Positions 1 to 64,000 of a DNA stretch of 64,000 nt are shown piece by piece; the stretch's first letter is position 1; every line of letters starts with the position of its first letter. Under the pieces are notes generated by a model, which was not told where the DNA came from, ran no database searches, and saw nothing but the letters and a program-made list of their open reading frames with translations. The translations under genes were made by a program, and so were the position numbers. This DNA is from Bacteroidetes bacterium RIFCSPLOWO2_12_FULL_37_12 (lineage in GTDB: Bacteria > Bacteroidota > Bacteroidia > 2-12-FULL-37-12): the NCBI GenBank assembly GCA_001769655.1, contig MEPC01000020.1, positions 217,922 through 281,921 on the forward strand. Reading direction: 5' to 3'.

Positions 1-259
1 ACTGTACATCCGCTTTTTACAATGCATTGGTGTATGCTTTTCAGGTAGGAAGCATGTTTGGGATTTTTAGGAATCGGATAACCGTTGTTGATGAGAAGGA
101 GGCGCATGGTTTAGGAATAAATCATAAATTGGGTAAGGAAAAAAATTTAGCCACTGATTACACTGATTAAAAATAGTTTTAAGATTTTTTGTGGCATTAA
201 TCCGTGCAATCTGTGGCTAAATTGAATTTTTTCATGTTGGACTGAACAGTTACCAATGT

Positions 260-1153
260 TTATAATATAAATTTAATTCCAAAATCCCTGGCAAGCAAAT
301 CAAGGTCGTTTTCAAAATATTTCCCGACAATTTTTCGTTCTCCCCCGGTCAGCGGCGGATATTTTTTTTCTACCGTATTCAATTTATAAATAAAAGGAAA
401 TAATCGTGTACGCAGAAAGAGTTTCAATTTAAACGGGATGATATTAGAAATTAATTTTGTAAACGGATTATCGGGGTTATTTATAATCCGGTTTATAAAA
501 GAAAATTTTGAAACGCCGGCGGTATTAAACCGAATGGTGGTGTCAATGCTTACTGAATCATCTACGGAGAGAAATTGGAAAATATTTTTCATTGCTTCTA
601 CGGGCATTTTCTCAAGCAAATCCTGATTTATAATAAGTATGTTTTTCCGTGGAAAGTATTTTAACCAATTTGATAAATGAAGATGATACAGCCCGTGATA
701 AAAGTAAGTTAATTCATGCCGTTCAGTAAAATTGCCGTTCATGCGGTTTTCTTCCAGTTTCATGGTGTCAAGAAAGCTAATCTCCGGGTTTTCCCAGGAA
801 TTTCGAATGGCATATTGATATGCAGAATAAGCACGGCTGACCGGCTCGCGGAGGACTACAATTAATTTTGTTTCCGGGTTATAGGAAAAAACCCGTTCCG
901 GGCATTTCTCATCGGTCAGCATGTGAACATAAGCGGCACCACGAATTTTTGCAGAGTCATTGTTTTCAAAAAAACCATTCAGATATTTCTCGCCCTGGTT
1001 ATAAAAGCGGTCCTGTGTGAAGTAATGCAATTCTTTTACTTTTGCCATTTCCACTCCGGGATGCTGTTCCAGATAGCGGTAAATGGATGTAGTGCCACTT
1101 TTTTGAGCGCCGATTATCCAGAAGGATACGGGGGGATGTTTAGGAGTGTTCAA
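260..1153 (-). CDS. PAPS-dependent sulfotransferase (carbohydrate sulfotransferase family). The longest ORF extends to 1258, but a TTG start at 1153 overlapping the upstream stop (TTGA) is more likely.
   Basis: It carries the 5'-PSB motif 'GAQKSGTT' and the 3'-PB motif 'REPVSRAYSAY'. The ATG at 1258 would overlap the Wzy-like gene by 109 nt in another frame. Confidence 0.8.
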   Translation of the reverse strand: MNTPKHPPVSFWIIGAQKSGTTSIYRYLEQHPGVEMAKVKELHYFTQDRFYNQGEKYLNGFFENNDSAKIRGAAYVHMLTDEKCPERVFSYNPETKLIVVLREPVSRAYSAYQYAIRNSWENPEISFLDTMKLEENRMNGNFTERHELTYFYHGLYHLHLSNWLKYFPRKNILIINQDLLEKMPVEAMKNIFQFLSVDDSVSIDTTIRFNTAGVSKFSFINRIINNPDNPFTKLISNIIPFKLKLFLRTRLFPFIYKLNTVEKKYPPLTGGERKIVGKYFENDLDLLARDFGIKFIL

Positions 1154-2445
1154 TTTTTTAAAGAAAAAATATAAAAATATACCACCACAATTACAGGAGC
1201 TACTGTAGGACTGATTAAGGCGTGTCCGGCTAAAAATGAATGGAGCATAAAAATACACATTGCAGTCAAAAATGTAAAATTCAGCAGGGTACGGTTTCTT
1301 AGAAAAATCCAGCCCATTTTTAAAAGCATGACAGTGGGGAATAAGAGAACGAGAAAACCGAGAACATATCCATATGACCCTACCAGATCGTAATAATCCT
1401 GTTCTACTAATTTACCAACTTCTTCGCTTTTGGTCCATTGGGTGAGATTATAATCATACTGTTTGGCAATACGGTTTGAAAAAGTCAAAAAACCTTCTCC
1501 TGTCAGGTTTAAGAGCCATGAGCGACCATTTATCCGCTTTTGTGCCAGTGAAATGGTTTTATGTCTGGGTGTTTCTTCGAGTAATTTTTCAAATTTAACA
1601 ATCAGAAAATTGTATTTTTGATAAACGCGGTACAGTTGATACGTACCGGCGATAAAGCAAATAAGAAAAGAAATAATAACAATTGATTTAGTGACATTAC
1701 TCAGGTTAACATCGTTTTTCTTAAAGAAAATAATAGAGAACAGGAATAAAAAGGTACAACCTAACGCGCCAAGAGTTGCCGCACGGCTGGTTAGCAACAG
1801 TAATCCGCAAAAAATTATAAAACATTTTAAGAAGTTAAACCACCCGAAATTTTTAAAAAAAGCATGCAGTCCAAAAATATACGAAAGAAGAACGGCGAGT
1901 CCGATGTCATTGATGGCAATGAAGTAGGATTTTATACCGAAAGAATATTCTGATTTCTTGTATGCCTCCATTCCCATTCCTGTGAGAAAGGAAAAAATTA
2001 GCGCCACCGATGCAACAAATCCAAAATAAACCACCAGCTCTATCAGAAAGTTGAGTTTAATTTCTTTGGTTTGATTAAGATAAATCAAAAATGAAAGTAA
2101 GGAGATGGGAAGCAATATTTTGATAAAAAACTGAGATTCATGAATTAATGAATAATTGTCGGATCCTACGAACCAGAAACCATTTACTATGAAAAAAGTA
2201 ACGGTGAGCGCTGAAGAATAAACAAGTAATGTTTTTTGCTGAATTAATCCGATAAAAATGAATGTTGCAAGAAATAAGAAAGTCCGGTAAAGAATGCCAA
2301 TGGAAAAAAAATGCAAGTTTTTGCTCAACAGCAATCCGTTTGCCAGGTCCACAAATACAGGTATAAAAAGAATAAGCCAGAGGGAAAAATCGCTCAGGGA
2401 AATTTTTTTTAATTTGTCAACTAGGGGTGAGGATGTGAAAATCAT
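1150..2445 (-). CDS. O-antigen ligase / Wzy-like polysaccharide polymerase (polytopic membrane protein)
   Basis: 431 aa with about 10 hydrophobic helices and a large loop. It has a 4-nt overlap with the upstream GH gene and sits in a polysaccharide operon. Confidence 0.6.
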   Translation of the reverse strand: MIFTSSPLVDKLKKISLSDFSLWLILFIPVFVDLANGLLLSKNLHFFSIGILYRTFLFLATFIFIGLIQQKTLLVYSSALTVTFFIVNGFWFVGSDNYSLIHESQFFIKILLPISLLSFLIYLNQTKEIKLNFLIELVVYFGFVASVALIFSFLTGMGMEAYKKSEYSFGIKSYFIAINDIGLAVLLSYIFGLHAFFKNFGWFNFLKCFIIFCGLLLLTSRAATLGALGCTFLFLFSIIFFKKNDVNLSNVTKSIVIISFLICFIAGTYQLYRVYQKYNFLIVKFEKLLEETPRHKTISLAQKRINGRSWLLNLTGEGFLTFSNRIAKQYDYNLTQWTKSEEVGKLVEQDYYDLVGSYGYVLGFLVLLFPTVMLLKMGWIFLRNRTLLNFTFLTAMCIFMLHSFLAGHALISPTVAPVIVVVYFYIFSLKN

Positions 2446-3671
2446 TTATTCCTGTATATAATCCATTCTTTACGATTCAGAAAACCGGGAATTGTTCCAG
2501 TTACTCCCGAATAGGATTCTGTAATTTTATTTTTTTGCGATTCGTTGATGGTACAATAATTTAAAGAAACCTTAATCGTTTCTTCCTGACCTATAATTTC
2601 GAGGGACTCCGGAGTTTCTTTCAGCATAAAACCATTTTTAATCACCTCATAAAACCGGATAAAATAATCATAACAGGGTTTGGGGTTATGAATTGAATCA
2701 AAAAATCCAAGCCCTCCCTGATTTTTCCTGTTTTCCTCCAAACGGTAAAGGTAAACTTTTTTAACATCATACGTGTAACAGAATTTCAGCAATAAAGCTA
2801 ATTCATAGATAAAATTATACGAATTGATGTATTTTAATTTTTCTGTACTTGACTTTAATACATACGAATAAACATTATATTCGGTAATGTAACTATGAAA
2901 GATACGGGGATCAGGATTAAGAATTTCCGTATAAATATTTTTTTCTTCGGGATAAATATGGAAGGAAAGTGAAATATTTTTCTCCGTAAGGTAAGATAAT
3001 TCATTTTGCACAGATGTTTCAGCGGATTTTCTGATTAAATTTTCTTTAAAAAAAGAGGAAGTATATCCGCAACATAAAACAGTGGAATCGTATTTTTCAA
3101 TATTGCGGTAGAGAATATTTCTGATTTTTTCAAATTCAATCTTATTTCCCCAGAAAAACAAAGGTGCGTCCGGTTCATTTCCGATTTCAAACTGAATAGG
3201 TGGTAACCAACCTTTTCGGACTATATTTTCAAAAAAAGTTTGCATGTACAGAGTATATTTTTCATAATCGGTGGGAGGAAAACGGTTAGAATAACTGTAT
3301 GCTTTTTTTTGTTTTTCATTTAATTGGGAAAGGTCAGCGTTTTCTTCATAAGGAAAATCAGAGATGGAAATTAACAGTTTGAAATCATGCTTAATAATTT
3401 TTTCAATGTAGCCATATAGTTTAGCGCTGTCATTGTATAATCCTTTGGTAAATGGTTCAAATACACGTAATGAATTTATATTTTGTTTTTTTAGCCGGTC
3501 CAATAAGGGTTCAATCTGAGTTATTTCGTTGAGATATCCGATGTTAAACCCGAATTCAACATTCTTAAATAAGTTAGTTGACGCCGGTTCAGAAATCTGG
3601 CAAAAGGAAGTATAAAAAGAAATAAGAAAGGAAAACGATAAAAATGTTTGCGAAAGAATGGGGGATTTCAT
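2442..3671 (-). CDS. Secreted clan GH-A glycoside hydrolase (GH5/GH39-like), probably an exopolysaccharide-processing hydrolase
   Basis: N-terminal signal peptide. 'FEIGNEPD' is the NEP acid/base motif of TIM-barrel clan GH-A. Start overlaps the acetyltransferase stop (ATGA). Confidence 0.6.
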   Translation of the reverse strand: MKSPILSQTFLSFSFLISFYTSFCQISEPASTNLFKNVEFGFNIGYLNEITQIEPLLDRLKKQNINSLRVFEPFTKGLYNDSAKLYGYIEKIIKHDFKLLISISDFPYEENADLSQLNEKQKKAYSYSNRFPPTDYEKYTLYMQTFFENIVRKGWLPPIQFEIGNEPDAPLFFWGNKIEFEKIRNILYRNIEKYDSTVLCCGYTSSFFKENLIRKSAETSVQNELSYLTEKNISLSFHIYPEEKNIYTEILNPDPRIFHSYITEYNVYSYVLKSSTEKLKYINSYNFIYELALLLKFCYTYDVKKVYLYRLEENRKNQGGLGFFDSIHNPKPCYDYFIRFYEVIKNGFMLKETPESLEIIGQEETIKVSLNYCTINESQKNKITESYSGVTGTIPGFLNRKEWIIYRNK

Positions 3672-4249
3672 GCGTCCAATCGCGTTTCAAAAAATTGTTT
3701 ATTATTTTTCATCTCATCTTTACTCCAATCCCACCATTTTAAAATTTGCATTTTCTGAATAGTTTCCTCAGAAAATCTTTTCCGGATAAATACAGCAGGA
3801 TTTCCTCCATAGATACCGAATGGCTCGGCGTCTTTAGTAATTACAGAGCCGGCGGCTAATACGGCTCCGTTTCCTATTTTTACTCCCGGCAAAATAATGA
3901 CGTGGTCGCCTATCCAGACATTATGACCAATGGATACGTCTTTTTTAGCGGAAATTTTTGCCATTCCCGTAATTTCTTTTTGTAATTTATATTGAAGGTT
4001 CGGATAATTCATGTCATGGTTTGAACTGATGATATCAATGAACCCGCCGAAAGCGCAATAGTTGCCGATTTCAACGTTACCGCTCCCTTTAATAAGAACA
4101 GGACCATTTATGCATGTGCCGGTACCGATAGTAAGATTCGCCGATAATACAGAGCCCTTCCTGATAAAAACTTTTTGATAGTTTAACGAAAAGAAATTCA
4201 AATAAAAATTTAGAAATTTTCTGTGAAGAGGGGTTTTAATTATCAGCAT
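3668..4249 (-). CDS. Sugar O-acetyltransferase, left-handed beta-helix (hexapeptide repeat; maltose/galactoside acetyltransferase-like)
   Basis: Hexapeptide repeats 'IGDHVIILPGVKIGNGAVLAAGSVITKD…GNPA' at the C-terminus. Confidence 0.8.
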   Translation of the reverse strand: MLIIKTPLHRKFLNFYLNFFSLNYQKVFIRKGSVLSANLTIGTGTCINGPVLIKGSGNVEIGNYCAFGGFIDIISSNHDMNYPNLQYKLQKEITGMAKISAKKDVSIGHNVWIGDHVIILPGVKIGNGAVLAAGSVITKDAEPFGIYGGNPAVFIRKRFSEETIQKMQILKWWDWSKDEMKNNKQFFETRLDA

Positions 4250-4316
4250 AATAACTAAGTAAGTATTAAGGATTTTTGGCTACTGTTCAGCCCAATAAAT
4301 GGCAACTACTCGGCAT

Positions 4317-4467
4317 AAAAAAAAGTTCTCACGCAAAGTCGCAAAGAACGCAAAGTAAAAAATCATTAATGATTTTTTTTCTTTGCGTTCTTAATTCTTT
4401 GCGTACTTTGCGCCTTTGCGTGATATAATATTCGCGAGAAATAACACCGGTCTGAGTAGTTTTTTTG
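4317..4467. repeat. About 150-bp structured intergenic repeat (MITE-like), copy 1. It contains the long imperfect hairpin TCACGCAAAGTCGCAAAGAACGCAAAG…CTTTGCGTTCTT…CTTTGCGTGA and terminal inverted ends AACTACTC…GAGTAGTT.
   Basis: A near-identical copy lies at 51654–51800 (about 85% identity over ~145 nt). Both copies are intergenic and in the same orientation. Confidence 0.8.
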
Positions 4468-4479
4468 TGGGATTTAGTG

Positions 4480-5817
4480 TCAGTTTTTAGTTTTTAAAAA
4501 AGGTATATAAGCCACAAAGATACCAAATTTCTTATAGACCACGATTAAACACAGGATATTTGCCATTATCAAAGCAATCATATTTGATAAAGCGGCCCCA
4601 TTCATTCCCCATAAAGGGATAAGCCAGAAACTCAAAACAATGCCGAGAAAGGATGTTGCCATGATAATGTATTGAAAGATTACCTGATTGTTAGTCATCA
4701 GAAGAATCAACCCGACAGAACCGGAAATGGCACTGATAAATTGTCCGATGGAAATTAATACAAATGCAAGTGAACCGGATGTAAATTCCTTTCCATAAAG
4801 ACCCAAAATAAAACCCGGAAACAAAACAAACAGCACTAAAACTGGAGCCGAAGTAATAAAAATCATTTTGGTGGATTGTTTTGCAACGGTAGCAAATCCT
4901 TTCATATCCTGAGTAGCGAACAATTCTGAGAATTTAGGAGCAGAAATGCTGTTAACGGAAGCGAGCACTACACTACTTAAAGCTCCCAAACGTAATGCTA
5001 CATTATAAATACCCACTTCTGCATCGTCTCTGTAAATTCCAAGAATAATGGTATCGGTCCAACTTTGAATGAAACTTAAGGCGGAGGGTACCAGCATGGG
5101 AAGTGCAAGGGTTATTAAAGCGGAAGATGAAATTACAGGGTCATTAGTAACTATCTTACAACGGGGAGTTTTGTTTTCCCAATAATACCATGCTACCAAA
5201 GCAGAAAGAAAAATTGCTGAAATAAATGAATAAAAAACCAGCAAACTATTCCGGGAAAAATACCATAGCGATAAAAATAGTAATGTTGCGAACACATAAA
5301 ACAAACCTTTCTGTATAAAAGAATATGCCATAATATCTTTGCGACCTCTCAGGGATTCTGAAATAATAAAAAGCAATACATAAGGCAGGAGGCAAAAAGA
5401 AAATAATTTTATGGTATCCGCCAGATAGGGTTTAGAGAATATTTTATCAGCAATCAGTGGAGCGGAGAAATATAACAGGAACGATAATATAATATTGAAA
5501 GGAACAAGTATGCGGATAGATTTATTGAACAATGGCTTAATCAAATCATTTTTATTTTGTGCAAGGTATTGTGGGATTAATTTTAACAGAGCCATATCCA
5601 TTCCCCCTTTTCCAAGTATACTGAAAAGTGACAGTACGGCAAACCCAATCGAAAAAACGCCCACCGTTCCGGCTCCGGTAAATCGTGCCACTAACCAGAA
5701 AAAAATAAAATTCATTCCCATGCTGAGGGCTTTGACTATAAATGCCACAGTGCTCCCTTTCAGCATCTCGGAGAAATGCCGGTCGTTGCGGAATCTGGAG
5801 TAATATTTCTGAAACAT
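4480..5817 (-). CDS. wzx: Wzx-type oligosaccharide flippase (polysaccharide biosynthesis protein, MOP superfamily)
   Basis: 445 aa, about 12 TM helices, typical Wzx size and composition, placed in a polysaccharide locus. Confidence 0.7.
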   Translation of the reverse strand: MFQKYYSRFRNDRHFSEMLKGSTVAFIVKALSMGMNFIFFWLVARFTGAGTVGVFSIGFAVLSLFSILGKGGMDMALLKLIPQYLAQNKNDLIKPLFNKSIRILVPFNIILSFLLYFSAPLIADKIFSKPYLADTIKLFSFCLLPYVLLFIISESLRGRKDIMAYSFIQKGLFYVFATLLFLSLWYFSRNSLLVFYSFISAIFLSALVAWYYWENKTPRCKIVTNDPVISSSALITLALPMLVPSALSFIQSWTDTIILGIYRDDAEVGIYNVALRLGALSSVVLASVNSISAPKFSELFATQDMKGFATVAKQSTKMIFITSAPVLVLFVLFPGFILGLYGKEFTSGSLAFVLISIGQFISAISGSVGLILLMTNNQVIFQYIIMATSFLGIVLSFWLIPLWGMNGAALSNMIALIMANILCLIVVYKKFGIFVAYIPFLKTKN

Positions 5818-5862
5818 GCGGGTAAAAGTAATATTTTATTTGCTTACATCAACTATTTTATA

Positions 5863-5870
5863 TATGTTTG
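5863..5870 (+). promoter_or_regulatory. Bacteroidetes -7 promoter box TATGTTTG inside the shared 14-mer ATATATGTTTGTAT. The same 14-mer lies upstream of cysD.
   Basis: Matches the TAnnTTTG consensus of Bacteroidetes sigma-A promoters. An identical 14-mer occurs at 7887–7900 upstream of cysD. Confidence 0.45.
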
Positions 5871-7655
5871 TATTTCATCAGCGGCATCATGGATAAAATT
5901 ATTGTTTCCCTTGTCATTCTTTTTGTTGTAGTATCGCTTTACAAGGAACTATTCCGTCCGGTAGCGACTTTTGTAATTGCTATTGTTGTTCTGCTTTTAT
6001 TCAGAATTCTTTCTCCCAAAGATGTGCTTGCAGGTTTTGCCAACGAGCAGATAGCTGTTATTTTCCTTTTACTTGTGCTGAGTGATGTCATTAAGAAAAC
6101 CGGAGCGCTGGATATTTCAATGAAAAAAATTTTCAAACCCGGTCTTTCTTATCCTTCTTTTATGACAAGAATGTTCGGATCTGTTTCGTTTACTTCTGCC
6201 TGGGTAAACAACACTCCGTTAGTCGCTATCATGATTCCCCATATTTATCAATGGGCAAGGAAATGTAAAATATCGCCTTCAAAAGTTTTGTTGCCTTTGT
6301 CCTACGCGGCTATTCTCGGCGGCACGGTGACATTAGTAGGAACCTCTACCAACCTGGTGGTAAATTCATTGACCGTTGAGGCGCATCTTCCACCCTTAAA
6401 AATGTTTGATTTCACACTCATTGGAATTCCGTTAGTTATCCTCGGAGGACTTTTTTTATTAGTAGCGGGTCATAAGCTATTGCCTGAACGGCATGATTTA
6501 TTATCGGGCTTTTCTGAAAAATCAAGAGAGTACATTACGGAAACGGTTGTGCCTGCCGGTTCGCCCTTAATAGGAAAAAATATTGAAGAAGCCAACCTTC
6601 GTAATCTGAGAGGATTATTTTTGGTAGAAATCATTCGCGATGGAAGACAGATTGTTCCTGTTTCTCCCCGTGAAATAATCCGTCAGAGCGATGAATTGAT
6701 TTTTGCCGGAGAGGTGAATACAATCATTGATTTGGTGAAAGACCCTTCCATTCTTTCACTACCTCAATTTTCAAATCTTCATCCACAGGAAAACATCACC
6801 ATTGTAGATGTGGTTATTTCAACGAATTCAGTTATGAATGGAATGAGTGTGAAAAACACAAATTTCCGTGGAAAATACGATGCGGCAATTGTTGCCATCA
6901 GCAGAAACGGAGAAAAATTATCCGGAAAGATTGGAGACACATTGTTGCAGGCGGGTGATTTGTTATTGCTGGTGGTTGGCAAAGATTTTTATCAGAGAAC
7001 GGAAGGGGTGCAGGATTTTTATATTATTTCGAACGTGCGGGAACTGAATCACATTAATTCTAAAAAAGTATGGTTGATTTTATTATTTACACTCGCCGTT
7101 TTTGTATTGTCTGGTATAGGAATTATTTCCTTGTTTTTCGGATTGTTGATACTGTTAAGCATTTTTGCTTTTTTTAAATTTGTAAAATTAAAAGAAGTAA
7201 AAGAAAATTTAGACCTTCAGCTTCTTTTGATGTTGGTTTTATCGTTGGCATTGGGGAAAGCCATTGAACTATCCGGTACTGCAAATGTGTTAGCAAACAT
7301 GATGATTTCCGTCACTCAATCACTACATAGTCCTGTCATAATATTATTGGGTTTGTTTCTGATAACTCTCATACTGACTAACGTAATAACCCATGCCGCC
7401 GCCGCCGCTGTAATTTTCCCGATAGCGGTTGCCGCGGCGGTTCAACTTGGATTGGATACAAAACCATTTATTCTTGCGGTGGCTTATGCGGCATCCTGCG
7501 GTTTTATGACCCCCTTTAGCTATCAAACCAATTTAATGGTTTACGGTCCAGGCGGATATAAATTTTCAGATTACCTGCATATCGGATTCTGGATGACACT
7601 TATTTCAGTGGTGGTGTGCGTGGGCGGGTTGGGATTGGTGTATGGGTTGTTTTGA
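5868..7655 (+). CDS. DASS/SLC13-family anion permease with two central TrkA-C domains; probably a sulfate transporter. An alternative start MDKII lies at 5889.
   Basis: 595 aa with N- and C-terminal transporter halves, cytoplasmic TrkA-C-like domains in the middle, and a conserved 'TNLMVYGPGGY' end. It sits directly upstream of cysD. Confidence 0.7.
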   Translation: MYFISGIMDKIIVSLVILFVVVSLYKELFRPVATFVIAIVVLLLFRILSPKDVLAGFANEQIAVIFLLLVLSDVIKKTGALDISMKKIFKPGLSYPSFMTRMFGSVSFTSAWVNNTPLVAIMIPHIYQWARKCKISPSKVLLPLSYAAILGGTVTLVGTSTNLVVNSLTVEAHLPPLKMFDFTLIGIPLVILGGLFLLVAGHKLLPERHDLLSGFSEKSREYITETVVPAGSPLIGKNIEEANLRNLRGLFLVEIIRDGRQIVPVSPREIIRQSDELIFAGEVNTIIDLVKDPSILSLPQFSNLHPQENITIVDVVISTNSVMNGMSVKNTNFRGKYDAAIVAISRNGEKLSGKIGDTLLQAGDLLLLVVGKDFYQRTEGVQDFYIISNVRELNHINSKKVWLILLFTLAVFVLSGIGIISLFFGLLILLSIFAFFKFVKLKEVKENLDLQLLLMLVLSLALGKAIELSGTANVLANMMISVTQSLHSPVIILLGLFLITLILTNVITHAAAAAVIFPIAVAAAVQLGLDTKPFILAVAYAASCGFMTPFSYQTNLMVYGPGGYKFSDYLHIGFWMTLISVVVCVGGLGLVYGLF

Positions 7656-7748
7656 GGGGTGACATGACCATCTTAGAAGTTCTGAATATTAAAAAAAATT
7701 GTTACTAATCAGCACATAGCAACTTTTGCTCTAAAAGAACAACACTAT

Positions 7749-7783
7749 ACATATAACACTAAACAAAAAATGTTTAAGTGTTA
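7749..7783. repeat. Palindromic element TAACACTAAACA-N6-TGTTTAAGTGTTA. Positions 7749–7771 form a 23-mer that is repeated exactly, in inverted orientation, at 13644–13666.
   Basis: The 23/23-nt match ACATATAACACTAAACAAAAAAT versus its reverse complement at 13644–13666 was read directly from the sequence. Confidence 0.8.
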
Positions 7784-7889
7784 ATAGATTATTTGGGCTT
7801 TTCATTTAACATTAAATATTTTTTGTTTTATGTTATTTGTTTCTTCTTGCGGCTAATGATATCTTCTGAGCAGTTACAAAAAATTCATA

Positions 7890-7897
7890 TATGTTTG
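7890..7897 (+). promoter_or_regulatory. -7 promoter box TATGTTTG upstream of cysD, about 33 nt before the ATG
   Basis: Matches the TAnnTTTG consensus and sits within the 14-mer shared with the permease upstream region. Confidence 0.45.
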
Positions 7898-7929
7898 TAT
7901 CTTAACTAAACCCACAAAACGCAATCATC

Positions 7930-8835
7930 ATGGTATCCTACAAATTAACCCATCTCCAGGAATTAGAATCCGAATCCATCTTTATAATCCGCGAAGTAGC
8001 CGCACAATTTGAAAGACCTTGTCTTTTATTTTCAGGGGGTAAGGACTCGATTGTTATGGCATATCTGGCTTATAAAGCATTTTATCCGGCTAAAATTCCG
8101 TTCCCATTGGTGCATATTGACACAGGGCACAATTTTCCGGAGACGCTTACATACAGAGATGAATTAGTAAAACGTCTGAACGCAACGTTGCTCGTGGGAT
8201 TAGTTCAGGAGAGCATTGACAAAGGAAGAGCGACAGAAGAAAAGGGCTACAATGCGAGCCGTAATGTATTGCAAACGGTTACTTTATTAGATACCCTTGA
8301 AGCGCATAAATTTGATGCCGCTATGGGAGGAGCGAGAAGGGATGAAGAAAAAGCAAGAGCGAAAGAGCGGTTTTTTTCGCACCGCGATGAATTCGGGCAA
8401 TGGGATCCCAAAAACCAACGTCCGGAACTCTGGAATTTATTCAACGGGAAAAAGAATATCGGAGAGCATTTCCGGGTTTTTCCGTTGAGCAACTGGACGG
8501 AAATGGATATCTGGCAGTACATTGCGTTGAATCAAATTCCGATTCCTTCACTCTATTTCACTCATGAAAGAGATTGTTTTACAAGAGACAACGTGATTTA
8601 TTCTGCATCCGATTGCATGCTCAGGCGACCGGAAGAAAAAATTGAACGCAAGCAGGTGCGATTCAGAACCATAGGGGACATGACTTGCACCGGCGCTGTG
8701 ATTTCAAAAGCCAATTCTCTGGAAGATATTATTCAGGAAGTGGCGGCATCGCGTACTACAGAGAGAGGCACCCGTGCGGATGATAAGCGTTCGGAGACCG
8801 CTATGGAGGATAGAAAAAAGCAGGGGTATTTTTAA
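7930..8835 (+). CDS. cysD: Sulfate adenylyltransferase subunit 2 (CysD; PAPS-reductase-like ATP-PPase fold)
   Basis: 'SGGKDS' PP-loop, 301 aa, strong family resemblance throughout. Confidence 0.9.
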   Translation: MVSYKLTHLQELESESIFIIREVAAQFERPCLLFSGGKDSIVMAYLAYKAFYPAKIPFPLVHIDTGHNFPETLTYRDELVKRLNATLLVGLVQESIDKGRATEEKGYNASRNVLQTVTLLDTLEAHKFDAAMGGARRDEEKARAKERFFSHRDEFGQWDPKNQRPELWNLFNGKKNIGEHFRVFPLSNWTEMDIWQYIALNQIPIPSLYFTHERDCFTRDNVIYSASDCMLRRPEEKIERKQVRFRTIGDMTCTGAVISKANSLEDIIQEVAASRTTERGTRADDKRSETAMEDRKKQGYF

Positions 8836-8918
8836 GAATGAACACTCGTAAACCTGTGTCTGAGGAGTATATATAGAAAATAGAATTGCTCCTACAAATA
8901 GTAATTAACACAAAAAAC

Positions 8919-9764
8919 ATGAATAAAATGGAACAGCAATCAGCCATAAAAATTTTCGAAGAAAAAAAAGTAAGAACTCTGTGGGATGCTGAACAGGAGA
9001 AATGGTATTTATCCATAGTAGATGTGATAGCCGTTTTAACTGAAAGTCCCAATCCAAGAAAGTATTGGAGCGTTCTGAAAACACGATTAAAAGCTGAGGG
9101 AAGCCAGTTGGCTACAAATTGTAGTCAACTGAAAATGCAGTCGGCGGATGGTAAATTTTATCTTACGGATGTAGCCGACACGGAACAACTTTTCAGATTG
9201 ATTCAATCCATTCCATCGCCCAAAGCAGAGCCATTTAAACTTTGGCTTGCACAAGTTGCCTCTGAAAGATTAGATGAAATGCAAGATCCGGAACTCACTA
9301 TTGACAGAGCAATGAAAGAATATTTGCAATTGGGATATTCTGAAAGCTGGATAAATCAGCGGCTGAAAAGCATTGAAATTCGAAAAGAACTGACCGATGA
9401 ATGGAAAAAAAGAGGATTGAAAGAAGGAGTTCAGTTTGCAACGCTTACCGACATTATTACTAAGGCATGGAGTGATAGAACCACAAAAGAATATAAAATT
9501 CTGAAAGGGTTGAAGAAAGAAAATCTTAGAGATAATATGACCAACACCGAATTGATTTTAAACATGCTTGCGGAAGCATCAACCAAAGAAATTTCCTCCG
9601 TGGTTGAACCCAAGGATTTTGACACCAGTATAAAAGTGGCAAAGCAGGGTGGTGATGTCGCTAAAGTAGCAAGGAAAGAATTGGAAGCGCGGACAGGGAA
9701 AAAAGTGGTTACTTCTTTAAATGCAAAAGCTGTTTTGAGTTTGAAAGAGAGACAAGAAAAATAA
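8919..9764 (+). CDS. Bro-N domain protein (DinD / phage-antirepressor-like). The ORF extends from 8886; the likely start is MNKMEQQ at 8919.
   Basis: Bro-N-like N-terminus 'IKIFEEKKVRTLWDAEQEKWYLSIVDVIAVL', DinD-like length, inserted between cysD and cysN. Confidence 0.55.
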   Translation: MNKMEQQSAIKIFEEKKVRTLWDAEQEKWYLSIVDVIAVLTESPNPRKYWSVLKTRLKAEGSQLATNCSQLKMQSADGKFYLTDVADTEQLFRLIQSIPSPKAEPFKLWLAQVASERLDEMQDPELTIDRAMKEYLQLGYSESWINQRLKSIEIRKELTDEWKKRGLKEGVQFATLTDIITKAWSDRTTKEYKILKGLKKENLRDNMTNTELILNMLAEASTKEISSVVEPKDFDTSIKVAKQGGDVAKVARKELEARTGKKVVTSLNAKAVLSLKERQEK

Positions 9765-9787
9765 ATGAATATCGTTTTTGTTGTACT

Positions 9788-10261
9788 ATGAAACCACCCC
9801 AAAACATGAAAAAAAAATCACACCCCTACATCCCATTCCTGCTGGAAGACATAAAAGCCGCCCACCGCAGTTCTGCCGTTGCAAAATTGAACGAGCCGAA
9901 AACCATTGAAGAAGAACTGGAAGAATCGGAGCGTTTTGTTTCTGACGAACGCGAACATACGCTCAGTTATTACTGCGGATTGAAACCGGAGGACTTTCCT
10001 CCTGTAGAACAACTGTCTGATAGAGATATGCAAAAGGTATGCGAAGCGTTTAATACAATGATGGATACGTGGAATTTGTCTGTTGATTTGCCGGAGAATC
10101 TGCCGCCTTCTTTAGCATATCAACTGACGATTGGATTATTAAGTAAAGAGACCTTCATTCCCAATTGTGGGACATTGCATATTGACTTTTGCACGGGCTA
10201 TGCACCGGACTGTGAATTGAAGCAATATTGCCCCTGTCTGAAAATCTGGAACGAAAAATAA
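9788..10261 (+). CDS. Hypothetical Cys-rich protein (157 aa; motif CGTLHIDFCTGYAPDCELKQYCPC)
   Basis: The ORF is open, sits in the same operon position after the Bro-N gene, and I recognise no family for it. Confidence 0.35.
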   Translation: MKPPQNMKKKSHPYIPFLLEDIKAAHRSSAVAKLNEPKTIEEELEESERFVSDEREHTLSYYCGLKPEDFPPVEQLSDRDMQKVCEAFNTMMDTWNLSVDLPENLPPSLAYQLTIGLLSKETFIPNCGTLHIDFCTGYAPDCELKQYCPCLKIWNEK

Positions 10262-10271
10262 CCCACTCAAT

Positions 10272-11957
10272 TTACTTTCTCCTCAAAATCTTTTTTAAAA
10301 CAATCTTCTCAACCCAACTATGAAAAGGATAAATCAAAATCGCAACGCCGGCATTGAAAATTAATTTCCAGACAGGCGCTCCTCCCGTCCATTGCTCTAC
10401 ATAAGGGTCAATCAGCACAATGATAAATTCAAACCATAATAAAATGGATATGAAAATAATGGCTTCAATCAATTTCCGTCCTACATGAATTCGTACCAGT
10501 AAAATGATGGCTGTAAACAATATGACAAAAGCGATGGCAATGCCCGAATACTGAAGAATATTTCGACGGGTTTTTTCTTCCATGGAAATTCTCAATGATT
10601 CTGCTTCCACGCTTTTTTTAATGATTTCTGCTTTTTCATATTCATATTGCGTCTCCAAACGGGCTTGCTTTTTTTCATTATCCTTATTGTAAATACTATC
10701 GCGATATAAAATATAATTCTGATAATTTTCGAATGCCTGTTTGTAATAGTTGCCTCCATTCAGATTATTCAGATTCTTTTCTCCTTTTATTTTAAAAATT
10801 TCAGCGAGGTGTTGAAAGTTATCTTTGCATAGATCCTTACTGCCGATTTCTTTAGCAATGGATAAACTCTTTAAACAAAACTCTTCCGCTTTTTCCAACT
10901 CTTTTTGATTCAAATAAACTAATCCAATATTCCCATACTTATAAGAGATACTTTCTTTGTGACCGATTTCTTCTGCAATCTTCAATCCCTTGTTCAGATA
11001 TTCAAGAGCCAAGGGGTATTTTACTGTCATTGCATAATGATTATTTCCTGCTTTTACAGCGGAGTCACCTTGAAAAACAAAAACTAATCCTATACTACCC
11101 AGCAAAGTTGTGGCGCTATATTGATTTCCCATTTCTTCCGAAATTTTCAATGCTTTCAAAAAATAATTTAATGCCATTGTTAATTTACCTTGCGAAACAT
11201 AGTTCTCTCCCATATTATTAAGGATGATAGCAATTCCATAATTATTTCCGGTTTTCTCAACAAGTTCTAATGATTTGGAATAATAATTAAGGGCAAGCGG
11301 CAAATTTTCCTGCATAGTATAAACATTTCCGATATTACTGTAAATGGATGCGATCAAATCATTATCTTTCAAGACAACGGAAATTTTTAACGCCTGAAAA
11401 TAATAATCCAGCGCTTTTGGATAATTTCCCTGTTTAACCAATACCGCTCCTATGTTGCCCTGAAATCTTGCCATCTTTTGTTTGTCTCCGATTTCCTTAG
11501 ATATTTTTAATGCTTTCTGGAAGTAATTCAGCCCTTTGGTCATGTTCCCTTGCTCTATATAAATAACTCCTATATTCCCGGTTGCCGCGGCTATACCACT
11601 GTTATCAAATAACTGTTCGTAAATTTTTAATGATTGAAATTGAAAAAAAAGCGCAGAATCATAGTTACCTTTTAATCTATAGAATATTCCAAGATTGCTG
11701 TAAATATTTCCCAGCCCTATTAGCCAACGGGCTTTTAGTGCCAAAGCAAGGGCTTGCTTTCCTAATAGGATAGAAGTGTCGGGATTTTTGAACCGAAATG
11801 AAGAGCCGATTGTATTCAGTATATCTGCTTTTTCAGTATCTATACGGGAAATTTTTAATCTGGAAAAAAGGGAATCAATAGTGTCAGCGTTTGAGAAAGT
11901 TGGTAGATTAGGAGAAAATAGTATGCAGAGTAGGAAAATAATCGAATAATTTCTCAT
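10272..11957 (-). CDS. Periplasmic TPR-repeat protein with a coiled coil and the conserved C-terminal 3-TM module (FEF…DPY…GGAPVWK…P-x-H), with no kinase or output domain
   Basis: Signal peptide, more than 8 TPR-like repeats. The C-terminal ~70 aa align with the C-termini of the ORFs at 38700, 16261, 26171 and 31052. Confidence 0.75.
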   Translation of the reverse strand: MRNYSIIFLLCILFSPNLPTFSNADTIDSLFSRLKISRIDTEKADILNTIGSSFRFKNPDTSILLGKQALALALKARWLIGLGNIYSNLGIFYRLKGNYDSALFFQFQSLKIYEQLFDNSGIAAATGNIGVIYIEQGNMTKGLNYFQKALKISKEIGDKQKMARFQGNIGAVLVKQGNYPKALDYYFQALKISVVLKDNDLIASIYSNIGNVYTMQENLPLALNYYSKSLELVEKTGNNYGIAIILNNMGENYVSQGKLTMALNYFLKALKISEEMGNQYSATTLLGSIGLVFVFQGDSAVKAGNNHYAMTVKYPLALEYLNKGLKIAEEIGHKESISYKYGNIGLVYLNQKELEKAEEFCLKSLSIAKEIGSKDLCKDNFQHLAEIFKIKGEKNLNNLNGGNYYKQAFENYQNYILYRDSIYNKDNEKKQARLETQYEYEKAEIIKKSVEAESLRISMEEKTRRNILQYSGIAIAFVILFTAIILLVRIHVGRKLIEAIIFISILLWFEFIIVLIDPYVEQWTGGAPVWKLIFNAGVAILIYPFHSWVEKIVLKKILRRK

Positions 11958-12188
11958 GTACGTTCGGTTTAATTCAGGGGGTTGGTTTTTATAGGATTTC
12001 AGAGCAAAGTTATTGAAAATATATTCAAAGATTTATGTTAAAAGCATTTCGCAATAGAAAAGAAAGTTCTCTTATAAACAGATACCTGAAACTTTACTAT
12101 TTTGACAGTATGTAAGAAGTGATATTTTATCTTTAAATTTGCACGAAACAAAACTATTCCCAAGATTTAACCAAACGCAAATAAGTCC

Positions 12189-13454
12189 TTGCACACCAAC
12201 AAATATCTCGACATGGACCTCCTCCGCTTCACCACTGCAGGAAGCGTAGATGATGGCAAAAGCACGTTAATTGGGCGGTTGCTTTTTGATAGCAAATCCA
12301 TTTTTGAAGACCAACTTGAAGCCGTTGAATCCTCCAGCAAACGAAAAGGATTAGATCACATAGATTTATCCCTGCTGACAGATGGATTAAAGGCAGAACG
12401 CGAACAGGGAATCACCATTGATGTGGCTTACCGGTATTTTGCAACACCCAAACGTAAATTTATTATCGCCGATACTCCTGGGCATATTCAATATACCCGT
12501 AACATGGTGACAGGAGCATCAACCGCTAATCTGGCTATAATTTTAATTGATGCACGGAAAGGTGTTCTTGAACAGACCTGCCGTCATTCGTATATCGCTT
12601 CCCTGTTAAAAATCCCTCATCTGGTGGTCTGCATAAACAAAATGGATCTGGTGGACTACAAAGAAGAAGTATTTGAAAAAATTGTGCACGATTTTGATAA
12701 TTTTTCTTCCAAACTGGAAGTGGTTGATATTAATTATATTCCTATCAGTGCGTTGAAAGGGGACAATGTGGTTGACAAAAGTAAAAACATGGATTGGTAT
12801 CATGGTCAAACCTTGTTGTATTTACTGGAACATATCCATATCGGAAGCGACTATAATCATATTGATTGCCGGTTTCCGGTGCAGTATGTGATACGCCCTC
12901 ATTCAGATGAACATCATGATTACCGGGGGTATGCTGGAAGAATTGCCGGCGGAGTGTTTAGAGTAGCAGACAAAGTAAAAGTTTTACCCGGTGGCTTTAC
13001 TTCAACCATCAAAACCATTGATTTTTTCAACCAGTCATTAAAAGAAGCATACCCTCCCATGTCAGTGACACTAACCCTTTCCGATGACATTGATATCAGC
13101 AGAGGAGACATTATTGTAAGGGAAAATAACGTACCGCAGTTGGGGCAGGACATTGACATGATGATGTGCTGGTTTAATCCCAAGAAAATGAATCCCGCCG
13201 GCAAATATTTTTTGAGACATAACACCAAAGAAGGAAAGTGCATGGTAAAAGAAGTGCGTTATAAAGTGGATATCAATACCATGCAACGCAACGAAACGGA
13301 TAAAGACGTTTGCATGAATGACATTGCCAGGGTGTTAATCAGAACCACTTTCCCCTTGTGTTTTGACAGTTACCGGAAAAACCGTATCACTGGCAGTGTC
13401 ATACTTATGGATGAAGGAACCAATGAGACGGTGGCGGCTGGGATGATTGTTTGA
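12189..13454 (+). CDS. cysN: Sulfate adenylyltransferase subunit 1 (CysN GTPase)
   Basis: G1 box 'GSVDDGKSTLIGRLL', 'DTPGH', 'NKMD', 421 aa. Confidence 0.9.
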   Translation: MHTNKYLDMDLLRFTTAGSVDDGKSTLIGRLLFDSKSIFEDQLEAVESSSKRKGLDHIDLSLLTDGLKAEREQGITIDVAYRYFATPKRKFIIADTPGHIQYTRNMVTGASTANLAIILIDARKGVLEQTCRHSYIASLLKIPHLVVCINKMDLVDYKEEVFEKIVHDFDNFSSKLEVVDINYIPISALKGDNVVDKSKNMDWYHGQTLLYLLEHIHIGSDYNHIDCRFPVQYVIRPHSDEHHDYRGYAGRIAGGVFRVADKVKVLPGGFTSTIKTIDFFNQSLKEAYPPMSVTLTLSDDIDISRGDIIVRENNVPQLGQDIDMMMCWFNPKKMNPAGKYFLRHNTKEGKCMVKEVRYKVDINTMQRNETDKDVCMNDIARVLIRTTFPLCFDSYRKNRITGSVILMDEGTNETVAAGMIV

Positions 13455-13558
13455 GGGAGGGGCAATTCCTTAACCATTTTTTACAGAAGTTTAGCTATAT
13501 TTGCGGTAAGGTTGTGGGAAAATATACTAAAGGTAATCAGGTTTACGAAAAAAATGAA

Positions 13559-13666
13559 TAACACATAACACTAAACACATAACATAAAACACATAACATA
13601 AAATTATAAATGTAATAGAGGTTGAGCACTTAGAAGTTTTTTATTTTTTGTTTAGTGTTATATGTT
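13559..13666. repeat. AT-rich repeat cluster. It has tandem CACATAAC(A) units and the ATAACACTAAACA motif in both orientations. The 23-mer inverted copy of the 7749–7771 element lies at 13644–13666.
   Basis: Read directly from the sequence. Confidence 0.75.
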
Positions 13667-13700
13667 TTTTTAATTCTTAAACCTGAGCGGGTATTTATAG

Positions 13701-13759
13701 AAAATAGTAAATAGAAAATAGTAAATAGAAAATAGTAAATAGAAAATAGCCCCCCCCCC
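13701..13759. repeat. 14-nt tandem repeat (GAAAATAGTAAATA × about 3.6) immediately followed by a C10 homopolymer tract
   Basis: Read directly. C10 is highly atypical in this ~36% GC sequence. Confidence 0.85.
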
Positions 13760-13862
13760 ACTCCCCATGGCTTCATCAGAAAGACGCACCGGATTTACCC
13801 AATTAGTAAAAGAACACGAGCTGTATCCGCAGGAAGCGCCAGCCATGCTAAAAACATCGAAA

Positions 13863-14996
13863 ATGAAAATGTACATCGGAATTCCGAAAGAAACCTCTTT
13901 TCAGGAAAACCGGTTAGCATTGACCCCTCATGCCATAGGATTACTCGTTAATAACGGGCATGAAATTTTTGTGGAATCAGGTGCAGGAAATCCTTCCAAA
14001 TACAGTGACACTGATTACAGTGAGATGGGCGCACTGATTGTTCAAACAGCCGAAGAAGCATACAAAGCCGATTACATTCTCAAAGTGGAACCTCCTACAG
14101 AGGAAGAATTCAAGTTTTTAAGACCCGGACAAACCTTGTTTTCTGCCATACAATCCACTACGATTAAATTAGAATATCTGAAAGGGCTGATAAATAAACG
14201 AATCAATGCCATTGCTTTTGAATACATCAAAGATGAAAGTAACACCATGCCAATTGTTCGAAGCATGAGTGAGATTACAGGTAGTACAGTCATGCTTGTG
14301 GCGGCAGAATTATTAAGTAGTACGAATAACGGAAGAGGAATCATTCTTGGAGGTATTACCGGAGTGCCACCTACACAAGTGGTCATTCTTGGAGCGGGAA
14401 CCGTTGCTGAATATGCAACCCGTACTGCTCTTGGGTTGGGAGCAGAAGTAAAAATTTTTGATACAAGCATATTCAGGTTGCGCCGGCTTAAACATAGTTT
14501 GAACAGGGAAATATTTACATCCATTATTAGTCCTGCTATTCTAGCTTCATCCCTCAAAACAGCGGATGTTGTGGTAGGAGCTATTTCTCCGGAAAAAGGC
14601 ACCACCACGTATGTAGTACCTGAAGAATTAATCCGGAAAATGAAACCTAATTCCGTCATCATTGATGTGAGCATTGACCAGGGTGGGTGTTTTGAGACAT
14701 CAAAGGTTACCACTCATTTGAATCCCACTTTTAAAGTACATGAAGTTATTCATTATTGTGTTCCCAACATTTCGTCACGGGTGGCACGCACTGCTACTAA
14801 AGCATTGAGTAATACATTGGCGCCTATTCTTTTATCCATCGGCGAAAAAGGTGGCTTTGAACAGGCATTGTGGGAAGATAATGGGTTACGGAACGGTGTA
14901 TATTCGTATAAAGGTCACCTTACCAATCAATTTTTAGCAGAAAAATTCTCGCTAAAACATCAGGACATTTCATTAATGATTATTTCGAGAATATAA
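13863..14996 (+). CDS. ald: Alanine dehydrogenase (AlaDH/PNT family). The ORF is open from 13767; the likely start is MKMYIGIPKE.
   Basis: N-terminus 'MYIGIPKETSFQENRLALTPHAIGLLVNNGHEIFVESGAG', Rossmann 'VVILGAGTVAEYA', about 377 aa from the chosen start. Confidence 0.75.
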   Translation: MKMYIGIPKETSFQENRLALTPHAIGLLVNNGHEIFVESGAGNPSKYSDTDYSEMGALIVQTAEEAYKADYILKVEPPTEEEFKFLRPGQTLFSAIQSTTIKLEYLKGLINKRINAIAFEYIKDESNTMPIVRSMSEITGSTVMLVAAELLSSTNNGRGIILGGITGVPPTQVVILGAGTVAEYATRTALGLGAEVKIFDTSIFRLRRLKHSLNREIFTSIISPAILASSLKTADVVVGAISPEKGTTTYVVPEELIRKMKPNSVIIDVSIDQGGCFETSKVTTHLNPTFKVHEVIHYCVPNISSRVARTATKALSNTLAPILLSIGEKGGFEQALWEDNGLRNGVYSYKGHLTNQFLAEKFSLKHQDISLMIISRI

Positions 14997-15008
14997 TTCC
15001 TCAGAACC

Positions 15009-15665
15009 ATGGCAATCATATACACCAAAAAATTTTCGAATGGCAACCGGCTTGCTCTTTGGGAGCTTACCGAAGAAAGAGAACAACTCGAAAAAGATCT
15101 TCAAATGGATGAAACTGAATTGTTGCAATATCAGCAGGTGACACATCCTGAACGTGCACGGCAATGGCTTGCCGCACGGGTTTGCTTGAAAGACCTGATT
15201 GGCAGAGAAGGAAGAAAATTTAAAATCGTTTACAACGAACTTCGCAAACCCTGCTCGGCTGAACCTGGGATATTTTTTTCTATTTCGCACACCCGTCGAT
15301 ACGTATCGGTAATTTATGGATTCACTAACGAGCTTGGGTTGGACATTGAATATATTCATCCCAGAATTTTTAACATTAAGGAAAAGTTTGTTACACCCGA
15401 AGAAGAAACGATTTTTGAAGGAGTTACTGAGTTGGAAAAATATCATATCATCTGGGGCGCAAAAGAATGTCTTTTTAAGGTTTACAGTGAACAGAAACTT
15501 GATTACAAAGCCAATCTTATTATAGAACAATTTTCAGGGGCACAAAATAAAGGGGAATGTACAGGCGCCATCCGCCTTGAAAATAAAACGATACGTTACA
15601 CCGTTCATTATGAAATTTTTGAAGGCCATTTACTGGCTTATATTATTGACACCCCTTTGTCTTAG
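15009..15665 (+). CDS. Sfp-type 4'-phosphopantetheinyl transferase
   Basis: 'GLDIE' and 'WGAKECLFK' (W..KEA..K) motifs, 218 aa. Confidence 0.75.
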   Translation: MAIIYTKKFSNGNRLALWELTEEREQLEKDLQMDETELLQYQQVTHPERARQWLAARVCLKDLIGREGRKFKIVYNELRKPCSAEPGIFFSISHTRRYVSVIYGFTNELGLDIEYIHPRIFNIKEKFVTPEEETIFEGVTELEKYHIIWGAKECLFKVYSEQKLDYKANLIIEQFSGAQNKGECTGAIRLENKTIRYTVHYEIFEGHLLAYIIDTPLS

Positions 15666-16137
15666 TTGCCGGGAACCCATGAAGGGAATGCTGAGAATAG
15701 AGCCCACAGAACATGCACAGTTGCTTTCAAAAGTAAACCCTTCTGAAAAAGTTATTACCGTAGTAAATTTCTGGGCAACCTGGTGTAAACCCTGCGTGGA
15801 AGAGATTCCTGAATTTGTTCAATTTCAAAAATGGATTGTTGAAAATTCAAATGCAGAGATCTCCTGCCCGGTACGGCTTATTTTTGTTTCATTTGATTTT
15901 AAGAATGAAATTGAAAAAAAGGTTTTTCCTTTTCTCGAATCACGGAATTTTTCAGGAACCCATTATTTTGTTGATGAAAAGCAGACCACATTTATTGATG
16001 GAATTGATCCACAATGGCAGGGACAGCTCCCAACCACATTCATTTATTTCCAGGGCAAACAAAAAACACGTATAGATAAAACGATTACATTTGGAGAATT
16101 GCTGACATCGGTAAAATTGGTTTGCGGGTCAGATTGA
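15610..16137 (+). CDS. TlpA/ResA-like thiol-disulfide oxidoreductase (thioredoxin fold, periplasmic). The ORF extends from 15577; the likely start at MKFLK gives a signal peptide.
   Basis: 'FWATWCKPC' CxxC motif, signal peptide 'MKFLKAIYWLILLTPLCLSC'. Confidence 0.7.
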   Translation: MKFLKAIYWLILLTPLCLSCREPMKGMLRIEPTEHAQLLSKVNPSEKVITVVNFWATWCKPCVEEIPEFVQFQKWIVENSNAEISCPVRLIFVSFDFKNEIEKKVFPFLESRNFSGTHYFVDEKQTTFIDGIDPQWQGQLPTTFIYFQGKQKTRIDKTITFGELLTSVKLVCGSD

Positions 16138-16151
16138 TGTGTTTTTTTATA

Positions 16152-16180
16152 GAGACACGGAGCACCGTGTATTATTTTTT
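16152..16180 (+). terminator. Rho-independent terminator-like hairpin (ACACGG-agca-CCGTGT followed by ATTATTTTTT) after the TlpA-like gene
   Basis: GC-rich stem-loop plus T-run, read from the sequence. Confidence 0.5.
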
Positions 16181-16182
16181 AG

Positions 16183-16210
16183 TAGAGACACGGCGCACCG
16201 TGTCTCTACA
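16183..16210. repeat. Perfect 12-bp-stem palindrome GTAGAGACACGG-cgca-CCGTGTCTCTAC. It is related to the palindrome at 46843–46879.
   Basis: Both elements contain the GTAGAGAC/GTCTCTAC inverted pair. Confidence 0.7.
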
Positions 16211-16260
16211 AGAACAAATGTTCTCTATCATACAACTATTTTCATAATCCCGAAATCAAT

Positions 16261-19044
16261 TTGAAAATGTCTTTCAGAATAAACCATACACTGCATATAT
16301 TTTTATTCTTTTTTATATTTATTCTTGTTCTTGTTCTCTCCCCCGCTTACGCCCAAAACTACCGGATAGAAAAATACTCAGTGGAAGCAGGCATGGCACA
16401 GGCATCGGTGGTTGACATAGAACAGGACAAAGATGGAAATATTTGGTTTGCCACTTCGGGCGGCGCTACTTATTATAATGGTAAGACATTTGAAACCGTC
16501 ACTACCGGTCATGGCTTGTTAAATAACAGGGTGCGGGAAATTTTTTGCGACAAAAAAGGAAATATCTGGATAGGTACCGGTGAGGGAATTTCAGTCATCC
16601 ATTACAATTCATTTCTTCATAGTGACACATTATCGGTTAAGAATTATACCAAGGCACAAGGGTTACCCGATAACCGGATTTCCAGCATAATACAAGACAC
16701 AAAAAACCGGATATGGATTACTACAACTGGAGGTGTGGCACGGTATCTATATAACGTGTTGGACACTTCCTGCACAAAATGTTTCAGTACGTTTACCGTA
16801 GAAAGCGGATTATTTACCAATCAAATCAATTCAATCTACGAGGATTTAAAAGGACAATTATGGCTCTGTTCACAAAAAGGATTAGCCATGTTCAATCCGG
16901 ATGATCTTTCCGGGAAAATTCTTAATCCCTTGATTTTAAATACAAGTAATGGATTGAAAGAAAACACGGTGAGAACAATAGCGCAGGGTAAAGACGGGAT
17001 TTATTGGATAGGTCTGTTGGGTTCATTAATGAGAATGAAATTAACGGATGATGATAAAAAATATTTCACATTGGAAGATGGTGTAAATTATTTTCCTGTT
17101 TTATTCGGAAATCAGATTCAACGCGCTACGGTTGACCCTAATGGAGATGTCTGGATTGGGGCACACGGTGCGCTAAGAATCTCCGAAGAGGGCAGTGATT
17201 TTATCAGCATGGATAATGGATTGGGAAAGGGTTCCGTAAGAGCAGTTTTTCATGACAGAGAAGGCAATACCTGGTTCGGAACATCTGCAGAAGGATCCAG
17301 CAAATTCAGAAGTAAAATGTTTTCGGTTTATAGCACGGATCATGGACTTATCTGCAATGATTTAAGAGCTATACTGGAAGACCACCGGGGATGGGTATGG
17401 ATGGCTGGTGCCACCGGACTGTCACTGTTAAATCCAGCGGAAAAAAATTATCAGAAACCATACAAAAAGCTTTTCCGGAATTATTCTACCCGCGAAGGAA
17501 TAAATTATACGGGCTCACTCTGGTCGTTGGCAGAAGATAAAGAAGGCAATATCTGGATAGGTGCCGGCGGTGGAATTTCTGTGGTAAATGCAAAAGAATT
17601 TGAAAAAGGAAAAGTGGTATTTGACAATTTTTTGGAAGCAGATGGCTTAAAGAATCCCGCCACCATGGCTTTATATCAGGATAAGAAAGGTAGAATCTGG
17701 GCGGGAACTTTAGGAGGGATTGCGTTATTTCAGGGAAAACTCTTTGAATCGAAAACAGTTCGGACGTCTCAACATAAAAAACATCCCTCATTCAATTTTT
17801 ATGGTCCTGAAAAAGGCATTCCTTTTTCACAGATACTTGATATTAAGGAAGACGCACGCGGAAATTTATGGATTGGTTCCGGCGGTGGATTACTCCGGCT
17901 CAAAGAGTTGACGGATGACACCATTGAAGTGGAAATTATTGGAACGCAACAAGGGTTAAAGAATATTCACATTTTATCAATTACGGAAGATAAAGTTGGA
18001 AATCTTTGGCTGGGAACTGCCGGAGGAGTTACTAAATTAAAAGTGATTCGCAACGAACCACTCGAAGTGAGTGTCACTAACTATACTGTAAAGGACGGAC
18101 TGAGTTCAGATACTCCGTACTTGCTGTTGATTGACAGCAAAGGGGATTTGTGGGTGGGAACCAACCGCGGAGTTGACCGTTTTTACATACGACAGGGAGA
18201 ATTTAAAAAAATCAAATCTTACGACAAAGACCAAGGATTTTCGGGTATTGAATGTAATCACAATGCCGGCTGGATGGACCGGAACGGGAACCTGTGGTTT
18301 GGGACGATGGGGGGCGCCATTTATTATAATGGAAGGGAAGATAAACCGAACCTGACGGAGCCGCTTGTAAAAATTTCAGAGTTAAAATTATTTTATGATA
18401 AAATAAATCCAGTTAATTTTGAAAAAAAAGAAACTGCTTATAGTGATTCCTCCTCTTCCCTTTTATTCAATTACAATCAAAATCACCTGACATTTGAATA
18501 TATCGGCGTAAGTTTAAGCCATCCGGATAAGGTAACCTATCAATATATGTTAAGAGGATTTGATAATGGCTGGAGTCCGGTGACACGCGAAAACGATGCT
18601 ACTTATTCAAATATACCACCCGGCAACTATGTTTTTATGGTAAAGGCGTGCAACGAGGAAGGAATCTGGAACCGTAAACCGGTTGAAATATCGTTTACCA
18701 TAAAAAAGCAATATTGGGAAACGGGATGGTTTTACACATTACAGGTTTTATTTTTTGCCGTTCTTATCGGAACTACATTTTATTTAAACCGCTCCAACAC
18801 CCAAACGCGTATTGCCACGACGCTGATTTTTGTCACGTTGTTTGTCAGTTTTGAATATGTAGAGGAAACGGTGGAGCCCTATCTGATGAATTTCACCGGC
18901 GGCGCTCCGCTTTTTAAAGTCATAACCAATTTGATTCTCGCATCCATTCTTGTTCCGGTGGAGCATCGTATCCGTAAATTTCTTGCGGGATTAAGTAAGG
19001 GGAAAGAGGAGGGGGAGATTGAGAATACGGTAGTTAGTGACTAA
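16261..19044 (+). CDS. Periplasmic Reg_prop (two-component regulator propeller) + Y_Y_Y domain protein. It ends in the conserved 3-TM module instead of histidine-kinase, receiver or AraC domains.
   Basis: Signal peptide. Many 'DxxGNIWIGT' propeller repeats. Y_Y_Y region 'TYQYMLRGFDNGWSP…ATYSNIPPGNYVFMVKA'. C-terminus 'WETGWFY…FEYVEETVEPYLMNFTGGAPLFKV…VPVEH'. Confidence 0.8.
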   Translation: MKMSFRINHTLHIFLFFFIFILVLVLSPAYAQNYRIEKYSVEAGMAQASVVDIEQDKDGNIWFATSGGATYYNGKTFETVTTGHGLLNNRVREIFCDKKGNIWIGTGEGISVIHYNSFLHSDTLSVKNYTKAQGLPDNRISSIIQDTKNRIWITTTGGVARYLYNVLDTSCTKCFSTFTVESGLFTNQINSIYEDLKGQLWLCSQKGLAMFNPDDLSGKILNPLILNTSNGLKENTVRTIAQGKDGIYWIGLLGSLMRMKLTDDDKKYFTLEDGVNYFPVLFGNQIQRATVDPNGDVWIGAHGALRISEEGSDFISMDNGLGKGSVRAVFHDREGNTWFGTSAEGSSKFRSKMFSVYSTDHGLICNDLRAILEDHRGWVWMAGATGLSLLNPAEKNYQKPYKKLFRNYSTREGINYTGSLWSLAEDKEGNIWIGAGGGISVVNAKEFEKGKVVFDNFLEADGLKNPATMALYQDKKGRIWAGTLGGIALFQGKLFESKTVRTSQHKKHPSFNFYGPEKGIPFSQILDIKEDARGNLWIGSGGGLLRLKELTDDTIEVEIIGTQQGLKNIHILSITEDKVGNLWLGTAGGVTKLKVIRNEPLEVSVTNYTVKDGLSSDTPYLLLIDSKGDLWVGTNRGVDRFYIRQGEFKKIKSYDKDQGFSGIECNHNAGWMDRNGNLWFGTMGGAIYYNGREDKPNLTEPLVKISELKLFYDKINPVNFEKKETAYSDSSSSLLFNYNQNHLTFEYIGVSLSHPDKVTYQYMLRGFDNGWSPVTRENDATYSNIPPGNYVFMVKACNEEGIWNRKPVEISFTIKKQYWETGWFYTLQVLFFAVLIGTTFYLNRSNTQTRIATTLIFVTLFVSFEYVEETVEPYLMNFTGGAPLFKVITNLILASILVPVEHRIRKFLAGLSKGKEEGEIENTVVSD

Positions 19045-19481
19045 AATGTTTTAAAGGGATGCAACGTTGCCTCCTGAATACATTCTACAAGATAAAACTC
19101 CTTTAGTTCTGGAAATGTCCGCAATTGTCGAACAAGAAAAATTGTCTCGGGTAAAATTAACGCATGATTTTTATACAATTTAAAAAAATTCTGAATTTAA
19201 AAAGAAGCGAGAAAAATCTTTGTTTCCGAGAAAGGAAATAATGTTGTACGTTCAGTAGTGATTAGTTACATATATTGTTTATTATGGAAGAATTTATTAT
19301 ATTTGTTAGGTTTTTATTTTTATAGAATTTTATTATTTAAAACACACCTATAAAAAAATTAACACGGACATCTCAATGTTGCAAACAAATAAACAATTAC
19401 ACATCATTGGAGACCAGTGACCAATCAAAAAAACGGGGTGTCCCCGAAAAACCATACGAGTAGGGCTAATATGAAAATGAC

Positions 19482-21851
19482 ATGAAAACTATAAATTTTC
19501 ACTTTTGTACCTTTTTACTGATGTTAATGAGCAACTCCTCTTTTTCTCAATGGACATCTTATAATACTTCAAACTCGGGATTAATGGATAATTACTGCTG
19601 GTACATAGCTGCTGACCCTAAGGGTGATATTTGGGTCAGCACACAATATTCAGGTGCGAACAAATTAACAGATTCAACTTGGATCAACTATACCACTTCT
19701 AACTCCAGTATTGGAGGAAATTTTGTTTGTCCTGTAAATTTTGATAAAAAAGGGAATACATGGATTGGATCAAATGGTGGAGGGCTTTCAAAATTTGATG
19801 GTTCAAATTGGACTGTATATAACACTTCTAATTCCGGTTTACCGAGTAATATTGTTTATAGAATTGAATTTGATGCAAGTGGAAATGTTTGGGTAGGGAC
19901 AAAATTGGGCGGCTTGGCAAAATTTAATGATACCGTTTGGACAGTATATAATACAAGTAATTCGGGTATGGTATCAAATGATGTTAATGCTTTAACTTTT
20001 GACAAAAATGGAAATATTTGGGTGGGTACCCGTTTTGGAGGCCTCACTAAATTTGATGGCAATAGTTCATGGACAAATTATAATACCCTTAATTCACCTA
20101 TTCCAAATGATTCTGTATATTTTCTGAAATATATTTACCAAACAGATATATTATGGGTTGGAACTGTAGGAGGATTAGCTACTTTATCAGATAGTACATG
20201 GGCTATATATACTACTACAAATTCAGGACTACCTCATAATTACATAAGGTCAATTGCTTATTCATATAACGGTGAAGCGTGGATTGCTACAGGTGGTGGT
20301 GGAGTGGCACGATTAGTAGATACAACTTGGACCGTCTATAATACGTCAAATTCAAATCTACCAAGCAATATGGTATGGTCTGTTGCTACCGATATACGGG
20401 AAAAAGTTTGGGTAGCTACCTGGGGCGGCGGCATTGCAAGTATAAATCCATTTGGCGATAGCATTACTGTAATTATTACAAGCGCTGTTGACAATCCGGG
20501 TGATACGATTGAACTCCCAGATGTAGGTGTGGTTATTAACTTTGACTCATCCAGCACAGTGCTTTCCGGAGATGATGGGGTTACAGTTACGCAGTATCTG
20601 GATGGACTGGACAGTACCCAACAACAAACTTCAAGTACAGATTCAGTGGCTACTATCTTCAACAATAGCTACTGGAACATTTTTTCATATTTAGATACGT
20701 TTAATGTTACTGTCTGTTTTAGCTTTGATTCCTCACAATTCAACACTGGTTTTCTTCAATACCTGAGCATGGTCTTTCAGGAAATTCAGGGGGATCCCTG
20801 GCAACTCATAACATCTGTTCCTACAGTTACTGATAGCACAATTTGCTTCACTACAAATCATTGGAGCAACTGGGCATTAGCCATTACAAAATCAGATTCC
20901 AAAATGCAGATTGACACAGTATTTTATAACCAAAATGTTACACCCATTATTTATACAAAAGAATTTTCACAATCCGGAATAACCTTCAAAACAAAATTAA
21001 ATGCAGGAGAAACGGATACTATTTTTGTTGCCCGTTATGATATTAATCCGGGTGGAAATGCACCTGCTGAAATTCAAAGCTATCTAAATACATTCTGGGA
21101 AATTAGAAATCAGAAAAAAGATACAACCGCATTATTTATTGATGCCACTGATATAGAAGGATTTCTTCCTGAACAAAAACAAAATTACGTAGTTTTGAAT
21201 CGTGCCGGAGTTTTTGATGATTGGAAAATCCTTCCTACACTCAGAGTAAAGAGAAATTCAAAAGAAGTTTTGTTTGTACAAAAAGATACCTTGTTTGGTC
21301 AATTTCTTATTGGTGTATCCAGCAAAGTTCAACCTTATTTTACAGATAGCATTGTATTTACTCCTGCTTGTGCCGGTGATAGTATTCTATTCTCATCAGT
21401 TATTGATGGTGGCACTCCTCCTTATACTTATTCCTGGACAGGAGACGTGGGATTAAGTGGCACAACTGAAACCTTAGGTTTTGTATATCCCAACATGGGG
21501 CAATACTCAGTTACATTAAAGGTAGAAGATACCTTTGGTGCTGAAACAGAATATATTTCAACGGTGAATATAGGTTGTACCAACCGAATGGTAGATAATG
21601 TTCCCGGAAAAAATCCTGTATTTTTTCCAAATCCAACTGAAAACGGAATCATGTATTTATCTTTTTCTGGACACGGTTCACATAATATAATAATATCTGT
21701 TTGTGACCTTTTTGGAAGGAAAGTTTATAGTCACACAACAAACCTGTTAGAAAATATCAGGATGAATTTGAGCCACCTAAATTCAGGAAGTTATATAGTT
21801 CATGTAAAAACAAAGGATAAAGAGTACAGAGAGATGGTTAGAGTGAAATGA
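19482..21851 (+). CDS. T9SS-secreted protein with N-terminal Reg_prop-like propeller repeats (NTSNSGL…GNxWxGT), a PKD-like region and a type A Por secretion C-terminal domain
   Basis: Signal peptide. At least 6 'YNTSNSG' repeats. C-terminus 'VFFPNPTENGIMYLSF…GSYIVHVKT…' is typical of the T9SS CTD (TIGR04183-like). Confidence 0.75.
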   Translation: MKTINFHFCTFLLMLMSNSSFSQWTSYNTSNSGLMDNYCWYIAADPKGDIWVSTQYSGANKLTDSTWINYTTSNSSIGGNFVCPVNFDKKGNTWIGSNGGGLSKFDGSNWTVYNTSNSGLPSNIVYRIEFDASGNVWVGTKLGGLAKFNDTVWTVYNTSNSGMVSNDVNALTFDKNGNIWVGTRFGGLTKFDGNSSWTNYNTLNSPIPNDSVYFLKYIYQTDILWVGTVGGLATLSDSTWAIYTTTNSGLPHNYIRSIAYSYNGEAWIATGGGGVARLVDTTWTVYNTSNSNLPSNMVWSVATDIREKVWVATWGGGIASINPFGDSITVIITSAVDNPGDTIELPDVGVVINFDSSSTVLSGDDGVTVTQYLDGLDSTQQQTSSTDSVATIFNNSYWNIFSYLDTFNVTVCFSFDSSQFNTGFLQYLSMVFQEIQGDPWQLITSVPTVTDSTICFTTNHWSNWALAITKSDSKMQIDTVFYNQNVTPIIYTKEFSQSGITFKTKLNAGETDTIFVARYDINPGGNAPAEIQSYLNTFWEIRNQKKDTTALFIDATDIEGFLPEQKQNYVVLNRAGVFDDWKILPTLRVKRNSKEVLFVQKDTLFGQFLIGVSSKVQPYFTDSIVFTPACAGDSILFSSVIDGGTPPYTYSWTGDVGLSGTTETLGFVYPNMGQYSVTLKVEDTFGAETEYISTVNIGCTNRMVDNVPGKNPVFFPNPTENGIMYLSFSGHGSHNIIISVCDLFGRKVYSHTTNLLENIRMNLSHLNSGSYIVHVKTKDKEYREMVRVK

Positions 21852-21885
21852 TTGGTTTTAAACCATTTCAAAATATCGGATTGGA

Positions 21886-22659
21886 TTATTTATAATAAAA
21901 ACTTCCTAACTGGAAATAGCGCAATATTTCGTTTATTAGCACCAGTATCTTACGGATAAAAATGCGCACTGTATTATTTACTCCTTTGCCGGAAGGAGTT
22001 AACTCAAAACTTACTTTACCTATTTTTTCACGTATAGGAGTTTCTCTTTTTCTTTTTTCAATAATCACGATACTGTCATAATAATGAATTGAGTTAGCCG
22101 TTCGCGTGAAATTATTTACCTTAAATCTTTTTTGTTCGGAATGGAAAGCATGCAAATAGTCAATAAAATTTTTACTATACTCTATAAAGGTCCCCCTTCT
22201 TTTAAGACCCCCTCCGTACATGAGCCAATAGGAAGAATGTAAATCTTCACAAACATATACTCCTTCCTCTTTTACATGTTCAAATAATACTTCATACGTG
22301 GCAATTTGTTGTGTCATTTTGTGTCCTCCGTCATCAATAAGAATATCAATTGGGGGAATTTTATTTTTTAATTCTTTCAAAAAATTCCGGTCCGACTGCG
22401 AGCCGATGAATATTTTTATATTTTCCTCTTCCAGTTTTTTACAATTAGGATCTATATCCACACCGTAAATTTTTGCCTTATCGCCAAAATAGTTTTTCCA
22501 CATTTGCAAACTCCCTCCCTGTGAGACACCAATTTCCAGTATGACAATTTCTTTATTTCTGAACCGGCTGAAATGGCGGTCATACACTTCAAAGTAATGA
22601 AGCCATTTAAAAATGAGGCGGTCTTTGTTTTCTATAAAATATTTTTCCAGGTCATTCAT
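21886..22659 (-). CDS. Class I SAM-dependent O-methyltransferase (CmcI / macrocin-O-MT-like, 'cephalosporin hydroxylase' family)
   Basis: 'ILEIGVSQGGSLQMWKNYFGDKAKIYGVDID' and 'IDILIDDGGH'. Confidence 0.65.
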   Translation of the reverse strand: MNDLEKYFIENKDRLIFKWLHYFEVYDRHFSRFRNKEIVILEIGVSQGGSLQMWKNYFGDKAKIYGVDIDPNCKKLEEENIKIFIGSQSDRNFLKELKNKIPPIDILIDDGGHKMTQQIATYEVLFEHVKEEGVYVCEDLHSSYWLMYGGGLKRRGTFIEYSKNFIDYLHAFHSEQKRFKVNNFTRTANSIHYYDSIVIIEKRKRETPIREKIGKVSFELTPSGKGVNNTVRIFIRKILVLINEILRYFQLGSFYYK

Positions 22660-22673
22660 AACGATTCGTGAGG

Positions 22674-24182
22674 TTAAGGGTAAGTTTTTCGGGATATAAT
22701 GTTCAGGTTTTCGGGAATTAATTTTGAAAAAAAAACACCAACAATATAAAGCAATAATACGGAACTATTTCTGTATATCAGGTCCAAAAACACAGAATCC
22801 AATACCGGTAGCACAAAATTCAGCATTAATGCACAACTAAAAAACAAGACCAAAATCAAGTAATGATAATTATAGGGTTGAAATTTAAAGATTCTATAAA
22901 TAACGAGGCACTTGGAAACATTGAAAAGAAAAGCAGAAATACCTGTTGCAAAAGCCGCCCCTAAAATTTCCATATTCGGAATTAACCAAAAGTTTAAAAG
23001 AAAGGTGGTAACGATTAACAGGAGAAGAAGAAATATTCCATATAAATATTTTTTCGAAAAATATATAATAGAACTATTGGTACCGGTACTCATATTAATC
23101 AGGGAACTGCTGGCAATAATTATAGTTACCCAATACCCGTTGCGATATTCAGCAGGCAAAAACGAAAGCCCATTCTGGAGATTTACTATTAATAAAAGAA
23201 ACAAAAAGCCGCCAACCACTGTGAGGTATCTTACGGAATCCTTATAGATTTTATCCACCGTATTCAAATCGTTTTTAGCCAAAGCGTCTGAAATTCTCCC
23301 GTCAGTAATCCGGTTCAGCACGTTTGAAGGTATTTCAATGAGGGTGCCTATTAGTACGGCGATGCTGTAAACCGCTACTTTATCTAATGACACAAAACCG
23401 CCCAGCAAGGCTACATCTACATTTTTTAATCCTATGGATGCAATTCCTGCAAATCCGAACATGGAAGTAAATAAAAACGTTTGCCGGTTTAAATAGGGCT
23501 TTAAAAAATTCCACTGAGGGAACACAGTTATCCTGTCATTTTTATAAATAAACACGGTTAGTATTATAAATTGCAATCCATAGATCAAGACATACCCGGC
23601 GATAAAGGAATGGATAGTAATCAATTTGAGAAAATACAAAGAAAGAAGTATTGTAAATGCGAGCCGGTTGAACAGTTCATTAAGGAAGGAAGGAAAATTT
23701 GGTTTAAAAAGGGCGAAACAATATGCAGTCAGCACGGCAATAAATCCCATGAATAATCCCATGGGGAGCACGTAGTTAAAATATTCGGTAAATAGGAATG
23801 ATTTCTCTGTATATTTTTCAATAATGATATCTTTGAAAAAATAACCGACTGTAGAGAAAAGAATATAAAGAAGTGCGGTGGCACCGGTAATAATCCAAAA
23901 AAATCCATGGTGACCTTTTTCAGGGTTTCGGAAATAGGGAAAATATTTTAGGGTAAAGGAAGAAATACCCACAGGGAAAATAGAAGAAAAAAGCAGGGAA
24001 ACGGAGTATAAAATTCTTACCAGCCCTACTTCTTCGGGGGTAAGGAGATAGGGCTGTAAAACCAGAAGATTTACAAAGCCGACTAAAATTCCTGAGTACG
24101 CTATAAGCGTATTGGTAATGCCTTGACGTTGGATGATGCCCATGGGGGGGAGAAGAAGGGCAAACATAGCGAAAAAAATCAT
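22674..24182 (-). CDS. Polysaccharide biosynthesis protein / Wzx-like flippase (MOP superfamily)
   Basis: 502 aa with about 12–14 TM helices and a 'polysaccharide biosynthesis protein' architecture. Confidence 0.6.
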   Translation of the reverse strand: MIFFAMFALLLPPMGIIQRQGITNTLIAYSGILVGFVNLLVLQPYLLTPEEVGLVRILYSVSLLFSSIFPVGISSFTLKYFPYFRNPEKGHHGFFWIITGATALLYILFSTVGYFFKDIIIEKYTEKSFLFTEYFNYVLPMGLFMGFIAVLTAYCFALFKPNFPSFLNELFNRLAFTILLSLYFLKLITIHSFIAGYVLIYGLQFIILTVFIYKNDRITVFPQWNFLKPYLNRQTFLFTSMFGFAGIASIGLKNVDVALLGGFVSLDKVAVYSIAVLIGTLIEIPSNVLNRITDGRISDALAKNDLNTVDKIYKDSVRYLTVVGGFLFLLLIVNLQNGLSFLPAEYRNGYWVTIIIASSSLINMSTGTNSSIIYFSKKYLYGIFLLLLLIVTTFLLNFWLIPNMEILGAAFATGISAFLFNVSKCLVIYRIFKFQPYNYHYLILVLFFSCALMLNFVLPVLDSVFLDLIYRNSSVLLLYIVGVFFSKLIPENLNIISRKTYP

Positions 24183-24462
24183 TTTAATTGTATATCCAAA
24201 ATATTTGACTTACCTTTACAATTGCAAAAATTAAATTTGTTTTCTAAATTAAATTATTACTTTCAATACAAAAATTAAATTTTCACTCAAGAATGAGGGA
24301 ACTATTTGCATCACCTTTACCTACCACACACTTCATCTTGAGGATAAAATGTAAAACATATCCACCACTTTTTGTAACTCCACAAGTGTGATAAATGAAT
24401 TGATTTAAATACTCATGCACTCTTAATTACACAATTAATGACGCATATATATTATATCAAAA

Positions 24463-25371
24463 ATGAAAAATGTTAGTGTAATATTAACGACTTTTAATGG
24501 AGAAAAAACCGTTGAGAAAACGATAGATTCAATTTTAAATCAAAATGGCATTAATAAAGAATTTACGATTGAATTAATTGCAATAGACGATTGCTCAAGC
24601 GATAGCACTATGTCAATTTTAAAAAGAAAGAACTGTGTGGTTTATAACATGGAACGGAATACGGGCGGTCCTAATAAAGGGAGAAATATAGGAATTAAAA
24701 AAGCTACGGGAGATTATATTTGTATCGCAGACCAGGATGATGTATGGGAAAAACACAAACTAAGAGCTTTATTACCCCATTTGGAAACAGTTAGCATCGT
24801 TACATCCGGATACACTTTATCAGATAAAAATCAAAAAAAAAATATATATAGATTTCAACGAAATGGAAATGGATTCATTTATTTTAATAAAAATGAAACC
24901 TTTAGAAAAAAGCTTGCAAAATCAACAAACGAACAGAATACATATTTAGGAAGTATAATTTACCGGAAGGAATTAAATGAAATACTATTTGAAGAACACT
25001 ATGGGGTCGTTGATTTTGACTGGGTTTTGCGTTTGTTTCACAATCAAACATCCATTGAGGTTTGTGATTCTCTTTACATAAGAAATGTTGATGAAAACAA
25101 TTTATCTTTAAATGAAGATTACCGGAAAAAGGATTTTTACTATTCCTTAATAGCATTGAAAGATTATGAAGAAGCTTATCCTAAAGAAGTAGCTCAAGGT
25201 TATCGGAAAATACATGGAAGCATGGCGCGGTACTACTATTTGATTGGAAATATGAAACAAGCAAGGTTTTATTTTTTAAGATCCGACTGGAATCTGAAAA
25301 CGCTTTTATACTACATCACAACATTTGTTGGTTCAGATTTTGTCAAAAAAAAGTTTAAAATTTTTGGATAA
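24463..25371 (+). CDS. Family 2 glycosyltransferase
   Basis: 'VSVILTTFNGEKTVEKTIDSILNQ', 'DDCSSDST', and 'DQDDVW' DxD-like motif. Confidence 0.8.
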   Translation: MKNVSVILTTFNGEKTVEKTIDSILNQNGINKEFTIELIAIDDCSSDSTMSILKRKNCVVYNMERNTGGPNKGRNIGIKKATGDYICIADQDDVWEKHKLRALLPHLETVSIVTSGYTLSDKNQKKNIYRFQRNGNGFIYFNKNETFRKKLAKSTNEQNTYLGSIIYRKELNEILFEEHYGVVDFDWVLRLFHNQTSIEVCDSLYIRNVDENNLSLNEDYRKKDFYYSLIALKDYEEAYPKEVAQGYRKIHGSMARYYYLIGNMKQARFYFLRSDWNLKTLLYYITTFVGSDFVKKKFKIFG

Positions 25372-25372
25372 A

Positions 25373-26140
25373 ATGAGCAAACGGTTAAAGCAATTAAAAC
25401 AATCAATTAATTTCTACAGGCAAGAATTTTGGTCTGTTTTGAGAAAGTTAAAATTATTTATAATAACTCAACCGGAAAAAGTTAACCATCTCAAGGTTAA
25501 GATCAGATGTAGAAAAAAATGGTATGGGAGTAATTATGGCGGTTTTTATCTGAATCCTGACAAAATAAATGAGAATTCTATAGTATATTCTTTTGGAATA
25601 GGTAAGGACATAACTTTTGATAAAAGAATAATGAAGAAACATGGATGTAAGGTGTTTGCGTTTGATCCTACACCAAAATCAATTGAATATGTTGATGATA
25701 GCAAACCAAGTTCATTATTTAATTTTTTTAGATACGGCATTGGAACAACCACAAAAATTGAAAAATTTTATTTGCCGAAAAATAAACATGGTGTCTCCGG
25801 AAGTATGGAAATAAATGAATCATTGGATGAAAATTGTTTCGTTGAAGTCCCAATGAGAACAATCAAAGATATTACAAGTGAATTTGGGCATAGTAAAATA
25901 GATGTACTTAAAATGGATATCGAAGGTTCCGAATATGTTGTTTTGGAATCAATACTTAAATCAGGAATAAACATTGGGCAAATTTTAGTCGAGTTTCACG
26001 ACAGGTTAGTTAATTCAGGCGAATACCGATCTAAAAATATTGTTAATCTACTAAGTGAAAAAGGGTTTAATATTTTTGGCATATCTGCTAGTTACGAAGA
26101 GGTTTCATTCATCAATAATTCTATTGCACAGGGTAATTAA
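25373..26140 (+). CDS. FkbM-family methyltransferase. The start ATG at 25373 immediately follows the GT2 stop; the ORF is listed from 25325.
   Basis: FkbM-like core 'VFAFDPTPKSIEY…LKMDIEGSEYVVLESIL'. Confidence 0.65.
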   Translation: MSKRLKQLKQSINFYRQEFWSVLRKLKLFIITQPEKVNHLKVKIRCRKKWYGSNYGGFYLNPDKINENSIVYSFGIGKDITFDKRIMKKHGCKVFAFDPTPKSIEYVDDSKPSSLFNFFRYGIGTTTKIEKFYLPKNKHGVSGSMEINESLDENCFVEVPMRTIKDITSEFGHSKIDVLKMDIEGSEYVVLESILKSGINIGQILVEFHDRLVNSGEYRSKNIVNLLSEKGFNIFGISASYEEVSFINNSIAQGN

Positions 26141-26170
26141 TAAAACTAAGTTCAATTAAAAAAAGTTTTT

Positions 26171-28849
26171 TCATTTTTTTTCACCCAGGTACTTACTAAA
26201 TATTTTTTCTAATGGTAATAGAATTATAGCAAGAATTAAATTCATGAACACTTTAAAAATAGGAATTCCACCGCCAATATTGTCAAAATAGGGTTCCAGC
26301 AAAGTTTTTGTAAATTCAAAAACGACAAATATGCTTATGAAAATTAATACGGTTTTATATTTTTTATGTGATGAAGAACTATGGCCAATAATAAAAGACA
26401 CGCTTAGCAATGAAAGAAATAATAATAATTCAGACGAATAAAACCACCACGTTTCCCAAAAAGGAGGTTTTATCCTAAAATTAAACATTACAGCTTTTTC
26501 GTTCCAAATCCCATCATTATTACAAGCCCTTACATTAAATTGATATCTGCCTGGTTTCAAATTAGAATAGGTGGTTTTATTTTCAGAAGTAATGGGTGAC
26601 CAGTCCTGGTCAGAACCATCCAATTTAAATTGATATAAAACCTTTTCAGGAATACATAAACTTACACCAATAAATTCAAAAGTCAAATGATTTTTTTCAA
26701 TGGGAAATTCAAACTTTTGAGAATTATTTTCCTTTCCTGCCAAATATTTTCTTAAATCTACATTTTGGAAATGCAATTTAACACTATTTAAACTAATTAC
26801 CGGTTCTACCTGGTTTTTCTTATCATATTCCCTATCATAAACCGTAACCCCTTTGGAAGTTCCAAACCATATTTTTCCATCATGATCCTTAAATACAGCA
26901 TTGGGTTTACATTCTATACCAAAAAATCCTTCAGCAAGTCCAAAAGAAGTAAATTCTATTTTATTATTCTTAATAAATAGTGGATAATTAAATTTAATTA
27001 TCCCTTTAACAGTCCCAATCCATAAATTACTGTCATTATCAAAAAGCAGTGAATTAATATTCAGATTTCCTAAACCATCTTTGCTGCTGAATAATTTATT
27101 ATTAACAGTTTCTATTTTACTCTTATTATTAGGAATCATTAACAGACCGTGACCATACACCCCTGCCCAGATATTCCTACGACCATCTTCAATCAATGCA
27201 TAAACAACATTATTGTGAAAATTCTGTCCTAATCTAATATTTACGGGCGTATATTTTTTAGAAAAAGTATCATATTTCATACATGCAATTCCGAAATTTG
27301 AGCCAATCCATATATTCTTGTTCTTGTCTTCGAAGGTAGAATATTGTCTATTAAATACACCGAATTTATTATAATTAAGAATTGAATCAACACGATTAAA
27401 TGGAGGTGCACTTTTATCAAAAATAATCCTACTTAACCCATTTGAAGTAGAACACCATATATCATTCCGTTTACTTATAAGAATGTTTAATATTTTATTA
27501 CTGGACAGTTCAAGGTTTTGAGTTATATTCGGTTTAGAAATAATGTCTTTACCAGATTGATATACTATTTGTAATCCGGCTCCATAAGTAGCAAAAAACA
27601 ATTTATTAGATGAATCTTTTTCAATATCGTAAATAACATTATTAGTTATATTTGGAATTTTTATATATTGAAAAGATATTGAGTCATTTGGGTGCTCCCG
27701 GTTATTTAATATGTAAACACCTTTTTCTGTACCAAGAATAACCCTTGATAGATGATCTTCGTTGATGCATTGAACTTGTTCATCTTTCAAGCCATTTTTT
27801 TTGGAATAATTAATAAATGTAAAACCACTGAATTTATTTAATCCTCCTCCGAAAGAACCAAACCATAAATTTCCTTCCCTGTCTTTTATACCCGCCCAAA
27901 AACTTGTGGCTGAAAGTCCATTGACAGGTAGAAAGTGCAACAATTTTGAAAATGAGTTAGCGCCGTCTTTTTCGATATCATTAAAAAAAACCCCATTATT
28001 AGTAGCAAACCAAAGGTTGTTCCTTTCGTCTTCCATAGTAACCCGTATTTTGGATTTAGACAGAGCTTTGGGTTGAAAGATGGTAGCGCTAAATTTATTC
28101 CCAGTTTCAAAACGCACGGAGGAAAACCTGTAAACGCCATCATCGGTACTTACCCAAATATTTTTTTTACTGTCTTCAAAAATGTTCCAAATTGTACCTC
28201 GGTTATTTCTATTATTAAAATCTGATGCCCGGTAGAGATTTTGAAGATGGAAGATTTCTAGCTCACCATTAAAATGGCCAATCCAAATATTTGAGTCAGA
28301 ATCGGCATGCAAAGAAAAAACTTTCTCTGACAATAATCCCTTCGCCTTTGTCATACACTGAAATGAATTTTCTTTAGATGGATTATAAATCCATATTGCC
28401 TCATGAGGTCCCGCTGTTCCAAACCATATTTCGTGATTAATATTTTCAATAATAGATGTTATCCGGTTCGGTACAATTGCCCACTTCGAGCTGATATTAT
28501 GAAAACTTGTTTTTTCATTTATGAAACCAATTCTTTTTTGACAAATCCCTTTACCAGTGCCAAGCCATAATTGATTATTACTATCTTCAAAAATTGAATA
28601 AATGATATTAGAACTTAGCCCATCTGAGGTAGTAAAATTTTCAAAAACATTGCCATCATATCGGGTCAATCCACCGGCAGTACCTATCCACAGATAACCA
28701 GAATTGTCCTGGCAAATTGCATACACTTCTGAGTGCGGCAATCCTTCCTCAATAGAAATCGTTTTAAATTGATAGGTTTGGGAAAATGAATGAGTTGCGT
28801 AAAACAGAAAGCCAACAATAGAAGGAAAAAAACATTTCATTTTTTTCAA
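26171..28849 (-). CDS. Periplasmic Reg_prop + Y_Y_Y protein ending in the conserved 3-TM module (paralog of 16261 and 31052)
   Basis: Signal peptide, propeller repeats, 'LYQFKLDGSDQDWSP…TTYSNLKPGRYQFNVRA', C-terminus 'WETWWFY…FEFTKTLLEPYFDNIGGGIPIFKV…LPLEK'. Confidence 0.8.
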   Translation of the reverse strand: MKKMKCFFPSIVGFLFYATHSFSQTYQFKTISIEEGLPHSEVYAICQDNSGYLWIGTAGGLTRYDGNVFENFTTSDGLSSNIIYSIFEDSNNQLWLGTGKGICQKRIGFINEKTSFHNISSKWAIVPNRITSIIENINHEIWFGTAGPHEAIWIYNPSKENSFQCMTKAKGLLSEKVFSLHADSDSNIWIGHFNGELEIFHLQNLYRASDFNNRNNRGTIWNIFEDSKKNIWVSTDDGVYRFSSVRFETGNKFSATIFQPKALSKSKIRVTMEDERNNLWFATNNGVFFNDIEKDGANSFSKLLHFLPVNGLSATSFWAGIKDREGNLWFGSFGGGLNKFSGFTFINYSKKNGLKDEQVQCINEDHLSRVILGTEKGVYILNNREHPNDSISFQYIKIPNITNNVIYDIEKDSSNKLFFATYGAGLQIVYQSGKDIISKPNITQNLELSSNKILNILISKRNDIWCSTSNGLSRIIFDKSAPPFNRVDSILNYNKFGVFNRQYSTFEDKNKNIWIGSNFGIACMKYDTFSKKYTPVNIRLGQNFHNNVVYALIEDGRRNIWAGVYGHGLLMIPNNKSKIETVNNKLFSSKDGLGNLNINSLLFDNDSNLWIGTVKGIIKFNYPLFIKNNKIEFTSFGLAEGFFGIECKPNAVFKDHDGKIWFGTSKGVTVYDREYDKKNQVEPVISLNSVKLHFQNVDLRKYLAGKENNSQKFEFPIEKNHLTFEFIGVSLCIPEKVLYQFKLDGSDQDWSPITSENKTTYSNLKPGRYQFNVRACNNDGIWNEKAVMFNFRIKPPFWETWWFYSSELLLFLSLLSVSFIIGHSSSSHKKYKTVLIFISIFVVFEFTKTLLEPYFDNIGGGIPIFKVFMNLILAIILLPLEKIFSKYLGEKK

Positions 28850-28925
28850 ATTAATGGGAATATTATTTTCTTTTTAAATATATAATGTCCAAATTTAGTA
28901 ATTTTGCGGGAAACAAAAATCTATC

Positions 28926-31037
28926 TTGAAAAACGTTATGAAATTAATCCCTTTTACAAACAGAAATACTATACTTTTATTGCTTTTTATTACACTTTGT
29001 AATGATTCATTTTCGCAAAAAGAAAGAAATATCTGGTATTTTGGAGATTTTGCCGGTTTAGATTTTAACAGTGGGATTCCCGTTGCATTAACAAATAGCA
29101 ACATGTCAACTTATGATAATTGTGCTTCGGTAGCCGATTGCAACGGCGCTCTGCTTTTCTATTCAAACGGAGTAAATGTCTGGAATAAAAATCATGCAAT
29201 AATGCCTAATGGTAGTGGGCTTTTAGGAAATACTTCCGGAGGAAATTCGGCTTTTTCAGTTAAACAACCCGGAGTTAATTCTTTTTATTATTTATTCACC
29301 ATTGATTTCGGAGCAGGACCCAATGGACTTAGGTATTCTATAATTGATATTGATTTACAAGGTGGGTTAGGGGATGTCACCTCTACAAAAAATAAAATTC
29401 TTGTAAATCCAAGCACAGAAAAAATCACAGCAATCGTTCATTCTAATAAAAGTGATATATGGATTATTACTCATCCCTGGAACAGTAATAGTTTTTATTC
29501 TTTTCTACTCACTGATTCCGGTTTAGATACGGTACCTCAAATAAGTACAATCGGTTCCATGCATAGCGGAAGTATTAGTAATTCGTCAGGTCAAATATCG
29601 GCTTCGCAAAGTGGAAATAAGATTGTTTGTGCGATTTATGATTTGCAACAGTATGAATTATTTGATTTTAATAAAACTACAGGAGTTTTATCCAATCTTA
29701 TAACGTTTTCCGATTACCCCAGAGCATGGGGAACAGAATTTTCTCCCGATGGTACAAAATTATATATTTCACAATGGACATACTCGGATATCATTCAATT
29801 TGACATTTCAAGCGGAGTTCAATCAACAATTTTAAGCTCTGAAATAACTATTGGTACTGTTACCGGACCAAACTCCCTTTACAAGGCAGGTTATTTGCAA
29901 GTAGGACCTGATGGGAAAATATATATTGCAAAATATGAAAGTGATTATTTAGGAGTGATAGTATCTCCAAATAATTCAGGAATAACCTCCAATTTTATTG
30001 ATAATGGTGTATTTCTTTCTAATAAAAAATCACTGGCAGGGTTACCATCATTTTTATCTTCATCTTCTTCTCCCATTTTTTTCTCACTTTCCCCACTAAC
30101 ACCCTCTATATGTTCAGGTGATACCGTTACCCTCACAGCAAGCGGTGCCACTTATTATTCGTGGTCACCTTCTACGGGCCTTAATGCAACTTCAGGAGAT
30201 ACAGTTATAGCTTATCCAGATTTTACTACAAATTATAAAGTGGTTGGCACCAACTCAGCAGGTTGTTCGGATAGTGTGGAAGTTACTGTAACGGTGCAGC
30301 CATCACCTAATTCTGCTTTTAACTATACTATTTCGTGTAAAACCGTAGAATTTATTAATTCCGACTCATTAACGAAACTTTTTCTATGGAATTTCGGTGA
30401 CGGTGACACAAGTTTTATTTCAAACCCCCAGCATCTTTACGCGGATACCGGGAATTACTCCGTGATGCTTGTGACAAAATCAACTAATTGTGGCAACGAT
30501 ACATCCTACCAAAATATAACTATATCTCCTCCCATAAAAGCACAATTTTCTTATTCCGTTGATACTTGCGCCTCAATAGTGAATTTTATAAATTTGTCTC
30601 CTGATGTAAATACTTTTTTATGGGAATTCGGTGATAATAGTAACAGCACAATAAAAAATCCTTCTCATCCCTATACTGTTTCCGGAAATTATTCTGTGAA
30701 TTTTATTGTTAATTCCGGAACAGAGTGCGCCGATTCAATTCAACACACTATAGCTATTGGTGCGGATTGGCTTAATTCTACTATTTTTATTCCAAATGCT
30801 TTTACACCTAACGGAGATGGAGTTAACGATAAATTTGAAATTCTCCAGAATTATTCATGCGGCCAATACACTTTTTTTATTTTCAATCGATGGGGGCAAT
30901 TACTAATCACTCTTACCGACTTAACTCAACCATGGGAAGGAAAATTAAATGGTAATGTAATTCCTGAGGGCGTTTATGTATATCTTTTGCGGAGTGTTCA
31001 AAATGTCAAAACAGGAACATTAACTGTTATTAGATAG
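28926..31037 (+). CDS. T9SS-secreted multidomain protein: N-terminal beta-rich domain, several PKD-like domains, and a type B T9SS C-terminal domain (gliding-motility-associated CTD)
   Basis: Signal peptide. C-terminus 'IPNAFTPNGDGVNDKFEI…NRWGQLL…WEGKLNG…GVYVYLL' (TIGR04131-like). The C-terminal ~480 aa are about 80% identical to those of the 33888 ORF. Confidence 0.75.
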   Translation: MKNVMKLIPFTNRNTILLLLFITLCNDSFSQKERNIWYFGDFAGLDFNSGIPVALTNSNMSTYDNCASVADCNGALLFYSNGVNVWNKNHAIMPNGSGLLGNTSGGNSAFSVKQPGVNSFYYLFTIDFGAGPNGLRYSIIDIDLQGGLGDVTSTKNKILVNPSTEKITAIVHSNKSDIWIITHPWNSNSFYSFLLTDSGLDTVPQISTIGSMHSGSISNSSGQISASQSGNKIVCAIYDLQQYELFDFNKTTGVLSNLITFSDYPRAWGTEFSPDGTKLYISQWTYSDIIQFDISSGVQSTILSSEITIGTVTGPNSLYKAGYLQVGPDGKIYIAKYESDYLGVIVSPNNSGITSNFIDNGVFLSNKKSLAGLPSFLSSSSSPIFFSLSPLTPSICSGDTVTLTASGATYYSWSPSTGLNATSGDTVIAYPDFTTNYKVVGTNSAGCSDSVEVTVTVQPSPNSAFNYTISCKTVEFINSDSLTKLFLWNFGDGDTSFISNPQHLYADTGNYSVMLVTKSTNCGNDTSYQNITISPPIKAQFSYSVDTCASIVNFINLSPDVNTFLWEFGDNSNSTIKNPSHPYTVSGNYSVNFIVNSGTECADSIQHTIAIGADWLNSTIFIPNAFTPNGDGVNDKFEILQNYSCGQYTFFIFNRWGQLLITLTDLTQPWEGKLNGNVIPEGVYVYLLRSVQNVKTGTLTVIR

Positions 31038-31051
31038 TTTCCCCCTCCCTT

Positions 31052-33778
31052 TCATCCACTCTCCTTCTTCCCTTCCAAATATTTTCTTATGAATTTCTCT
31101 AAGGGAAACAAAATCACCGCCAGAATTAAATTAATCAACACTTTAAAAAGGGGCGCTCCACCTACCACTAAAACAAAATAGGGTTCCAGTAATGTTTGCG
31201 CAAATTCAAATAAAATAAAAATGCAAACAAATATCAAAATGGTTGCTACCCGTGTATTGGTTTTCGAATGACCCACTTTGAAAGAAGCACCCAGCAAAAC
31301 CACTAAAAATGAAATTTGTAAGGAATAAAACCACCAGGTTTCCCAGTATGGAGGGGAAATAATAAATGAAAAAGTAGTGGGGGTTTTATTCCATACGCCA
31401 TCGTTATTGGATGCCCTCACTTGAAACGAATAATTGCCGGGTTCCAGTGACGTATAGGTTGCTGTGTTTATTAGCGTCACCGGCGCCCAGTTCTTATCAT
31501 AACCCTTTAGCATGAATTGATATTTTACTTTTTGTGGTATTGCCAAACTGATGCCGATAAAATCAAAGGTGAGATGGTTTAGTGTATAGGGTAATCGTAA
31601 ATCGCCCGGTAATCCGGTTTCAGGTTTATTAAATGTGGAATAATCTGAAAACTTAAACGGGTTAAAGAATATCCTGATATTTTGAATGTGCGTTCTGGGT
31701 TCTTGTAAATTTAATTTATCATAAACTGGATTATAAATCATCACACCTTTATTTGTACCAAAATACAACAAACCATTTTTATCGGTACACACCGCATTCA
31801 GATTGCAATCAACGCCGGTAAATCCTTCCCACAATCCATACGTACGGACAATTTTTTTCCTTGAAAAATAATATTGATTCATTTCAATCTTGTTTATCCC
31901 ATTGTTGGTCCCCACCCATAAATTTCCATCCGCATCGAAAATCATGGACTCAATCATGTCATCCGCTAAACCATCTTCCGTCGTAATCCTATCTTTGATT
32001 TTTATAAGATTATTTATGACCTGAACCATAAAAATACCTTCGCCATAAGAACCTAAAATCAGATTATTGTACTGACCCGGTAACAGATTATTAAAGCGAT
32101 TAACTTTTATATCCAGGTTATTGGTTGAATAAAGTTCAAATTCAACTCCTCCGTTTTTAGAAGGAAGTGAAGAATTTAATCGTGCGAAGCCGGTTGGCGT
32201 TGTCACCCAAATTGTATTTTTATTGTCTGCTGTCATATCAAAAACTCTTGGACTTTTTAATCCGGTTCTCCGGATATACAACTTCGGAGAATGTTGTTTG
32301 AGAAATGAATCTTCCACTAAACAAATTCCCCCATACGTGCATATCCAGAGTTTATGCTGAGGGTCTCTGTAGAATCCAGTGACATTATTATGCGGAAGTC
32401 CTTCATTTTCTGTAAAATGTCTTAGAACTTTCAGTGTTTTCATTTTTTTATCCTGGTAATAAAACTGCCATGCACCTCCTCCCACTATTCCCGCCCAAAC
32501 CGTTTCACCGTCATTAAAAAGCGACAATACAGATTTTCCGGGCAACCCATAAGTGCTGTCAATGACAAAGATTGGTTTTTGCGTATTCAAATATCCATTG
32601 TTAGACATTTCATATATGAAAATTTTTCCACCGTCCTCACCTACCCATACGTAATTATTTTTGTCAACGGTTATTGACGATATCTGACTCTTGTTTAATC
32701 CCTGGTTTATGTTGATAGAAGAAAATGCCTCATTTCTTAATTTGTTTAATCCCTCCCCAAAAGTTCCTATCCAATAGTTTTTTTCATGATCAGCGTAAAA
32801 AGCCCAGATACTGTTGGCGCTTAATCCCTCTTCGGTAGAAAATCTTTTTTCCCAAATGCTATCTGTGTTAAAAATATTTTTAGGATACATTATTTTATAA
32901 ACCCCAGCATTGGTTCCACACCACATTTCTTTTCCTGTATTGAAAAATGTCCGAAAACTTTTATTTTTTATTTCAGGGGTTTCCAAATTTTTTATCCGAA
33001 ACGTATAATTGGTTTCTTTCTGTGATGGCATTATATTTATACCTTTATCAGAGCCGAACCAGATATTGTGAAATTCGTCTTCTTCAATCACCCATATTTT
33101 ATTACTTGTCAATCCATCTTCAATTCCAAAATGCCTTATTCCGTATTTATTACTTTCTTTCTCGTAATGTAAATAATAAATTCCGCTTAAATAAGTTCCT
33201 AACCAAATGTCTTGATTCTGGTCATCAAAAATGGCATGGATATGATTATTTCTTTCTTCTTTATCCAATTTAATTGTATTGAAAATAAAACGATTCATTA
33301 TTAAATCTTGATAATTAATAACGGATAATCCATTGCTTGTACCGATTAGCAGATTTCCGTTTTTTGCCTGGCGGATACGGGGAACTTTGACAGATGGGAG
33401 ACCTTCTTTTGTTGAAAATGTTTGAAAAATTTTATCCCCTGTATGTTGCGCATATCCCTTTTTAATGACACTTACTCCACCGACGTCTGTACCGAACCAT
33501 AAATTTCCAACAGTATCTTCACAGATAGTGTAAACTACGTTGTCACCCAACCCATCTTTCAAAGTGTAATTCACAAAATTTTTCCCATCGTATTTACTGA
33601 CTCCGCCGCCGGTTCCAATCCATAAGAAACCATTTTTGTCCTGACAAATAGCAAAAATGTTCGATTCATTTAATCCTTCATTTACTGAGTAAACAGAAAA
33701 GGGAACTGTTTGGGCGGAAGCAAGAATAGAATAAAAGGTATAAATAATAAAAACAAAAATTAGTTCCAAATGTTTCAT
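31052..33778 (-). CDS. Periplasmic Reg_prop + Y_Y_Y protein ending in the conserved 3-TM module (paralog)
   Basis: Signal peptide, propeller repeats, 'KYQFMLKGYDKNWAP…ATYTSLEPGNYSFQVRA', C-terminus 'WETWWFY…FEFAQTLLEPYFVLVVGGAPLFKV…FPLEK'. Confidence 0.8.
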   Translation of the reverse strand: MKHLELIFVFIIYTFYSILASAQTVPFSVYSVNEGLNESNIFAICQDKNGFLWIGTGGGVSKYDGKNFVNYTLKDGLGDNVVYTICEDTVGNLWFGTDVGGVSVIKKGYAQHTGDKIFQTFSTKEGLPSVKVPRIRQAKNGNLLIGTSNGLSVINYQDLIMNRFIFNTIKLDKEERNNHIHAIFDDQNQDIWLGTYLSGIYYLHYEKESNKYGIRHFGIEDGLTSNKIWVIEEDEFHNIWFGSDKGINIMPSQKETNYTFRIKNLETPEIKNKSFRTFFNTGKEMWCGTNAGVYKIMYPKNIFNTDSIWEKRFSTEEGLSANSIWAFYADHEKNYWIGTFGEGLNKLRNEAFSSININQGLNKSQISSITVDKNNYVWVGEDGGKIFIYEMSNNGYLNTQKPIFVIDSTYGLPGKSVLSLFNDGETVWAGIVGGGAWQFYYQDKKMKTLKVLRHFTENEGLPHNNVTGFYRDPQHKLWICTYGGICLVEDSFLKQHSPKLYIRRTGLKSPRVFDMTADNKNTIWVTTPTGFARLNSSLPSKNGGVEFELYSTNNLDIKVNRFNNLLPGQYNNLILGSYGEGIFMVQVINNLIKIKDRITTEDGLADDMIESMIFDADGNLWVGTNNGINKIEMNQYYFSRKKIVRTYGLWEGFTGVDCNLNAVCTDKNGLLYFGTNKGVMIYNPVYDKLNLQEPRTHIQNIRIFFNPFKFSDYSTFNKPETGLPGDLRLPYTLNHLTFDFIGISLAIPQKVKYQFMLKGYDKNWAPVTLINTATYTSLEPGNYSFQVRASNNDGVWNKTPTTFSFIISPPYWETWWFYSLQISFLVVLLGASFKVGHSKTNTRVATILIFVCIFILFEFAQTLLEPYFVLVVGGAPLFKVLINLILAVILFPLEKFIRKYLEGKKESG

Positions 33779-33887
33779 GATTTGAAGGGTATTTGACTTA
33801 ATTTTGTGTATGGGGTTTTAGCTACTCAGTTTGAAATAAAATTCAAATATAACTGAAACTACTCTTTTATGATAATTTTCATTACGA

Positions 33888-35729
33888 ATGAAACAATACC
33901 TCCTGATTTTTATTTATTATTTTATCATTCCAACTGTTTTCGGACAAACATGGATTCAGCAAGCTAATTTCGGGGGCGCTGGAAGATATTCCGCATCCGG
34001 TTTTGTTATTGGAAACAAATGTTATATCGGTACCGGCTACAACGGAAGTGCTTTAAAGGATTTTTGGGAATATGACCCTGGATCTGATACGTGGACAGAA
34101 ATTGCAACATTTGGTGGCTCAGGTAGAAGCGGCGGAGCGGCTTTTTCAATTGGTTCTAAAGGATATGTTGGTGTTGGTTGGGATGGTTCACCATTGAGCG
34201 ATTTTTGGGAATGGGATCAAACAAGTAATAGCTGGACACAAAAAGCAGATTTTGGGGGTAAGTCAAGGGTAAGTGGCGCTGGATTTTCTATTGGGTTTCT
34301 TGGTTACATTGGTGTAGGATTTAACGGAGCTTCCTCTTACTATCAGGATTTTTGGGAATATAATCCTGCTAACGATAGCTGGACTTTATTTACCGATTCT
34401 TGTATAACATCGGCGGCTTATGTTGTTGCATTTACTATCGGAACGGATGCCTATTGGGGTACAGGGAGAACGGGGACTGGTAATTATACACAGAACTTCT
34501 GGAAATTAAGCCAAAGTTTTGAACCCGTTTCTTTATCATTTACTACAAATCCGGGTACACTTTGCGATGATAATTCTATAACATTTAAGAATACTTCAAT
34601 AGGAATTAGTTCCTTTTTATGGGATTTTGGAGATGGTACTACAATCATAAGTACTAATCCAACGCACCAGTTTCCAGGTGCAGGTGCGTATAAAGTAATG
34701 CTTAAACCAAGTTCCTTCATGTGTCCGGAGGATTCATCTACTCAGATTATTACAATAAATTCTTCCCCCACCCTCTCCCTCTCCCCCCTCACCCCTTCCA
34801 TCTGCCCCGGCGACACCGTTACCCTCACCGCAAGTGGTGCCACTTCCTACACTTGGTCACCCTCAACGGGTCTAAATGTAACTTCGGGAGATACGGTTAT
34901 TGCCAACCCCGACTCTACTACAAATTATAAAGTTGTAGGCACGAATTCTACTGGTTGTTCAGATAGTGTGGAAGTTACTGTAACCGTACAAACTTCCGTT
35001 ACTTCCTCTTTTGCTTTTACTTCCAATTGTAAAACTGTTAGTTTTACAAATAATAGCCAAAACGGGACAAATTATTTCTGGGATTTCGGTGATGGAATAA
35101 CAAGTTCAGATATTAATCCTGCACACCTTTATGCAGATACAGGCATTTATAAAGTGATGCTTGTGGTAAATTCATTAAACTGTGGTAACGATACATCCAT
35201 TCAAAATATAACTATTTCCACGCCCATAAAAGCACAATTTTCTTACGCCATTGATACCTGCGTCGCCACCGTGAATTTTATAAATTTGTCTCCCTCAGCT
35301 AATACTTTTTTCTGGAAATTTGGAGATAATAGCATCAGCAATTTAAAAAATCCTTCTCATCAATATACTGTTTCCGGAAATTATTCTATAAATTTAATCG
35401 TTAATTCCGGTACAGAGTGCGCCGATTCAATTCAACATAATATACCTATTGATAAGGATTGGCTTAATTCCACTATTACTATCCCGAATATTTTTACCCC
35501 CAACGGAGACGGAATCAATGATAAATTTGAAATTCTCAGCAACAATATCTGCAATAAATACAACATTAAGATTTTCAACAGGTGGGGGCAACTACTTATT
35601 GACATTACTGACTTTACTTACCCTTGGGATGGAAAATTAAATGGCAGTGTAATTCCTGAGGGTGTTTATATATATGTAATTCAGGGAGAAAAAAATGTCA
35701 AAACGGGAACATTAACTGTTTTAAGATAA
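33888..35729 (+). CDS. T9SS-secreted protein: N-terminal Kelch-type beta-propeller repeats, PKD-like domains, and a type B T9SS CTD
   Basis: Kelch-like repeats '…DFWEYDPGSDTWTEIATFGG…GAAFSIGSKGYVGVG'. C-terminus 'IPNIFTPNGDGINDKFEI…NRWGQLL…WDGKLNG'. Confidence 0.75.
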   Translation: MKQYLLIFIYYFIIPTVFGQTWIQQANFGGAGRYSASGFVIGNKCYIGTGYNGSALKDFWEYDPGSDTWTEIATFGGSGRSGGAAFSIGSKGYVGVGWDGSPLSDFWEWDQTSNSWTQKADFGGKSRVSGAGFSIGFLGYIGVGFNGASSYYQDFWEYNPANDSWTLFTDSCITSAAYVVAFTIGTDAYWGTGRTGTGNYTQNFWKLSQSFEPVSLSFTTNPGTLCDDNSITFKNTSIGISSFLWDFGDGTTIISTNPTHQFPGAGAYKVMLKPSSFMCPEDSSTQIITINSSPTLSLSPLTPSICPGDTVTLTASGATSYTWSPSTGLNVTSGDTVIANPDSTTNYKVVGTNSTGCSDSVEVTVTVQTSVTSSFAFTSNCKTVSFTNNSQNGTNYFWDFGDGITSSDINPAHLYADTGIYKVMLVVNSLNCGNDTSIQNITISTPIKAQFSYAIDTCVATVNFINLSPSANTFFWKFGDNSISNLKNPSHQYTVSGNYSINLIVNSGTECADSIQHNIPIDKDWLNSTITIPNIFTPNGDGINDKFEILSNNICNKYNIKIFNRWGQLLIDITDFTYPWDGKLNGSVIPEGVYIYVIQGEKNVKTGTLTVLR

Positions 35730-35766
35730 TCTATTATGAAATAAACAACTCTTTTATTATACCTAA

Positions 35767-35864
35767 TCCTCTATTTTGCCACCTCTTTATTACAAAATAC
35801 TTTATATTTGCTACCTCTTTATTACAAAATAAGTTATATTTGCACCCTCTTTATTACATAAACA
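35767..35864 (+). promoter_or_regulatory. 32-bp tandem repeat (about 2.7 copies) directly abutting the AAA-ATPase start codon. Each full copy contains a TTATATTTG (-7 box-like) motif.
   Basis: Units: CCACCTCTTTATTACAAAATACTTTATATTTG / CTACCTCTTTATTACAAAATAAGTTATATTTG / CACCCTCTTTATTACATAAACAATG. Confidence 0.7.
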
Positions 35865-37214
35865 ATGAATATTAAGCGTAACGCATACCAAAAACTGTCG
35901 CAATGGAAATCATCCAAAGACAGAAAACCATTACTTATCCGTGGTGCAAGGCAAGTGGGTAAGACCACGCTGGTAAGGACATTTTCCAGGGAATTTTTCA
36001 ACTATATTGAACTTAACCTGGAGAAAAAATCAGATAAAAAACTATTTGAAATAGAAGATGTTCGTACTTTATTCAATGCCGTTTGTTTATATAAAAAAGT
36101 AAATCGTATTGATAAACCCACTCTACTCTTTATTGATGAAATTCAAGAATCGCCCACCGCTATTAAAATGCTCAGGTATTTTTATGAAGAATTACCAGAT
36201 ATTTTTGTAATTGCCGCCGGCTCTTTGCTTGAATTTGCTTTTAATAAAGTAAGTAATTTCCCAGTGGGTAGAATTGACTATTTATTCATGTCTCCACTAA
36301 ATTTTCAGGAGTATCTGGGAGCTATGGAAAATTTACAAGCCGTTGAAACCATTAATACTATCCCTGTTCCTGAACATGCCCATTCAATTTTATTAAATTT
36401 ATTTCATCAATATGCTATTATAGGTGGCATGCCCCAAATTGTTAGTAGGTATTTACAAAGCAATAACATGATAAACTTGTCTGCTGGCTATAATAAACTC
36501 TGGCAATCTTTTAAAGATGATGTAAAAAAATATGGAAAAAATGAAACGGAAAGAAAAATTATAAGACATGTAATAGAATCAGCGCCCAGCCAAAATGATA
36601 GAATAAAATTTGAGGGTTTCGGTAATTCCAATTACAGATCAAGAGAGGTAGGAGAAGCATTAAGGGCTTTGGATTTATCAAAAATAATACAGCTCATATA
36701 TCCCGGAACTATTCTTAAACCACCTATCGTAACTGATTTTAATAAGCGACCACGGTTACAGTTTTTAGATACGGGATTGTTAAATCATGCTTTACAGGTG
36801 CAAGTTGAGTTATTTACTTTAGCTGATATGGATGATTTCTATAGAGGAAAAATCATACAGCATTTAGTAACCCAGGAATTGATTTCTGTGCATGATCAGA
36901 TTGCGTATAAACCGCATTTCTGGGTCCGTCAGGAGAAGGATTCTAATTCAGAAGTTGATTTAATTTATCATTACCAAAAGTACCTGTTCCCTATAGAAAT
37001 TAAATCAGGAAGTACCGGAGCATTAAGGTCGTTACATCAGTTTGTCGAACGCACCAATCATCCTTATGCACTAAGGGTTTATTCGGGTCCTTTTCGTATT
37101 GAAAAGTCAAAGACCGCTAAAGGGATACCATACATATTAATGAACTTGCCTTACTATCTTGGAACAAAAATACCCGATTACATAAAATTTTTAATTGAAA
37201 AATATAAATTATAA
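35865..37214 (+). CDS. AAA+ ATPase of the AAA_14/DUF4143 family
   Basis: Walker A 'GARQVGKTT', Walker B 'LLFIDEIQ', about 450 aa, a typical Bacteroidetes DUF4143 ATPase. Confidence 0.75.
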   Translation: MNIKRNAYQKLSQWKSSKDRKPLLIRGARQVGKTTLVRTFSREFFNYIELNLEKKSDKKLFEIEDVRTLFNAVCLYKKVNRIDKPTLLFIDEIQESPTAIKMLRYFYEELPDIFVIAAGSLLEFAFNKVSNFPVGRIDYLFMSPLNFQEYLGAMENLQAVETINTIPVPEHAHSILLNLFHQYAIIGGMPQIVSRYLQSNNMINLSAGYNKLWQSFKDDVKKYGKNETERKIIRHVIESAPSQNDRIKFEGFGNSNYRSREVGEALRALDLSKIIQLIYPGTILKPPIVTDFNKRPRLQFLDTGLLNHALQVQVELFTLADMDDFYRGKIIQHLVTQELISVHDQIAYKPHFWVRQEKDSNSEVDLIYHYQKYLFPIEIKSGSTGALRSLHQFVERTNHPYALRVYSGPFRIEKSKTAKGIPYILMNLPYYLGTKIPDYIKFLIEKYKL

Positions 37215-37245
37215 GGGTTTTAAAAACAATAAAAATTCATTTCTC

Positions 37246-38541
37246 CTATATAGCGTTTCCTGTTATATTAAATTTCCTCATTACCTCCGCCGGCGTCACG
37301 CACCCGTAACCGCTTTCATAAAAATATTCCAATAGTTTTCTGTATGCCTGGGGATAACCTTTAAAAGTATATCCCGAAAAAAAATTATTGTGCCACAAAA
37401 CAGAGAGCACGCAGTTGTACTTGTTTTTTTCAAAAAATGCAATCACGGTGTCGGCAATCTGAGAGGGTTTTTCTTTCATATAGGAATGTAGAGTCCTGTC
37501 CATTACCTGTAGTGGCATTTCAACAAATGTATAAGGTTCTTTTGTGGCAAAATTATAGGGTTTGAAAGGAAGTCCGTAGCTATTGCGGAAACCAATCATT
37601 TCAGAAAAACCAACGCTGGTATCTATGGGAATCCCTGAGATTTCGAGCTCGTTGAATGCTTGCGGTAAACGGAATTTAAGATAATGATACCGGTTGCTAT
37701 TTGGAACAAATCCAAGTTTTTGAATTTCCAACGCAAAGGAATCAGAAGATATGCTTTTATGAATTCCATTTTCACAATTATTTTTTCTGACAAGATTAAT
37801 GGCATCCCTTATACTTTTATCATGAATGTTATAATCGGCATTTGATTCTCTGTTGTTAATTTTCCCTTTATTCACCAGCCAGTAAAACGTTGATTTAAAA
37901 TCAAATTTGCTTTCTGTTTTCATAATCTTGTCAACATTCAGCCAGTAGGGTTTCATAAGAAGGATTTTTATAAAGAGTTTAAAGAAAAATCCAACATTTC
38001 CGGAACGTAATGCTGAACTTGCTTCTTCCTTCAATCCCTCATTTACAAGGTCAATGTCATGCGATAGAAATAGTTGAGATTTTACAGGATTATCTTTACA
38101 ACCACTTAATTTTGGATGTGTAGCTAATTCATCAAAGCATTGCTGTACCAGATTTTCCTGTACGTTGTTAAATTTTTTTTGATAACTGTCTGCGTATCTG
38201 AATCTCCCCAGGCCGTCGGTTTCATTACAATGATATTCCTGACAGCAGTTCATCATGTAAAATGCGCTGGCTAACAGGTCGGTAACACCGGTATAAGTTA
38301 CTATGCGGCAGGATTTGAAAAAATGTTCTGTGTGAATAAATAATTTATTTCCCAGCTTGGAATAAAATTCTGAAGCGACAGGAATATCAGAGTCATCGCT
38401 CGCTGTGACATTAAGAGTGTTTTCATTTTTTTGATTACAGAATGTTAATTCGATATTCTTATTCCGCGCAAATGCCTTTAACGTATAGATGACTGGTGCA
38501 GTAAAATTTTTTCCAGGTTCAATGTAAACAAGGGTAATCAT
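37246..38541 (-). CDS. Hypothetical protein, possibly polysaccharide-deacetylase-like. The ORF is listed to 38706; the likely start MITLVYIEP lies at 38541.
   Basis: 'LSHDIDL' and C-terminal '…FVEMPLQVMD' are weakly reminiscent of NodB-type esterases. I have low confidence in the function. Confidence 0.35.
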   Translation of the reverse strand: MITLVYIEPGKNFTAPVIYTLKAFARNKNIELTFCNQKNENTLNVTASDDSDIPVASEFYSKLGNKLFIHTEHFFKSCRIVTYTGVTDLLASAFYMMNCCQEYHCNETDGLGRFRYADSYQKKFNNVQENLVQQCFDELATHPKLSGCKDNPVKSQLFLSHDIDLVNEGLKEEASSALRSGNVGFFFKLFIKILLMKPYWLNVDKIMKTESKFDFKSTFYWLVNKGKINNRESNADYNIHDKSIRDAINLVRKNNCENGIHKSISSDSFALEIQKLGFVPNSNRYHYLKFRLPQAFNELEISGIPIDTSVGFSEMIGFRNSYGLPFKPYNFATKEPYTFVEMPLQVMDRTLHSYMKEKPSQIADTVIAFFEKNKYNCVLSVLWHNNFFSGYTFKGYPQAYRKLLEYFYESGYGCVTPAEVMRKFNITGNAI

Positions 38542-38597
38542 TTTAAGCCAAAAGTACGTTCTTTCGGGAAAAAATCCTACATATACATTACCTTTGC

Positions 38598-38690
38598 TCA
38601 TGCGAAAGGTATAAAGGTTAAGGGTATAAAGGTATAGATGTATAGGGTATAATGGTTTAACCCCTATACCCCTATACCCATTTTCTTTTA
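38598..38690. promoter_or_regulatory. Array of GGTATA(AAG) direct repeats followed by inverted CCCCTATACC × 2, centred on GGTTTAACC, in a divergent promoter region
   Basis: Read from the sequence. Similar GGGTATAAAG…TATGGTTTAA…GGTATA blocks occur at 53741–53812 and CCTATACCCTATACC occurs at 50827–50841. Confidence 0.6.
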
Positions 38691-38699
38691 GAATATAAA

Positions 38700-40388
38700 A
38701 TGACAAAACTTATTCCGGATTTTCTTCTGATTTTAGTTTCATCCGTTTTCTTTTGTGTCACTGCAGGAAATCGTGGTGACGATTCATTGAGAAGCATCAT
38801 ACAAAAAGAGAAAAATGACACGATAAAAATCAATCTTCTTAACCAACTGGCGAATAGTTTATTGATGAAAAATCCCGATTCCGGTCTTTTTCTATCTCAG
38901 CAAGCAATCACGCTATCCCAGCAGAAAAAATTTTACAGCGGCTTAGCCAATGGCTATGAGAACGCAGGGCTTTGTTTTGCTCAGAAAGGAGATTACAAGT
39001 CAGCGTATGATTTTTATGTGAAAGCCATTAACAGTCATGAAATACTGGGAAGTAAGACGGGATTAGCATCCTGCTTTTGTAACCTGGGCGACCTCTTCCT
39101 TGACCAGAGCGAGTATGCGCAAGCCATGAATTATTTTCTGAAAGCGTTGAAAATAAATAACCAAATCCTAGATAAAGTAAACATTTCAAAAATACTCGGA
39201 AACATGGGTATAACGTATTTCTATCAGGGTGAATTTCCAAAAGCGTTGAATTATTATTATCAGGCAATGAAAATAAACAAAGAGTTAGTGGAAAAAGCAA
39301 TGTTGGAAGGAAATACAAGCAAAATAAACAAATACAAAAATTTAATGGCGAAAAGCTATTCCAACATCGGAATTATTCATTACGAACAGGATGAATTTCA
39401 AAAAGCATTGGAATATTTTTACAAGGCACTTAAACTAAAAGAGGAAATCGGCGATAAATACGGAATAGCAGGAAATTTATGGAATCTCGGAAATTTATAT
39501 TCAGATAATAATGAGTTTGAAAAAGCTTTGGAGAATTACACGCGTGCGTTGAGAATTTCAGAGGAAATTGGCGATAAAATGGGTATGGCAAGCAATCTTG
39601 GAAATATCGCAAGCATTTATCAGAAACAAAACCAGGTTGAAAAAATGCTGGAATATTATCAGATGTCCCTGAAAATGCAGGAGGAAATAGGAGATAAAAA
39701 TGGGGTGTGCGTAAATTTTGGACGTTTAGGAACTTATTATATGAATGCCGGGCAATTTAATCTGGCAGAAAAATATTTAAAGCGGGCGTTTTCGTTGAGT
39801 GACAGCATCGGCACATTGGGCAACACCCGCATCACGGCAGAACGCTTGAGTAATCTCTATTTAAGTTATGGACAAAAGGAATATAAAACGGGAAATTTCA
39901 AATCCTCAGCAGACCAGTTTCTTCTTTCACTCGAATATATTAAAAGAGCATTTTCGGCAAAAGATTCCTTAATTAATCAGGACAAAAGCAAAGAAATAGG
40001 ACGGCTTGAAGCAAAACATGAAATAGAAATCAAAGAGTTGGAAAGAAAAAGAGCTGAAACGGAACAGTTGAGAAAAAGTGAAGAGCAAACCGAGCGAAGG
40101 AATTTATTGCAATATTCGGGCATTTTCATTTTTATTCTTGCGCTTGGGCTTACGGCTTTGTTCACCGGAAAATTACGAGTCAGTATGAAACTTACCGAGG
40201 GAATAATCTTTTTTATGTTTTTATTATTTTTTGAATTTATTCTAGTGTTATTAGACCCCTACTCGGACAGAATTACACAAGGTATCCCTATTTATAAACT
40301 TTTATTTAATGCCATCATTGCGGCATTTATTTTTCCCGCACATGCTTACCTCGAAAAAATTATTATTAAAAGAATTCATGGGGGGTAA
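38700..40388 (+). CDS. Periplasmic TPR-repeat protein with a coiled coil and the conserved C-terminal 3-TM module (paralog of 10272–11957)
   Basis: Signal peptide, TPR repeats, C-terminus 'RRNLLQYSGIFIF…FEFILVLLDPYSDRITQGIPIYKLLFNA…FPAHAYLEK'. Confidence 0.75.
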   Translation: MTKLIPDFLLILVSSVFFCVTAGNRGDDSLRSIIQKEKNDTIKINLLNQLANSLLMKNPDSGLFLSQQAITLSQQKKFYSGLANGYENAGLCFAQKGDYKSAYDFYVKAINSHEILGSKTGLASCFCNLGDLFLDQSEYAQAMNYFLKALKINNQILDKVNISKILGNMGITYFYQGEFPKALNYYYQAMKINKELVEKAMLEGNTSKINKYKNLMAKSYSNIGIIHYEQDEFQKALEYFYKALKLKEEIGDKYGIAGNLWNLGNLYSDNNEFEKALENYTRALRISEEIGDKMGMASNLGNIASIYQKQNQVEKMLEYYQMSLKMQEEIGDKNGVCVNFGRLGTYYMNAGQFNLAEKYLKRAFSLSDSIGTLGNTRITAERLSNLYLSYGQKEYKTGNFKSSADQFLLSLEYIKRAFSAKDSLINQDKSKEIGRLEAKHEIEIKELERKRAETEQLRKSEEQTERRNLLQYSGIFIFILALGLTALFTGKLRVSMKLTEGIIFFMFLLFFEFILVLLDPYSDRITQGIPIYKLLFNAIIAAFIFPAHAYLEKIIIKRIHGG

Positions 40389-40437
40389 TCGCTATAGCCA
40401 TCATGTTGAGGATTGGTTTACGCTCTTTCAATAAGAC

Positions 40438-40485
40438 CTCACCCCAGCCCCTCTCCAATAAAATGGAGAGGGGTGAGAAATTTTT
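40438..40485 (+). terminator. Rho-independent terminator: CTCACCCCAGCCCCTCTCCA-ataaaa-TGGAGAGGGGTGAG followed by AAATTTTT
   Basis: 10–14-bp GC-rich stem plus T-run immediately after the TPR gene stop. Confidence 0.7.
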
Positions 40486-40546
40486 AATTTGACGGTTATT
40501 GGGGTAATCACTCCTGACATGTTTACCAACATTTTTTTGCATACCT

Positions 40547-41362
40547 TTGCGCCCCATGAAACCGATTACGCTTTATTTTGGTAAATTCGTACTTATAGCA
40601 ATCTTTGTCCTTTCCGTAAGCGCTTGCTCCAAATTCAACCGTCTGCTGAAGAGCGATAATGTGGAAGGAAAGTTAGCCGCCGCCATAGCATATTATGAGA
40701 AGAAAGATTATTTTCATGCTGTCACTCTTTTGGAAGATTTGTTGCCGCTGATGCAAGGAAAAAAAGAGGGGGAGAAAGTCATGTACTATTATGCGTATTG
40801 TTTTTATGGGCAGGAGGACTTCAGCTCTGCAACGTATCATTTTAAAAAGTTTTATGAAACCTACCCCCGGAGTGAATTGGCTGAAGAAGGATATTTCATG
40901 TATGCTTATTGCCTGTACAGTGATTCGCCGGTTTATAACCTGGATCAGTCGAGCACTTACAGAGCCATTGAGGCAATAGTATCGTTTATCAGCATTTTTC
41001 CAAATAGCACGCGACTCAGTGAATGTAATAACATTATTGATGAACTCCGGAAGAAAATTTTGCTGAAAGATTATCATAATACAAAAATATATGGCAAGCT
41101 CGAATATTATAAAGCGGCAGTCATCGCACTGAATAATTTTATTGATGACTACCCCGTATCGGAATTTGACGAAGAAATACGTTTTTTACGTCTTGAGGCA
41201 CAATACAATCTTTCTAAAAGCAGTACGGAATTAAAACAAAAGGAACGATTTGCAGATGCGCTTAATTATTATGAGAATTTCATTGATAAATATCCTCAAT
41301 CAAAAAGAATAAAACAGGCAGAATCCTATTACGATGTGATTATTAAAAAAATAAAGGGATAA
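40547..41362 (+). CDS. bamD: Outer-membrane protein assembly factor BamD (TPR-like lipoprotein)
   Basis: Lipoprotein signal peptide '…LSVSAC', BamD-like length, conserved bamD–rpoZ–coaBC synteny. Confidence 0.7.
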   Translation: MRPMKPITLYFGKFVLIAIFVLSVSACSKFNRLLKSDNVEGKLAAAIAYYEKKDYFHAVTLLEDLLPLMQGKKEGEKVMYYYAYCFYGQEDFSSATYHFKKFYETYPRSELAEEGYFMYAYCLYSDSPVYNLDQSSTYRAIEAIVSFISIFPNSTRLSECNNIIDELRKKILLKDYHNTKIYGKLEYYKAAVIALNNFIDDYPVSEFDEEIRFLRLEAQYNLSKSSTELKQKERFADALNYYENFIDKYPQSKRIKQAESYYDVIIKKIKG

Positions 41363-41439
41363 ATTTTTAATATAAATATTCAACATTATTACAACCGTAT
41401 TACAATTCAACAATTTAACATTTCAATTCTAAAAAAACC

Positions 41440-41751
41440 ATGCTCAAAAACACTTCCATTATAACTCGCGACACACGCGCTATTGAAAAAGAAACGGGAA
41501 ATATTTATGAGTCCATTTCGGCTATAGCAAAGCGTGCCCGTCAGATTTCCCAGCATTATAAGGAAGAATTGAATGATAAATTAAAAGCATTCGATACTTC
41601 TCTCGATACACTGGATGAGATTCAGGAAAATAAGGAACAAATTGAGATTTCAAGGCATTACGAGAAAATGTCAAAGCCCACCCAGATGGCGATTGAAGAA
41701 TATCTGGATGGCAAATTGGTGGTAAAATATCCGGATAGGGAGGAGAATTAG
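41440..41751 (+). CDS. rpoZ: DNA-directed RNA polymerase subunit omega
   Basis: 'SISAIAKRARQISQ' matches the omega 'AARRARQ' core. 103 aa, positioned before coaBC. Confidence 0.65.
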   Translation: MLKNTSIITRDTRAIEKETGNIYESISAIAKRARQISQHYKEELNDKLKAFDTSLDTLDEIQENKEQIEISRHYEKMSKPTQMAIEEYLDGKLVVKYPDREEN

Positions 41752-41760
41752 TAGTCCTAA

Positions 41761-42966
41761 ATGCTGAAAAACAAAAAAATATTACTTGGCGTTTGTGGAA
41801 GCATAGCCGCCTATAAATCAACCTTGTTACTGCGTGAATTAATTAAAGAAGGCGCAGAAGTAAAAGTAGTTTTTTCACCCTCTGCATCACAATTTGTCAC
41901 TCCTTTAACTTTCTCAACCTTATCTAAAAATCCGGTTTATACCGAGTTTACCGATGCAAAATCCAATGTATGGGTTAATCATGTAGAGCTGGGTTTATGG
42001 GCTGATTATTTCTTGATAGCTCCTGCTACAGCGCGTACTATTTCTAATTTTTCCCACGGAAATTGCGATTCATTATTGTGCGCAGTGTTTCTTTCAGCTC
42101 GGTGTAAAGTGGCATTAGCGCCCGCCATGGACGCTGATATGTTCAACCATTTTTCTACGCAAAAAAACCTGCAATCTCTCAGGGAGCAAGGGATAACGAT
42201 TATACCTCCTGGAACCGGAGAACTTGCGAGTGGATTGACCGGCGAAGGCAGAATGGCTGAACCGGAAGAATTATTGAAATTTTTACAAAACGAGTTCCGC
42301 AAAAGTCCTCTATCAAAAAAAAAAGTTCTGATTACCGCAGGTCCCACTCATGAAGCAATAGATCCAGTTCGTTATCTGGGAAATAATTCAACCGGAACTA
42401 TGGGTTACCGGTTAGCGGAAGTTTTTGCCCGACGAAATTCGAGCGTCACTCTCATAAGCGGACCTGTGTCATTAGAAAAACCAAACGGTAATATCCGATG
42501 CCTGAATGTTGTTTCGGCAGAGGAAATGAAAAATGCTTGTCTTCGTGAATTTCCGGAACAAGACATTGTAATCATGTCAGCGGCGGTAGCTGATTTTAAA
42601 CCTGCTCATTATTCTTCCAATAAAATCAAAAAAAACGAATCGGAAACATTACAACTCACGTTAGTTAAAAATCCGGATATTTTGGCTGAACTAGGCGAAA
42701 AGAAAAAGAAAAATCAGATACTCATAGGTTTCGCGCTTGAATCCGGGAAAAATATTTCTTACGCAAAAGAAAAGTTGAAAAGAAAAAAACTCGATATGCT
42801 TGTTTATAATACCCTGGATGATAAAGGATCCGGATTCGGTAAGTCAACCAATAAAATTACGTTGTTGTTTCCCGATGGGAAGGAAAAATTGTTTCCGTTA
42901 AAGAAAAAAGCTGAAGTGGCGGAGGATATTGCAGATGAGGTGGAGGGGATGGTTAGAAACACTTAA
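41761..42966 (+). CDS. coaBC: Bifunctional phosphopantothenoylcysteine decarboxylase / phosphopantothenate–cysteine ligase
   Basis: N-terminal flavoprotein 'KKILLGVCGSIAAYKSTLLLREL', C-terminal CoaB domain, 401 aa. Confidence 0.9.
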   Translation: MLKNKKILLGVCGSIAAYKSTLLLRELIKEGAEVKVVFSPSASQFVTPLTFSTLSKNPVYTEFTDAKSNVWVNHVELGLWADYFLIAPATARTISNFSHGNCDSLLCAVFLSARCKVALAPAMDADMFNHFSTQKNLQSLREQGITIIPPGTGELASGLTGEGRMAEPEELLKFLQNEFRKSPLSKKKVLITAGPTHEAIDPVRYLGNNSTGTMGYRLAEVFARRNSSVTLISGPVSLEKPNGNIRCLNVVSAEEMKNACLREFPEQDIVIMSAAVADFKPAHYSSNKIKKNESETLQLTLVKNPDILAELGEKKKKNQILIGFALESGKNISYAKEKLKRKKLDMLVYNTLDDKGSGFGKSTNKITLLFPDGKEKLFPLKKKAEVAEDIADEVEGMVRNT

Positions 42967-43010
42967 ACATTTTTTATTAAGTGTTTTATGTTAAGTGTTA
43001 TTCTTTCAGA
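42967..43010. repeat. Palindromic element AACACTTAAACA-ttttttat-TAAGTGTT, a relative of the 7749/13644 motif. It may act as a weak terminator after coaBC.
   Basis: Read from the sequence. Confidence 0.5.
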
Positions 43011-43033
43011 GAAAAAATAGTTGTGTTAAATAG

Positions 43034-44080
43034 TTAAGCTGTCTGCATTTTTTTCAATATAAAAGGAATCAAGACAATTAAAATTCCTGCAAAACTGCCG
43101 AAAATTATTCCCAATAATATAGCAGGAACGGGCTTCAGGTATTTTTCTTCGAGGGGGAATGAAGGTGAATCAATGACACGTATAACCGGTTTCTTTTTGA
43201 GGAAAGAAATTTTAGCCGTTTCCAGATTTTTTACAATTTCTCCGTACATGACATTGAGTATTTCAACTTCTCTGCGGAAAGGAAATTCTTCGAGATAGCC
43301 CTGCGCTTTCACCAACCGGTTGCCGGTCTCATCTTTCCATCTTGCCAGATTCGTTTCGGCTTTCGTTAATTCTTTTACAACCGAGTCCCTCCGGTTTTCT
43401 AAAATTTTAACAATGTCTGCCTCTCCTTCAGTCATGCTGGCGACATAAAAATCAACTACACTTTCCACTAAAAAGTCAGATAAGTATTTTGAAATTTCTT
43501 CGTTTTTAGTTTTAATGGTTAATGTTATAATATTTTCTTTAGAATTGCTGACTTCAATTTTATTTTCTTTAAAATCATCCCAGATTTCAAATACAGCTTT
43601 ATTTTCCGCCAAATCCATTCCGGTCACCTGATTGCTATGAAACTTCATTTTCTCCAGCAGTGGGTCTCCTTCCCAGTTATCTTTGTATCCCATAAGTTCA
43701 ATGATGTGATTTCCTAAAAGTTCTTTTCTACCCCCGATAAGTGTTTCTTTAAGCAAGGCGGAACCCAACATGCGCTTTGAAGAAAAAATGGTAACTAATT
43801 TATCTTCGTCCAGCGCGGTAGTTCCCAAACCAAATCCGGAAGCTAACTGAAGGTATTGCGAAATAGCACCCGCACCACTGCTCATGTCGGTGCTTTCAAG
43901 CATGATGGTGGTTTCAGCAAGATATTTTCTAGGGTAAAAGAACGAGAATAATAAAAGTAAAAGGCAAAAAATAAACGCAGAAATAATCAAAATCCGTCTT
44001 TTTTCGAGAAGGGTATTAAGGGCTTCGCGGAAAAGAAGTAGCAGATCTGCAAAAGTGATTTCGGAGTTGGGTTTATTCAA
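43034..44080 (-). CDS. wzz: Polysaccharide chain-length determinant (Wzz-like) protein
   Basis: 348 aa with N- and C-terminal TM helices flanking a coiled-coil periplasmic domain, placed downstream of Wza. Confidence 0.65.
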   Translation of the reverse strand: MNKPNSEITFADLLLLFREALNTLLEKRRILIISAFIFCLLLLLFSFFYPRKYLAETTIMLESTDMSSGAGAISQYLQLASGFGLGTTALDEDKLVTIFSSKRMLGSALLKETLIGGRKELLGNHIIELMGYKDNWEGDPLLEKMKFHSNQVTGMDLAENKAVFEIWDDFKENKIEVSNSKENIITLTIKTKNEEISKYLSDFLVESVVDFYVASMTEGEADIVKILENRRDSVVKELTKAETNLARWKDETGNRLVKAQGYLEEFPFRREVEILNVMYGEIVKNLETAKISFLKKKPVIRVIDSPSFPLEEKYLKPVPAILLGIIFGSFAGILIVLIPFILKKMQTA

Positions 44081-44092
44081 GGGATTGGGTTA

Positions 44093-46798
44093 TTAAAGAT
44101 TCCCAAAATTTTTCATTAAAACGGTCAAGGTTAAAATGCTGACTAATGACGCACTGAATCCCTGAAAAAATTCATGCCACTTTACGGGAGTGTCTTTCGA
44201 TTTGTCTTTCTGTTTTTTCTCAGGTTTTTCGGGAACCACAATAGTGGACCCCAGCACAACTTTTGGATAAATTTTAAAAAGACCAAAATGAGTGGTCTGA
44301 TGAATGAGCTTATTGGGATAAATCACATACGTTTTTCTTTTCCATGCATTTTTATCAAAGCCGGCAGTAAAATGATTTACATAGAATTTTGCCCGTTTTC
44401 CTTTATAAAAAGGACTATTGACACTGGTAAGAGAATCAACGCCAGGATATTTTACCGCACCATTTATTTTGATTAATTCATTAATGCGTGGAATTATTAT
44501 TTCATCCCCATCTTTAAGCACATAATTAAAAGCTGACTTTGGTTTTTTAATAGCGCGTTTCATATCTAAAATAACATTTCCTGCATTTTGATACGAGCGG
44601 AGCATAGTGGCGCCTTCCGGGAAAGCCCAGTTGGTTAGTCCGCCTGCCCGTTCAATGATGTCTGTTATTTTATCCTTTTTACTTTTCAGCGTGTATGTCC
44701 CCGGGTAATTCACTTCACCGCTTAAAAAAACATTTTCGGGATATTCAAAATCTGGATCTTTTCTGATAAAGATATGATCATAAGGAAATAATTCAAACGC
44801 TTTGGAAAGAGAGTCAATTTCAAGATTTTCCCCCGCCTTTGTTCTTTTAACTATAACAGTTTCCCCCTTTTTCTTATTTAACTTATCATAAAAAGTAATG
44901 CGTGACACTTCAATGATATTGTTTGCCGCTTCTCTTTTAAGACCCCCAGCCATGTAAATGGCATCGTACAATGTCATGCCGGGAGAATAATAAAAAGTTC
45001 CGGGTGTACGGACGGTACCTGAAATTTCAACGGAATCATTATCCAGAAAGAAGTTTTTGGAAAAAACACGTATGCGGTCGCCCTTTTTCAATAAAAAAGT
45101 ATCAAGGGATTTCATAGTAGAACCAGTATCAAATTTTACAGGAATATATTCACTGCTCATGTCATCACGGTAGCGTAATACAAAACCACGCGATAAGTAA
45201 GATGTCTCAAGAAAACCGCCACTTCTGAGAATAAGGTCTTTTAACGTCATCCCATCGGCATACGGATAAATATCAGGTTTTCTGACTTCCCCGTCTAATG
45301 CCACTGTATATTGATCCATAAAATCCTTTTTGGAAAAAATGCTTACGATATCTTCTTCCTGTAGGAGGATATTTTCAGACGACGATGGATTTTTAAGAAT
45401 AGCACCCGGAAAGATTGGAAGTAATTGGCGAGAGTAGTCATTTTGTAATCTCAGCAAATACCCTTTATCGGGGTAAAATTCTTTATTTACTCCTTCAGCC
45501 CGTTGAATAATATCATAAATGCGGGTTCCATTAATAAATTGATATTTTCCCGGAAGTTTTACAGCGCCGTTTATTTCCACATAATTTTCTGTACCGGATG
45601 GAATGGCGGAAACCGTAATGTCATCTCCATCCTTTAACTCAAAGTCCTTACCTGAAGTATGTAATTTTCCATAGAGTATATCCAGTAATATTTCCTTATT
45701 TTTTTCGAGTCGTTTGAGATTGAATTTATCAATAAAAGCATCGGCTGTAAAAGCGCCTGCATAGCTAATCAATGTTTTCAGATTTTCCTTATCAAGGAGT
45801 TCAAAATTTCCCGGTCGTTTAACTTTTCCGGTTATAGAAACAATTTTTCCATAAGGTGGCACGATGATGTAATCGTTATCTTCGAGATAAAAATCCTGTT
45901 TGCTATCGGGGTTCATCAGAAACTCATAAATATCGAGGGAACGAATAGTTTTGCCTTCGCGTCGCACTTGTATTTTACGGACAGAACCAATGGGACTTAA
46001 ACCACCTGCGGCGACTAACGCATTGAATGCAGTATTCACAGCCGGAATAGAATAGGAGCCCGGGTTCTTAACTTCCCCAACTATATTTATGGTTATCACT
46101 CTAGCCTGAATAAGAGTAATGTCAAATTTTGAATTTTTCAGGTCAAGAAATGATTCGAAACGGTTTTTTAGCAAGGAACGTGCATCAGAAAAACGCAATC
46201 CTTTCAAGAATATTTTTCCGGTTTCTTTGGGTTGAATGGAACCATCTTCTGAAATAAGGAAAACATCATTATAATCAGAAAAACCCCAGACAGAAACATT
46301 AATTTTATCTCCGGGGCTTAACAAGTAATTGTCCGGTGTTTTTACATCGCTCGTTTTTTGAAAATACCCGATTTGACGGTTCTCAAAAAAGTCCTGTCCA
46401 AAGATCTCACTTCCCTCTTTCTGATAGGTTACTTCAGGTGAAGATGTAGTTACAGATTCGGATTTTTGAGTTTGATTTTCTATTTCCTGAGATGGGGCAA
46501 CGGAGGTGCCTTGTTCAGAAGTTGATTTCTGAACTCTGATGCTTTCAATCATGTTAATTTCCTCTTCTGATATACCCATCTGACGGAGTTTGTCAGGGGA
46601 TGGAATATCGGAAGGGTTCATGCTTTTAATTTTCTCGGGAGTAATTCCGAGTTTCAGGAGTTTTTCGGGGGTTGGGGTTTCGTTGGGATTTAATTTTTTT
46701 AGTAAATCGTTTGCCGAAGGGTTATTCTCCTGGGCATTGGTTAATCCGGGTAAATAAAATAAGATAAAAAAAGAAAGGATGATTGGGAGGTTTTTCAT
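44093..46798 (-). CDS. wza: Polysaccharide export protein (Wza-like, multiple SLBB domains)
   Basis: 901 aa, signal peptide, N-terminal Pro-rich repeats, repeated SLBB-like segments typical of Bacteroidetes Wza. Confidence 0.75.
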   Translation of the reverse strand: MKNLPIILSFFILFYLPGLTNAQENNPSANDLLKKLNPNETPTPEKLLKLGITPEKIKSMNPSDIPSPDKLRQMGISEEEINMIESIRVQKSTSEQGTSVAPSQEIENQTQKSESVTTSSPEVTYQKEGSEIFGQDFFENRQIGYFQKTSDVKTPDNYLLSPGDKINVSVWGFSDYNDVFLISEDGSIQPKETGKIFLKGLRFSDARSLLKNRFESFLDLKNSKFDITLIQARVITINIVGEVKNPGSYSIPAVNTAFNALVAAGGLSPIGSVRKIQVRREGKTIRSLDIYEFLMNPDSKQDFYLEDNDYIIVPPYGKIVSITGKVKRPGNFELLDKENLKTLISYAGAFTADAFIDKFNLKRLEKNKEILLDILYGKLHTSGKDFELKDGDDITVSAIPSGTENYVEINGAVKLPGKYQFINGTRIYDIIQRAEGVNKEFYPDKGYLLRLQNDYSRQLLPIFPGAILKNPSSSENILLQEEDIVSIFSKKDFMDQYTVALDGEVRKPDIYPYADGMTLKDLILRSGGFLETSYLSRGFVLRYRDDMSSEYIPVKFDTGSTMKSLDTFLLKKGDRIRVFSKNFFLDNDSVEISGTVRTPGTFYYSPGMTLYDAIYMAGGLKREAANNIIEVSRITFYDKLNKKKGETVIVKRTKAGENLEIDSLSKAFELFPYDHIFIRKDPDFEYPENVFLSGEVNYPGTYTLKSKKDKITDIIERAGGLTNWAFPEGATMLRSYQNAGNVILDMKRAIKKPKSAFNYVLKDGDEIIIPRINELIKINGAVKYPGVDSLTSVNSPFYKGKRAKFYVNHFTAGFDKNAWKRKTYVIYPNKLIHQTTHFGLFKIYPKVVLGSTIVVPEKPEKKQKDKSKDTPVKWHEFFQGFSASLVSILTLTVLMKNFGNL

Positions 46799-46842
46799 AT
46801 TAGTTGCAAATGTCTAATAAAAATGACTAAAAAACAATTAAA

Positions 46843-46879
46843 CCGTGTAGAGACGGGTTTTAAACCCGTCTCTACACGG
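46843..46879 (-). terminator. Perfect 18-bp-stem palindrome CCGTGTAGAGACGGGTTT-ta-AAACCCGTCTCTACACGG. It overlaps the WbaP stop and is followed on the minus strand by TTTAATTGTTTTT. It is a probable intra-operon terminator or attenuator.
   Basis: Read from the sequence. It shares the GTAGAGAC/GTCTCTAC core with the 16183–16210 element. Confidence 0.6.
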
Positions 46880-48263
46880 CGTTCTTTTCACCTTTTACCA
46901 TTTTCCAGATTGTTAAAAAAATTATTCTGATATCAAAAATAAAATTCCAGTTTTCAATATAAAAAACATCGTATAAGACCCTACGACGCATGAGAGATGG
47001 GTCTTTGGTTTCACCGCGAAAGCCATTCGCCTGAGCCCAGCCGGTAATACCAGGTTTAGCAAAATGCCGTATCATAAATCCATTAATAATTTTTGCATAT
47101 TCTTCGGTATGTTTTAACATGTGGGGGCGGGGACCAACGACAGACATTTCCCCTTTCAACACATTGAAAAATTGCGGAAGTTCGTCAATAGATGTTTTTC
47201 GTAAGAATTTTCCGATAGAAGTCAAACGCTGGTCGTCTTTGGTTGCCTGGACAATATCAGCGTCTTTGTTTTCCTGCATAGTTCTGAATTTTAGGCAAAG
47301 AAACTCGCGGTTTAATTCACCGGATCTTTTCTGCTTGAAAAATACCGGTCCTTTAGATGTAATTTTGATTAAAAATGAAATAATCGGAAGCAACCAACTG
47401 AAAACAAGTACGATTATGAATATGGAAAAGAGAACATCAAAAATCCTTTTAGCCATTCGGTTATAAGTTTTTTCGAGAGGTTCTTTACGGATTAAGATAA
47501 CAGGAATGGAACCATAGAAATCAATATTTACTTTTTTAGGGATATAACGCATAAAATCCGGTATAATTTTAACCCGGATTAAGTTTTTATCACAATAAGT
47601 AATTATATCTCTCACTTTATCGCCGGCAGAATCAGGCAAAGCAATGTAAACCTCTTCGACCTGGTTTTCGATTACAAATTTCTTACAATCATTAATAGGA
47701 CCCAGAACATGTTGTTCGGAGGCATGTTTTGAAGGGTCATCATCAAAAAATCCCAGAAAACGATACCCGTAAGAAAAATCCGTTGCAAAAAATTCTCGCA
47801 TTGCTTGTCCCACAGGACCTGCTCCAAGAACGATCACTCTGCGGTAATTAAACCCCTTGCTCCTGTACCATTTTAATACGGAGACAGTAAATAATCGCCA
47901 GAAGGAGACACTGACGCAAAATATAGTATAGGAAGTTAAAATATATTGAGTTGAAAAAGGGGATCCGGTAAATAAAAAAGCGAGGGATAAGAAAGAGAGC
48001 AGGTGAACAGCCAGCGCTTTTAATAAATCAAAGAAAATTATTTCATTCTTTTTTACCCGATAAATTGTGTATTCTCCGAATAATACTGCAATCAAGACCC
48101 ACAGCAGGTTAACCAACAAAAGAATAGGATAATATGAAAAAGTACTAATACGGTTTCCTGAGGGGGACACTTCCAGAGATGCAATAAACAATGCTCCATT
48201 CAACAGAAAAATGTCACCTGACAGCAGAACCAGAGAAGTAAATTTTGAATACCCTTTAGTCAT
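46872..48263 (-). CDS. wbaP: Undecaprenyl-phosphate hexose-1-phosphate transferase (WbaP-type initiating sugar transferase)
   Basis: N-terminal TM helices, NAD-binding-like linker, C-terminal bacterial sugar transferase domain '…SVVGPRPH…'. Confidence 0.85.
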   Translation of the reverse strand: MTKGYSKFTSLVLLSGDIFLLNGALFIASLEVSPSGNRISTFSYYPILLLVNLLWVLIAVLFGEYTIYRVKKNEIIFFDLLKALAVHLLSFLSLAFLFTGSPFSTQYILTSYTIFCVSVSFWRLFTVSVLKWYRSKGFNYRRVIVLGAGPVGQAMREFFATDFSYGYRFLGFFDDDPSKHASEQHVLGPINDCKKFVIENQVEEVYIALPDSAGDKVRDIITYCDKNLIRVKIIPDFMRYIPKKVNIDFYGSIPVILIRKEPLEKTYNRMAKRIFDVLFSIFIIVLVFSWLLPIISFLIKITSKGPVFFKQKRSGELNREFLCLKFRTMQENKDADIVQATKDDQRLTSIGKFLRKTSIDELPQFFNVLKGEMSVVGPRPHMLKHTEEYAKIINGFMIRHFAKPGITGWAQANGFRGETKDPSLMRRRVLYDVFYIENWNFIFDIRIIFLTIWKMVKGEKNAV

Positions 48264-48293
48264 TAGGATTTCAGGTTTGGATAAAAATTATCG

Positions 48294-49481
48294 TTAATGA
48301 AAAACCATTTTGTAAAAATCAACCAAGCGTTTGCTTTCATGATCCCACGAAAGTTCTTTCAGCACTCTATGATAACCAAATTCACCCATTTTTTTGCCGA
48401 TTTCCGGTGTATCTAATAAATACATTATTTTAGTCGCAAAATCTTCCACATCATTATGACGCACATATAAAGAAGCATCTCCAGCGGAAAATCTTCCTTC
48501 TTTTAAATCAAATTGCACGATAGGTTTTTTCAAAGCCATGTATTCCATAATTTTATTCATGGTGGAAAGGTTATTCATCTCGGTGGGTTTATCAGGATTA
48601 ACACAGATATCGCAGGTGTTTAAAACATCCACCATAAGCGTGTCATCAACTCTTCCGTAGAAGTCAACACAATCATCTATCTTCAATTGGGTAGCCAGTT
48701 TTTTAATTTTTTCCAAGTCAGTGCCACCTCCGACAATGGCAAACTGAATGTCGTTTCTTTTTTGTTTAATAAGTTTTACTGTCTGCATGAGAAGATCTAA
48801 TCCTTCCTGACCACCGATTACACCCAGATATCCAACCAAAAATTTTTTATTTTTCTTATATACCTGATTTCCATCCGTAATTTTCATTCTTTTAAGCCCC
48901 GGACCACTTCTGACAACAGTTACTTTATCAGGAGACATTTTTCCCCTACGGATGGCAATTTCCTTGTATGACTCATTAGTGGCAATGCTGAAATTTGCTG
49001 TCATAAAAGTTAGCCGTTCAAGCCATAACATAATTCTATAAAATAAATCTTTTCGTGCAAATTTTGCCAGGTAGAGTTCGGGGTTAATATCATGGTGGTC
49101 GAAAACATATTTTACTCCGAAAAGTTTGTAAGGTAACGCAGTTAAAAATATAAGGTCAGGGGGGTTACAGCCGTGAATGACATGAAACCGTTTATGGAGA
49201 AAAATTTTTAAACCCAACCATCCCTGCCAGAAAAGCGCAGTACTGTATTCCAGAAGATATCCGAATGCGCCGCTTCCTTCCATGGGTAAGGGATGCCTGA
49301 AGATTTCTATATCATCTATAACCTCATAACTTTTATTCTGCCCTTTCATTTTAGGGCAAATTATTGATATTTTTGCGCCTTCTTCTTTCAACGTGCATGC
49401 CTCTTGCCATACACGCCGGTCGAAAGGCGCTGATAAGTTTTCTATGATGATCAGGATGTGTTTACCAGCAAATGCCGACAT
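48294..49481 (-). CDS. Family 4 glycosyltransferase (GT-B)
   Basis: 395 aa with a C-terminal GT4 'E…E' region. Confidence 0.7.
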   Translation of the reverse strand: MSAFAGKHILIIIENLSAPFDRRVWQEACTLKEEGAKISIICPKMKGQNKSYEVIDDIEIFRHPLPMEGSGAFGYLLEYSTALFWQGWLGLKIFLHKRFHVIHGCNPPDLIFLTALPYKLFGVKYVFDHHDINPELYLAKFARKDLFYRIMLWLERLTFMTANFSIATNESYKEIAIRRGKMSPDKVTVVRSGPGLKRMKITDGNQVYKKNKKFLVGYLGVIGGQEGLDLLMQTVKLIKQKRNDIQFAIVGGGTDLEKIKKLATQLKIDDCVDFYGRVDDTLMVDVLNTCDICVNPDKPTEMNNLSTMNKIMEYMALKKPIVQFDLKEGRFSAGDASLYVRHNDVEDFATKIMYLLDTPEIGKKMGEFGYHRVLKELSWDHESKRLVDFYKMVFH

Positions 49482-50772
49482 AGTTATCTGAGGTTATCCG
49501 GTGAGGGTCAACTCTGACCAGATCAATAATAGTTTGGGTGGGTTTAATTAAATGGAGTGCCTTGGAAAATTCAGGAGATTTATTTCCAATAAGAATAATA
49601 TCAGAACCCTTAATCACATCTTCCATTTTTTTAAGTATGTGTTTAGAAATATGCGGGATACGTTGTTCTATAAATTCTTTATTTTTTCCTAGAAGTTTTG
49701 CTAAAAATACATTATTATCATAAATCCGGACCTTGTAATTTTTTCCAATCAGCATTTCGATGAGTGTTACCATCGGGCTTTCACGTAAATCATCGGTTCC
49801 TGCTTTAAAAGCAAAGCCAAGCACACCGATTTTTTTCTTACCCGTATTGTAAATCAACCGTAATGCTCTCTGGATATGGTATTCATTGCTATCAAGCAGT
49901 GAACTAAGCATTGGGATTTTCAGATCCAGATGATGGGCTTTATAAGTCAAAGCTCTTACATCTTTAGGAAGGCAGGAGCCACCGAAAGCAAAACCCGGTT
50001 TTAAATAATAAGGCGACAGATTGAGTTTCTTATCCTGAGCAACAATTTCCATTACCCGGTGGCTGTCTATCCCCAGCTCTTTGCAGATATTTCCTATTTC
50101 ATTGGCAAAAACGATCTTGGTTGCATGGAAATTATTATTTGCGTACTTAATCATTTCGGCTTCTTCAGGAGTTAGGCAGAAAATCGGGGAGGAAATCTGA
50201 CGGTATAATTTCTTTAATTCGATTTCACTTTTCCTGCAAGTAGCGCCAATAATGGTGTAAGGTGGTTCATAAAAATCTTTGACGGCAGTCCCCTCTCTTA
50301 AAAATTCAGGATTGGAAGCCATTCCGAATTCATGTGTCGGTCTTTTACCGGATGATTCTTCTATTAGTTTGACACAGTGCCTGATGGTTCCGGGAGAAAC
50401 CGTACTACGGATTACTATTGTATGAAAAGTTTTTTTTGCCTTCAGAGCAACTCCAATTTTAATGCAAACCTTGTGAATGTAAGATAAATCTATGTCGCCG
50501 TTTGCTAAGCTGGGTGTTCCGACACAGACAATGGAGATGTCAGAGTTTAAAATGGCTGAAATTTCATCGGTAGTGGCTAAAAGTTTTTTTGTTTTTATCC
50601 CTTTTTTTATCAATTCTTCCAAACCCTCTTCAATGATAGGTGATTTACCTTTATTAATAAGTTTTACTTTTTGAGGGGAAATATCAACCCCAATAACTCT
50701 ATTTCCATTATTGGCGAAACATGCGCTTGATACTGCTCCCACATAGCCGAGTCCGAAAATGCTTATATTCAT
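49462..50772 (-). CDS. Nucleotide-sugar 6-dehydrogenase (GDP-mannose 6-DH / UDP-GlcNAc 6-DH, WbpA-like)
   Basis: 'MNISIFGLGYVGAVSSACFA' Rossmann fold. At 436 aa the size and N-terminus are very close to AlgD/WbpA. Confidence 0.8.
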   Translation of the reverse strand: MNISIFGLGYVGAVSSACFANNGNRVIGVDISPQKVKLINKGKSPIIEEGLEELIKKGIKTKKLLATTDEISAILNSDISIVCVGTPSLANGDIDLSYIHKVCIKIGVALKAKKTFHTIVIRSTVSPGTIRHCVKLIEESSGKRPTHEFGMASNPEFLREGTAVKDFYEPPYTIIGATCRKSEIELKKLYRQISSPIFCLTPEEAEMIKYANNNFHATKIVFANEIGNICKELGIDSHRVMEIVAQDKKLNLSPYYLKPGFAFGGSCLPKDVRALTYKAHHLDLKIPMLSSLLDSNEYHIQRALRLIYNTGKKKIGVLGFAFKAGTDDLRESPMVTLIEMLIGKNYKVRIYDNNVFLAKLLGKNKEFIEQRIPHISKHILKKMEDVIKGSDIILIGNKSPEFSKALHLIKPTQTIIDLVRVDPHRITSDNYVGICW

Positions 50773-50869
50773 GCGGTATTTTTAAAGGGCAAATATCAAT
50801 GAAATATTTTGAATTACCTATTTTATCCTATACCCTATACCACAAAACGGAAAACACATAGGTTAGCCA

Positions 50870-51604
50870 CTACAAATACCCATTTGCCAGCACATCTGCA
50901 ATGTGCAGTACCTTAAGATTCAAATTGTTTTTCTGGATGTACCCATTCAAGTGCATCAGGCAGGAAAGATCTGAGGATATTAAATATTCCGCTTGTGTAT
51001 CGAGGGCATGTTGAATTTTTTGTTCCCCCATTGCCACTGAGATTGGCTCAAACTTGACAGCAAACGTACCCCCAAATCCGCAACAGGTTTCGGTATCTTT
51101 CATTTCGATGAGCGTTAAACCTTTTACATGAGCAAGGAGTTTTCGGGGCGCTGATTTAATTCCACACTCCCGCAAAGCACTACAGGAATCGTGATACGTG
51201 GCCGTGCCATTAAATGTAGCGCCGACATCAGTGACACCAAGCACATCGGTTAGAAATTCTGTAAACTCAAATAGATTTCTCTGGATTTGCTTGCAGGGGT
51301 TATAAAGCGAAGAATGTTGGAATAATTCATTGTAATAATTCCGAACCATTCCGGTACAAGATGCGCTCGGACAAACAATGTAGTTATCATTTGGAAAATC
51401 ACGGATAAATTTGGATGCCACTTCAAAAGCATCGTTCCAATGACCTGCATTAAAAGCAGTTTGACCGCAACAGGTTTGAGCAGGGTTGTAGTTTACTTTA
51501 CAACCCAATTTCTCCAGTACTTTCACCATATTGAATCCTGTTTCAGGATATATCTGGTCAATAAAGCAGGGGATGAAGAGGTCAACTTTGGTTTTGTCTG
51601 GCAT
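50870..51604 (-). CDS. (Fe-S)-binding CCG-domain protein (LutA / glycolate oxidase Fe-S subunit-like)
   Basis: Cysteine-rich 'FIPCFIDQ…CCGQ' and 'CPSASC…CCGFGG' CCG motifs, 244 aa. Confidence 0.65.
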   Translation of the reverse strand: MPDKTKVDLFIPCFIDQIYPETGFNMVKVLEKLGCKVNYNPAQTCCGQTAFNAGHWNDAFEVASKFIRDFPNDNYIVCPSASCTGMVRNYYNELFQHSSLYNPCKQIQRNLFEFTEFLTDVLGVTDVGATFNGTATYHDSCSALRECGIKSAPRKLLAHVKGLTLIEMKDTETCCGFGGTFAVKFEPISVAMGEQKIQHALDTQAEYLISSDLSCLMHLNGYIQKNNLNLKVLHIADVLANGYL

Positions 51605-51653
51605 TTATTAGAAATAAATTTAAAAAGAAAAAGTTTTGTAACTATTCAGCATG

Positions 51654-51800
51654 AAAAAAGTTCTCACGCAAAGTCGCGAAGAACGCAAAGAAAAAAGTCA
51701 GTAATGATTTTTTTTCTCTGCGTACTTAATACTTTGCGTACTTTGCGACTTTGCGTGACATAATAATTGCGAAAAAGAATACTCGCCTGAGTTTTTATAA
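51654..51800. repeat. About 150-bp structured intergenic repeat (MITE-like), copy 2 (see 4317–4467)
   Basis: About 85% identical to copy 1 and in the same orientation. Confidence 0.8.
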
Positions 51801-51804
51801 AGTT

Positions 51805-53127
51805 TTAACCCGTTACAACACCGTTTTTTTTGATTCGCAGCAAAACCAACATACACATCAGAAAGAACGCACTCAACATTAATGCTGAATACCGGATGTT
51901 TCCGGTTAAATCCGAAACAAATCCAAATGCAAAAGTACCGAAAACAATTGCCACTTTTTCACTGACATCATAAAAACTATAAAATGAAGCATACTCAGTG
52001 GGTCTTCCAGCAATCAGAGTTGCGTAAGTAGAACGGAAGAGTGATTGCATTCCTCCCATCATCATCCCAGCCATAAAAGCCATGATGTAAAAACCCGTTT
52101 CGGTCTTTAAAAAATATGCCCATACACTTATTCCAATCCAAACAAGAACACAAAAGCGCAAACCGGAGATGTTTCCTATTTTCCCCGATAAGAAAGCCAT
52201 TACATGCGCTCCAAAAATACCTAATAGCTGAGTCAGCAATATGGTAAGAATAAGTTTGAATGACGATAGTTGCAAAATCTGGGAACCATAAATGGTCGCC
52301 ATGTACAAAGCCGTTTGCAATCCCATGCTGGCAAAAAAATATCCGAGCAAATATTTTTTTAATAACGGATGAGCACTTGTATATTTCCATGCGAGTGATA
52401 ATTTTTTTAAACCGGATAAAGCCGATTGCTGACAATCTGTATTCAAACAGTGCTTTTCGTTTAGATTTAAAAAAGTGAATTGTGCAAACCCGAACCACCA
52501 TAATCCGGTAACGACAAATGAATACCGGATAAGTATGGTTCCCTCCATAAATTGTGCAGTTTCATTCCATTTTATGAAAACAAGAATCAGTACTAACAAA
52601 ACCGAACTTCCCAGGTATCCCAAAGAGAAACCCCTCGCTGAGATTTTATCAACATTATCTGTTCCGGCTATTTCGGGAAGAAAAGCGTTATAAAAAACAA
52701 TACTGGCTGTAAATCCCACCATTCCTAGTATAAAAAATAATACTCCCCATTCAAAAAATTCTTCTGTAAAAAAATAAAGCAATCCACAACTCATGCATCC
52801 CACATAGCAAAAGAATTTCATGAATTTTTTTCTGAGATTACCGGCATCGGCTATGCCCGATAAAAAAGGGATGATGAGCGCCACAATTAAAAAAGCTGCG
52901 GACAGCGAATAAGAATAAAGTGCAGAACTAGCCATTTTTATTCCCCAAAAATCAACAACGCATTGCAGTTGTCCTCCTGGCAGATTATTGCATAAGCCGG
53001 TTTTTTGTGATAGATGTTCGTAATAGACGGGAAAAATAGCGGACGTAATTACGAGTGAAAAAACGGAATTTGCCCAGTCGTACATGCACCAGGCGGTTTG
53101 GGTTTTGTGTTGTGGGTGGGGAGGCAA
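51805..53127 (-). CDS. MFS transporter (UMF1-like). The likely start MYDWANS is 14 codons in.
   Basis: 12 TM helices and a 'YDWANS' N-terminal motif. Confidence 0.6.
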   Translation of the reverse strand: MPPHPQHKTQTAWCMYDWANSVFSLVITSAIFPVYYEHLSQKTGLCNNLPGGQLQCVVDFWGIKMASSALYSYSLSAAFLIVALIIPFLSGIADAGNLRKKFMKFFCYVGCMSCGLLYFFTEEFFEWGVLFFILGMVGFTASIVFYNAFLPEIAGTDNVDKISARGFSLGYLGSSVLLVLILVFIKWNETAQFMEGTILIRYSFVVTGLWWFGFAQFTFLNLNEKHCLNTDCQQSALSGLKKLSLAWKYTSAHPLLKKYLLGYFFASMGLQTALYMATIYGSQILQLSSFKLILTILLTQLLGIFGAHVMAFLSGKIGNISGLRFCVLVWIGISVWAYFLKTETGFYIMAFMAGMMMGGMQSLFRSTYATLIAGRPTEYASFYSFYDVSEKVAIVFGTFAFGFVSDLTGNIRYSALMLSAFFLMCMLVLLRIKKNGVVTG

Positions 53128-53133
53128 TGGGAG

Positions 53134-53727
53134 CTAAATTTTTGGAAGAAGCCCTTTCATGATTTTCTTAACCGAATCATTCAAATTCATCTTATCAGTT
53201 CTGATTTCAACATCAGGATTCACAGGAGCTTCAAATGGGGAATCAATACCTGTAAAATTTTTAATCATTCCTATCCTCGCTTTTTTATAAAGACCTTTTA
53301 CATCCCGATGCTCGCAAACATTCAAGGGGCAATTTACATAAATTTCAAAAAATTCATTCCTTCCGACTAATTTTCTTATGGCTTGCCTCTCTTTTTTAAA
53401 TGGGGAGATAAACGCAGTTAGCACAATGATTCCTGCCTCTACAAACAATCTGGCTGTTTCACCGATTCTCCTTATATTTTCCGCCCTGTCTTCTTCACTA
53501 AAACCAAGGTCTTTACATAAGCCCTTACGGATATTGTCACCGTCAAGTAAATAAGTACGAAATCCCATTTTATGTAATCTTTCCTCAACTTTATTGGCAA
53601 GAGTGGATTTGCCGGATCCTGATAGTCCGGTAAACCAAATTATCAAGGAATTATGGTTATTTAAATGTTGGCGGTCTTTTTTGGAGATAGTGTGAGAATG
53701 GGGGATTATGAATTTAGGTGATGACAT
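53134..53727 (-). CDS. cysC: Adenylyl-sulfate (APS) kinase
   Basis: P-loop 'GLSGSGKSTLA' and 'YLLDGDNIR'. Confidence 0.9.
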   Translation of the reverse strand: MSSPKFIIPHSHTISKKDRQHLNNHNSLIIWFTGLSGSGKSTLANKVEERLHKMGFRTYLLDGDNIRKGLCKDLGFSEEDRAENIRRIGETARLFVEAGIIVLTAFISPFKKERQAIRKLVGRNEFFEIYVNCPLNVCEHRDVKGLYKKARIGMIKNFTGIDSPFEAPVNPDVEIRTDKMNLNDSVKKIMKGLLPKI

Positions 53728-53740
53728 TACTAATGATTTA

Positions 53741-53812
53741 GGATATACGGGTATAAAGTATATGGTTTAATGTATTAGGGTGGTATATCTATATACCTCT
53801 GTACCCAATACC
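53741..53812. promoter_or_regulatory. GGTATA-type repeat block (GGATATACGGGTATAAAGTATATGGTTTAATGTATTAGGGTGGTATATCTATATACC), related to the 38598–38690 block
   Basis: Read from the sequence. It is intergenic within the minus-strand operon. Confidence 0.5.
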
Positions 53813-53831
53813 TTTTCAGCATGAGTAACTA

Positions 53832-54320
53832 TCAGGTTTTTCGGATAAACTTTGCTGGATTTCCTGCCACAACTGTGAAAGGAGGAACATCTTTTGTAAC
53901 TACGCTACCGGCACCTACAAATGCATTTTCCCCAATAGTTAACCCACAAAGAATAGTGACACTGGAACCAACAGTCGCTCCTTTTTCTATATGTGTTTCA
54001 ATTACTTTCCAATCTGATTCGGTTGCCAATTCCCCACTTTCGTTTACCGCTCTTGGAAATTTATCATTAATAAAAGTAACATTATGTCCTATAAAAACAT
54101 TATCGTGTATATGAACTCCTTCGCAAATAAAAGTATGAGAAGATATTTTACAGTTTTTCCCGATAAATGCACCTTTTTGAATTTCTACAAATGCACCGAT
54201 TTTTGAATTATCATCTATGGAACAACCATACGCATTTACAAAATTGAATACTTTAACGTTTTTACCAAGCTTAACATTAATGAGGGATTGTTTTTCGTTG
54301 TTGATAGTAATCAGTTCCAT
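53832..54320 (-). CDS. Hexapeptide-repeat N-acetyltransferase (WbpD/PglD-like, acting on a UDP-amino-sugar)
   Basis: Left-handed beta-helix repeats '…GATVGSSVTILCGLTIGENAFVGAGSVVTKD…GNPA'. Confidence 0.7.
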   Translation of the reverse strand: MELITINNEKQSLINVKLGKNVKVFNFVNAYGCSIDDNSKIGAFVEIQKGAFIGKNCKISSHTFICEGVHIHDNVFIGHNVTFINDKFPRAVNESGELATESDWKVIETHIEKGATVGSSVTILCGLTIGENAFVGAGSVVTKDVPPFTVVAGNPAKFIRKT

Positions 54321-54328
54321 TTTTCTTA

Positions 54329-55333
54329 CTATAAAATTGTTTCCTTTCCTTTGTTCTTTATAGAGTACTGAGCCGCTTCCAGAATTTTGACCACTTCTAA
54401 CCCGGAGTTATAATCCGCCAACGGTTGTGTTCCGTTCAGGATGGCACTGATAAAATCTTCAGCCATTCCTCCCAATGCTTCTTTCATATCAATTTTAGGG
54501 GTATAAATATCTCCGGTTCTATAATCAACCAATATCTTTCTTTTTTCTTCATCGGTTTTTAATGAATATCCGGAGTCATATATTTTTACTTTCTCTGTGG
54601 GCTCCACATCGTTGTAAACCACCATTTTCTTATCACCCCCAATGAGCAGGTAACGGATCTTGACAGGCGAACTCCATGAACAATTAAAATGAGCAATGAT
54701 CCCAGATTGATAATTGACCGTCATGTATGCAATATTTTCAATGGAGCTATGTGTGTGGGATACCCCTACTGCCTGGATGCTGAATGGTGTTTCTTTTACC
54801 AAATGTGTAAGTATTGAAATATCATGGGGAGCCAGGTCCCAAAGAACATTTATATCGGGCTGAAATAGTCCAAGATTTATTCTGGTAGAGTCAAAATAAT
54901 TAATTTTTCCGATGGTACCTTTATCTACAATTTCTTTGATTTTTTTTACTGCGCCGTTGTATAAAAATGTATGGTCAACCATAAGCACTTTTTTTCTAAT
55001 CATAGAAATCTCAATCAACTCCTTGGCGCTGGCACTGGTATGAGTCATGGGTTTTTCTATAAGCACATGTTTATCGTTTTGTAAGGCATTTTTAGCAAGT
55101 TCGAAATGACTATAAACGGGGGTAACAATTACAACAGCATCAATTTCTGAATTATTGATAACTTCATCAGCAGATCTGGTAACCTGAAGAGCCGGGTAAA
55201 GCCGTTGAGCAGATTTTAAAACATCTTCTCTTAAATCAGCTAAGTGGGTAACCTGGCAGTTTTTTGTATTGTTAAAATTTCTAACAATATTTGGTCCCCA
55301 GTAACCGAAACCGATAATGGCTATTTTTAACAT
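54329..55333 (-). CDS. Gfo/Idh/MocA-family oxidoreductase (WbpB-like UDP-sugar 3-dehydrogenase)
   Basis: 'MLKIAIIGFGYWGPN' Rossmann N-terminus, 334 aa. Confidence 0.75.
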   Translation of the reverse strand: MLKIAIIGFGYWGPNIVRNFNNTKNCQVTHLADLREDVLKSAQRLYPALQVTRSADEVINNSEIDAVVIVTPVYSHFELAKNALQNDKHVLIEKPMTHTSASAKELIEISMIRKKVLMVDHTFLYNGAVKKIKEIVDKGTIGKINYFDSTRINLGLFQPDINVLWDLAPHDISILTHLVKETPFSIQAVGVSHTHSSIENIAYMTVNYQSGIIAHFNCSWSSPVKIRYLLIGGDKKMVVYNDVEPTEKVKIYDSGYSLKTDEEKRKILVDYRTGDIYTPKIDMKEALGGMAEDFISAILNGTQPLADYNSGLEVVKILEAAQYSIKNKGKETIL

Positions 55334-55383
55334 TTATTGTTTTGAGGCAAATATCCGATATCTTTAAACAATATCCAATCACT

Positions 55384-56511
55384 TCACAATACTTGTGTTT
55401 GTTGTGAAAAACCTTTTGCCCTTTCTGTTTGAATTTCCAATAATTTAGACACTATCCTTGTAGAGGTTTTCCCATCCCAAAGTTCAGGAATTTTTCCTTT
55501 TTTCCAAGTACCAGATAAAATTTTATCTACTAAATTTTTTAATTGACTTATGTCTTGAAGCAGTTCATTGGTTCCTACTTTAATGGTTTCAGGTCTTTCA
55601 GTATTCTTTCGCAAAGTAATACAAGGTATTCCCAAAACGGTTGTTTCTTCCTGAATTCCACCGGAATCGGTTATAACGGCTTTTGAGTTTTTTACTAAAT
55701 ACATAAATTCCAGATAACCCAATGGATCAATAGTAATAATATTTTGAAAATTTATTTTTATTTTTTTTAAATTATTTACGGTTCGCGGGTGAGCAGGAAA
55801 AACTACAGGCAAATTGCCGGCAGATATATTTATATGGTTCAAAATATTTTCCAACGAGGCGAGGTCATCCACATTGCTCGGCCTATGCAGGGTAAGAATG
55901 AAATAATTCTTATCTGATAAATTATAGGTATCCCAAAGTAAGGGTTTTTTAAGTTTATTCAGATTTGCTTGCAGTGTATCAATCATGGTGTTGCCGACAA
56001 AATGTATTCTTGATTGTTCTATTCCTGCTTTCAATAAATTGTCGTTGGCAAAACTGGAAGTAGTGAAAAAGTGATCCGCAAGTGCATCCGTTACCATTCG
56101 GTTGATTTCTTCTGGCATGGTAAGATCAAATGAACGGATACCGGCTTCAACATGAGCTAATTGAGTATTAAGTTTTTTAGCAATCACGCTACAAGCTAAA
56201 GTAGAATTTACATCACCCACTACTACAACGACATCTACAGGATTATTTATAAGTTCTTCTTCAAATCGGATCATGATGTTGGCTGTTTGAACTGCTTGCG
56301 AGCCGGAACCGACCCCCAGGTTAATGTCAGGAGGAGGAATTTCCAATTCGTGAAAAAAAGTATCGCTAAGCGCTTTATCGTAGTGCTGGCCTGTATGCAC
56401 TAAGCGGTATTGAATAGGGATGCCCATGGATTGTTGTTTACGAATTGCTCTGATGATAGGGGCAATTTTCATAAAGTTAGGGCGTGCTCCGGCAATGATT
56501 GTAACTTTCAT
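55384..56511 (-). CDS. wecB: UDP-N-acetylglucosamine 2-epimerase (non-hydrolysing)
   Basis: 'MKVTIIAGARPNFMKIAPII', 375 aa. Confidence 0.85.
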   Translation of the reverse strand: MKVTIIAGARPNFMKIAPIIRAIRKQQSMGIPIQYRLVHTGQHYDKALSDTFFHELEIPPPDINLGVGSGSQAVQTANIMIRFEEELINNPVDVVVVVGDVNSTLACSVIAKKLNTQLAHVEAGIRSFDLTMPEEINRMVTDALADHFFTTSSFANDNLLKAGIEQSRIHFVGNTMIDTLQANLNKLKKPLLWDTYNLSDKNYFILTLHRPSNVDDLASLENILNHINISAGNLPVVFPAHPRTVNNLKKIKINFQNIITIDPLGYLEFMYLVKNSKAVITDSGGIQEETTVLGIPCITLRKNTERPETIKVGTNELLQDISQLKNLVDKILSGTWKKGKIPELWDGKTSTRIVSKLLEIQTERAKGFSQQTQVL

Positions 56512-56571
56512 TTAGACCCTTGTTTTTTTTATAAGTTAGCAAAGTTAAATAAAAAAAACGATAGGTTTATA

Positions 56572-57603
56572 TTAATCTGGCTTGGTTAAAGAAAGCAATT
56601 CATTTACTAAAAATTGGGTTAACTGGTAATTGATGACATGCTTATGGGCAGAATTTTTCTTCTTGATTTCTATTTTTCCGATATCATTAATGTTATGTAT
56701 AAATTTGATTAAACCGGTTTTTTGCATATAGGCATCCAGCGAACCGAGCTTACCAGAGAATATTGAATAGACAGGAGTTCCCAGAAGAGCCGCTTCCCGG
56801 TTCATGGTTCCGCCACCGGAGATGACTAAGTCGGAATAATAGGCGGCGTTCATTCCATCAACAACATCAAGCGGTATGAAAAAGTTTGCTGAAACTAATT
56901 GTTGCAGTTGCTGATTCTGGAGTTGGGTTCTTGGCAGACAAATAGAATAAACATTGGGGTTGCTTTTCAAAAACTTTATCAATTCCATTAATAATGCTTC
57001 GCTTTGTTCATCGTGATAGTTTGCCTGTGTAGCGGGCGGGCGGAGAATGACTAAAATTAAATTACGGGGAATATTGTGTTTATCAAGAAAATCAGGGTCA
57101 GCAACAAAATCTTTCAAATATAACTCTTCTTTATATCCGGGATATTTTATTAATTTATTTTTTTTTGCACCGATTGCTTTAATGCCTTCTTCTGAAATAC
57201 CTTCCGGTATCCATAATTTTGTAGATAGTCGGCTGAAGATTATAGATTCTGTATGTTCGTAGTCCAATCCGCAGAATAAAGGGATTCTCATAAACCACGA
57301 ACAAATGGTTTGAGAACGGGAGCCGTGACATATTGAAGCATGAACTTTGTGTTTTTTTATGAATCTGTAAAGCTGGTAAGCTCTTATAAATAATCCAAGT
57401 AGTTTTAACAGTTTGTTTTTACCATAATGCTTTCCAATGGTGGTGAACGTTAGATTGGTTTTTTTTAACAAGGCAATGGTTTGAGCATAATCCCTGGCAG
57501 TAATAATTACCTTTTGGCTCCGTAATTCCAATTCTTTGACAATGGGAATAAACAAAGGGACATGAGGAGAGTTGTCCAGATCAATCCAAATAGTTTTAGT
57601 CAT
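56572..57603 (-). CDS. DUF354-like protein (GT-B / epimerase-like fold) that commonly accompanies sugar amidotransferases
   Basis: Size, N-terminus 'IWIDLDNSPHVPLF', and placement next to the AsnB-like gene. I have low confidence. Confidence 0.35.
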   Translation of the reverse strand: MTKTIWIDLDNSPHVPLFIPIVKELELRSQKVIITARDYAQTIALLKKTNLTFTTIGKHYGKNKLLKLLGLFIRAYQLYRFIKKHKVHASICHGSRSQTICSWFMRIPLFCGLDYEHTESIIFSRLSTKLWIPEGISEEGIKAIGAKKNKLIKYPGYKEELYLKDFVADPDFLDKHNIPRNLILVILRPPATQANYHDEQSEALLMELIKFLKSNPNVYSICLPRTQLQNQQLQQLVSANFFIPLDVVDGMNAAYYSDLVISGGGTMNREAALLGTPVYSIFSGKLGSLDAYMQKTGLIKFIHNINDIGKIEIKKKNSAHKHVINYQLTQFLVNELLSLTKPD

Positions 57604-57631
57604 AATACAGTTTTGTTTTTAGAGGTTCCCT

Positions 57632-59455
57632 TCATAAATAATCTTCCATCCAATAGTACAGCGATATAAGCGTAAAAATTTGTTTTTCTTTATTCAATTT
57701 ATGTTGAAAGTGTTGTTTAAAAATTTTATCTACGGTACGAATATCAAAGTAACCGGCAAATTTACTGCCGGGTTCGGTAAGCATTTTATAAAATTTTTCT
57801 CCCACGTTACTTTTAAACCAAGTATCGGTAGGGGAAGAAAACCCTTTCTTTTTTCTATAGACAATGGAAGGGGGTAAAATTTTTTCGGCGAATTTTTTAT
57901 GAATGAATTTTCCTTGTCCGATTTTCAAACGATACTGATAGGGCAATGATTCAAGAAAAGTCACTAATTCATTATCAAGTAACGGAACCCTTGTTTCTAT
58001 GGAATAGTGCATGGAAACCTTATCTGTATAAAGTAAAAGATCATCGGCAAGATTCATTCTTAAGTCAAGCGACATCATAGCTTCAACGGGTTTTTGTTTG
58101 TATCCTTCCAGCAACTCGTAAAAGTATTTTATTTTTTCAATACTACTATTGGCGGATTGCCCAATCAAGCTATTTATCTCTTCAGTAGTGAACAAAGCAT
58201 ATATTTTATCAAATCGTTTTACCACTTCTTTTTCTGCAAGTGAATTAGAGGCACGATACAATTTTTCATTTGTAATTTGATGTGAAAGAGCTTTCATGGC
58301 TTTGAAAAGAAAAGCAGGTAAATGCTGGCGCCACAATTCTCCCTGGTAACGGGGGTAACCTCCGAGCGGTTCATCAGCACCTTGTCCCGTGAGAACTACT
58401 TTCAAGTGTTTTTTTACCAATTCATTCAAAAAGTACATTGGAATTATAGAAGTAGTTCCGAGCGGTTCTTCAATAATAGAGATGCATTTCCTTAAAATAG
58501 TTGAAAATTGAACAGAAGAAATTGATACTTCATAATGGTCAGTTCCTATAAATTCAGCCGTTTTTTGTGCCTCTATCAACTCATTGGCTTCACTCTGCTC
58601 TTGAAAACCGACAGTGAATGTTTTGATTTTTTTCCCATAATATTTTTGAGCGTAATGGGTGACCAATGCCGAGTCAATGCCACCGCTCAATAAAACTCCG
58701 ATTTCCACATCAGCAAGTAACTGACGTTTTATAGCATTTTCAAAAAAGAATTCATATTGCTGAAGGGCATCCCGGAAACTAATCTGGTGGTTGATAATTA
58801 CAGGTGAAATAAAAGTGTTCTCCAATAATGTTCCTTTCTGTAAATCATATTCTAAGTAATGTCCCGGTCTGACTTTTTTAATATCTTTAAATAACGTATG
58901 CGGCGAAGGATTGTACCGAAGCCGCAATAATTCCGCTAAACTGTTTTTATCAATAGTGGTTGAAACAAGCTGTCGGATAGGTCGTATTTCAGAAGATAAA
59001 ATCAACGATTTCCCGAAATGATAATAATACAACGGTTTGACGCCAAACCGGTCTCTTACTAAATAAATCTTTTGATTGATTTTATCTAAAAAAGCGAATG
59101 CGAAAATTCCATTCAGATTGCCGATGGACTTGATTCCGAAATGTATAAAATAATACAATATGGTTTCTGTATCGGAGTGCCCCTTGAAATTGACTGAGGG
59201 TAGTTTTTGCCTTAAATCGGCATGATTGTAGATTTCACCGTTAAAAATAATGGAGTAATTTCCACAATCGGAAATCATCGGTTGATGTCCGGCAGAGGTA
59301 AGGTCAATGATAGAAAGTCGTCTATGTCCAAAAATAATTTTATTGCCTGCTAAATCAAAGTTTTCAATGCCATAATCATCCGGACCACGGTGAGCAATCA
59401 TGTTCAATGTTTCATTACCAAAAGGATGATTGACGCTGGCTAAAATACCGCACAT
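57632..59455 (-). CDS. Asparagine synthase family glutamine amidotransferase (WbpS-like; probable amidation of a uronic acid)
   Basis: Ntn 'MCGI' N-terminus, PP-loop 'LLSGGIDSA', 607 aa. Confidence 0.85.
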   Translation of the reverse strand: MCGILASVNHPFGNETLNMIAHRGPDDYGIENFDLAGNKIIFGHRRLSIIDLTSAGHQPMISDCGNYSIIFNGEIYNHADLRQKLPSVNFKGHSDTETILYYFIHFGIKSIGNLNGIFAFAFLDKINQKIYLVRDRFGVKPLYYYHFGKSLILSSEIRPIRQLVSTTIDKNSLAELLRLRYNPSPHTLFKDIKKVRPGHYLEYDLQKGTLLENTFISPVIINHQISFRDALQQYEFFFENAIKRQLLADVEIGVLLSGGIDSALVTHYAQKYYGKKIKTFTVGFQEQSEANELIEAQKTAEFIGTDHYEVSISSVQFSTILRKCISIIEEPLGTTSIIPMYFLNELVKKHLKVVLTGQGADEPLGGYPRYQGELWRQHLPAFLFKAMKALSHQITNEKLYRASNSLAEKEVVKRFDKIYALFTTEEINSLIGQSANSSIEKIKYFYELLEGYKQKPVEAMMSLDLRMNLADDLLLYTDKVSMHYSIETRVPLLDNELVTFLESLPYQYRLKIGQGKFIHKKFAEKILPPSIVYRKKKGFSSPTDTWFKSNVGEKFYKMLTEPGSKFAGYFDIRTVDKIFKQHFQHKLNKEKQIFTLISLYYWMEDYL

Positions 59456-59466
59456 GATTTGGTTGT

Positions 59467-59982
59467 TTATTTTCTTTTTTTAATTAATTTTGCCGGTACA
59501 CCGCCAACTACACTATATTCTTCCACATCTTTAGTTACAACTGCACCAGCACCAATGATACTGCCCCTTCCTATTTTTATACCGGGCATAATAATTACAT
59601 TTCTTCCTATCCATACATTGTCTTCAATTATTGGGTTTACATTTTTTATTTCACCTTGCTGAATCATGGGCACATTGATTTGAGCAAAATCATGACTTGA
59701 ATTCAGCAGAGTAACATTAGGCGCTATCATTACATAACTTCCGATTTCTGCTCCTTGAATAAACACATTTTCGTTGATATGAGTATGTGAACCGATTTTT
59801 ATGCCATTAGCTGAAGCGATGTAAACCGAATTTTCAAAATAATTATTCGTATGGGGTTCCATTATCTTTAAGATATTTTCCACATACCAACAGCGTACTC
59901 TATTGAAGAAAAATCCAAAGCGCGAGTGAGGAAGTTTTGCTATTATTAAATAGTAAACAAGAAGTTTAATTTTTTTCAGCAT
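59467..59982 (-). CDS. Hexapeptide-repeat acetyltransferase (WcaF / serine-acetyltransferase-like)
   Basis: LbH repeats '…NVWIGRNVIIMPGIKIGRGSIIGAGAVVTKD'. Confidence 0.7.
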   Translation of the reverse strand: MLKKIKLLVYYLIIAKLPHSRFGFFFNRVRCWYVENILKIMEPHTNNYFENSVYIASANGIKIGSHTHINENVFIQGAEIGSYVMIAPNVTLLNSSHDFAQINVPMIQQGEIKNVNPIIEDNVWIGRNVIIMPGIKIGRGSIIGAGAVVTKDVEEYSVVGGVPAKLIKKRK

Positions 59983-61153
59983 GTAGTTTCATGGTTAATA
60001 CATACAAATAAGGCAGGACTGCCCAACGAAGTGTGTTTTTATTTCTTTTAATTCCAAAAATATCAATGATTGAATAAATATCGTTATTTATAATAAAATA
60101 ATTTTGGATAGTTGAAGATAATGAGTGTACCAATGGGTGGTCTTTGAGTAACAGCGCAACATTTAATAATTCAGCATTGTCGTATAAATCGTATTTTACC
60201 ATAGATGGCTTATCTGAAATTGAAAACCTTCTTGCAAGTTTAGTTTTGTTATCATAAAAATTGTTTTTTACATAGTTATATCCTTTTTGAATTATAGTAT
60301 CTGCTTGGTTTAAAGGGAAAAGTAACTGTGCTTTAAAAATATTTTTTAAAATAAAACAAGAGTGAAAACAGTCAATAAAATTTCCAGAAAGGGTGTCCGC
60401 ATAATAATACCAACTGCCATCCGTTTGTTGGAAATTTACAATAAAGTTGTAAAGCCGAAGAATTTTTTCTTTAATATATGCCTGTTTATCAGGAAAATAA
60501 GGAAGAAGCAATGCGTAACAATACATTGCGTAAGAATTAGCATTTATTACAATCCTGTTTTCTTTCACCGGAGCATACGAAAGTGCGAGTTGGTCAGCAT
60601 CTGATTTCAAAACTAAAATGTCTTTTTCAATGAAATCAAAAACACTTTTTATAACAGGATCAAACCCTTTGTTACCTGTTTTTTCTCTGTATTTTATAAG
60701 CGCTTCAAGCACATAAGGGGTGTTGGTTATATAGGGTGTCTGTGGCGGATATACTCCATTTTTAGAAACCCAAAGAGTGTTCATTCCCCAGCAGTATCCG
60801 TTATAACCTTTTGAAAAATTTTCAACTAACCAGCGAATATGCTTCTCGGCAACATGCAGGTAATTGACCGTTTGTCCGTTATCAAAGAGTTCCAATAATG
60901 CCAAGGCAGAAAGTGCCCGCACCATTGGATATTCTTGTTTTTGATAACCAAAGCGGTATGAATTATTCAGAAATAAATCAAACAGGGTTAAGGTTGCCGC
61001 CGGAAGTATTCCGGTTATTTTATTTTTATAAAATAAATATTTAATCTTTTTGCCAATGGATGTTTTCCAAATATCATAAGGGTCATAACAACTTAAATTT
61101 TCTTGAAGGCAAAACTTTTCAATAAAAGGGATTGTTTTTATTTCGGCGAACAT
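59966..61153 (-). CDS. Hypothetical protein in the EPS operon. It may be an (alpha/alpha)-toroid polysaccharide-modifying enzyme (heparinase II/III-like or glucuronyl C5-epimerase-like) or a polymerase.
   Basis: 395 aa, soluble, no motif I can assign with confidence. The guess rests on context only. Confidence 0.25.
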   Translation of the reverse strand: MFAEIKTIPFIEKFCLQENLSCYDPYDIWKTSIGKKIKYLFYKNKITGILPAATLTLFDLFLNNSYRFGYQKQEYPMVRALSALALLELFDNGQTVNYLHVAEKHIRWLVENFSKGYNGYCWGMNTLWVSKNGVYPPQTPYITNTPYVLEALIKYREKTGNKGFDPVIKSVFDFIEKDILVLKSDADQLALSYAPVKENRIVINANSYAMYCYALLLPYFPDKQAYIKEKILRLYNFIVNFQQTDGSWYYYADTLSGNFIDCFHSCFILKNIFKAQLLFPLNQADTIIQKGYNYVKNNFYDNKTKLARRFSISDKPSMVKYDLYDNAELLNVALLLKDHPLVHSLSSTIQNYFIINNDIYSIIDIFGIKRNKNTLRWAVLPYLYVLTMKLHAEKN

Positions 61154-61187
61154 TATTATTATTTTTTAGTTACTATTCAGTAACATT

Positions 61188-62297
61188 CTATTTAGAATTT
61201 AATTCAGTATAAACCTCTTCTAATTGATCGGCAATTTTTTCAACACTAAAAAGTGTAGCTAATTTTTTGTTGTTATCCGACATTTGCTGACGTAGTTCAG
61301 CGTGATCTAATAAATAATCAATTTTTTCAGCCAGCATTTTTGGGTTTTGCGAATCAATCCAAAGGCAATTATCCGGCTCGGAAAGAAAATCGGTGATGGG
61401 TCTGACCTTCGTAGTAATGATAGCCATGCCACAGGTTACTGCATAAAAGAAAGCCATCGGGAATCCTTCTAAATGATAAGATGGGAATATAAAAATATCA
61501 CTTTGCATATATTGTTTAATGAGTTCTTCCAAAGGTATTTCTCCCATTAATGTTACCGTATCTTGCATTTTCAACTCCATAATGATTGATTTAGCTTGAT
61601 TTAATAATTGCCCTTCTCCAAACAAAAGTAATTTAAAATCATTCCGTTGAAGAAAGCTTGTGGAGCGAATCGCATCCAGAATACCTTTGGTTTCAATAAA
61701 CCGGGAAGCAAAAATGATTTTCTTGATGGGGGATGATGTTTTCATGTCATTACAATCACTGGGATTAATGGGGTTAATTACGGGATTGTAAATTTTAGAG
61801 ACATTCACTCTATGACCATATTGATTTTTTATTATTTTTTGTTCTTCCGTAGAGGTAACAATAATTCGATGACACCGGGTTAAAAACCAATTTGCATAAC
61901 CCAGCCATAATTTATTCCAATTAGTTATAAGATGCCACTCTCCACCATGTGCATGCAGTACAAATTTTTTTCTAAAAAAACGGGTAATCAAAAGATGTAT
62001 AGAGTCCCTTAGGATTGTTTTTTTATCAAAGCTGGATTGAATATGTATAATGTGGGGGTTGAAAAACAAAATCGTGCCGATAAAATTAAAAAGCTGGAGT
62101 ATTTCTGCTGAACTCCTTTGGAGTTTATTTAATCCTCGTTTTGGTTTTGCATAAAGGATTTTCTTATAGACCATTTCTCCGGACATAAGCTCCAGTACTT
62201 TTTCCAATCCCATTACCACTGAAGCAATTCCTCCCTCTGCTTCTTCGCCGGGAGTTGCAAGCAATATCTTTATTTTATTTTTTATAATACTTTTCAA
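61188..62297 (-). CDS. Family 4 glycosyltransferase (paralog of the 63044 gene)
   Basis: C-terminal GT4 motif 'FPSYHLEGFPMAFFYAVTCGMAIITT'. Confidence 0.75.
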   Translation of the reverse strand: MKSIIKNKIKILLATPGEEAEGGIASVVMGLEKVLELMSGEMVYKKILYAKPKRGLNKLQRSSAEILQLFNFIGTILFFNPHIIHIQSSFDKKTILRDSIHLLITRFFRKKFVLHAHGGEWHLITNWNKLWLGYANWFLTRCHRIIVTSTEEQKIIKNQYGHRVNVSKIYNPVINPINPSDCNDMKTSSPIKKIIFASRFIETKGILDAIRSTSFLQRNDFKLLLFGEGQLLNQAKSIIMELKMQDTVTLMGEIPLEELIKQYMQSDIFIFPSYHLEGFPMAFFYAVTCGMAIITTKVRPITDFLSEPDNCLWIDSQNPKMLAEKIDYLLDHAELRQQMSDNNKKLATLFSVEKIADQLEEVYTELNSK

Positions 62298-62961
62298 TCA
62301 GGCGGAAGTTATATTCGATATTATTATTCAAACCAAGTTGTTTAAGTATGGGAATTATTTTTGTATGATCTATTGCATAATAACTTCCTTCATTTACAAA
62401 ATCATACGTCGCTTTGATTTGTAAAACCTGTTCAAAGATACTAATTAAATCTATTACCTTAATTGGCTTTCCCAATACAATATTTATAATTTGATTGTTA
62501 AAATCATTACGTCTTAGAATGATTGACACTATTTTTGCAATATCGTCAACGTCTATCAAATATCTATAAGCAAGTGCGTAAGCAGTAATCTTTTCACCGT
62601 TATTTATCTTGTTAAATAAATAATTGGTTAGTGTATTGGGATTAGAAGTATTTCCAACCACAATAGGTAGCCGAAAAATAATATAATGTTGAACCTGTTG
62701 CTGAATATAGGATTCTATTTCTCTTTTATGAATAATGTATGGAGTGTCATTTAAGCTGTTATCCTCAACACTGCAAGTGCTAAAATAAACCAGCATAGCA
62801 TCATCCTTTATGCTCTTTAGCAGAAGATTTTTTTCTCTGTCAAAAGCGGCTTTTGAAAATTCTTTAGAATTGGAAACCCCTGAAGCAAAAATGATTACAG
62901 AATTCTCTTGTTGAGGAAGACATTTGAACGCATTTGCTAATAAACCATTGCCTATAATCAT
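62275..62961 (-). CDS. Short NAD(P)-binding epimerase/reductase-like protein
   Basis: N-terminus 'MIIGNGLLANAF' (GxGxxA), YxxxK 'YIIHK', 228 aa. Confidence 0.4.
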   Translation of the reverse strand: MIIGNGLLANAFKCLPQQENSVIIFASGVSNSKEFSKAAFDREKNLLLKSIKDDAMLVYFSTCSVEDNSLNDTPYIIHKREIESYIQQQVQHYIIFRLPIVVGNTSNPNTLTNYLFNKINNGEKITAYALAYRYLIDVDDIAKIVSIILRRNDFNNQIINIVLGKPIKVIDLISIFEQVLQIKATYDFVNEGSYYAIDHTKIIPILKQLGLNNNIEYNFRLIEKYYKK

Positions 62962-63043
62962 AAAATAATTAATATTTTGTTACTGATTCGTTGTGGATTT
63001 TGGGTTTATAAGGAACTAATATTCCCTGTATTATATTCTACCC

Positions 63044-64000
63044 TTATTGTGAAATTAGCTTTTGATAAAGAGTCAGAAATTCGTGAGAAATTTTCTCCGG
63101 GCTGAAAGATAATGACAATTTTTTGTTATTTTTTCTCATTGGGGTTACTAAATCCGGATGATCTAACAAAAAACCAATTTTTTCTGCAAGAATACGAGGG
63201 TTTTTGGGCTCCACCCAAAGACAATTCTCCGGTTCGGAAAGAAAATCCGAAACAGCTCTTATTTTTGTGGTAATGATGGGTAACCCACACGATACTGCAT
63301 AAAAAAGAGCCATAGGGAAGCCCTCCCCATAATAAGATGGAAATAAAAACATATCGCATTGAAGATATTGTTCAATCAATTGAGGCAATGAAACTTCGGA
63401 TTTAAGTGTAATCTTATCCTGTAAGTTTAAAGAACTAATTAACGATTGGGCTTTATTAAATAAAATACCCTTTCCATAAATTAAAACATGAAAATCATTT
63501 CTGTGCATTAAATGCGATGTTGCATGAACTACATCCAAAACTCCTTTCTCTTCAATTAAACGGGATGCAAAGATTATTTTTTTAATCGGCTGAAATTTTG
63601 AAAAATCAAGTTGTGCCGGGATAGGAATAGGTGAAACAACTGGGTTATAAATGGTACTCACTTTAACTTTATCCTTATAAATATACTCTAAGACCTGTTG
63701 TTCATTGGATGAGGTTACAATGATACGATTACAAGAAGTTAAATATAATTTAATATAATATTGCCATCCCTTACTCCATTCATTTACTTTGTCCCACTCA
63801 CCCCCATGTGCATGTAAAATAAATTTCTTACCGGTTAACCGAGTAGCCCAAAGATAGATAGAATCACGTAATACATTAATATTTTTATAATGAAATGTTG
63901 ATTGAATATGAACGACATCCATTTTAAAGATAATAATTTTAACAACAAATGCGAAAAGATCATAGATTTCCAAAATAAATTTATTAATTCCAAGTAATTT
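63044..64000 (-). CDS. Family 4 glycosyltransferase. It is partial: the reading frame stays open to the window edge, and the listed start at 63973 is a TTG picked by the ORF tool.
   Basis: About 60% identical to the 61188–62297 protein. The frame continues N-Y-L-E-L-I-K-F-I upstream of 63973 and aligns with paralog residues about 60–70. Confidence 0.7.
   Translation of the reverse strand, partial: KLLGINKFILEIYDLFAFVVKIIIFKMDVVHIQSTFHYKNINVLRDSIYLWATRLTGKKFILHAHGGEWDKVNEWSKGWQYYIKLYLTSCNRIIVTSSNEQQVLEYIYKDKVKVSTIYNPVVSPIPIPAQLDFSKFQPIKKIIFASRLIEEKGVLDVVHATSHLMHRNDFHVLIYGKGILFNKAQSLISSLNLQDKITLKSEVSLPQLIEQYLQCDMFLFPSYYGEGFPMALFYAVSCGLPIITTKIRAVSDFLSEPENCLWVEPKNPRILAEKIGFLLDHPDLVTPMRKNNKKLSLSFSPEKISHEFLTLYQKLISQ

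Follow-up and report, generated by a model that had tools for sequence, protein, structure and literature searches.

A Bacteroidetes locus joining surface-polysaccharide genes, a sulfotransferase and nearby sulfate-activation genes

The locus described here raises the question of whether a cluster of sugar-polymer genes that carries a sulfotransferase serves to make a sulfated product, and whether the sulfate uptake and activation genes beside it supply that process. The window, a stretch of 64,000 nucleotides, comes from an uncultured groundwater Bacteroidetes bacterium. A sugar-polymer cluster with a sulfate-adding enzyme beside such genes suggests a sulfated surface polysaccharide is probably made, and we consider it fairly likely that the cluster (locus A) belongs to a surface-polysaccharide pathway of Wzx/Wzy type that makes a repeat unit both O-acetylated and sulfated.

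The sulfotransferase and its overlapping neighbours

The minus-strand genes for an acetyltransferase, a hydrolase, a Wzy/WaaL-like protein and a sulfotransferase overlap in that order by 4 nt each (ATGA, ATGA and TTGA, respectively), with the sulfotransferase at the end of the chain. A preliminary description had proposed translational coupling throughout; the overlaps agree with this at each of these junctions, but not for the flippase gene wzx, which lies 230 nt upstream of the acetyltransferase gene. The gene identities, folds, conserved catalytic motifs and overlaps are established directly.

The 297-residue PAPS-type sulfotransferase (260..1153, minus strand) begins at a TTG overlapping the stop of the Wzy-like gene, this form being the gene callers' choice, and matches PF00685 at 63 bits (Pfam cutoff 22), confirming the earlier placement of a sulfotransferase in a polysaccharide locus. 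Among solved structures in the PDB it is most similar to 3RNL (E 7e-27), then to heparan sulfate 3-O-sulfotransferase-1 (E 3e-21), and the nearest of those with known function are carbohydrate sulfotransferases (HS 3-OST and NDST). Across 41 homologues, residues R102, P104, R107, S110, G15, A16 and G20 never vary and E41 hardly does. On reading, the sequence shows no obvious signal peptide or membrane-spanning segment, and the protein is therefore taken as cytoplasmic. The window and its flanks hold no further members of this sulfotransferase family. Bacteroidota sulfotransferases beside PAPS genes can sulfate steroids and other metabolites (PMC9417993, PMC13449962), so that the target of the enzyme might be a lipid or small metabolite, like cholesterol for BT_0416, and its position in a glycan locus incidental. 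We think this very improbable given the 4-nt overlap with the Wzy-like gene, the carbohydrate-sulfating solved relatives and the presence of homologues (34–45% identity) inside the Wzx/Wzy loci L090, L091 and L099.

The 431-residue Wzy/WaaL-superfamily membrane protein (1150..2445, minus strand) has no Pfam match of its own, its assignment coming from the Pfam families of its relatives and the AF2 fold. An exhaustive search found 284 relatives, and of 61 aligned members 44 match PF13425 (O-antigen_lig) and seven Wzy_C. The AF2 model (pLDDT 92) finds its best solved fold in WaaL (7TPG, E 1e-4, TM 0.51–0.54), followed by SEDS proteins. The family of the proposed Wzy-like polymerase is thus upheld through its relatives, and the protein is a probable repeat-unit polymerase, with a ligase as the standing alternative. 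On that alternative the Wzy-like protein would be a ligase or O-oligosaccharyltransferase and the sulfated product an O-antigen, lipooligosaccharide or protein-linked glycan instead of a secreted exopolysaccharide. It is consistent with the best solved fold being a ligase and no polymerase, with relatives' Pfam families that include ligases too, and with a locus that has one glycosyltransferase and lacks Wzc. WaaL is, however, the sole Wzy/WaaL-type protein among the structures matched in the fold search, and the match therefore does not discriminate. In addition, Wza and/or Wzc occur in L090 and L091 and Wzz in L099, and a large outer-membrane export protein follows in the same direction beyond the window, all of which leads us to regard the ligase reading as unlikely.

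This export protein belongs to a continuation of locus A past the window start. The window holds only the 5' end of a 355-residue GT4 glycosyltransferase gene (1..107, minus strand, ATG at 107-105), separated from the sulfotransferase gene by a 152-nt gap with an imperfect, REP-like hairpin (150..217, minus strand, MFE -22.8 kcal/mol, z = -4.3). In contigs of the same species the GT4 gene (PF13439/PF00534) is followed by that for the 1372-residue Poly_export/SLBB protein and then by DUF3604 genes, one of them encoding a T9SS Por_Secre_tail, and a methyltransferase gene. Neither an initiating phosphoglycosyl transferase nor Wzc was found in locus A or the 10 kb beyond, and the GT4 protein is its only glycosyltransferase; on its own, locus A is therefore insufficient for polymer synthesis.

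The remaining chain members are a secreted 409-residue GH39/GH30-like clan-A glycoside hydrolase (2442..3671, minus strand), whose N-terminus carries a signal peptide or one resembling that of lipoproteins, and a 193-residue hexapeptide (left-handed beta-helix) acetyltransferase (3668..4249, minus strand; 177 residues from an alternative start). Although the hydrolase itself has no Pfam match, nor a significant match by sequence to solved structures, the clan-A hydrolase expected here is confirmed by its homologues, by invariant residues and by the fold: of its 19 homologues (20 relatives among the candidates scored) six match GH39 (PF01229), the E162-x-G-N165-E166 motif (NEP at N165/E166) and E264 are invariant in the family, and the AF2 model (pLDDT 84) matches GH30 and GH39 structures in Foldseek with E values of 3e-12 to 1e-11. 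A secreted clan-A GH39-type hydrolase, PslG, is likewise encoded within an exopolysaccharide biosynthesis operon, the Psl locus of Pseudomonas aeruginosa; the window protein differs in coming from a small family (those 20 scored relatives) found mostly alongside sulfotransferases. The acetyltransferase (PF00132, 54 bits) is Vat/CatB/WbbJ/WcaF-like and falls under all equivalog cutoffs. Together with the 445-residue Wzx-type flippase (4480..5817, minus strand; PF01943 at 76 bits, and MatE), whose homologues occur at 30–31% identity in L090, L091 and L099, it accounts for the O-acetyltransferase and flippase described earlier. The 230-nt gap between the two genes holds a long palindrome with a T-run behind it (4325..4430, minus strand, MFE -41.7 kcal/mol, z = -8.8), which is terminator- or REP-like. 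It has a second copy at ~51640-51790 (~83% identity across aligned gaps), and is found in contigs of the same species only.

Putative sulfate permease and activation genes

Divergently transcribed from wzx across a 71-bp intergenic region is the gene for a 588-residue DASS/SLC13-type anion permease (5889..7655, plus strand; CitMHS 181 bits, Na_sulph_symp 41 bits). The protein, with two internal TrkA_C (RCK_C) stretches, scores 104 against TIGR00785, below the cutoff of 198.6, and is a putative sulfate importer. Next comes full-length cysD for the ATP sulfurylase small subunit (7930..8835, plus strand, 301 aa), above the cutoffs of both NF003587 (454 bits) and TIGR02039 (426 bits). The 14-mer ATATATGTTTGTAT said to be common to the two genes is present exactly at 5860..5873 and 7887..7900 (plus strand), a repetition established directly. 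A match to the Bacteroidetes -7 box TAnnTTTG occurs in both copies: in copy 1 as TATGTTTG, 26 nt ahead of the permease ATG, and in copy 2 starting 40 nt before that of cysD. Allowing one mismatch at most, three sites are found against 0.04 expected. The regions upstream of cysN and cysC lack the 14-mer. The permease and cysD share this promoter-like element and are probably co-expressed. The 14-mer is largely the generic promoter box, is confined to contigs of this species and shows no conservation outside it.

The permease and cysD thus follow locus A as first described; cysN does not follow directly, lying 3.35 kb from cysD beyond a block of three unrelated genes on mixed strands (8919..11957). 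These encode a phage-type Bro-N protein (8919-9764, plus strand; Pfam Bro-N, phrog_15286 at E 1e-124), a 157-residue open reading frame product (9788-10261, plus strand) and a TPR protein (Pfam TPR) with C-terminal membrane segments (10272-11957, minus strand). The block is not flanked by direct repeats. In 80 related cysD loci there are no homologues of the first two, and the TPR protein has one weak match, 6 kb from cysD in L029. The full-length ATP sulfurylase GTPase subunit gene cysN (12189..13454, plus strand) encodes 421 residues from a TTG, or 413 from an alternative ATG at 12213, exceeds the NCBIfam cutoffs (TIGR02034 560 bits, NF003478 594 bits), lacks a fused APS-kinase domain and is preceded, 79 nt ahead of that ATG, by a TAnnTTTG of its own. 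PAPS formation is represented in the window by a single gene, cysC (53134..53727, minus strand), for a 197-residue APS kinase that matches PF01583 at 233 bits and is 56% identical to the E. coli enzyme. The gene lies 40 kb away within a second polysaccharide locus (locus B), with an Atg22-like MFS transporter gene (51805-53127) 6 nt downstream of it.

It could be argued that the permease, cysD and cysN are ordinary sulfate-assimilation genes that lie beside locus A by chance, and that the sulfotransferase, if active, uses a general PAPS pool. The interrupted cysD/cysN pair is unlike a streamlined dedicated operon, cysC lies at a distance, and cysQ is missing from the ~84 kb covered by searching the window and by annotation of its flanks. 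The same ~84 kb is, however, without cysH or cysI/cysIJ, so that their reported absence is confirmed over this scope, and cysC is itself within a polysaccharide locus.

Related loci and the use of PAPS

Comparison with related loci also bears on this alternative. That the same gene set recurs with PAPS genes in other bacteria is established directly. L090, holding the closest relative of the sulfotransferase (45% identity) and a CysN 74% identical to that of the window, has the order Wza-Wzc-cysQ-cysC-cysD-cysN-Wzx-SULT-GH-Wzy-SULT-SULT-GT-SULT-GT, where SULT, GH, GT and AcT denote sulfotransferase, hydrolase, glycosyltransferase and acetyltransferase genes; it therefore places the cysQ-cysC-cysD-cysN genes inside a homologous polysaccharide locus. 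The other orders are cysQ...Wzz-Wzx-AcT-SULT-SULT-arylsulfotransferase-GH39-Wzy-SULT...SULT in L099, GH-Wzy-SULT-GT-heparinase II/III-AsnB-SULT in L098 and Wzx-SULT-Wzy-C5-epimerase-GT4-AsnB-SULT in L091. Related loci with cysQ-cysC-cysD-cysN-Wzx-SULT-GH-Wzy-SULTs come from uncultured bacteria.

Permease homologues (40–50% identity) lie beside cysC-cysD-cysN(-cysQ) in eight of 80 Bacteroidota cysD loci, all eight cysC-linked, and in L095 (DASS-cysC-(385 aa)-cysQ), but in none of 11 cysD-cysN-cysH loci, and so occur only in clusters of the cysC/cysQ type. The window CysN falls in a 61-leaf neighbour-joining clade that contains all 47 cysC-linked sequences of the tree and no cysH-linked one. CysD, in favour of the chance placement, is marginally closest to the cysH-linked, assimilatory-type CysD of Paludibacter, and sulfotransferase or Wzx homologues occur within 10 kb in only six of the 80 loci, all six cysC-linked. 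Moreover, Flavobacteriaceae cysC-cysD-cysN clusters (Zunongwangia) have been read as assimilatory, feeding PAPS reductase (PMC2864250), and cysC linkage is therefore no proof of sulfation. Weighing both sides, we regard the chance placement of assimilation genes as rather doubtful. Comparative context supports the reading as a locus for a sulfated polysaccharide, with sulfate activation supplied from linked genes; cysD and cysN may mainly serve sulfation. The preliminary description went further in pointing to PAPS made for sulfation rather than assimilation; that stronger claim is not established.

A possible pathway and its published counterparts

From family knowledge, sulfate would enter through the DASS/SLC13-type permease, CysD and CysN would form APS, and CysC, encoded in locus B, would convert this to PAPS. 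The single, HS 3-O-sulfotransferase-like cytoplasmic sulfotransferase may then sulfate a sugar in the repeat unit while this is linked to undecaprenyl diphosphate; we infer this substrate and site, and sulfation would precede flipping by Wzx, since the enzyme and its donor PAPS share the cytoplasm. Polymerisation or ligation of the unit by the Wzy/WaaL-like protein would follow at the outer face of the inner membrane, chains could be trimmed or released by the secreted hydrolase, as PslG does for Psl, and export might proceed through the Poly_export protein encoded just past the window.

Dedicated sulfate activation for glycans is familiar from rhizobia, where NodPQ/NodH and LpsS/KpsS involve duplicated cysDN/cysC homologues that provide activated sulfate for glycan sulfation. 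This alphaproteobacterial system differs in its sulfotransferase families and its acceptors (Nod factor, LPS and K-antigen).

Published polysaccharide clusters from bacteria with structurally proven sulfated capsules already unite PAPS genes, a sulfate permease and sulfotransferases, so that the 'rare' applied earlier to sulfated bacterial exopolysaccharides is relative (PMC11641403, PMC11766843); such arrangements were previously shown in Vibrio, Cobetia and cyanobacteria. The capsule clusters of Vibrio sp. KMM 8419 (cysNDC and sulfotransferases) and Cobetia marina KMM 1449 (cysN/C, cysD, cysQ, sulfate permease and sulfotransferase) share with the window sulfotransferase(s), cysD, cysN and cysC in a polysaccharide cluster (PMC11766843, PMC11641403), the Cobetia cluster having the permease and cysQ in addition (PMC11766843). 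Both are gammaproteobacterial and use ABC-transporter (Kps) export, whereas the window is of Wzx/Wzy type and from Bacteroidetes; their PAPS genes lie together and their products are chemically proven, while the window has a distant cysC and split cysD/cysN. In the same phylum, BT_0411-0415 of B. thetaiotaomicron, including the proposed importer BT_0412, are regarded as providing PAPS for the sulfotransferase BT_0416 (PMC9417993). There too a sulfotransferase lies beside cysC, cysD, cysN and the gene of a proposed sulfate importer, but the genes are contiguous, cholesterol or another steroid serves as acceptor instead of a glycan, and the surroundings are not of Wzx/Wzy type (PMC9417993).

The synechan (xss) genes of Synechocystis PCC 6803, like related sulfated-EPS units of cyanobacteria, resemble the window in combining Wzx/Wzy-dependent machinery with PAPS-dependent sulfotransferases (PMC13125312). 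Among the xss components named in the passages covered, neither genes for PAPS synthesis nor a permease or GH39-like hydrolase appear, and regulation is by XssQRS (PMC13125312). Aphanothece sacrum, named there as the sacran producer (PMC13125312), carries a distant homologue of the sulfotransferase (32% identical, covering 63% of the query).

Gene content and organisation of locus A

Locus A lies on the minus strand at the start of the window (G+C ∼36%) and reads, in order, Wzx (5817-4480; PF01943, 76 bits), a hexapeptide acetyltransferase (AcT, 4249-3668), a secreted GH39/GH30-like hydrolase of 409 aa (3671-2442), a polytopic Wzy-like membrane protein of 431 aa (2445-1150) and a sulfotransferase of 297 aa (SULT, 1153-260). 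Overlaps of 4 nt chain AcT, the hydrolase, the Wzy-like gene and SULT (ATGA, ATGA and TTGA, respectively), and translational coupling, proposed in the preliminary description for the flippase as well, is therefore plausible for these four genes, but not for Wzx, which is separated from AcT by 230 nt. This spacer contains a long palindrome followed by a T-run (MFE -41.7 kcal/mol, z = -8.8). The palindromic element, ∼160 bp with CGCAAAG/CTTTGCG repeats and a T-run end, occurs in two minus-strand copies (4325-4430 and ∼51640-51790) that are ∼83% identical across aligned gaps, one just after Wzx and the other just after a cysC-MFS gene pair in locus B, the second polysaccharide locus; it is found in this species only. 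An imperfect hairpin between the sulfotransferase and the neighbouring GT4 gene (150-217, minus strand; GCCACAGATTGCACGGATTAA ... TTAATCAGTGTAATCAGTGGC; MFE -22.8 kcal/mol, z = -4.3) may be a REP element or an attenuator.

The sulfotransferase matches PF00685 with 63 bits (cutoff 22), and its solved relatives include 3RNL (E 7e-27) and 1ZRH (E 3e-21), with heparan sulfate 3-O-sulfotransferases matched at E 1e-16 to 3e-21 and NDST1 at E ∼1e-13 to 4e-14. Both cofactor motifs are present: the 5'-phosphosulfate-binding loop (GxxKxGTT) as G15-A-Q-K18-S-G20-T-T, and the 3'-phosphate-binding motif (RxPxxRxxS) as R102-E-P104-V-S-R107-A-Y-S110, with G15, A16, G20, R102, P104, R107 and S110 invariant in 41 homologues. 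E41, in the sequence K-E-L-H-Y-F, is at least 90% conserved and aligns with N-E-V-H-F-F of 3-OST-1, the aligned residue being what we take, from the 3-OST-1 literature, to be the catalytic base Glu90. At the sequence level the protein is clearly a PAPS-dependent sulfotransferase, for which glycan sulfation is predicted. Neither a signal peptide nor a membrane segment is evident in it, and it is the only ORF of its family in the window and flanks, locus B included.

The 409-aa hydrolase matches no Pfam or NCBIfam profile and no PDB sequence. Its family is small, with about 20 relatives among the scored candidates, of which six match GH39 (PF01229). An alignment of 20 sequences shows no variation at N165, E166 or E264 and at least 90% conservation at P167; the Glu of N-E-P is presumably the acid/base and E264 the nucleophile, as clan knowledge would suggest. 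The AF2 model (pLDDT 84) shows an alternating strand-helix pattern and retrieves GH30 (5CXP, 3e-12) and GH39 (4M29, 7e-12) structures in Foldseek, with TM scores of 0.53-0.59, in keeping with the GH-A architecture of a (beta/alpha)8 fold with a C-terminal beta domain. The conserved N165-E166 and E264, together with these model matches at E ∼1e-12, therefore bear out the original assignment to clan GH-A. The 431-aa membrane protein likewise has no Pfam match of its own. An exhaustive search recovered 284 relatives, and 44 of the 61 aligned members of this family match O-antigen_lig; its model (pLDDT 92) has WaaL as the best fold match, followed by SEDS proteins. The protein belongs to the Wzy/WaaL superfamily, in which polymerase and ligase are not separable here.

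Same-species contigs extend locus A beyond the window start with a GT4 gene, the only glycosyltransferase seen in the locus plus 10 kb beyond, followed by a 1372-aa OPX protein (Poly_export/SLBB) immediately past the window edge and then by DUF3604 proteins, of which one bears a T9SS sorting tail, and a methyltransferase. On one such contig (L006, 12246-20894) the OPX protein carries a faint DUF3604 match and precedes two more DUF3604 proteins, one being that with the T9SS tail, and the methyltransferase; on a sister contig the giant Poly_export/SLBB gene is called as two ORFs of 390 and 1026 aa. We found no Wzc/Wzz co-polymerase in locus A, and no Wzc in the stretch beyond the window start. 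Neither could we see an initiating phosphoglycosyl transferase, of Bac_transf or WecA type, in locus A and the 10 kb beyond it. Because this initiating enzyme is missing and there is a single glycosyltransferase, locus A must cooperate with genes elsewhere, possibly those of locus B.

Sulfate import and activation genes

Divergent from Wzx across 71 bp is the plus-strand permease gene (5889-7655), whose product matches CitMHS (181 bits) and Na_sulph_symp (41 bits), both above the Pfam cutoff, contains two TrkA_C stretches and scores 104 against the DASS model TIGR00785, below its cutoff of 198.6. Its homologues adjoin cysC, cysDN or cysQ in nine loci, and we regard it as a putative sulfate importer. 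After 274 nt, in which Rfam detects no riboswitch or other known RNA, follows cysD (7930-8835, plus strand; 454 bits, cutoff 195). The preliminary description had permease, cysD and cysN directly after locus A, and this is accurate for the first two, but cysN (12189-13454, plus strand; TIGR02034, 560 against a cutoff of 336; NF003478, 594 against 590) lies 3.35 kb and three ORFs further on, one of the ORFs being on the opposite strand. CysD and CysN are both full length, intact and above curated cutoffs. In most of the 80 related loci compared the two genes are ∼0.1-0.9 kb apart, with a few larger spacings. The intervening block (8919-11957, mixed strands) holds a full-length phage-type Bro-N gene (phrog_15286, E 1e-124), an orphan ORF of 157 aa and, on the opposite strand, a gene for a TPR membrane protein. 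We considered a bounded mobile element and rejected it, the block having no flanking direct or inverted repeats beyond those internal to the TPR gene. Several related genomes have insertions of 0.5-3.3 kb at the same junction. The TPR protein (10272-11957, minus strand) has a paralogue at 38700-40388 (plus strand; 34% identity over the full length, E 1e-95), and both combine a signal peptide, TPR repeats and a C-terminal membrane domain.

An identical promoter-like 14-mer had been reported before the permease and cysD, and we recovered exact copies at 5860-5873 and 7887-7900; allowing up to one mismatch there are three sites in place of an expected 0.04. The Bacteroidetes -7 promoter consensus is TAnnTTTG, and the 14-mer contains TATGTTTG, which fits it; the box starts 26 nt upstream of the ATG of the permease gene and 40 nt upstream of that of cysD. 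Similarity between the sites stops at the 14 nt. A conserved regulatory site was rejected, since the 14-mer is confined to same-species contigs and is absent upstream of cysN, which has a different TAnnTTTG box, and of cysC, which has none within 150 nt upstream. Because it overlaps this generic box, the best reading of the 14-mer is a single promoter core present twice, shared or duplicated, rather than a conserved operator. The pair is compatible with co-expression of permease and cysD, which falls short of proof of a dedicated regulator. Scanning for sigma-70 promoters and terminators gave no useful signal, with 49 promoter-like sites where 46 are expected.

The APS kinase gene cysC (53134-53727) lies 40 kb from locus A in locus B, a larger, Wzx-type locus spanning ∼43034-64000 and continuing beyond the window in L093 (1-10000). 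Within the window locus B encodes a Bac_transf protein (46872-48263), a 901-aa Poly_export (OPX) protein, several GT4 enzymes, WbpB/D-like proteins, UDP-GlcNAc 2-epimerase, UDP-Glc dehydrogenase, an asparagine-synthase-like amidotransferase and a DUF354 protein, with a weak Wzz-like match just below cutoff (23.6 bits, cutoff 25.5); beyond the window it continues with NeuB, a CMP-transferase, a formyltransferase and another Wzx. No recognisable sulfotransferase was found in locus B despite the presence of cysC. Six nucleotides after cysC is an Atg22-like MFS gene (pair at 51805-53727, minus strand; PF11700, 241 bits), the pair being flanked by WbpB/D-like genes and a CCG-domain gene, and no homologue of this MFS occurs in any of the loci compared outside this species.

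In the window, tblastn queries with the E. coli proteins CysH and CysQ and with a fragment of CysI gave only the expected CysH cross-match on CysD; elsewhere, these queries do recover CysH, CysQ and CysI from Bacteroidota loci. Pfam scans of the window's larger ORFs revealed no further sulfur genes. The earlier statement that cysH and cysIJ are missing thus stands for the window, as covered by the CysH and CysI-fragment searches and these scans. There is also no cysQ in ∼84 kb; with cysC 40 kb away as well, the genes for ATP sulfurylase, APS kinase and PAP phosphatase are not grouped with the sulfotransferase here.

Related loci in other bacteria

We compared 80 Bacteroidota cysD loci. The arrangement cysC-cysD-cysN accounts for 52 of them and cysD-cysN-cysH for 11; cysQ is found within 10 kb in 21 loci. 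Permease homologues (40-50% identity) occur in 8 of the 80, and sulfotransferase or Wzx homologues within 10 kb in 6, all in each case of the cysC type, as in the order DASS-cysC-cysD-cysN-cysQ-Wzx followed by four sulfotransferase matches (L044). Clusters of cysCDN can also feed a PAPS reductase (PMC2864250). In neighbour-joining trees the window CysN falls in a 61-leaf clade with all 47 cysC-linked sequences and zero cysH-linked ones; CysD gives no such separation, its nearest sequences being, by a small margin, cysH-linked.

The neighbours of locus A genes also recur together elsewhere. In the related locus L090 the order is Wza-Wzc-cysQ-cysC-cysD-cysN-Wzx-SULT (45%)-GH (33%)-Wzy (29%)-SULT-SULT-GT-SULT-GT, so that ATP sulfurylase, APS kinase and PAP phosphatase are grouped with sulfotransferases. 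Three further loci read cysQ...Wzz-Wzx-AcT-SULT-SULT-arylsulfotransferase-GH39-Wzy-SULT...SULT (L099), GH-Wzy-SULT-GT-heparinase II/III-AsnB-SULT (L098) and Wzx-SULT-Wzy-C5-epimerase-GT4-AsnB-SULT (L091). From these contexts, the locus A gene set is thus a recurring module, with the whole PAPS pathway embedded in one relative. A locus with a hydrolase homologue (L097) has no sulfotransferase nearby, and a sulfotransferase homologue of 38% identity (L092) lies outside any Wzx/Wzy context, adjoining a polysaccharide deacetylase and an RND efflux system. The C5-epimerase of L091 (7130-8134) is glucuronyl C5-epimerase-like (PF06662) and L098 carries its heparinase II/III-like gene at 13758-15674, both loci being rich in sulfotransferases; these genes hint at glycosaminoglycan-like chemistry in uncultured bacteria.

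Putative route to a sulfated polysaccharide

Locus A had been proposed to make a sulfated polysaccharide, with PAPS used for sulfation rather than assimilation, a reading that is supported in part. The recurring module and the PAPS pathway embedded in L090 speak for a sulfated-polysaccharide locus with sulfate activation, while the remote cysC, the missing cysQ and the capacity of cysCDN to supply a PAPS reductase weigh against it. On balance, sulfate import and activation feeding the sulfation of a lipid-linked repeat unit is the best-supported reading, and we hold it to be somewhat the more probable, each step being assigned from family knowledge. The permease would import sulfate, CysDN would activate it and the distal CysC would phosphorylate the product; the cytoplasmic sulfotransferase would then sulfate the lipid-linked repeat unit before flipping by Wzx. 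Polymerisation or ligation by the Wzy-like protein would follow, with the secreted GH39-like enzyme perhaps trimming the chains and the adjacent OPX protein exporting them.

Housing PAPS genes and sulfotransferases inside a polysaccharide cluster is a principle already established, and the gain here is therefore incremental. Vibrio sp. KMM 8419 has a polysaccharide cluster with sulfotransferases and PAPS-synthesis genes (second copies of cysC, cysN and cysD; PMC11641403), and that of Cobetia marina KMM 1449 includes cysN/C, cysD, cysQ and a sulfate permease (PMC11766843). Synechan is an established case of Wzx/Wzy machinery working together with sulfotransferases (PMC13125312). Within the same phylum, BT_0411-0415 of B. 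thetaiotaomicron (a proposed importer and PAPS genes) supply the sulfotransferase BT_0416 (PMC9417993). What sets the window apart is the Wzx/Wzy type in a Bacteroidetes, a PAPS pathway spread over two polysaccharide loci, the split cysD and cysN, and the rare GH39-like partner.

More speculatively, Wzx, AcT, HS-3-OST-like sulfotransferase, rare GH39/GH30-like hydrolase and Wzy-like protein might together form a conserved uncharacterised module, one that would mark out a separate class of loci for sulfated heteropolysaccharides among uncultured bacteria. The small hydrolase family would then be specialised to act on sulfated chains, and two polysaccharide loci of the genome described here would share one PAPS pathway; some loci of the class seem glycosaminoglycan-like, since relatives carry a glucuronyl C5-epimerase-like or heparinase II/III-like gene. 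We put this forward tentatively, as a rather doubtful extension. Environmental biofilms and granular sludges have been found to contain sulfated material resembling glycosaminoglycans, with no known producer (PMC10483923, PMC7356697), and locus-level candidates are useful for this reason. If its product is sulfated, the locus would single out one particular uncultured Bacteroidetes of an aquifer as making a sulfated extracellular polymer. Candidate parts for engineered sulfated polysaccharides would then be a bacterial carbohydrate sulfotransferase, the Wzx and Wzy that go with it, a hydrolase and a sulfate permease.

Elsewhere in the window, three large Reg_prop/Y_Y_Y beta-propeller proteins of 927, 892 and 908 aa are encoded between 16261 and 35729, with no kinase or receiver domain detected in them, and each has as its neighbour a PKD-domain protein whose C-terminus carries a T9SS signal (Por_Secre_tail or CHU_C). 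A DUF805 RNA motif (Rfam RF03081; 19402-19470, plus strand; 69.9 bits, gathering score 51.1) immediately precedes the gene for a Reg_prop/PKD protein of 789 aa that bears a T9SS sorting tail.

Follow-up and report, generated by a model that had tools for sequence, protein, structure and literature searches.

Each of the two repeats in the window (the whole 64-kb stretch of DNA analysed here) is very probably one insertion of a ~160-bp MITE from the IS66 family's single-ORF ISBst12 group, or of a MITE that this group mobilises, and the two copies appear to be independent of each other and not borders of the interval between them. The initial annotation had described the repeats as MITE-like, a description that our analysis bears out and makes specific: they carry IS66/ISBst12-type terminal inverted repeats (TIRs) and 8-bp target-site duplications (TSDs), further copies occupy unrelated loci, and a relative has an empty site.

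Sequence searches and an nhmmer profile recovered two type-1 copies, A and B, in the same orientation, as had been claimed, and no third within the 64-kb window (Table 1). The identity initially put at ~85% was measured as 88% across the 139-nt ungapped core and 83% across the full, MAFFT-aligned element, with 24 nt as the longest stretch identical between A and B. Element boundaries were fixed from six further copies and from the TSDs; the loci annotated before (4317–4467 and 51654–51800) stood, but their ends did not, the left terminal repeat having been missed, and the true limits are 4302–4463 and 51638–51798. Copy A is composed, in order, of a TIR, A8, a 97-nt hairpin, a 28-nt tail and a TIR, and type-1 copies range in size from 159 to 167 bp. 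The tail of A and the TGA before it form TGATATAAT, similar to an extended -10 box. Type-1 elements have no coding capacity; their sole ORFs are repetitive, low-complexity read-throughs of 50–107 aa across the hairpin, which we judged to be spurious. Both copies are intergenic, as stated initially, with gene calls flanking each: A lies between a Polysacc_synt flippase gene (4480–5817, minus strand) and a hexapeptide acetyltransferase gene (3668–4249, minus strand), and B between an MFS/ATG22 transporter gene (51805–53127, minus strand) and a CCG-domain LutA/LldE-like gene (50870–51604, minus strand). The sequence of A is unchanged in 5 public assemblies, and B is found in the loci L121–L124 and L127.

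Table 1. Coordinates of the MITE copies in the window, their parts and related elements.
Feature	Position	Strand	Evidence or remark
MITE copy A, type 1, 162 bp	4302..4463	+	nhmmer, 8-copy profile: E = 3.3e-50, full length; TIR pair
Left TIR of A, GCAACTACTCGGCAT	4302..4316	+	2 mismatches vs consensus GTAACTACTCAGCAT
Inner hairpin of A	4327..4423		left arm TCACGCAAAG-T-CGCAAAG-AA-CGCAAAG
Tail of A, TATAATATTCGCGAGAAATAACACCGGT	4424..4451	+	holds mini-hairpin GCG..CGC
Right TIR of A, CTGAGTAGTTTT	4452..4463	-	consensus CTGAGTAGTTAC
Type-2 MITE, 177 bp	7701..7877	+	same TIRs as type 1, GTTACTAATCAG / CTGAGCAGTTAC; perfect TSD
Decayed type-2-related hairpin, AACACATAACATAA units	13557..13669		flanking ends weakly TIR-like
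Type-2 MITE fragment (left half)	42958..43026	-	83% complementary to 7714-7782; convergent intergenic spacer
Left TSD of B, AAAGTTTT	51630..51637		8/8, direct read
MITE copy B, type 1, 161 bp	51638..51798	+	nhmmer, 8-copy profile: E = 1.2e-49, full length; TIR pair + TSD
Left TIR of B, GTAACTATTCAGCAT	51638..51652	+	first 13 nt = one TIR of the pHTA426 IS66-family IS
Inner hairpin of B	51662..51759		followed on the minus strand by GAGAAC + T6
Right TIR of B, degenerate, CTGAGTTTTTAT	51787..51798	-	9/12 vs consensus
Right TSD of B, AAAGTTTT	51799..51806		overlaps last two bases of MFS stop codon (51805-51807)

The TIRs of type-1 elements are 12–15 bp long (GTAACTAYTCAGCAT / CTGAGTAGTTAC) and are found at the ends of 8 independent copies, the right one being degenerate in B and in the locus L146. 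The short inverted ends noticed before (AACTACTC...GAGTAGTT) are real and form part of these 12–15-nt repeats, which A has kept almost intact, whereas the right-hand repeat of B is degenerate. An 8-bp TSD matching at 7/8 or 8/8 positions accompanies 5/8 type-1 copies (B, 8/8; L149, 8/8; L146, 8/8 by eye; L150, 7/8; L147, 7/8); it is perfect at B and absent at A, where the flanks match at 2/8 positions.

Ends starting with GTAA and a TIR core GTAACTAYTCAG, by which the ISBst12 group is recognised, are both present in the window elements. ISDge4, a member of this group, has the TIRs GTGACTACTCAGCA and GTAACTGCTCAGCA and an 8-bp direct repeat (PMC12898284). An IS on the Geobacillus plasmid pHTA426 (14107–15741) has the TIRs GTATCTATTCAGCCC / GTAACTATTCAGCCC and the TSD GACGAGTT and encodes a transposase of 485 aa (PF03050, E = 1.9e-64; NF033517, 333.7 bits), and an IS on B. 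thuringiensis p142098 carries the TIR GTAACTACTCAGCT at each end with a TSD of 7/8. Nine IMG/VR loci with such transposases have GTAACTAYTCAG at each end, 1.6–1.9 kb apart, and perfect 8-bp TSDs in 8/9 cases. Overall, the window TIRs match those of ISDge4 and of 11 directly read autonomous ISs whose transposases hit PF03050 / NF033517 or are homologous by tblastn. The ISs compared came from Bacillota, Deinococcota and Cyanobacteriota and from viral contigs of IMG/VR, and none from this Bacteroidota lineage. The window MITEs share the TIR core GTAACTAYTCAG(C) and the 8-bp TSD with the ISBst12-group ISs (ISBst12, ISDge4, the ISGka4-family IS of pHTA426 and the p142098 IS). While the autonomous elements are 1.6–1.9 kb long and encode a DDE_Tnp_IS66 transposase of 450–490 aa, the window elements are 160 bp and non-coding and have no similarity to the IS interior. 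A tblastn search with the pHTA426 transposase gave no match in the window and 167 loci (about 1.5 Mb, mostly of unrelated genomes), a weak test in that the source lineage contributed no more than about 73 kb. Neither the window nor these loci thus yielded an IS66-family transposase, so that an autonomous partner of the MITE in this lineage is unproven.

The repeat is not confined to the two copies in the window, a possibility raised by the initial annotation: six more full-length, independent loci were present in JGI metagenome contigs (L146, L147, L148, L149, L150 (=L151) and L156 (=L159)). These low-GC contigs are related metagenome sequences in which the copies occupy unrelated intergenic sites and which have nothing else in common with the window. 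The six copies, A and B are 80–92% identical to one another, and nothing indicates recent activity. Because the six were retrieved with a pattern drawn from the right arm and tail, ascertainment accounts for part of the conservation seen there. At the site of copy B in the species-level relative L162, whose LutA-like protein is 93% identical to that of the window, the MFS and LutA genes abut with no element between them, an empty site that cannot be aligned base for base as ~65 nt of spacer are missing there too. The source lineage, of which about 73 kb were sampled, gave two copies; one 318-kb JGI contig has three (strict pattern), with more on sister contigs.

The interval itself holds another MITE with these ends, as well as remnants. 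This type-2 MITE is flanked by AAAAAATT (8/8, at 7693–7700 and 7878–7885), is also present in the loci L209–L211, and differs from type 1 in its internal hairpin, which is built of AACAC/ATAAC units. Three MITE types with these ends have one layout, read on the minus strand as TIR, short tail, long hairpin, T-run and TIR. Because this layout is common to all three, it suggests by itself that they may be internal-deletion derivatives in which the left end and leader of the IS, and the transposase terminator and right end, were kept; hairpins also adjoin the right end of the autonomous ISs (pHTA426 and IMG/VR elements). An ISBst12-group DDE transposase encoded elsewhere in the genome would bind both ends in trans, and insertion would proceed by an 8-bp staggered cut that is subsequently repaired. 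Correia/NEMIS, ERIC, RUP, Nezha, P. gingivalis BrickBuilt and MITEPgRS elements are likewise small, non-coding and intergenic, with TIRs, TSDs and strong hairpins, but derive from IS families other than IS66. The TIRs of BrickBuilt, for example, are of IS5 type (GAGACCTTTGCA), and its 23-nt repeats are direct and in tandem, whereas the window element has 8–9-nt units arranged as two hairpin arms.

The long imperfect hairpin attributed to each copy was borne out by folding: the 146-nt copies gave minimum free energies of -44.5 to -51.6 kcal/mol (z = -6.0 to -7.6), with 0/200 shuffles folding as well on either strand. The window holds 4 occurrences of the arm motif, where 0.45 would be expected. 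Hairpin A has a small A6/T8 hairpin at its tip and a right arm of 4 CTTTGCG-type units, including a degenerate one (CTTAATT). GAGAAC and then T8 (4317–4324) come after this hairpin on the minus strand, where the fold has a stem ending in GAGAA, then C and U8 (A) or U6 (B). A stable stem directly before a U-tract, as in intrinsic terminators, is thus predicted on this strand. A terminator scanner flagged the sub-hairpin of B with its T-run and passed over A, the stem and loop of which are beyond its limits. All type-1 copies (8/8) have the A7-8 run, insertions between tandem genes have the terminator-like orientation in 5/7 cases and the opposite one in 2/7, and two type-1 copies lie within divergent spacers. 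The minus-strand hairpin with U6-8 would accordingly be placed to serve as an intrinsic terminator for the gene ending 7–17 nt upstream (the flippase at A and the MFS transporter at B), a role that is only a prediction. Classical bacterial MITEs can affect neighbouring transcripts (PMC3733652; PMC4596501).

The inner hairpin could itself be the selected unit, a putatively mobile or convergently maintained intrinsic terminator across phyla for which IS66-type ends are one vehicle; we regard this reading as possible, if doubtful, and as compatible with the IS66-type MITE explanation. In each arm, three CGCNAAG units and spacers of 1 nt and 2 nt make up a fixed array of 24 nt, with a TCTCN base 5' of the array and A/T tracts on the flanks. 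This three-unit CGCAAAG arm recurs without IS66-type ends in viral contigs and in MAGs whose labels cover six or more groups at phylum level (Acidobacteriota, Verrucomicrobiota, Planctomycetota, Desulfobacterota, Calditrichia and Bacteroidota; GC 0.29–0.62), and the layout of A-tract, stem and T-tract is found there with it; all three local MITE types, moreover, have a long hairpin beside a T-run. Arms occur as inverted pairs of 40–250 nt, are also nested with sister unit types (CACAGAG), and on one phage contig stand singly, co-oriented and immediately upstream of small genes. Against a terminator as the selected unit, however, many single arms have no partner, and arm hairpins showed no orientation bias relative to genes (crude gene calls). 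Multi-copy intrinsic terminators such as inverted DUS pairs in Neisseria and mycobacterial TRITs place a conserved stem, followed by a T-run, at many intergenic sites. To our knowledge, each of these is limited to one genus or family; in contrast, the CGCAAAG arm spans several phyla, and the likeness would lie in stem sequence and T-run.

A structured sRNA family, which had been considered initially, or a cis-regulatory RNA family, conserved for its fold and not spread by transposition, is very unlikely. Either strand gives a very stable fold, the hairpin is retained in 8/8 copies, and the tail mini-hairpin, which reads GTG..TAC in three other copies, has one compensatory pair (CG in 4 copies, UA in 3). 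This change is probably a single event, since the three UA copies are mutually closest relatives, and only 2/45 pairs covary. Neither copy matched an Rfam family at gathering score, the sub-threshold matches (E<10) being generic miRNA-precursor models alone, at 27–28 bits against cut-offs of 72–90. Orientation relative to neighbouring genes is not fixed, with both directions and divergent spacers represented, and TIRs and TSDs account for the spread of the element without an RNA function.

The direct repeats might also be functional borders, whether they delimit a composite transposon or an island or act as sites of deletion or amplification, and had indeed been proposed as recombination sites bounding accessory content. 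A and B are co-oriented and EPS loci adjoin both; the missing TSD at A would be expected after an earlier MITE x MITE rearrangement but is no proof that one took place. We nevertheless consider borders extremely improbable. A perfect 8-bp TSD of its own brackets copy B, which is therefore a simple independent insertion. Comparison of the outer flanks of the two copies gave no match (3/8, manual count), so that A and B do not form a composite transposon. The window has a uniform GC content, and a same-ended MITE and remnants lie inside the interval. In public contigs spanning either copy the arrangement is unchanged, with no A x B deletion junction or other deletion variant, and an independent assembly of 157 kb shows the 47.3-kb spacing again. 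The longest identical run of 24 nt is a poor substrate for homologous recombination.

RAYT-mobilised REP/REPIN palindromes (IS200-like tyrosine transposase) or integron attC sites, in place of DDE-type MITEs, have next to no probability: the elements are intergenic hairpins, the arm motif occurs in other genomes as REP-like singletons and inverted pairs, just as REP/REPIN are multi-copy intergenic palindromes found as singlets and inverted doublets, and some contigs have hairpins between successive short genes, but we know of no 8-bp TSD left by RAYT/IS200-type transposition or attC recombination, and the TSDs argue against site-specific recombination. attC core sites have R'' RYYYAAC and R' GTTRRRY boxes, extrahelical bases and arrays beside single cassettes; by eye, the hairpin base TCTCAC / GTGA(Y)A does not fit these boxes. 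REP superfamilies have a GTAG or CGTC tag, an 8–9-bp stem and a 4–5-nt loop (PMC3733652), whereas the window elements have no such tag, stems of about 30 bp, IS66-type TIRs and 8-bp TSDs.

As insertions of an IS66-type MITE, the repeats would be ordinary mobile DNA and no mark of genomic-island borders. A broader claim, which we think unlikely to hold, is that the inner hairpin belongs to an undescribed class of intergenic palindromes in many phyla and viral contigs, of which the window MITE is just one carrier. If this were true, conservation of the arm over such distances would point to a shared trans-acting partner or to a selfish element of very broad host range.

The repeat found at two intergenic positions of the window represents a genuine family of small non-coding mobile elements (MITEs) of a known insertion sequence (IS) group in an uncultured lineage of Bacteroidota. 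Among named organisms, Chitinophagaceae come closest to it, at about 70% protein identity. The 64-kb window holds exactly two copies, A and B, which are co-oriented and 88% identical across a 139-nt ungapped core (83% for the whole element). Segments of 146 nt fold with -44.5 to -51.6 kcal/mol and z = -6.0 to -7.6 on both strands. The long hairpin and the two same-orientation copies are as described in the initial annotation. The hairpin arms are arrays of units rather than simple palindromes, with three 7-nt CGCAAAG units separated by spacers of 1 nt and 2 nt on the left and, on the right, four CTTTGCG-type units of which one is degenerate. A small A6/T8 hairpin forms the tip, and a tail of 28-30 nt follows 3' of the hairpin on the plus strand.

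A metagenome scan with a pattern comprising the right arm and the start of the tail yielded 16 loci, eight of which carried full-length copies at six independent sites in low-GC JGI contigs (L146, L147, L148, L149, L150=L151, and L156=L159). The copies are 80-92% identical to one another, their similarity ends abruptly at GTAACTACTCAGCAT on the left and CTGAGTAGTTAC on the right, and nothing beyond the element is common to the window and the six extra loci. Copy B is flanked directly outside its ends by an 8-bp direct repeat, AAAGTTTT, and target-site duplications (TSDs) of 8 bp were likewise found for L149 (GATTATTT) and L146 (GATTTTCT), with 7/8 matches for L150 and L147. Copy A has recognisable inverted ends without a TSD (2/8). 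Taken together, the terminal inverted repeats (TIRs), fixed-length TSDs, small size, lack of coding capacity and dispersal over unrelated intergenic sites define the family as a MITE, bearing out what had initially been annotated as "MITE-like", with TSDs as a proposed check. In L162 (Logan SRR22387933), which encodes a LutA-like protein 93% identical to that next to copy B, the MFS and LutA genes abut with no element between them, the spacer being too diverged for a base-exact empty site. Searches of PLSDB plasmids and GenBank phages with copy B (blastn) returned 24-33-nt chance-level matches only.

GTAA ends combined with 8-bp duplications are a pointer to the IS66 family. [quoted passage not shown] The annotated IS66-like transposase of the Geobacillus plasmid pHTA426 matched PF03050 (E = 1.9e-64) and NF033517 (333.7 bits; cut-off 180), and its 1,635-bp IS has the ends GTATCTATTCAGCCC and GTAACTATTCAGCCC and the TSD GACGAGTT. 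An IS of the same kind on a B. thuringiensis plasmid carries GTAACTACTCAGCT at both ends, and 9/12 IMG/VR loci with transposase relatives had GTAACTAYTCAG at each end of a 1.6-1.9-kb stretch, including eight elements with perfect 8-bp TSDs. These end and TSD comparisons therefore demonstrate that the window element carries the signature ends of the ISBst12 group. An IS66 transposase was detected by tblastn neither in the window nor in 167 other loci (about 1.5 Mb, mostly from unrelated genomes). Where TIRs were paired over 1.2-2.5 kb, as an autonomous IS would require, the pairs in the window and in related loci were due to chance and had no TSDs.

The same IS66/ISBst12-type TIRs delimit a second, 177-bp MITE type with a perfect 8-bp TSD (AAAAAATT), which differs in its internal hairpin (AACAC/ATAAC units) and was found in three population assemblies; two remnants of its hairpin, one fragmentary and one decayed, lie elsewhere in the window (see table). 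A third type of 112 bp was present in L156. Read on the T-run strand, all three types share one layout, namely TIR, short tail, long hairpin, T7-8, and TIR, and in autonomous ISs of the ISBst12 group a hairpin likewise follows the transposase stop, ahead of the right end. Based on this shared layout and hairpin position, the MITEs may be deletion derivatives that would have kept the IS left end and leader together with the terminator and IS right end. Close to the type-2 MITE, a Bro-N domain protein is encoded beside a PAPS reductase, in a region that is variable in the population (in L210 and L211, one protein of 278 aa or two pieces of 209 and 70 aa); Bro-N domains are typical of phage or mobile DNA.

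Features of the window and of related loci (window positions unless a locus is named)
Feature	Position	Strand	Remark
Hexapeptide acetyltransferase	3668-4249	-	neighbour of copy A
Copy A	4302-4463		
Polysacc_synt flippase	4480-5817	-	neighbour of copy A
Type-2 MITE	7701-7877		TSD at 7693-7700 and 7878-7885
Bro-N domain protein	L163 486-1331		window about 8886-9764
Decayed relative of type-2 hairpin	13557-13669		
14-nt tandem repeat ATAGAAAATAGTAA	13697-13749		perfect, x 3.8; then 10-C run (13751-13760) just upstream of ORF from 13767; could be slippage-prone
DUF805 RNA motif (RF03081)	19402-19470	+	Rfam, full length, 69.9 bits (gathering score 51.1); 12 nt upstream of 789-aa ORF (19482-21851)
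Paralogous pair	26171-28849 / 31052-33778		
Paralogous pair	30082-30731 / 34774-35423		
32-nt tandem repeat	35775-35858		2.6 copies, 90% matches; spacer before ORF at 35865
Type-2 fragment	42958-43026		convergent spacer, overlaps two gene ends
CCG-domain LutA/LldE-like gene	50870-51604	-	neighbour of copy B
Copy B	51638-51798		TSD at 51630-51637 and 51799-51806
MFS/ATG22 transporter	51805-53127	-	neighbour of copy B
Protein at right window edge	63044-63973		no database record
Co-oriented single arms	L101 150-11107		IMG/VR 3300025584_000367
Repeats of viral contig	L048 633-796, 1729-1810, 5214-5344		
Hairpins between paralogous ORFs	L161 676-4776		5.2-kb metagenome contig

The initial annotation had further proposed that the two direct repeats bound the 47-kb interval between them and might recombine. 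Such a role as borders, or as ends of a composite transposon, is rejected by several observations. Copy B inserted as a simple unit and has a duplication of its own, no match exists between the left flank of A and the right flank of B, GC content is flat throughout the window, and other MITEs of the same superfamily are located within the interval. In addition, the 47.3-kb spacing and identical neighbours recur in independent assemblies, A and B share no identical stretch longer than 24 nt, and no A x B deletion junction was seen in public contigs spanning either copy (14 with the LutA-like gene, 5 with the acetyltransferase, and 12 with the next gene, several of which stop inside the element). 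The missing TSD at copy A is compatible with an old rearrangement between MITEs, and is explained equally well by a boundary indel. Within the interval, two pairs of paralogous genes (direct repeats D1, D2, D5, D9; 73-81% identical), the partners lying about 4.7-4.9 kb from each other, indicate a duplicated two-gene module.

The minus strand is the sense strand for all four genes neighbouring A and B, and on this strand the stem ends in GAGAA followed by C and U8 (A) or U6 (B), the element starting 7 nt (B) or 17 nt (A) after the stop codon of the upstream gene. From its sequence, this architecture is a predicted intrinsic terminator, and the A-run is kept in 8/8 copies. Among seven insertions between tandem genes, two are reversed, and divergently transcribed genes flank two copies; a terminator role, as predicted here, is therefore incidental and not required. 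A structured sRNA family, as also considered initially, found no backing: Rfam models gave nothing relevant, either at gathering score for the window plus 17 other-phyla loci or in E-value mode for the two copies, and RNAalifold showed a conserved fold with almost no covariation, as expected of young paralogous DNA copies. A sigma-70 promoter scan of the copies gave nothing convincing, and no Bacteroidetes-type TAnnTTTG motif was seen by eye on either strand. The TGnTATAAT-like box that follows the right arm is directed antisense, into the gene upstream, and probably has no relevance in this phylum. Resemblances to sigma-54 and ECF promoters, attC sites, and IS5 TIRs were dropped by eye due to misfits in spacing or order.

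When a genome collection was scanned for the left-arm pattern, the matches came from other phyla and the source species was not among them. The 23-base left-arm pattern matched 17 loci with a GC content of 0.29-0.62 (chance expectation by our own arithmetic about 0.02), whose MAG labels were Acidobacteriota, Verrucomicrobiota, Planctomycetota, Desulfobacterota, Calditrichia, and Flavobacteriaceae. In IMG/VR, a loose three-unit pattern matched at least 120 contigs compared to 31 for the reversed-sequence control, mostly 9-nt coding repeats, and a strict 25-base pattern including the TCTC base matched 25 contigs compared to none for its own control. Overall, the arm TCTCnCGCAAAGnCGCAAAGnnCGCAAAG occurred as hairpins and single arms in L001-L120, L129-L145, and L199-L205, far above reversed controls, with the consensus A-rich 8-mer, nTCTCn, CGCAAAG n CGCAAAG nn CGCAAAG, and AAAA. 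Among the matches listed, 89 were complete hairpins; the loops are unrelated. IS66-type TIRs were absent at the hairpins of other phyla, without enrichment over control positions, and neither an Rfam family (17 other-phyla loci) nor REP-type features were found for them. The arm sequences had no literal match in about 8 million papers, and a keyword search for a described repeat family gave REP and MITE background only. Arm orientation relative to genes showed no bias with crude ORF-based calls, which are noisy in high-GC contigs.

The layout of the arm hairpins resembles a bidirectional terminator. The 12-kb phage contig L101 carries ten co-oriented single arms. Several of these are separated by 9-42 nt from the start codon (ATG) of a small ORF on the plus strand, a position suggestive of promoters or leaders in this contig. 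A hairpin of CACAGAG units is nested in the loop of a CGCAAAG-unit hairpin in the 5.4-kb viral contig L048, where this composite occurs three times, and L161 has hairpins of the same class with a conserved loop (ATCATCATAGAC...) between three tandem paralogous ORFs of about 180 aa that by eye resemble ORF6N/KilA-N-type DNA-binding proteins. That phyla share the stem sequence is a lead and not a finding; the arm motif may represent a terminator module of wide distribution or else a selfish element of a new kind.

Five Logan/ENA contigs stop inside the element: L125, L126, and L128 begin 128 nt ahead of the LutA-like gene, and L164 and L165 begin 95-97 nt ahead of the acetyltransferase. Such breaks could stem from repetition or from the palindrome, and their recurrence in short-read assemblies within the MITE hairpin implies that such elements are under-represented in MAGs of this lineage. 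With the two copies identified as MITEs, the 47-kb interval loses its status as a candidate bounded mobile unit. The copies sit within polysaccharide gene clusters, where the hairpin and T-run could terminate or attenuate intergenic transcription, and repeats at which short-read assemblies of the lineage are interrupted gain a named, testable identity as ISBst12-group MITEs with 8-bp TSDs.

Follow-up and report, generated by a model that had tools for sequence, protein, structure and literature searches.

Two copies of a small, non-coding palindromic repeat, designated elements A and B, probably account for the inverted repeat that brackets cysD and cysN in the 64,000-nt stretch of DNA analysed here (the window). 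The 23-mer ACATATAACACTAAACAAAAAAT lies at 7749-7771 on the plus strand within A, and its exact reverse complement lies within B at 13643-13665. We assign a probability of about 0.8 to the reading that each 23-mer is a conserved hairpin arm of an independent copy of one MITE-like family, and that the two form neither a functional pair nor the boundary of a cassette. The MITE family is apparently undescribed, is of a known MITE-like kind and comes from an uncultured Rifle-aquifer Bacteroidota lineage. This reading removes a false lead: the cysD..cysN block would be neither a mobile cassette nor a phase-variable segment, and annotation of the sulfated-polysaccharide locus should thus not invoke one. 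Such repeats break metagenome assemblies, can be mistaken for regulatory sites and may serve as terminators or as substrates for recombination.

The inverted repeat and the cysD-cysN locus

The initial annotation described a perfect 23-bp inverted repeat that was unlikely to have arisen by chance, and both points held. The right copy was placed 1 nt from the position then given (13644-13666), and none of 100 dinucleotide-preserving shuffles matched at ≤3 mismatches. The larger AT-rich palindrome reported around each 23-mer corresponded to ~110-nt local palindromes, whose arms were mapped in A and B, and the weaker relative was recovered at 42969-42991 with 3 mismatches. A Pfam search returned the same gene content for the 5.9-kb block (CysD, Bro-N, Cys-rich ORF, TPR and CysN). 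The genes at the locus were as follows.

5868-7655, plus strand: sulfate/citrate-type transporter gene (CitMHS, TrkA_C and Na_sulph_symp by Pfam), upstream neighbour of A
7930-8835, plus strand: cysD, sulfate adenylyltransferase small subunit (PF01507, E 3e-46; identical protein named CysD by NCBI)
8886-11957, no strand assigned: 3.35-kb insert splitting cysD from cysN, with the Bro-N, Cys-rich ORF and TPR/3TM genes
8886-9764, plus strand: Bro-N protein (PF02498)
9788-10261, plus strand: Cys-rich ORF of 157 aa, no Pfam match
10272-11957, minus strand: TPR/3TM protein, within the cysD-cysN insert
12189-13454, plus strand: cysN, sulfate adenylyltransferase large subunit, GTPase (PF00009, PF22594)

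The 23-mer has a 3-mismatch inverted partner within A itself (7818-7840), and a direct-orientation relative occurs within B (13561-13582, 86%). Because each element is itself palindromic, the long-range inverted repeat follows from the presence of two copies of one family. The 23-mers at A and B are not a unique pair, and the 5.9-kb block is not defined by them.

The order transporter-cysD-cysN was kept in five other loci, with the same transporter upstream of cysD in L023, L040, L072, L077 and L085; the neighbourhood into which A was inserted is thus an old one. The cysN start lies ≤350 nt from the cysD stop in 62 of 77 related loci. Neither the closest relatives available (CysD 86% and 76% identical) nor 80 other Bacteroidota carry the elements at their cysDN loci. 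L003 and L188 were 99.9% identical to the window with zero differences in the elements, a lack of variation that is uninformative on their stability.

Element A and its insertion footprint

Element A lies between the sulfate transporter gene and cysD and consists of the following parts.

7693-7700, no strand assigned: left target-site duplication AAAAAATT, an 8-mer directly outside the left terminal repeat and identical to the right one
7701-7877, plus strand: element A, complete and MITE-like, 177 bp, with terminal repeats and a perfect 8-bp duplication
7701-7712: left terminal repeat GTTACTAATCAG
7866-7877: right terminal repeat CTGAGCAGTTAC
7878-7885, no strand assigned: right target-site duplication AAAAAATT, an 8-mer directly outside the right terminal repeat

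The two 12-bp terminal repeats, GTTACTAATCAG and CTGAGCAGTTAC, are complementary at 9/12 positions, and the hairpin core between them has 38-nt arms (7740-7777 and 7812-7849) that are 79% complementary. The RNA fold of A had an energy of -27.6 kcal/mol (z -4.4), and no ORF of ≥60 aa was present within A or B. The core of A matched a family HMM built without A (48 bits, E 4e-13), and 7699-7778 was 91% identical to L103:2994-3073, including a non-palindromic subterminal sequence (7699-7748) conserved at 91%. As A is bounded by terminal inverted repeats and an 8-bp duplication of its own, it was inserted independently, and to judge from its sequence it looks like a transposition product. The terminal repeats and the duplication are the trace that cut-and-paste transposition leaves when a DDE-type enzyme acts in trans. 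The pre-insertion site would have read ...GAATATTAAAAAAAATTCATATATGTTTG... with one AAAAAATT.

This footprint bears on the proposal that the 23-mers mark the inverted termini of a composite transposon, or of an acquired cassette, through which the PAPS-synthesis genes arrived. Inverted copies of one repeat do flank a block with foreign-looking genes (Bro-N and the Cys-rich ORF); however, these genes lie between cysD and cysN and not at the block edges, and the GC content shows no step at the block boundaries. A composite transposon has transposase-coding flanks and a duplication around the whole unit, whereas the flanking elements here are 170-180 bp, encode nothing and are thus unable to supply a transposase. 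The duplication surrounds A alone, with AAAAAATT on both sides, and the sequences outside B, TTATAGAA and TAGAAAAT, do not match. Furthermore, the synteny comparison called for in the initial annotation showed that the transporter-cysD adjacency cut by A is conserved in the five other Bacteroidota loci. A cassette, as proposed in that annotation, is hence highly improbable.

Elements B and C

Two further copies of the family were found in the window.

~13524-13697, minus strand (opposite to A): element B, full-length family copy with arms at 13557-13590 and 13636-13669; boundaries approximate
42960-43010, minus strand: element C, truncated copy of the core with one arm and a short hairpin, between convergent genes

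Element B, of ~174 bp, lies between cysN and an alanine dehydrogenase gene. Its arms are 34 nt long and 82% complementary, one of them being lengthened by tandem 7/14-nt units, and its long outer inverted ends read ...GGTAATCAGGTTTACG and CTTAAACCTGAGCGGGTAT. The stem is preceded by A7 and followed by T7, and the minus-strand RNA folded at -25.7 kcal/mol (z -3.9). B aligned end to end with the copies in L101, L107 and L139, and 13588-13687 was 86% identical to L139:3233-3330. When target duplications were sought by eye at several possible boundaries of these B-type copies (L101, L139, L107 and B), no matching flanks were found. A 'TA' flank at B-type copies was not separable from the AT-rich background. 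Element C contains the 3-mismatch match to the 23-mer, is 86% identical at 42962-43026 to L103:3009-3073 and folded at -12.9 kcal/mol (z -3.9).

Dispersal of the family

The metagenome scan used the 21-mer arm pattern CAWATAACAYWAAACAAAAAA as query. In the Ga0156225 assembly, it returned at least 13 matches with full palindromic structure on 6 contigs; as these copies were retrieved with the 21-mer, that arm's conservation is in part a product of ascertainment. The scan found further copies in Hainich groundwater contigs and in L169, and nhmmer added more diverged copies, including 3 in L155, a 14.5-kb groundwater contig. In the source genome, 3 family copies were present in the 83 kb read, with no additional family-1 copies in 19 kb of further source contig, and high copy number was seen in the other organism instead. 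Every copy was intergenic, often 0-30 nt from a stop or start codon and in either orientation to its neighbours. At least 2-3 different organisms carry the family in multiple dispersed copies, always between genes.

These features agree with those of MITEs. A (177 bp) and B (~174 bp) are non-coding and fall within the range of 50-800 bp, and dispersed copies are numerous (at least 13 in Ga0156225, 3 in L155 and 3 in 83 kb of the source genome). Terminal inverted repeats and target-site duplications were found at A and at the sister-family copies in L139 and L163, with no convincing duplication at B. The probability that two of three copies fall within 6 kb by chance in 83 kb is roughly 0.37 (our own calculation), and the proximity of A and B is thus not evidence of linkage.

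An exact 23-mer scan of species-representative genomes gave no match, the source species or its repeats not being represented there. Rfam gave no match to A, B or C, whether the whole window was searched at gathering thresholds or 7600-13850 at E ≤5, and blastn of A and B against plasmid and phage collections gave none. Scans of IMG/VR with the arm pattern and the end pattern returned 10 loci, all chance or coding matches without a partner arm. An RNAalifold consensus on 13 copies was in the wrong register (-2.3 kcal/mol), the arms being imperfect; covariation was dropped as evidence because of these imperfect arms and because the copies had been picked through one arm.

The genes beside the copies, coding for cytidine deaminase, NuoH, peptidases, an ABC transporter and a T9SS protein, are unrelated to sulfur metabolism. 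A multi-copy repeat without a tie to the block, which the initial annotation had rightly named as the refuting outcome, counts against the headline reading of that annotation, as well as against its suggestion of paired operators, in which a transcription factor would bind TAACACTAAACA half-sites flanking the cys genes, co-regulating them or looping the DNA. The half-sites are palindromic and are located upstream of cysD and downstream of cysN. However, in another genome this sequence lies beside genes of unrelated function, copies occur at gene 3' ends as often as at 5' ends and in both orientations, and the motif is missing from the cysDN loci of the 80 other Bacteroidota and the nearest relatives. 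Moreover, with the three elements set aside, the window showed no significant enrichment of the TAACACTAAACA half-site (18 matches versus 9.3 expected, most of them inside the elements). We consider it very unlikely that the repeats are operators of the cys genes.

Gene-end hairpins accompanied by A and T runs, such as the A7-stem-T7 of B, might also be ordinary intrinsic terminators that evolved in place and are alike by convergence, but we regard this as scarcely credible. Elements at unrelated loci and in different organisms share 86-98% nucleotide identity, the conserved sequence includes the non-palindromic subterminal part of A (91% in L103), and terminal repeats with target duplications are present, all of which argue against convergence.

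Orientation of the cysD..cysN segment

Phase variation is frequent at polysaccharide clusters in Bacteroides, and the invertible capsule segments of that genus are promoters of ~0.2-0.5 kb whose inversion depends on a serine or tyrosine recombinase. A perfect 23-bp inverted repeat with copies 5.9 kb apart within a polysaccharide cluster could thus suggest that a site-specific recombinase flips or removes cysD..cysN, as in the promoter and shufflon inversions of Bacteroides, which likewise involve 10-30 bp inverted repeats in Bacteroidota polysaccharide loci. In contrast to those systems, the segment here would comprise 5.9 kb of whole genes, whose flipping would not act as an evident on/off switch, and the repeat exists in multiple copies, recurring at 42969 and at numerous unrelated loci. 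Neither a Pfam domain of a recombinase or transposase nor a cognate tyrosine or serine recombinase was found among window ORFs of ≥150 aa or called genes of the 19-kb flanks. The four independent assemblies spanning both repeats (L001, L002, L003 and L188) were all collinear with the window, a weak test, since assemblies report the majority form and a rare A-B inversion would be compatible with them. With the insertion footprint of A also speaking against it, the invertible or excisable segment of the initial annotation is most improbable, and its interpretation as a whole is partly supported.

Sister families with the same terminal motif

The hairpin cores of at least two sister families are unrelated, but these families have the terminal motif GTWACnnnTCAG and the 8-bp duplication in common; they are represented in the window by the following copies (no strand assigned).

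4302-4474: sister family 2 ('CGCAAAG' hairpin core), arms 4329-4355 and 4397-4423, degenerate ends GCAACTACTCGG ... CTGAGTAGTT
51638-51798: sister family 2, second copy, left end GTAACTATTCAG, arms 51664-51698 and 51724-51758
118-253: sister family 3 ('CACTGATTA' hairpin core), arms 144-170 and 197-223, right end CTGAACAGTTAC at 242-253

A relative of the family 2 copy at 4302-4474, L139:1352-1449, has 12-bp terminal repeats that are perfect (12/12) and carries the 8-bp duplication AATTATTG on both sides. The family 3 copy is 87% identical over 155 nt to L163:6281-6434, where the element (6257 to ~6417) has both terminal repeats (9/12 complementary) and TATATTTC on both sides. Strict terminal-repeat pairs occurred only twice in the 2.09 Mb searched, at A and at L139:1352-1449, both with 8/8 duplications. 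Per 100 kb, the terminal motif was found 9.4 times in the window and 6.3 times in the Ga0156225 loci, versus 1.0 in 1.3 Mb of other Bacteroidota loci. An outer motif shared by all hairpins was considered and rejected, as strict motif pairs occur in the window only at A; it survives only for families 1A, 2 and 3.

The 'ACATATAACACTAAAC' core is present in at least three different shells. It is conceivable, though we put this forward tentatively, that the window and Ga0156225 hold a modular MITE superfamily, in which the shared 12-bp end GTWACnnnTCAG and the 8-bp duplication are combined with interchangeable long hairpin cores (~7-nt tandem units, A/T runs), these cores acting in both directions as portable terminators or insulators that a single transposase disperses. 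If so, the passage of cores from shell to shell and among groundwater Bacteroidota would amount to a separate mode of spreading transcription boundaries, and inverted copies like A and B could occasionally recombine, flipping cysD..cysN.

Comparison with REP/REPIN elements

REP elements, another option in the initial annotation, are multi-copy extragenic palindromes at gene ends with several families per genome, as seen here, and their inverted doublets form ~100-nt hairpins (PMC6006769, PMC3733652). The long palindromes (B and the shared core) could be REP/REPIN doublets spread by a RAYT (Y1 HUH) and A a DDE-type MITE shell with a captured core, which we judge unlikely. B-type copies are long hairpins tight at gene ends with no detectable target duplication, and GTAG-tagged REP-like hairpins occur in the window at 16177-16214 and 46846-46876. 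Hairpin-flanked RAYT-like genes are common in related Bacteroidota, and the B-type outer stem CAGGTTT...AAACCTG resembles the hairpins that flank them; RAYT subclasses of Bacteroidetes have been reported with 'atypical' secondary structures (PMC6006769).

Against this, the GT[AG]G or CGTC tag is absent at the ends of A, B and the aligned copies, and no RAYT gene was picked up by tblastn, with three RAYT-like proteins as queries, in the window, its flanks and the Ga0156225 loci, which are a small part of either genome. The elements here also differ from REPs in their terminal repeats, and 8-bp duplications are carried by A and the two sister families. To our knowledge, Y1 transposition (IS200/IS605) makes no 8-bp duplications. 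Insertion without duplication, as expected of REPs, is compatible with B but not with A.

Proposed scenario and relation to known MITEs

We propose the following scenario for the MITE-like family. One copy (A) would have landed between the sulfate transporter gene and cysD, and B separately, in the opposite orientation, beyond cysN. The mobilising enzyme may be an IS66-like transposase, since the ends begin GTAA and an 8-bp duplication is present, both stated hallmarks of IS66. According to PMC11946415 (citing Ross et al. 2021), IS66 ends begin GTAA(GCG) with an 8-bp direct repeat, and members are placed in Bacteroidetes/Chlorobi. The 8-bp duplication was seen in 3/3 cases here, but the ends are GTAAC/GTTAC inverted repeats of ~12 bp, unlike the 20-30-bp ends of IS66, which start GTAAGCG. 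No pair of matching ends 0.4-4 kb apart was found in 2.09 Mb as an autonomous partner, so that the IS66 assignment is based on two hallmarks, and no IS66-type transposase (DDE_Tnp_IS66) was present among window ORFs or called genes in the 19-kb flanks, or in the other sequences examined. The link to IS66 may be taken as a lead, not as membership.

After insertion, the hairpin with its flanking A/T runs is predicted to act as a transcription terminator, insulator or 3'-end stabiliser; such a role would explain the tolerance of copies packed tightly between genes. A consensus terminator scan did not flag the AT-rich stems. The arms may lengthen or shorten by slippage of ~7-nt units, as in B.

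Correia elements (CREE) of Neisseria are intergenic palindromic MITEs of ~100-150 bp that can supply terminators, promoters and RNA-processing hairpins; they differ from the present family in duplicating TA, in their unrelated 26-bp ends and in belonging to a different phylum. The MITEs of Porphyromonas gingivalis (BrickBuilt, MITE464/PgRS, MITE239 and MITE700) have shared ends, unlike interiors and tandem repeats forming stem-loops (PMC4596501). They resemble the present family in their Bacteroidota host, in being non-coding and exclusively intergenic, in a copy number of roughly 10-20 per genome and in similar 12-bp terminal repeats (PMC4596501). However, their ends, of the GAGACCTTTGCA type, match the IS5 family and their duplications are short or variable, whereas the present family, which has no sequence similarity to them, is shorter (about 100-180 bp) and has GTWACnnnTCAG ends with a constant 8-bp duplication.

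Structure and dispersal of the repeat

The 23-mer ACATATAACACTAAACAAAAAAT lies on the plus strand at 7749-7771 and its exact reverse complement at 13643-13665, one base to the left of the position in the initial annotation. None of 100 dinucleotide-preserving shuffles contained any 23-mer match, even with up to three mismatches, and the inverted repeat is not a product of chance. The exact copies each form one arm of a local palindrome, and relatives with three mismatches lie at 7818-7840 (within copy A, on the opposite strand) and 42969-42991. The initial annotation was thus correct in regarding the repeat as real, non-random and embedded in larger palindromes, and its account of the genes between the copies also held. 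The copies of this repeat, termed family 1, have the following features in the window.

Features of family-1 copies A, B and C
7693-7700 and 7878-7885: AAAAAATT, duplication flanking A, the same 8-mer on both sides
7701-7712: left end of A, GTTACTAATCAG
7740-7777 / 7812-7849: hairpin arms of A, 38 nt, 79% complementary
7866-7877: right end of A, CTGAGCAGTTAC
~13524-13697, minus strand: B, full family-1 copy
13557-13590 / 13636-13669: hairpin arms of B, 34 nt, 82% complementary
42960-43010: C, truncated family-1 copy

The arms consist of units of about 7 nt (ACACTAT ACATATA ACACTAA ACAAAAA), and extra 14-nt units lengthen one arm of B. Predicted RNA folds reached -27.6 kcal/mol for A on the plus strand (z -4.4 vs shuffles), and -25.7 and -20.1 kcal/mol for B on the minus and plus strands, respectively (z -3.9 and -1.7).

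The exact 23-mer had no match in species-representative genomes. When metagenomes were scanned with the degenerate arm CAWATAACAYWAAACAAAAAA, 102 loci matched, mostly by chance in AT-rich DNA; the whole palindromic structure was present in 13 matches on six contigs of the metagenome assembly Ga0156225 (GC 0.36-0.39) and in matches on three other contigs, two of them from Hainich groundwater. Searching with a nine-copy profile added further, diverged copies, including three inside the 14.5-kb contig L155. The full consensus is a hairpin of about 165-175 nt (TACCAAACCnACTCAGGTTTTAGAAAAAAA-ACATATAACACTAAACAAAAAATGAATAAT-loop-ATTAATTATTTTTTGTTATATGTTATTCA-TTTTTTTCGGAAACCTGTTTACCTTTGGTA); A carries the same core as B in a different 'shell', and 7699-7778, its left flank, shows 91% identity to L103:2994-3073. 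Every copy lies between genes, often with the stop or start codon of a neighbour 0-30 nt away, and copies occur in both orientations relative to the adjoining genes. These genes encode cytidine deaminase, NuoH, peptidases M3 and S15, an ABC transporter and a T9SS protein; none is related to sulfur metabolism, and the operator or regulon reading was therefore removed. The window and the loci bearing family 1 have only small repeats in common (86-98% identity), with no gene-level DNA similarity. Family 1 was absent from 80 related cysD loci, was likewise missing around cysDN in the closest relatives found (CysD 86% and 76% identical), and had no match in Rfam, plasmids, phages or IMG/VR.

Insertion footprint and mode of mobility

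The window holds other long intergenic hairpins whose arms are likewise short tandem units, and two of these families carry A's kind of end.

Sister families in the window
4302-4474 and 51638-51798: family 2 ('CGCAAAG')
118-253: family 3

In L139 (1352-1449), a complete family-2 copy is bounded by perfect 12-bp ends, GTAACTATTCAG, and flanked by the duplication AATTATTG; in L163 (6257 to about 6417), a complete family-3 copy is flanked by the duplication TATATTTC. The strict end pair within 4 kb occurred only twice in the 2.09 Mb searched, both times with an 8/8 duplication, for which we estimate a chance probability of ~3e-5 in this base composition. The density of the end motif (per 100 kb) was 9.4 for the window, 6.3 for the Ga0156225 loci and 1.0 for other Bacteroidota loci (1.3 Mb), a six- to nine-fold enrichment. 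B-type copies had no convincing target duplication.

The repeat is a palindromic, non-coding element that recurs between genes in multiple copies and has terminal repeats and an 8-bp duplication. A and its sister families carry the characteristic footprint of MITEs, non-autonomous elements that undergo cut-and-paste transposition in trans. The hallmarks of IS66, which has members in Bacteroidetes, are ends starting GTAA and 8-bp duplications (PMC11946415); on this partial match, an IS66-like transposase is a candidate for mobilising the elements. The nearest described analogues are the MITEs of P. gingivalis, comprising several families with common 12-bp ends, differing interiors and stem-loop-forming tandem repeats (PMC4596501); they resemble the present elements in their common ends and differing interiors but differ in the ends themselves, the related IS family (IS5) and size.

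A serious partial alternative treats the long palindromes as REPIN-like elements mobilised by a RAYT. GTAG-tagged REP-like hairpins lie within the window (16177-16214 and 46846-46876), RAYT-like genes with flanking hairpins are common in related genomes, and atypical structures have been reported for Bacteroidetes RAYT subclasses (PMC6006769). However, no RAYT gene was found in the window, its flanks or the Ga0156225 loci, and the 8-bp duplications of A and the sister families are at odds with Y1 transposition. The GTAG...CTAC-tagged hairpins lie just 3' of genes (16144-16214, GTAGAGACACGG-CGCA-CCGTGTCTCTAC; 46843-46879, CCGTGTAGAGACGGGTTT-T-AAACCCGTCTCTACACGG), and L155 has one of this type directly beside a family-1 copy; these hairpins suggest that a RAYT/REP system is also present in this lineage. 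Four related Bacteroidota MAGs carry a RAYT-like gene between REP hairpins, e.g. CCCTGTCAGGGTTTnnAACCCTGACAGGG, at ~7400-8350 (L010, L015, L018 and L020); it is encoded on the strand opposite to cysD, ~1.8 kb upstream.

Once inserted, the MITE-like elements may act as terminators or insulators, as predicted from A7 before and T7 after the stem of B and a U-run after the stems of families 2 and 3 on the strand of the upstream gene; the AT-rich stems went undetected in a consensus terminator scan. Just past A's right duplication lies a TAnnTTTG box (TATGTTTG, 7890-7897), which we take to be a promoter by the Bacteroidetes consensus; cysD thus probably keeps its own promoter.

Including families 2 and 3, tandem-unit hairpins (CGCAAAG, CACTGATTA and GGTATAG units) lie at 4302-4474, 51638-51798, 118-253, 38631-38678 and 40428-40478, and most such repeats have 82-98% identical counterparts in Ga0156225 contigs. 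A solitary palindrome at 61169, GTTACTATTCAGTAAC, looks like two abutted ends. In both A-type copies, a right-end-like sequence plus 8 bp precedes the left end (window 7680-7700, CTGAATATTA-AAAAAATT-GTTAC; L103:2985-3007, CTGAGCAGGTGC-AAATTTTT-GTAAC), which could stem from insertion beside an older end or represent a tandem or circle junction.

The cysD-cysN block

The initial annotation proposed that the pair brackets the 5.9-kb cysD-cysN block as a cassette or invertible segment, or consists of paired operator/REP elements. The dispersed copies, A's own duplication and the conserved transporter-cysD-cysN order leave the bracketing readings unsupported; 'REP elements' alone comes close. This gene order also occurs in five other loci (L023, L040, L072, L077 and L085), and A therefore lies inside an old neighbourhood, not at a cassette edge. 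The 8-mer flanking A is not found again beyond B, so the block as a whole lacks a duplication, and GC content shows no step at the block. With three copies in 83 kb, we calculate a chance of ~0.37 that two lie 6 kb apart, which is unremarkable.

Contigs from Rifle-aquifer metagenomes are identical to the window, and the identical CysD protein is listed at NCBI under 'Bacteroidetes bacterium RIFCSPLOWO2_12_FULL_37_...'. Four assemblies (L001, L002, L003 and L188) span both repeats, collinear with the window and 99.86-100% identical, the differences in L003 being mostly N runs, and A and B are unchanged in all four; as assemblies display the majority form, this single orientation is weak evidence against inversion. 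No recombinase or transposase domain was found in window ORFs of at least 150 aa (64 kb) or among the genes predicted in a further 19 kb of flanking sequence.

The cysN start lies at most 350 nt from cysD in 62 of the 77 related loci with both genes. Here the gap is 3.35 kb (8836-12188) and holds genes for a Bro-N protein, a Cys-rich ORF and, reading on the opposite strand, a TPR/3TM protein, an insertion inside the block that is unrelated to the repeats. Other gaps above 1 kb occur only in L026 (3.3 kb), L029 (1.9 kb) and L051 (1.7 kb). A break at window 9104/9105, within the Bro-N gene, is shared by two independent assemblies and hints at repeated or variable sequence there.

Other features of the locus

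The Cys-rich ORF (9788-10261, 157 aa) has 58 homologues and no Pfam or NCBIfam match. In both other genomes examined (L196:5900-9200 and L197:5900-9800), the homologue is followed immediately downstream by a gene for a RAYT-like Y1 transposase (NCBIfam NF047646, E about 1e-17, under the curated cut-off), with REP-like hairpins between and around the pair, inside a CRISPR-Cas locus. The order in L196 is Cas9, Cys-rich homologue, RAYT-like gene, Cas1, second RAYT-like gene and Cas2; in L197 (Gracilimonas), the pair lies between Cas3 and Cas4/Cas1/Cas2. The family may represent an accessory partner, as yet undescribed, of either RAYT-like genes or CRISPR adaptation modules.

At 13697-13759, four perfect copies of the 14-nt tandem repeat ATAGAAAATAGTAA immediately precede a C10 homopolymer, 7 nt ahead of the annotated ATG of an alanine dehydrogenase ORF; both are slippage-prone and lie in the promoter or 5' region. 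A DUF805 RNA motif (19402-19470; Rfam RF03081, 69.9 bits, E 8e-11) precedes the ORF at 19482-21851. The whole window is a polysaccharide-synthesis cluster that includes genes for its own sulfation supply, and it also encodes Wzx, many glycosyltransferases, four paralogous Reg_prop/Y_Y_Y proteins and T9SS cargo proteins.

Sulfation and export genes in the window
260-1153: sulfotransferase
5868-7655: sulfate transporter
44093-46798: Wza-like exporter
53134-53727: cysC, 40 kb from cysDN
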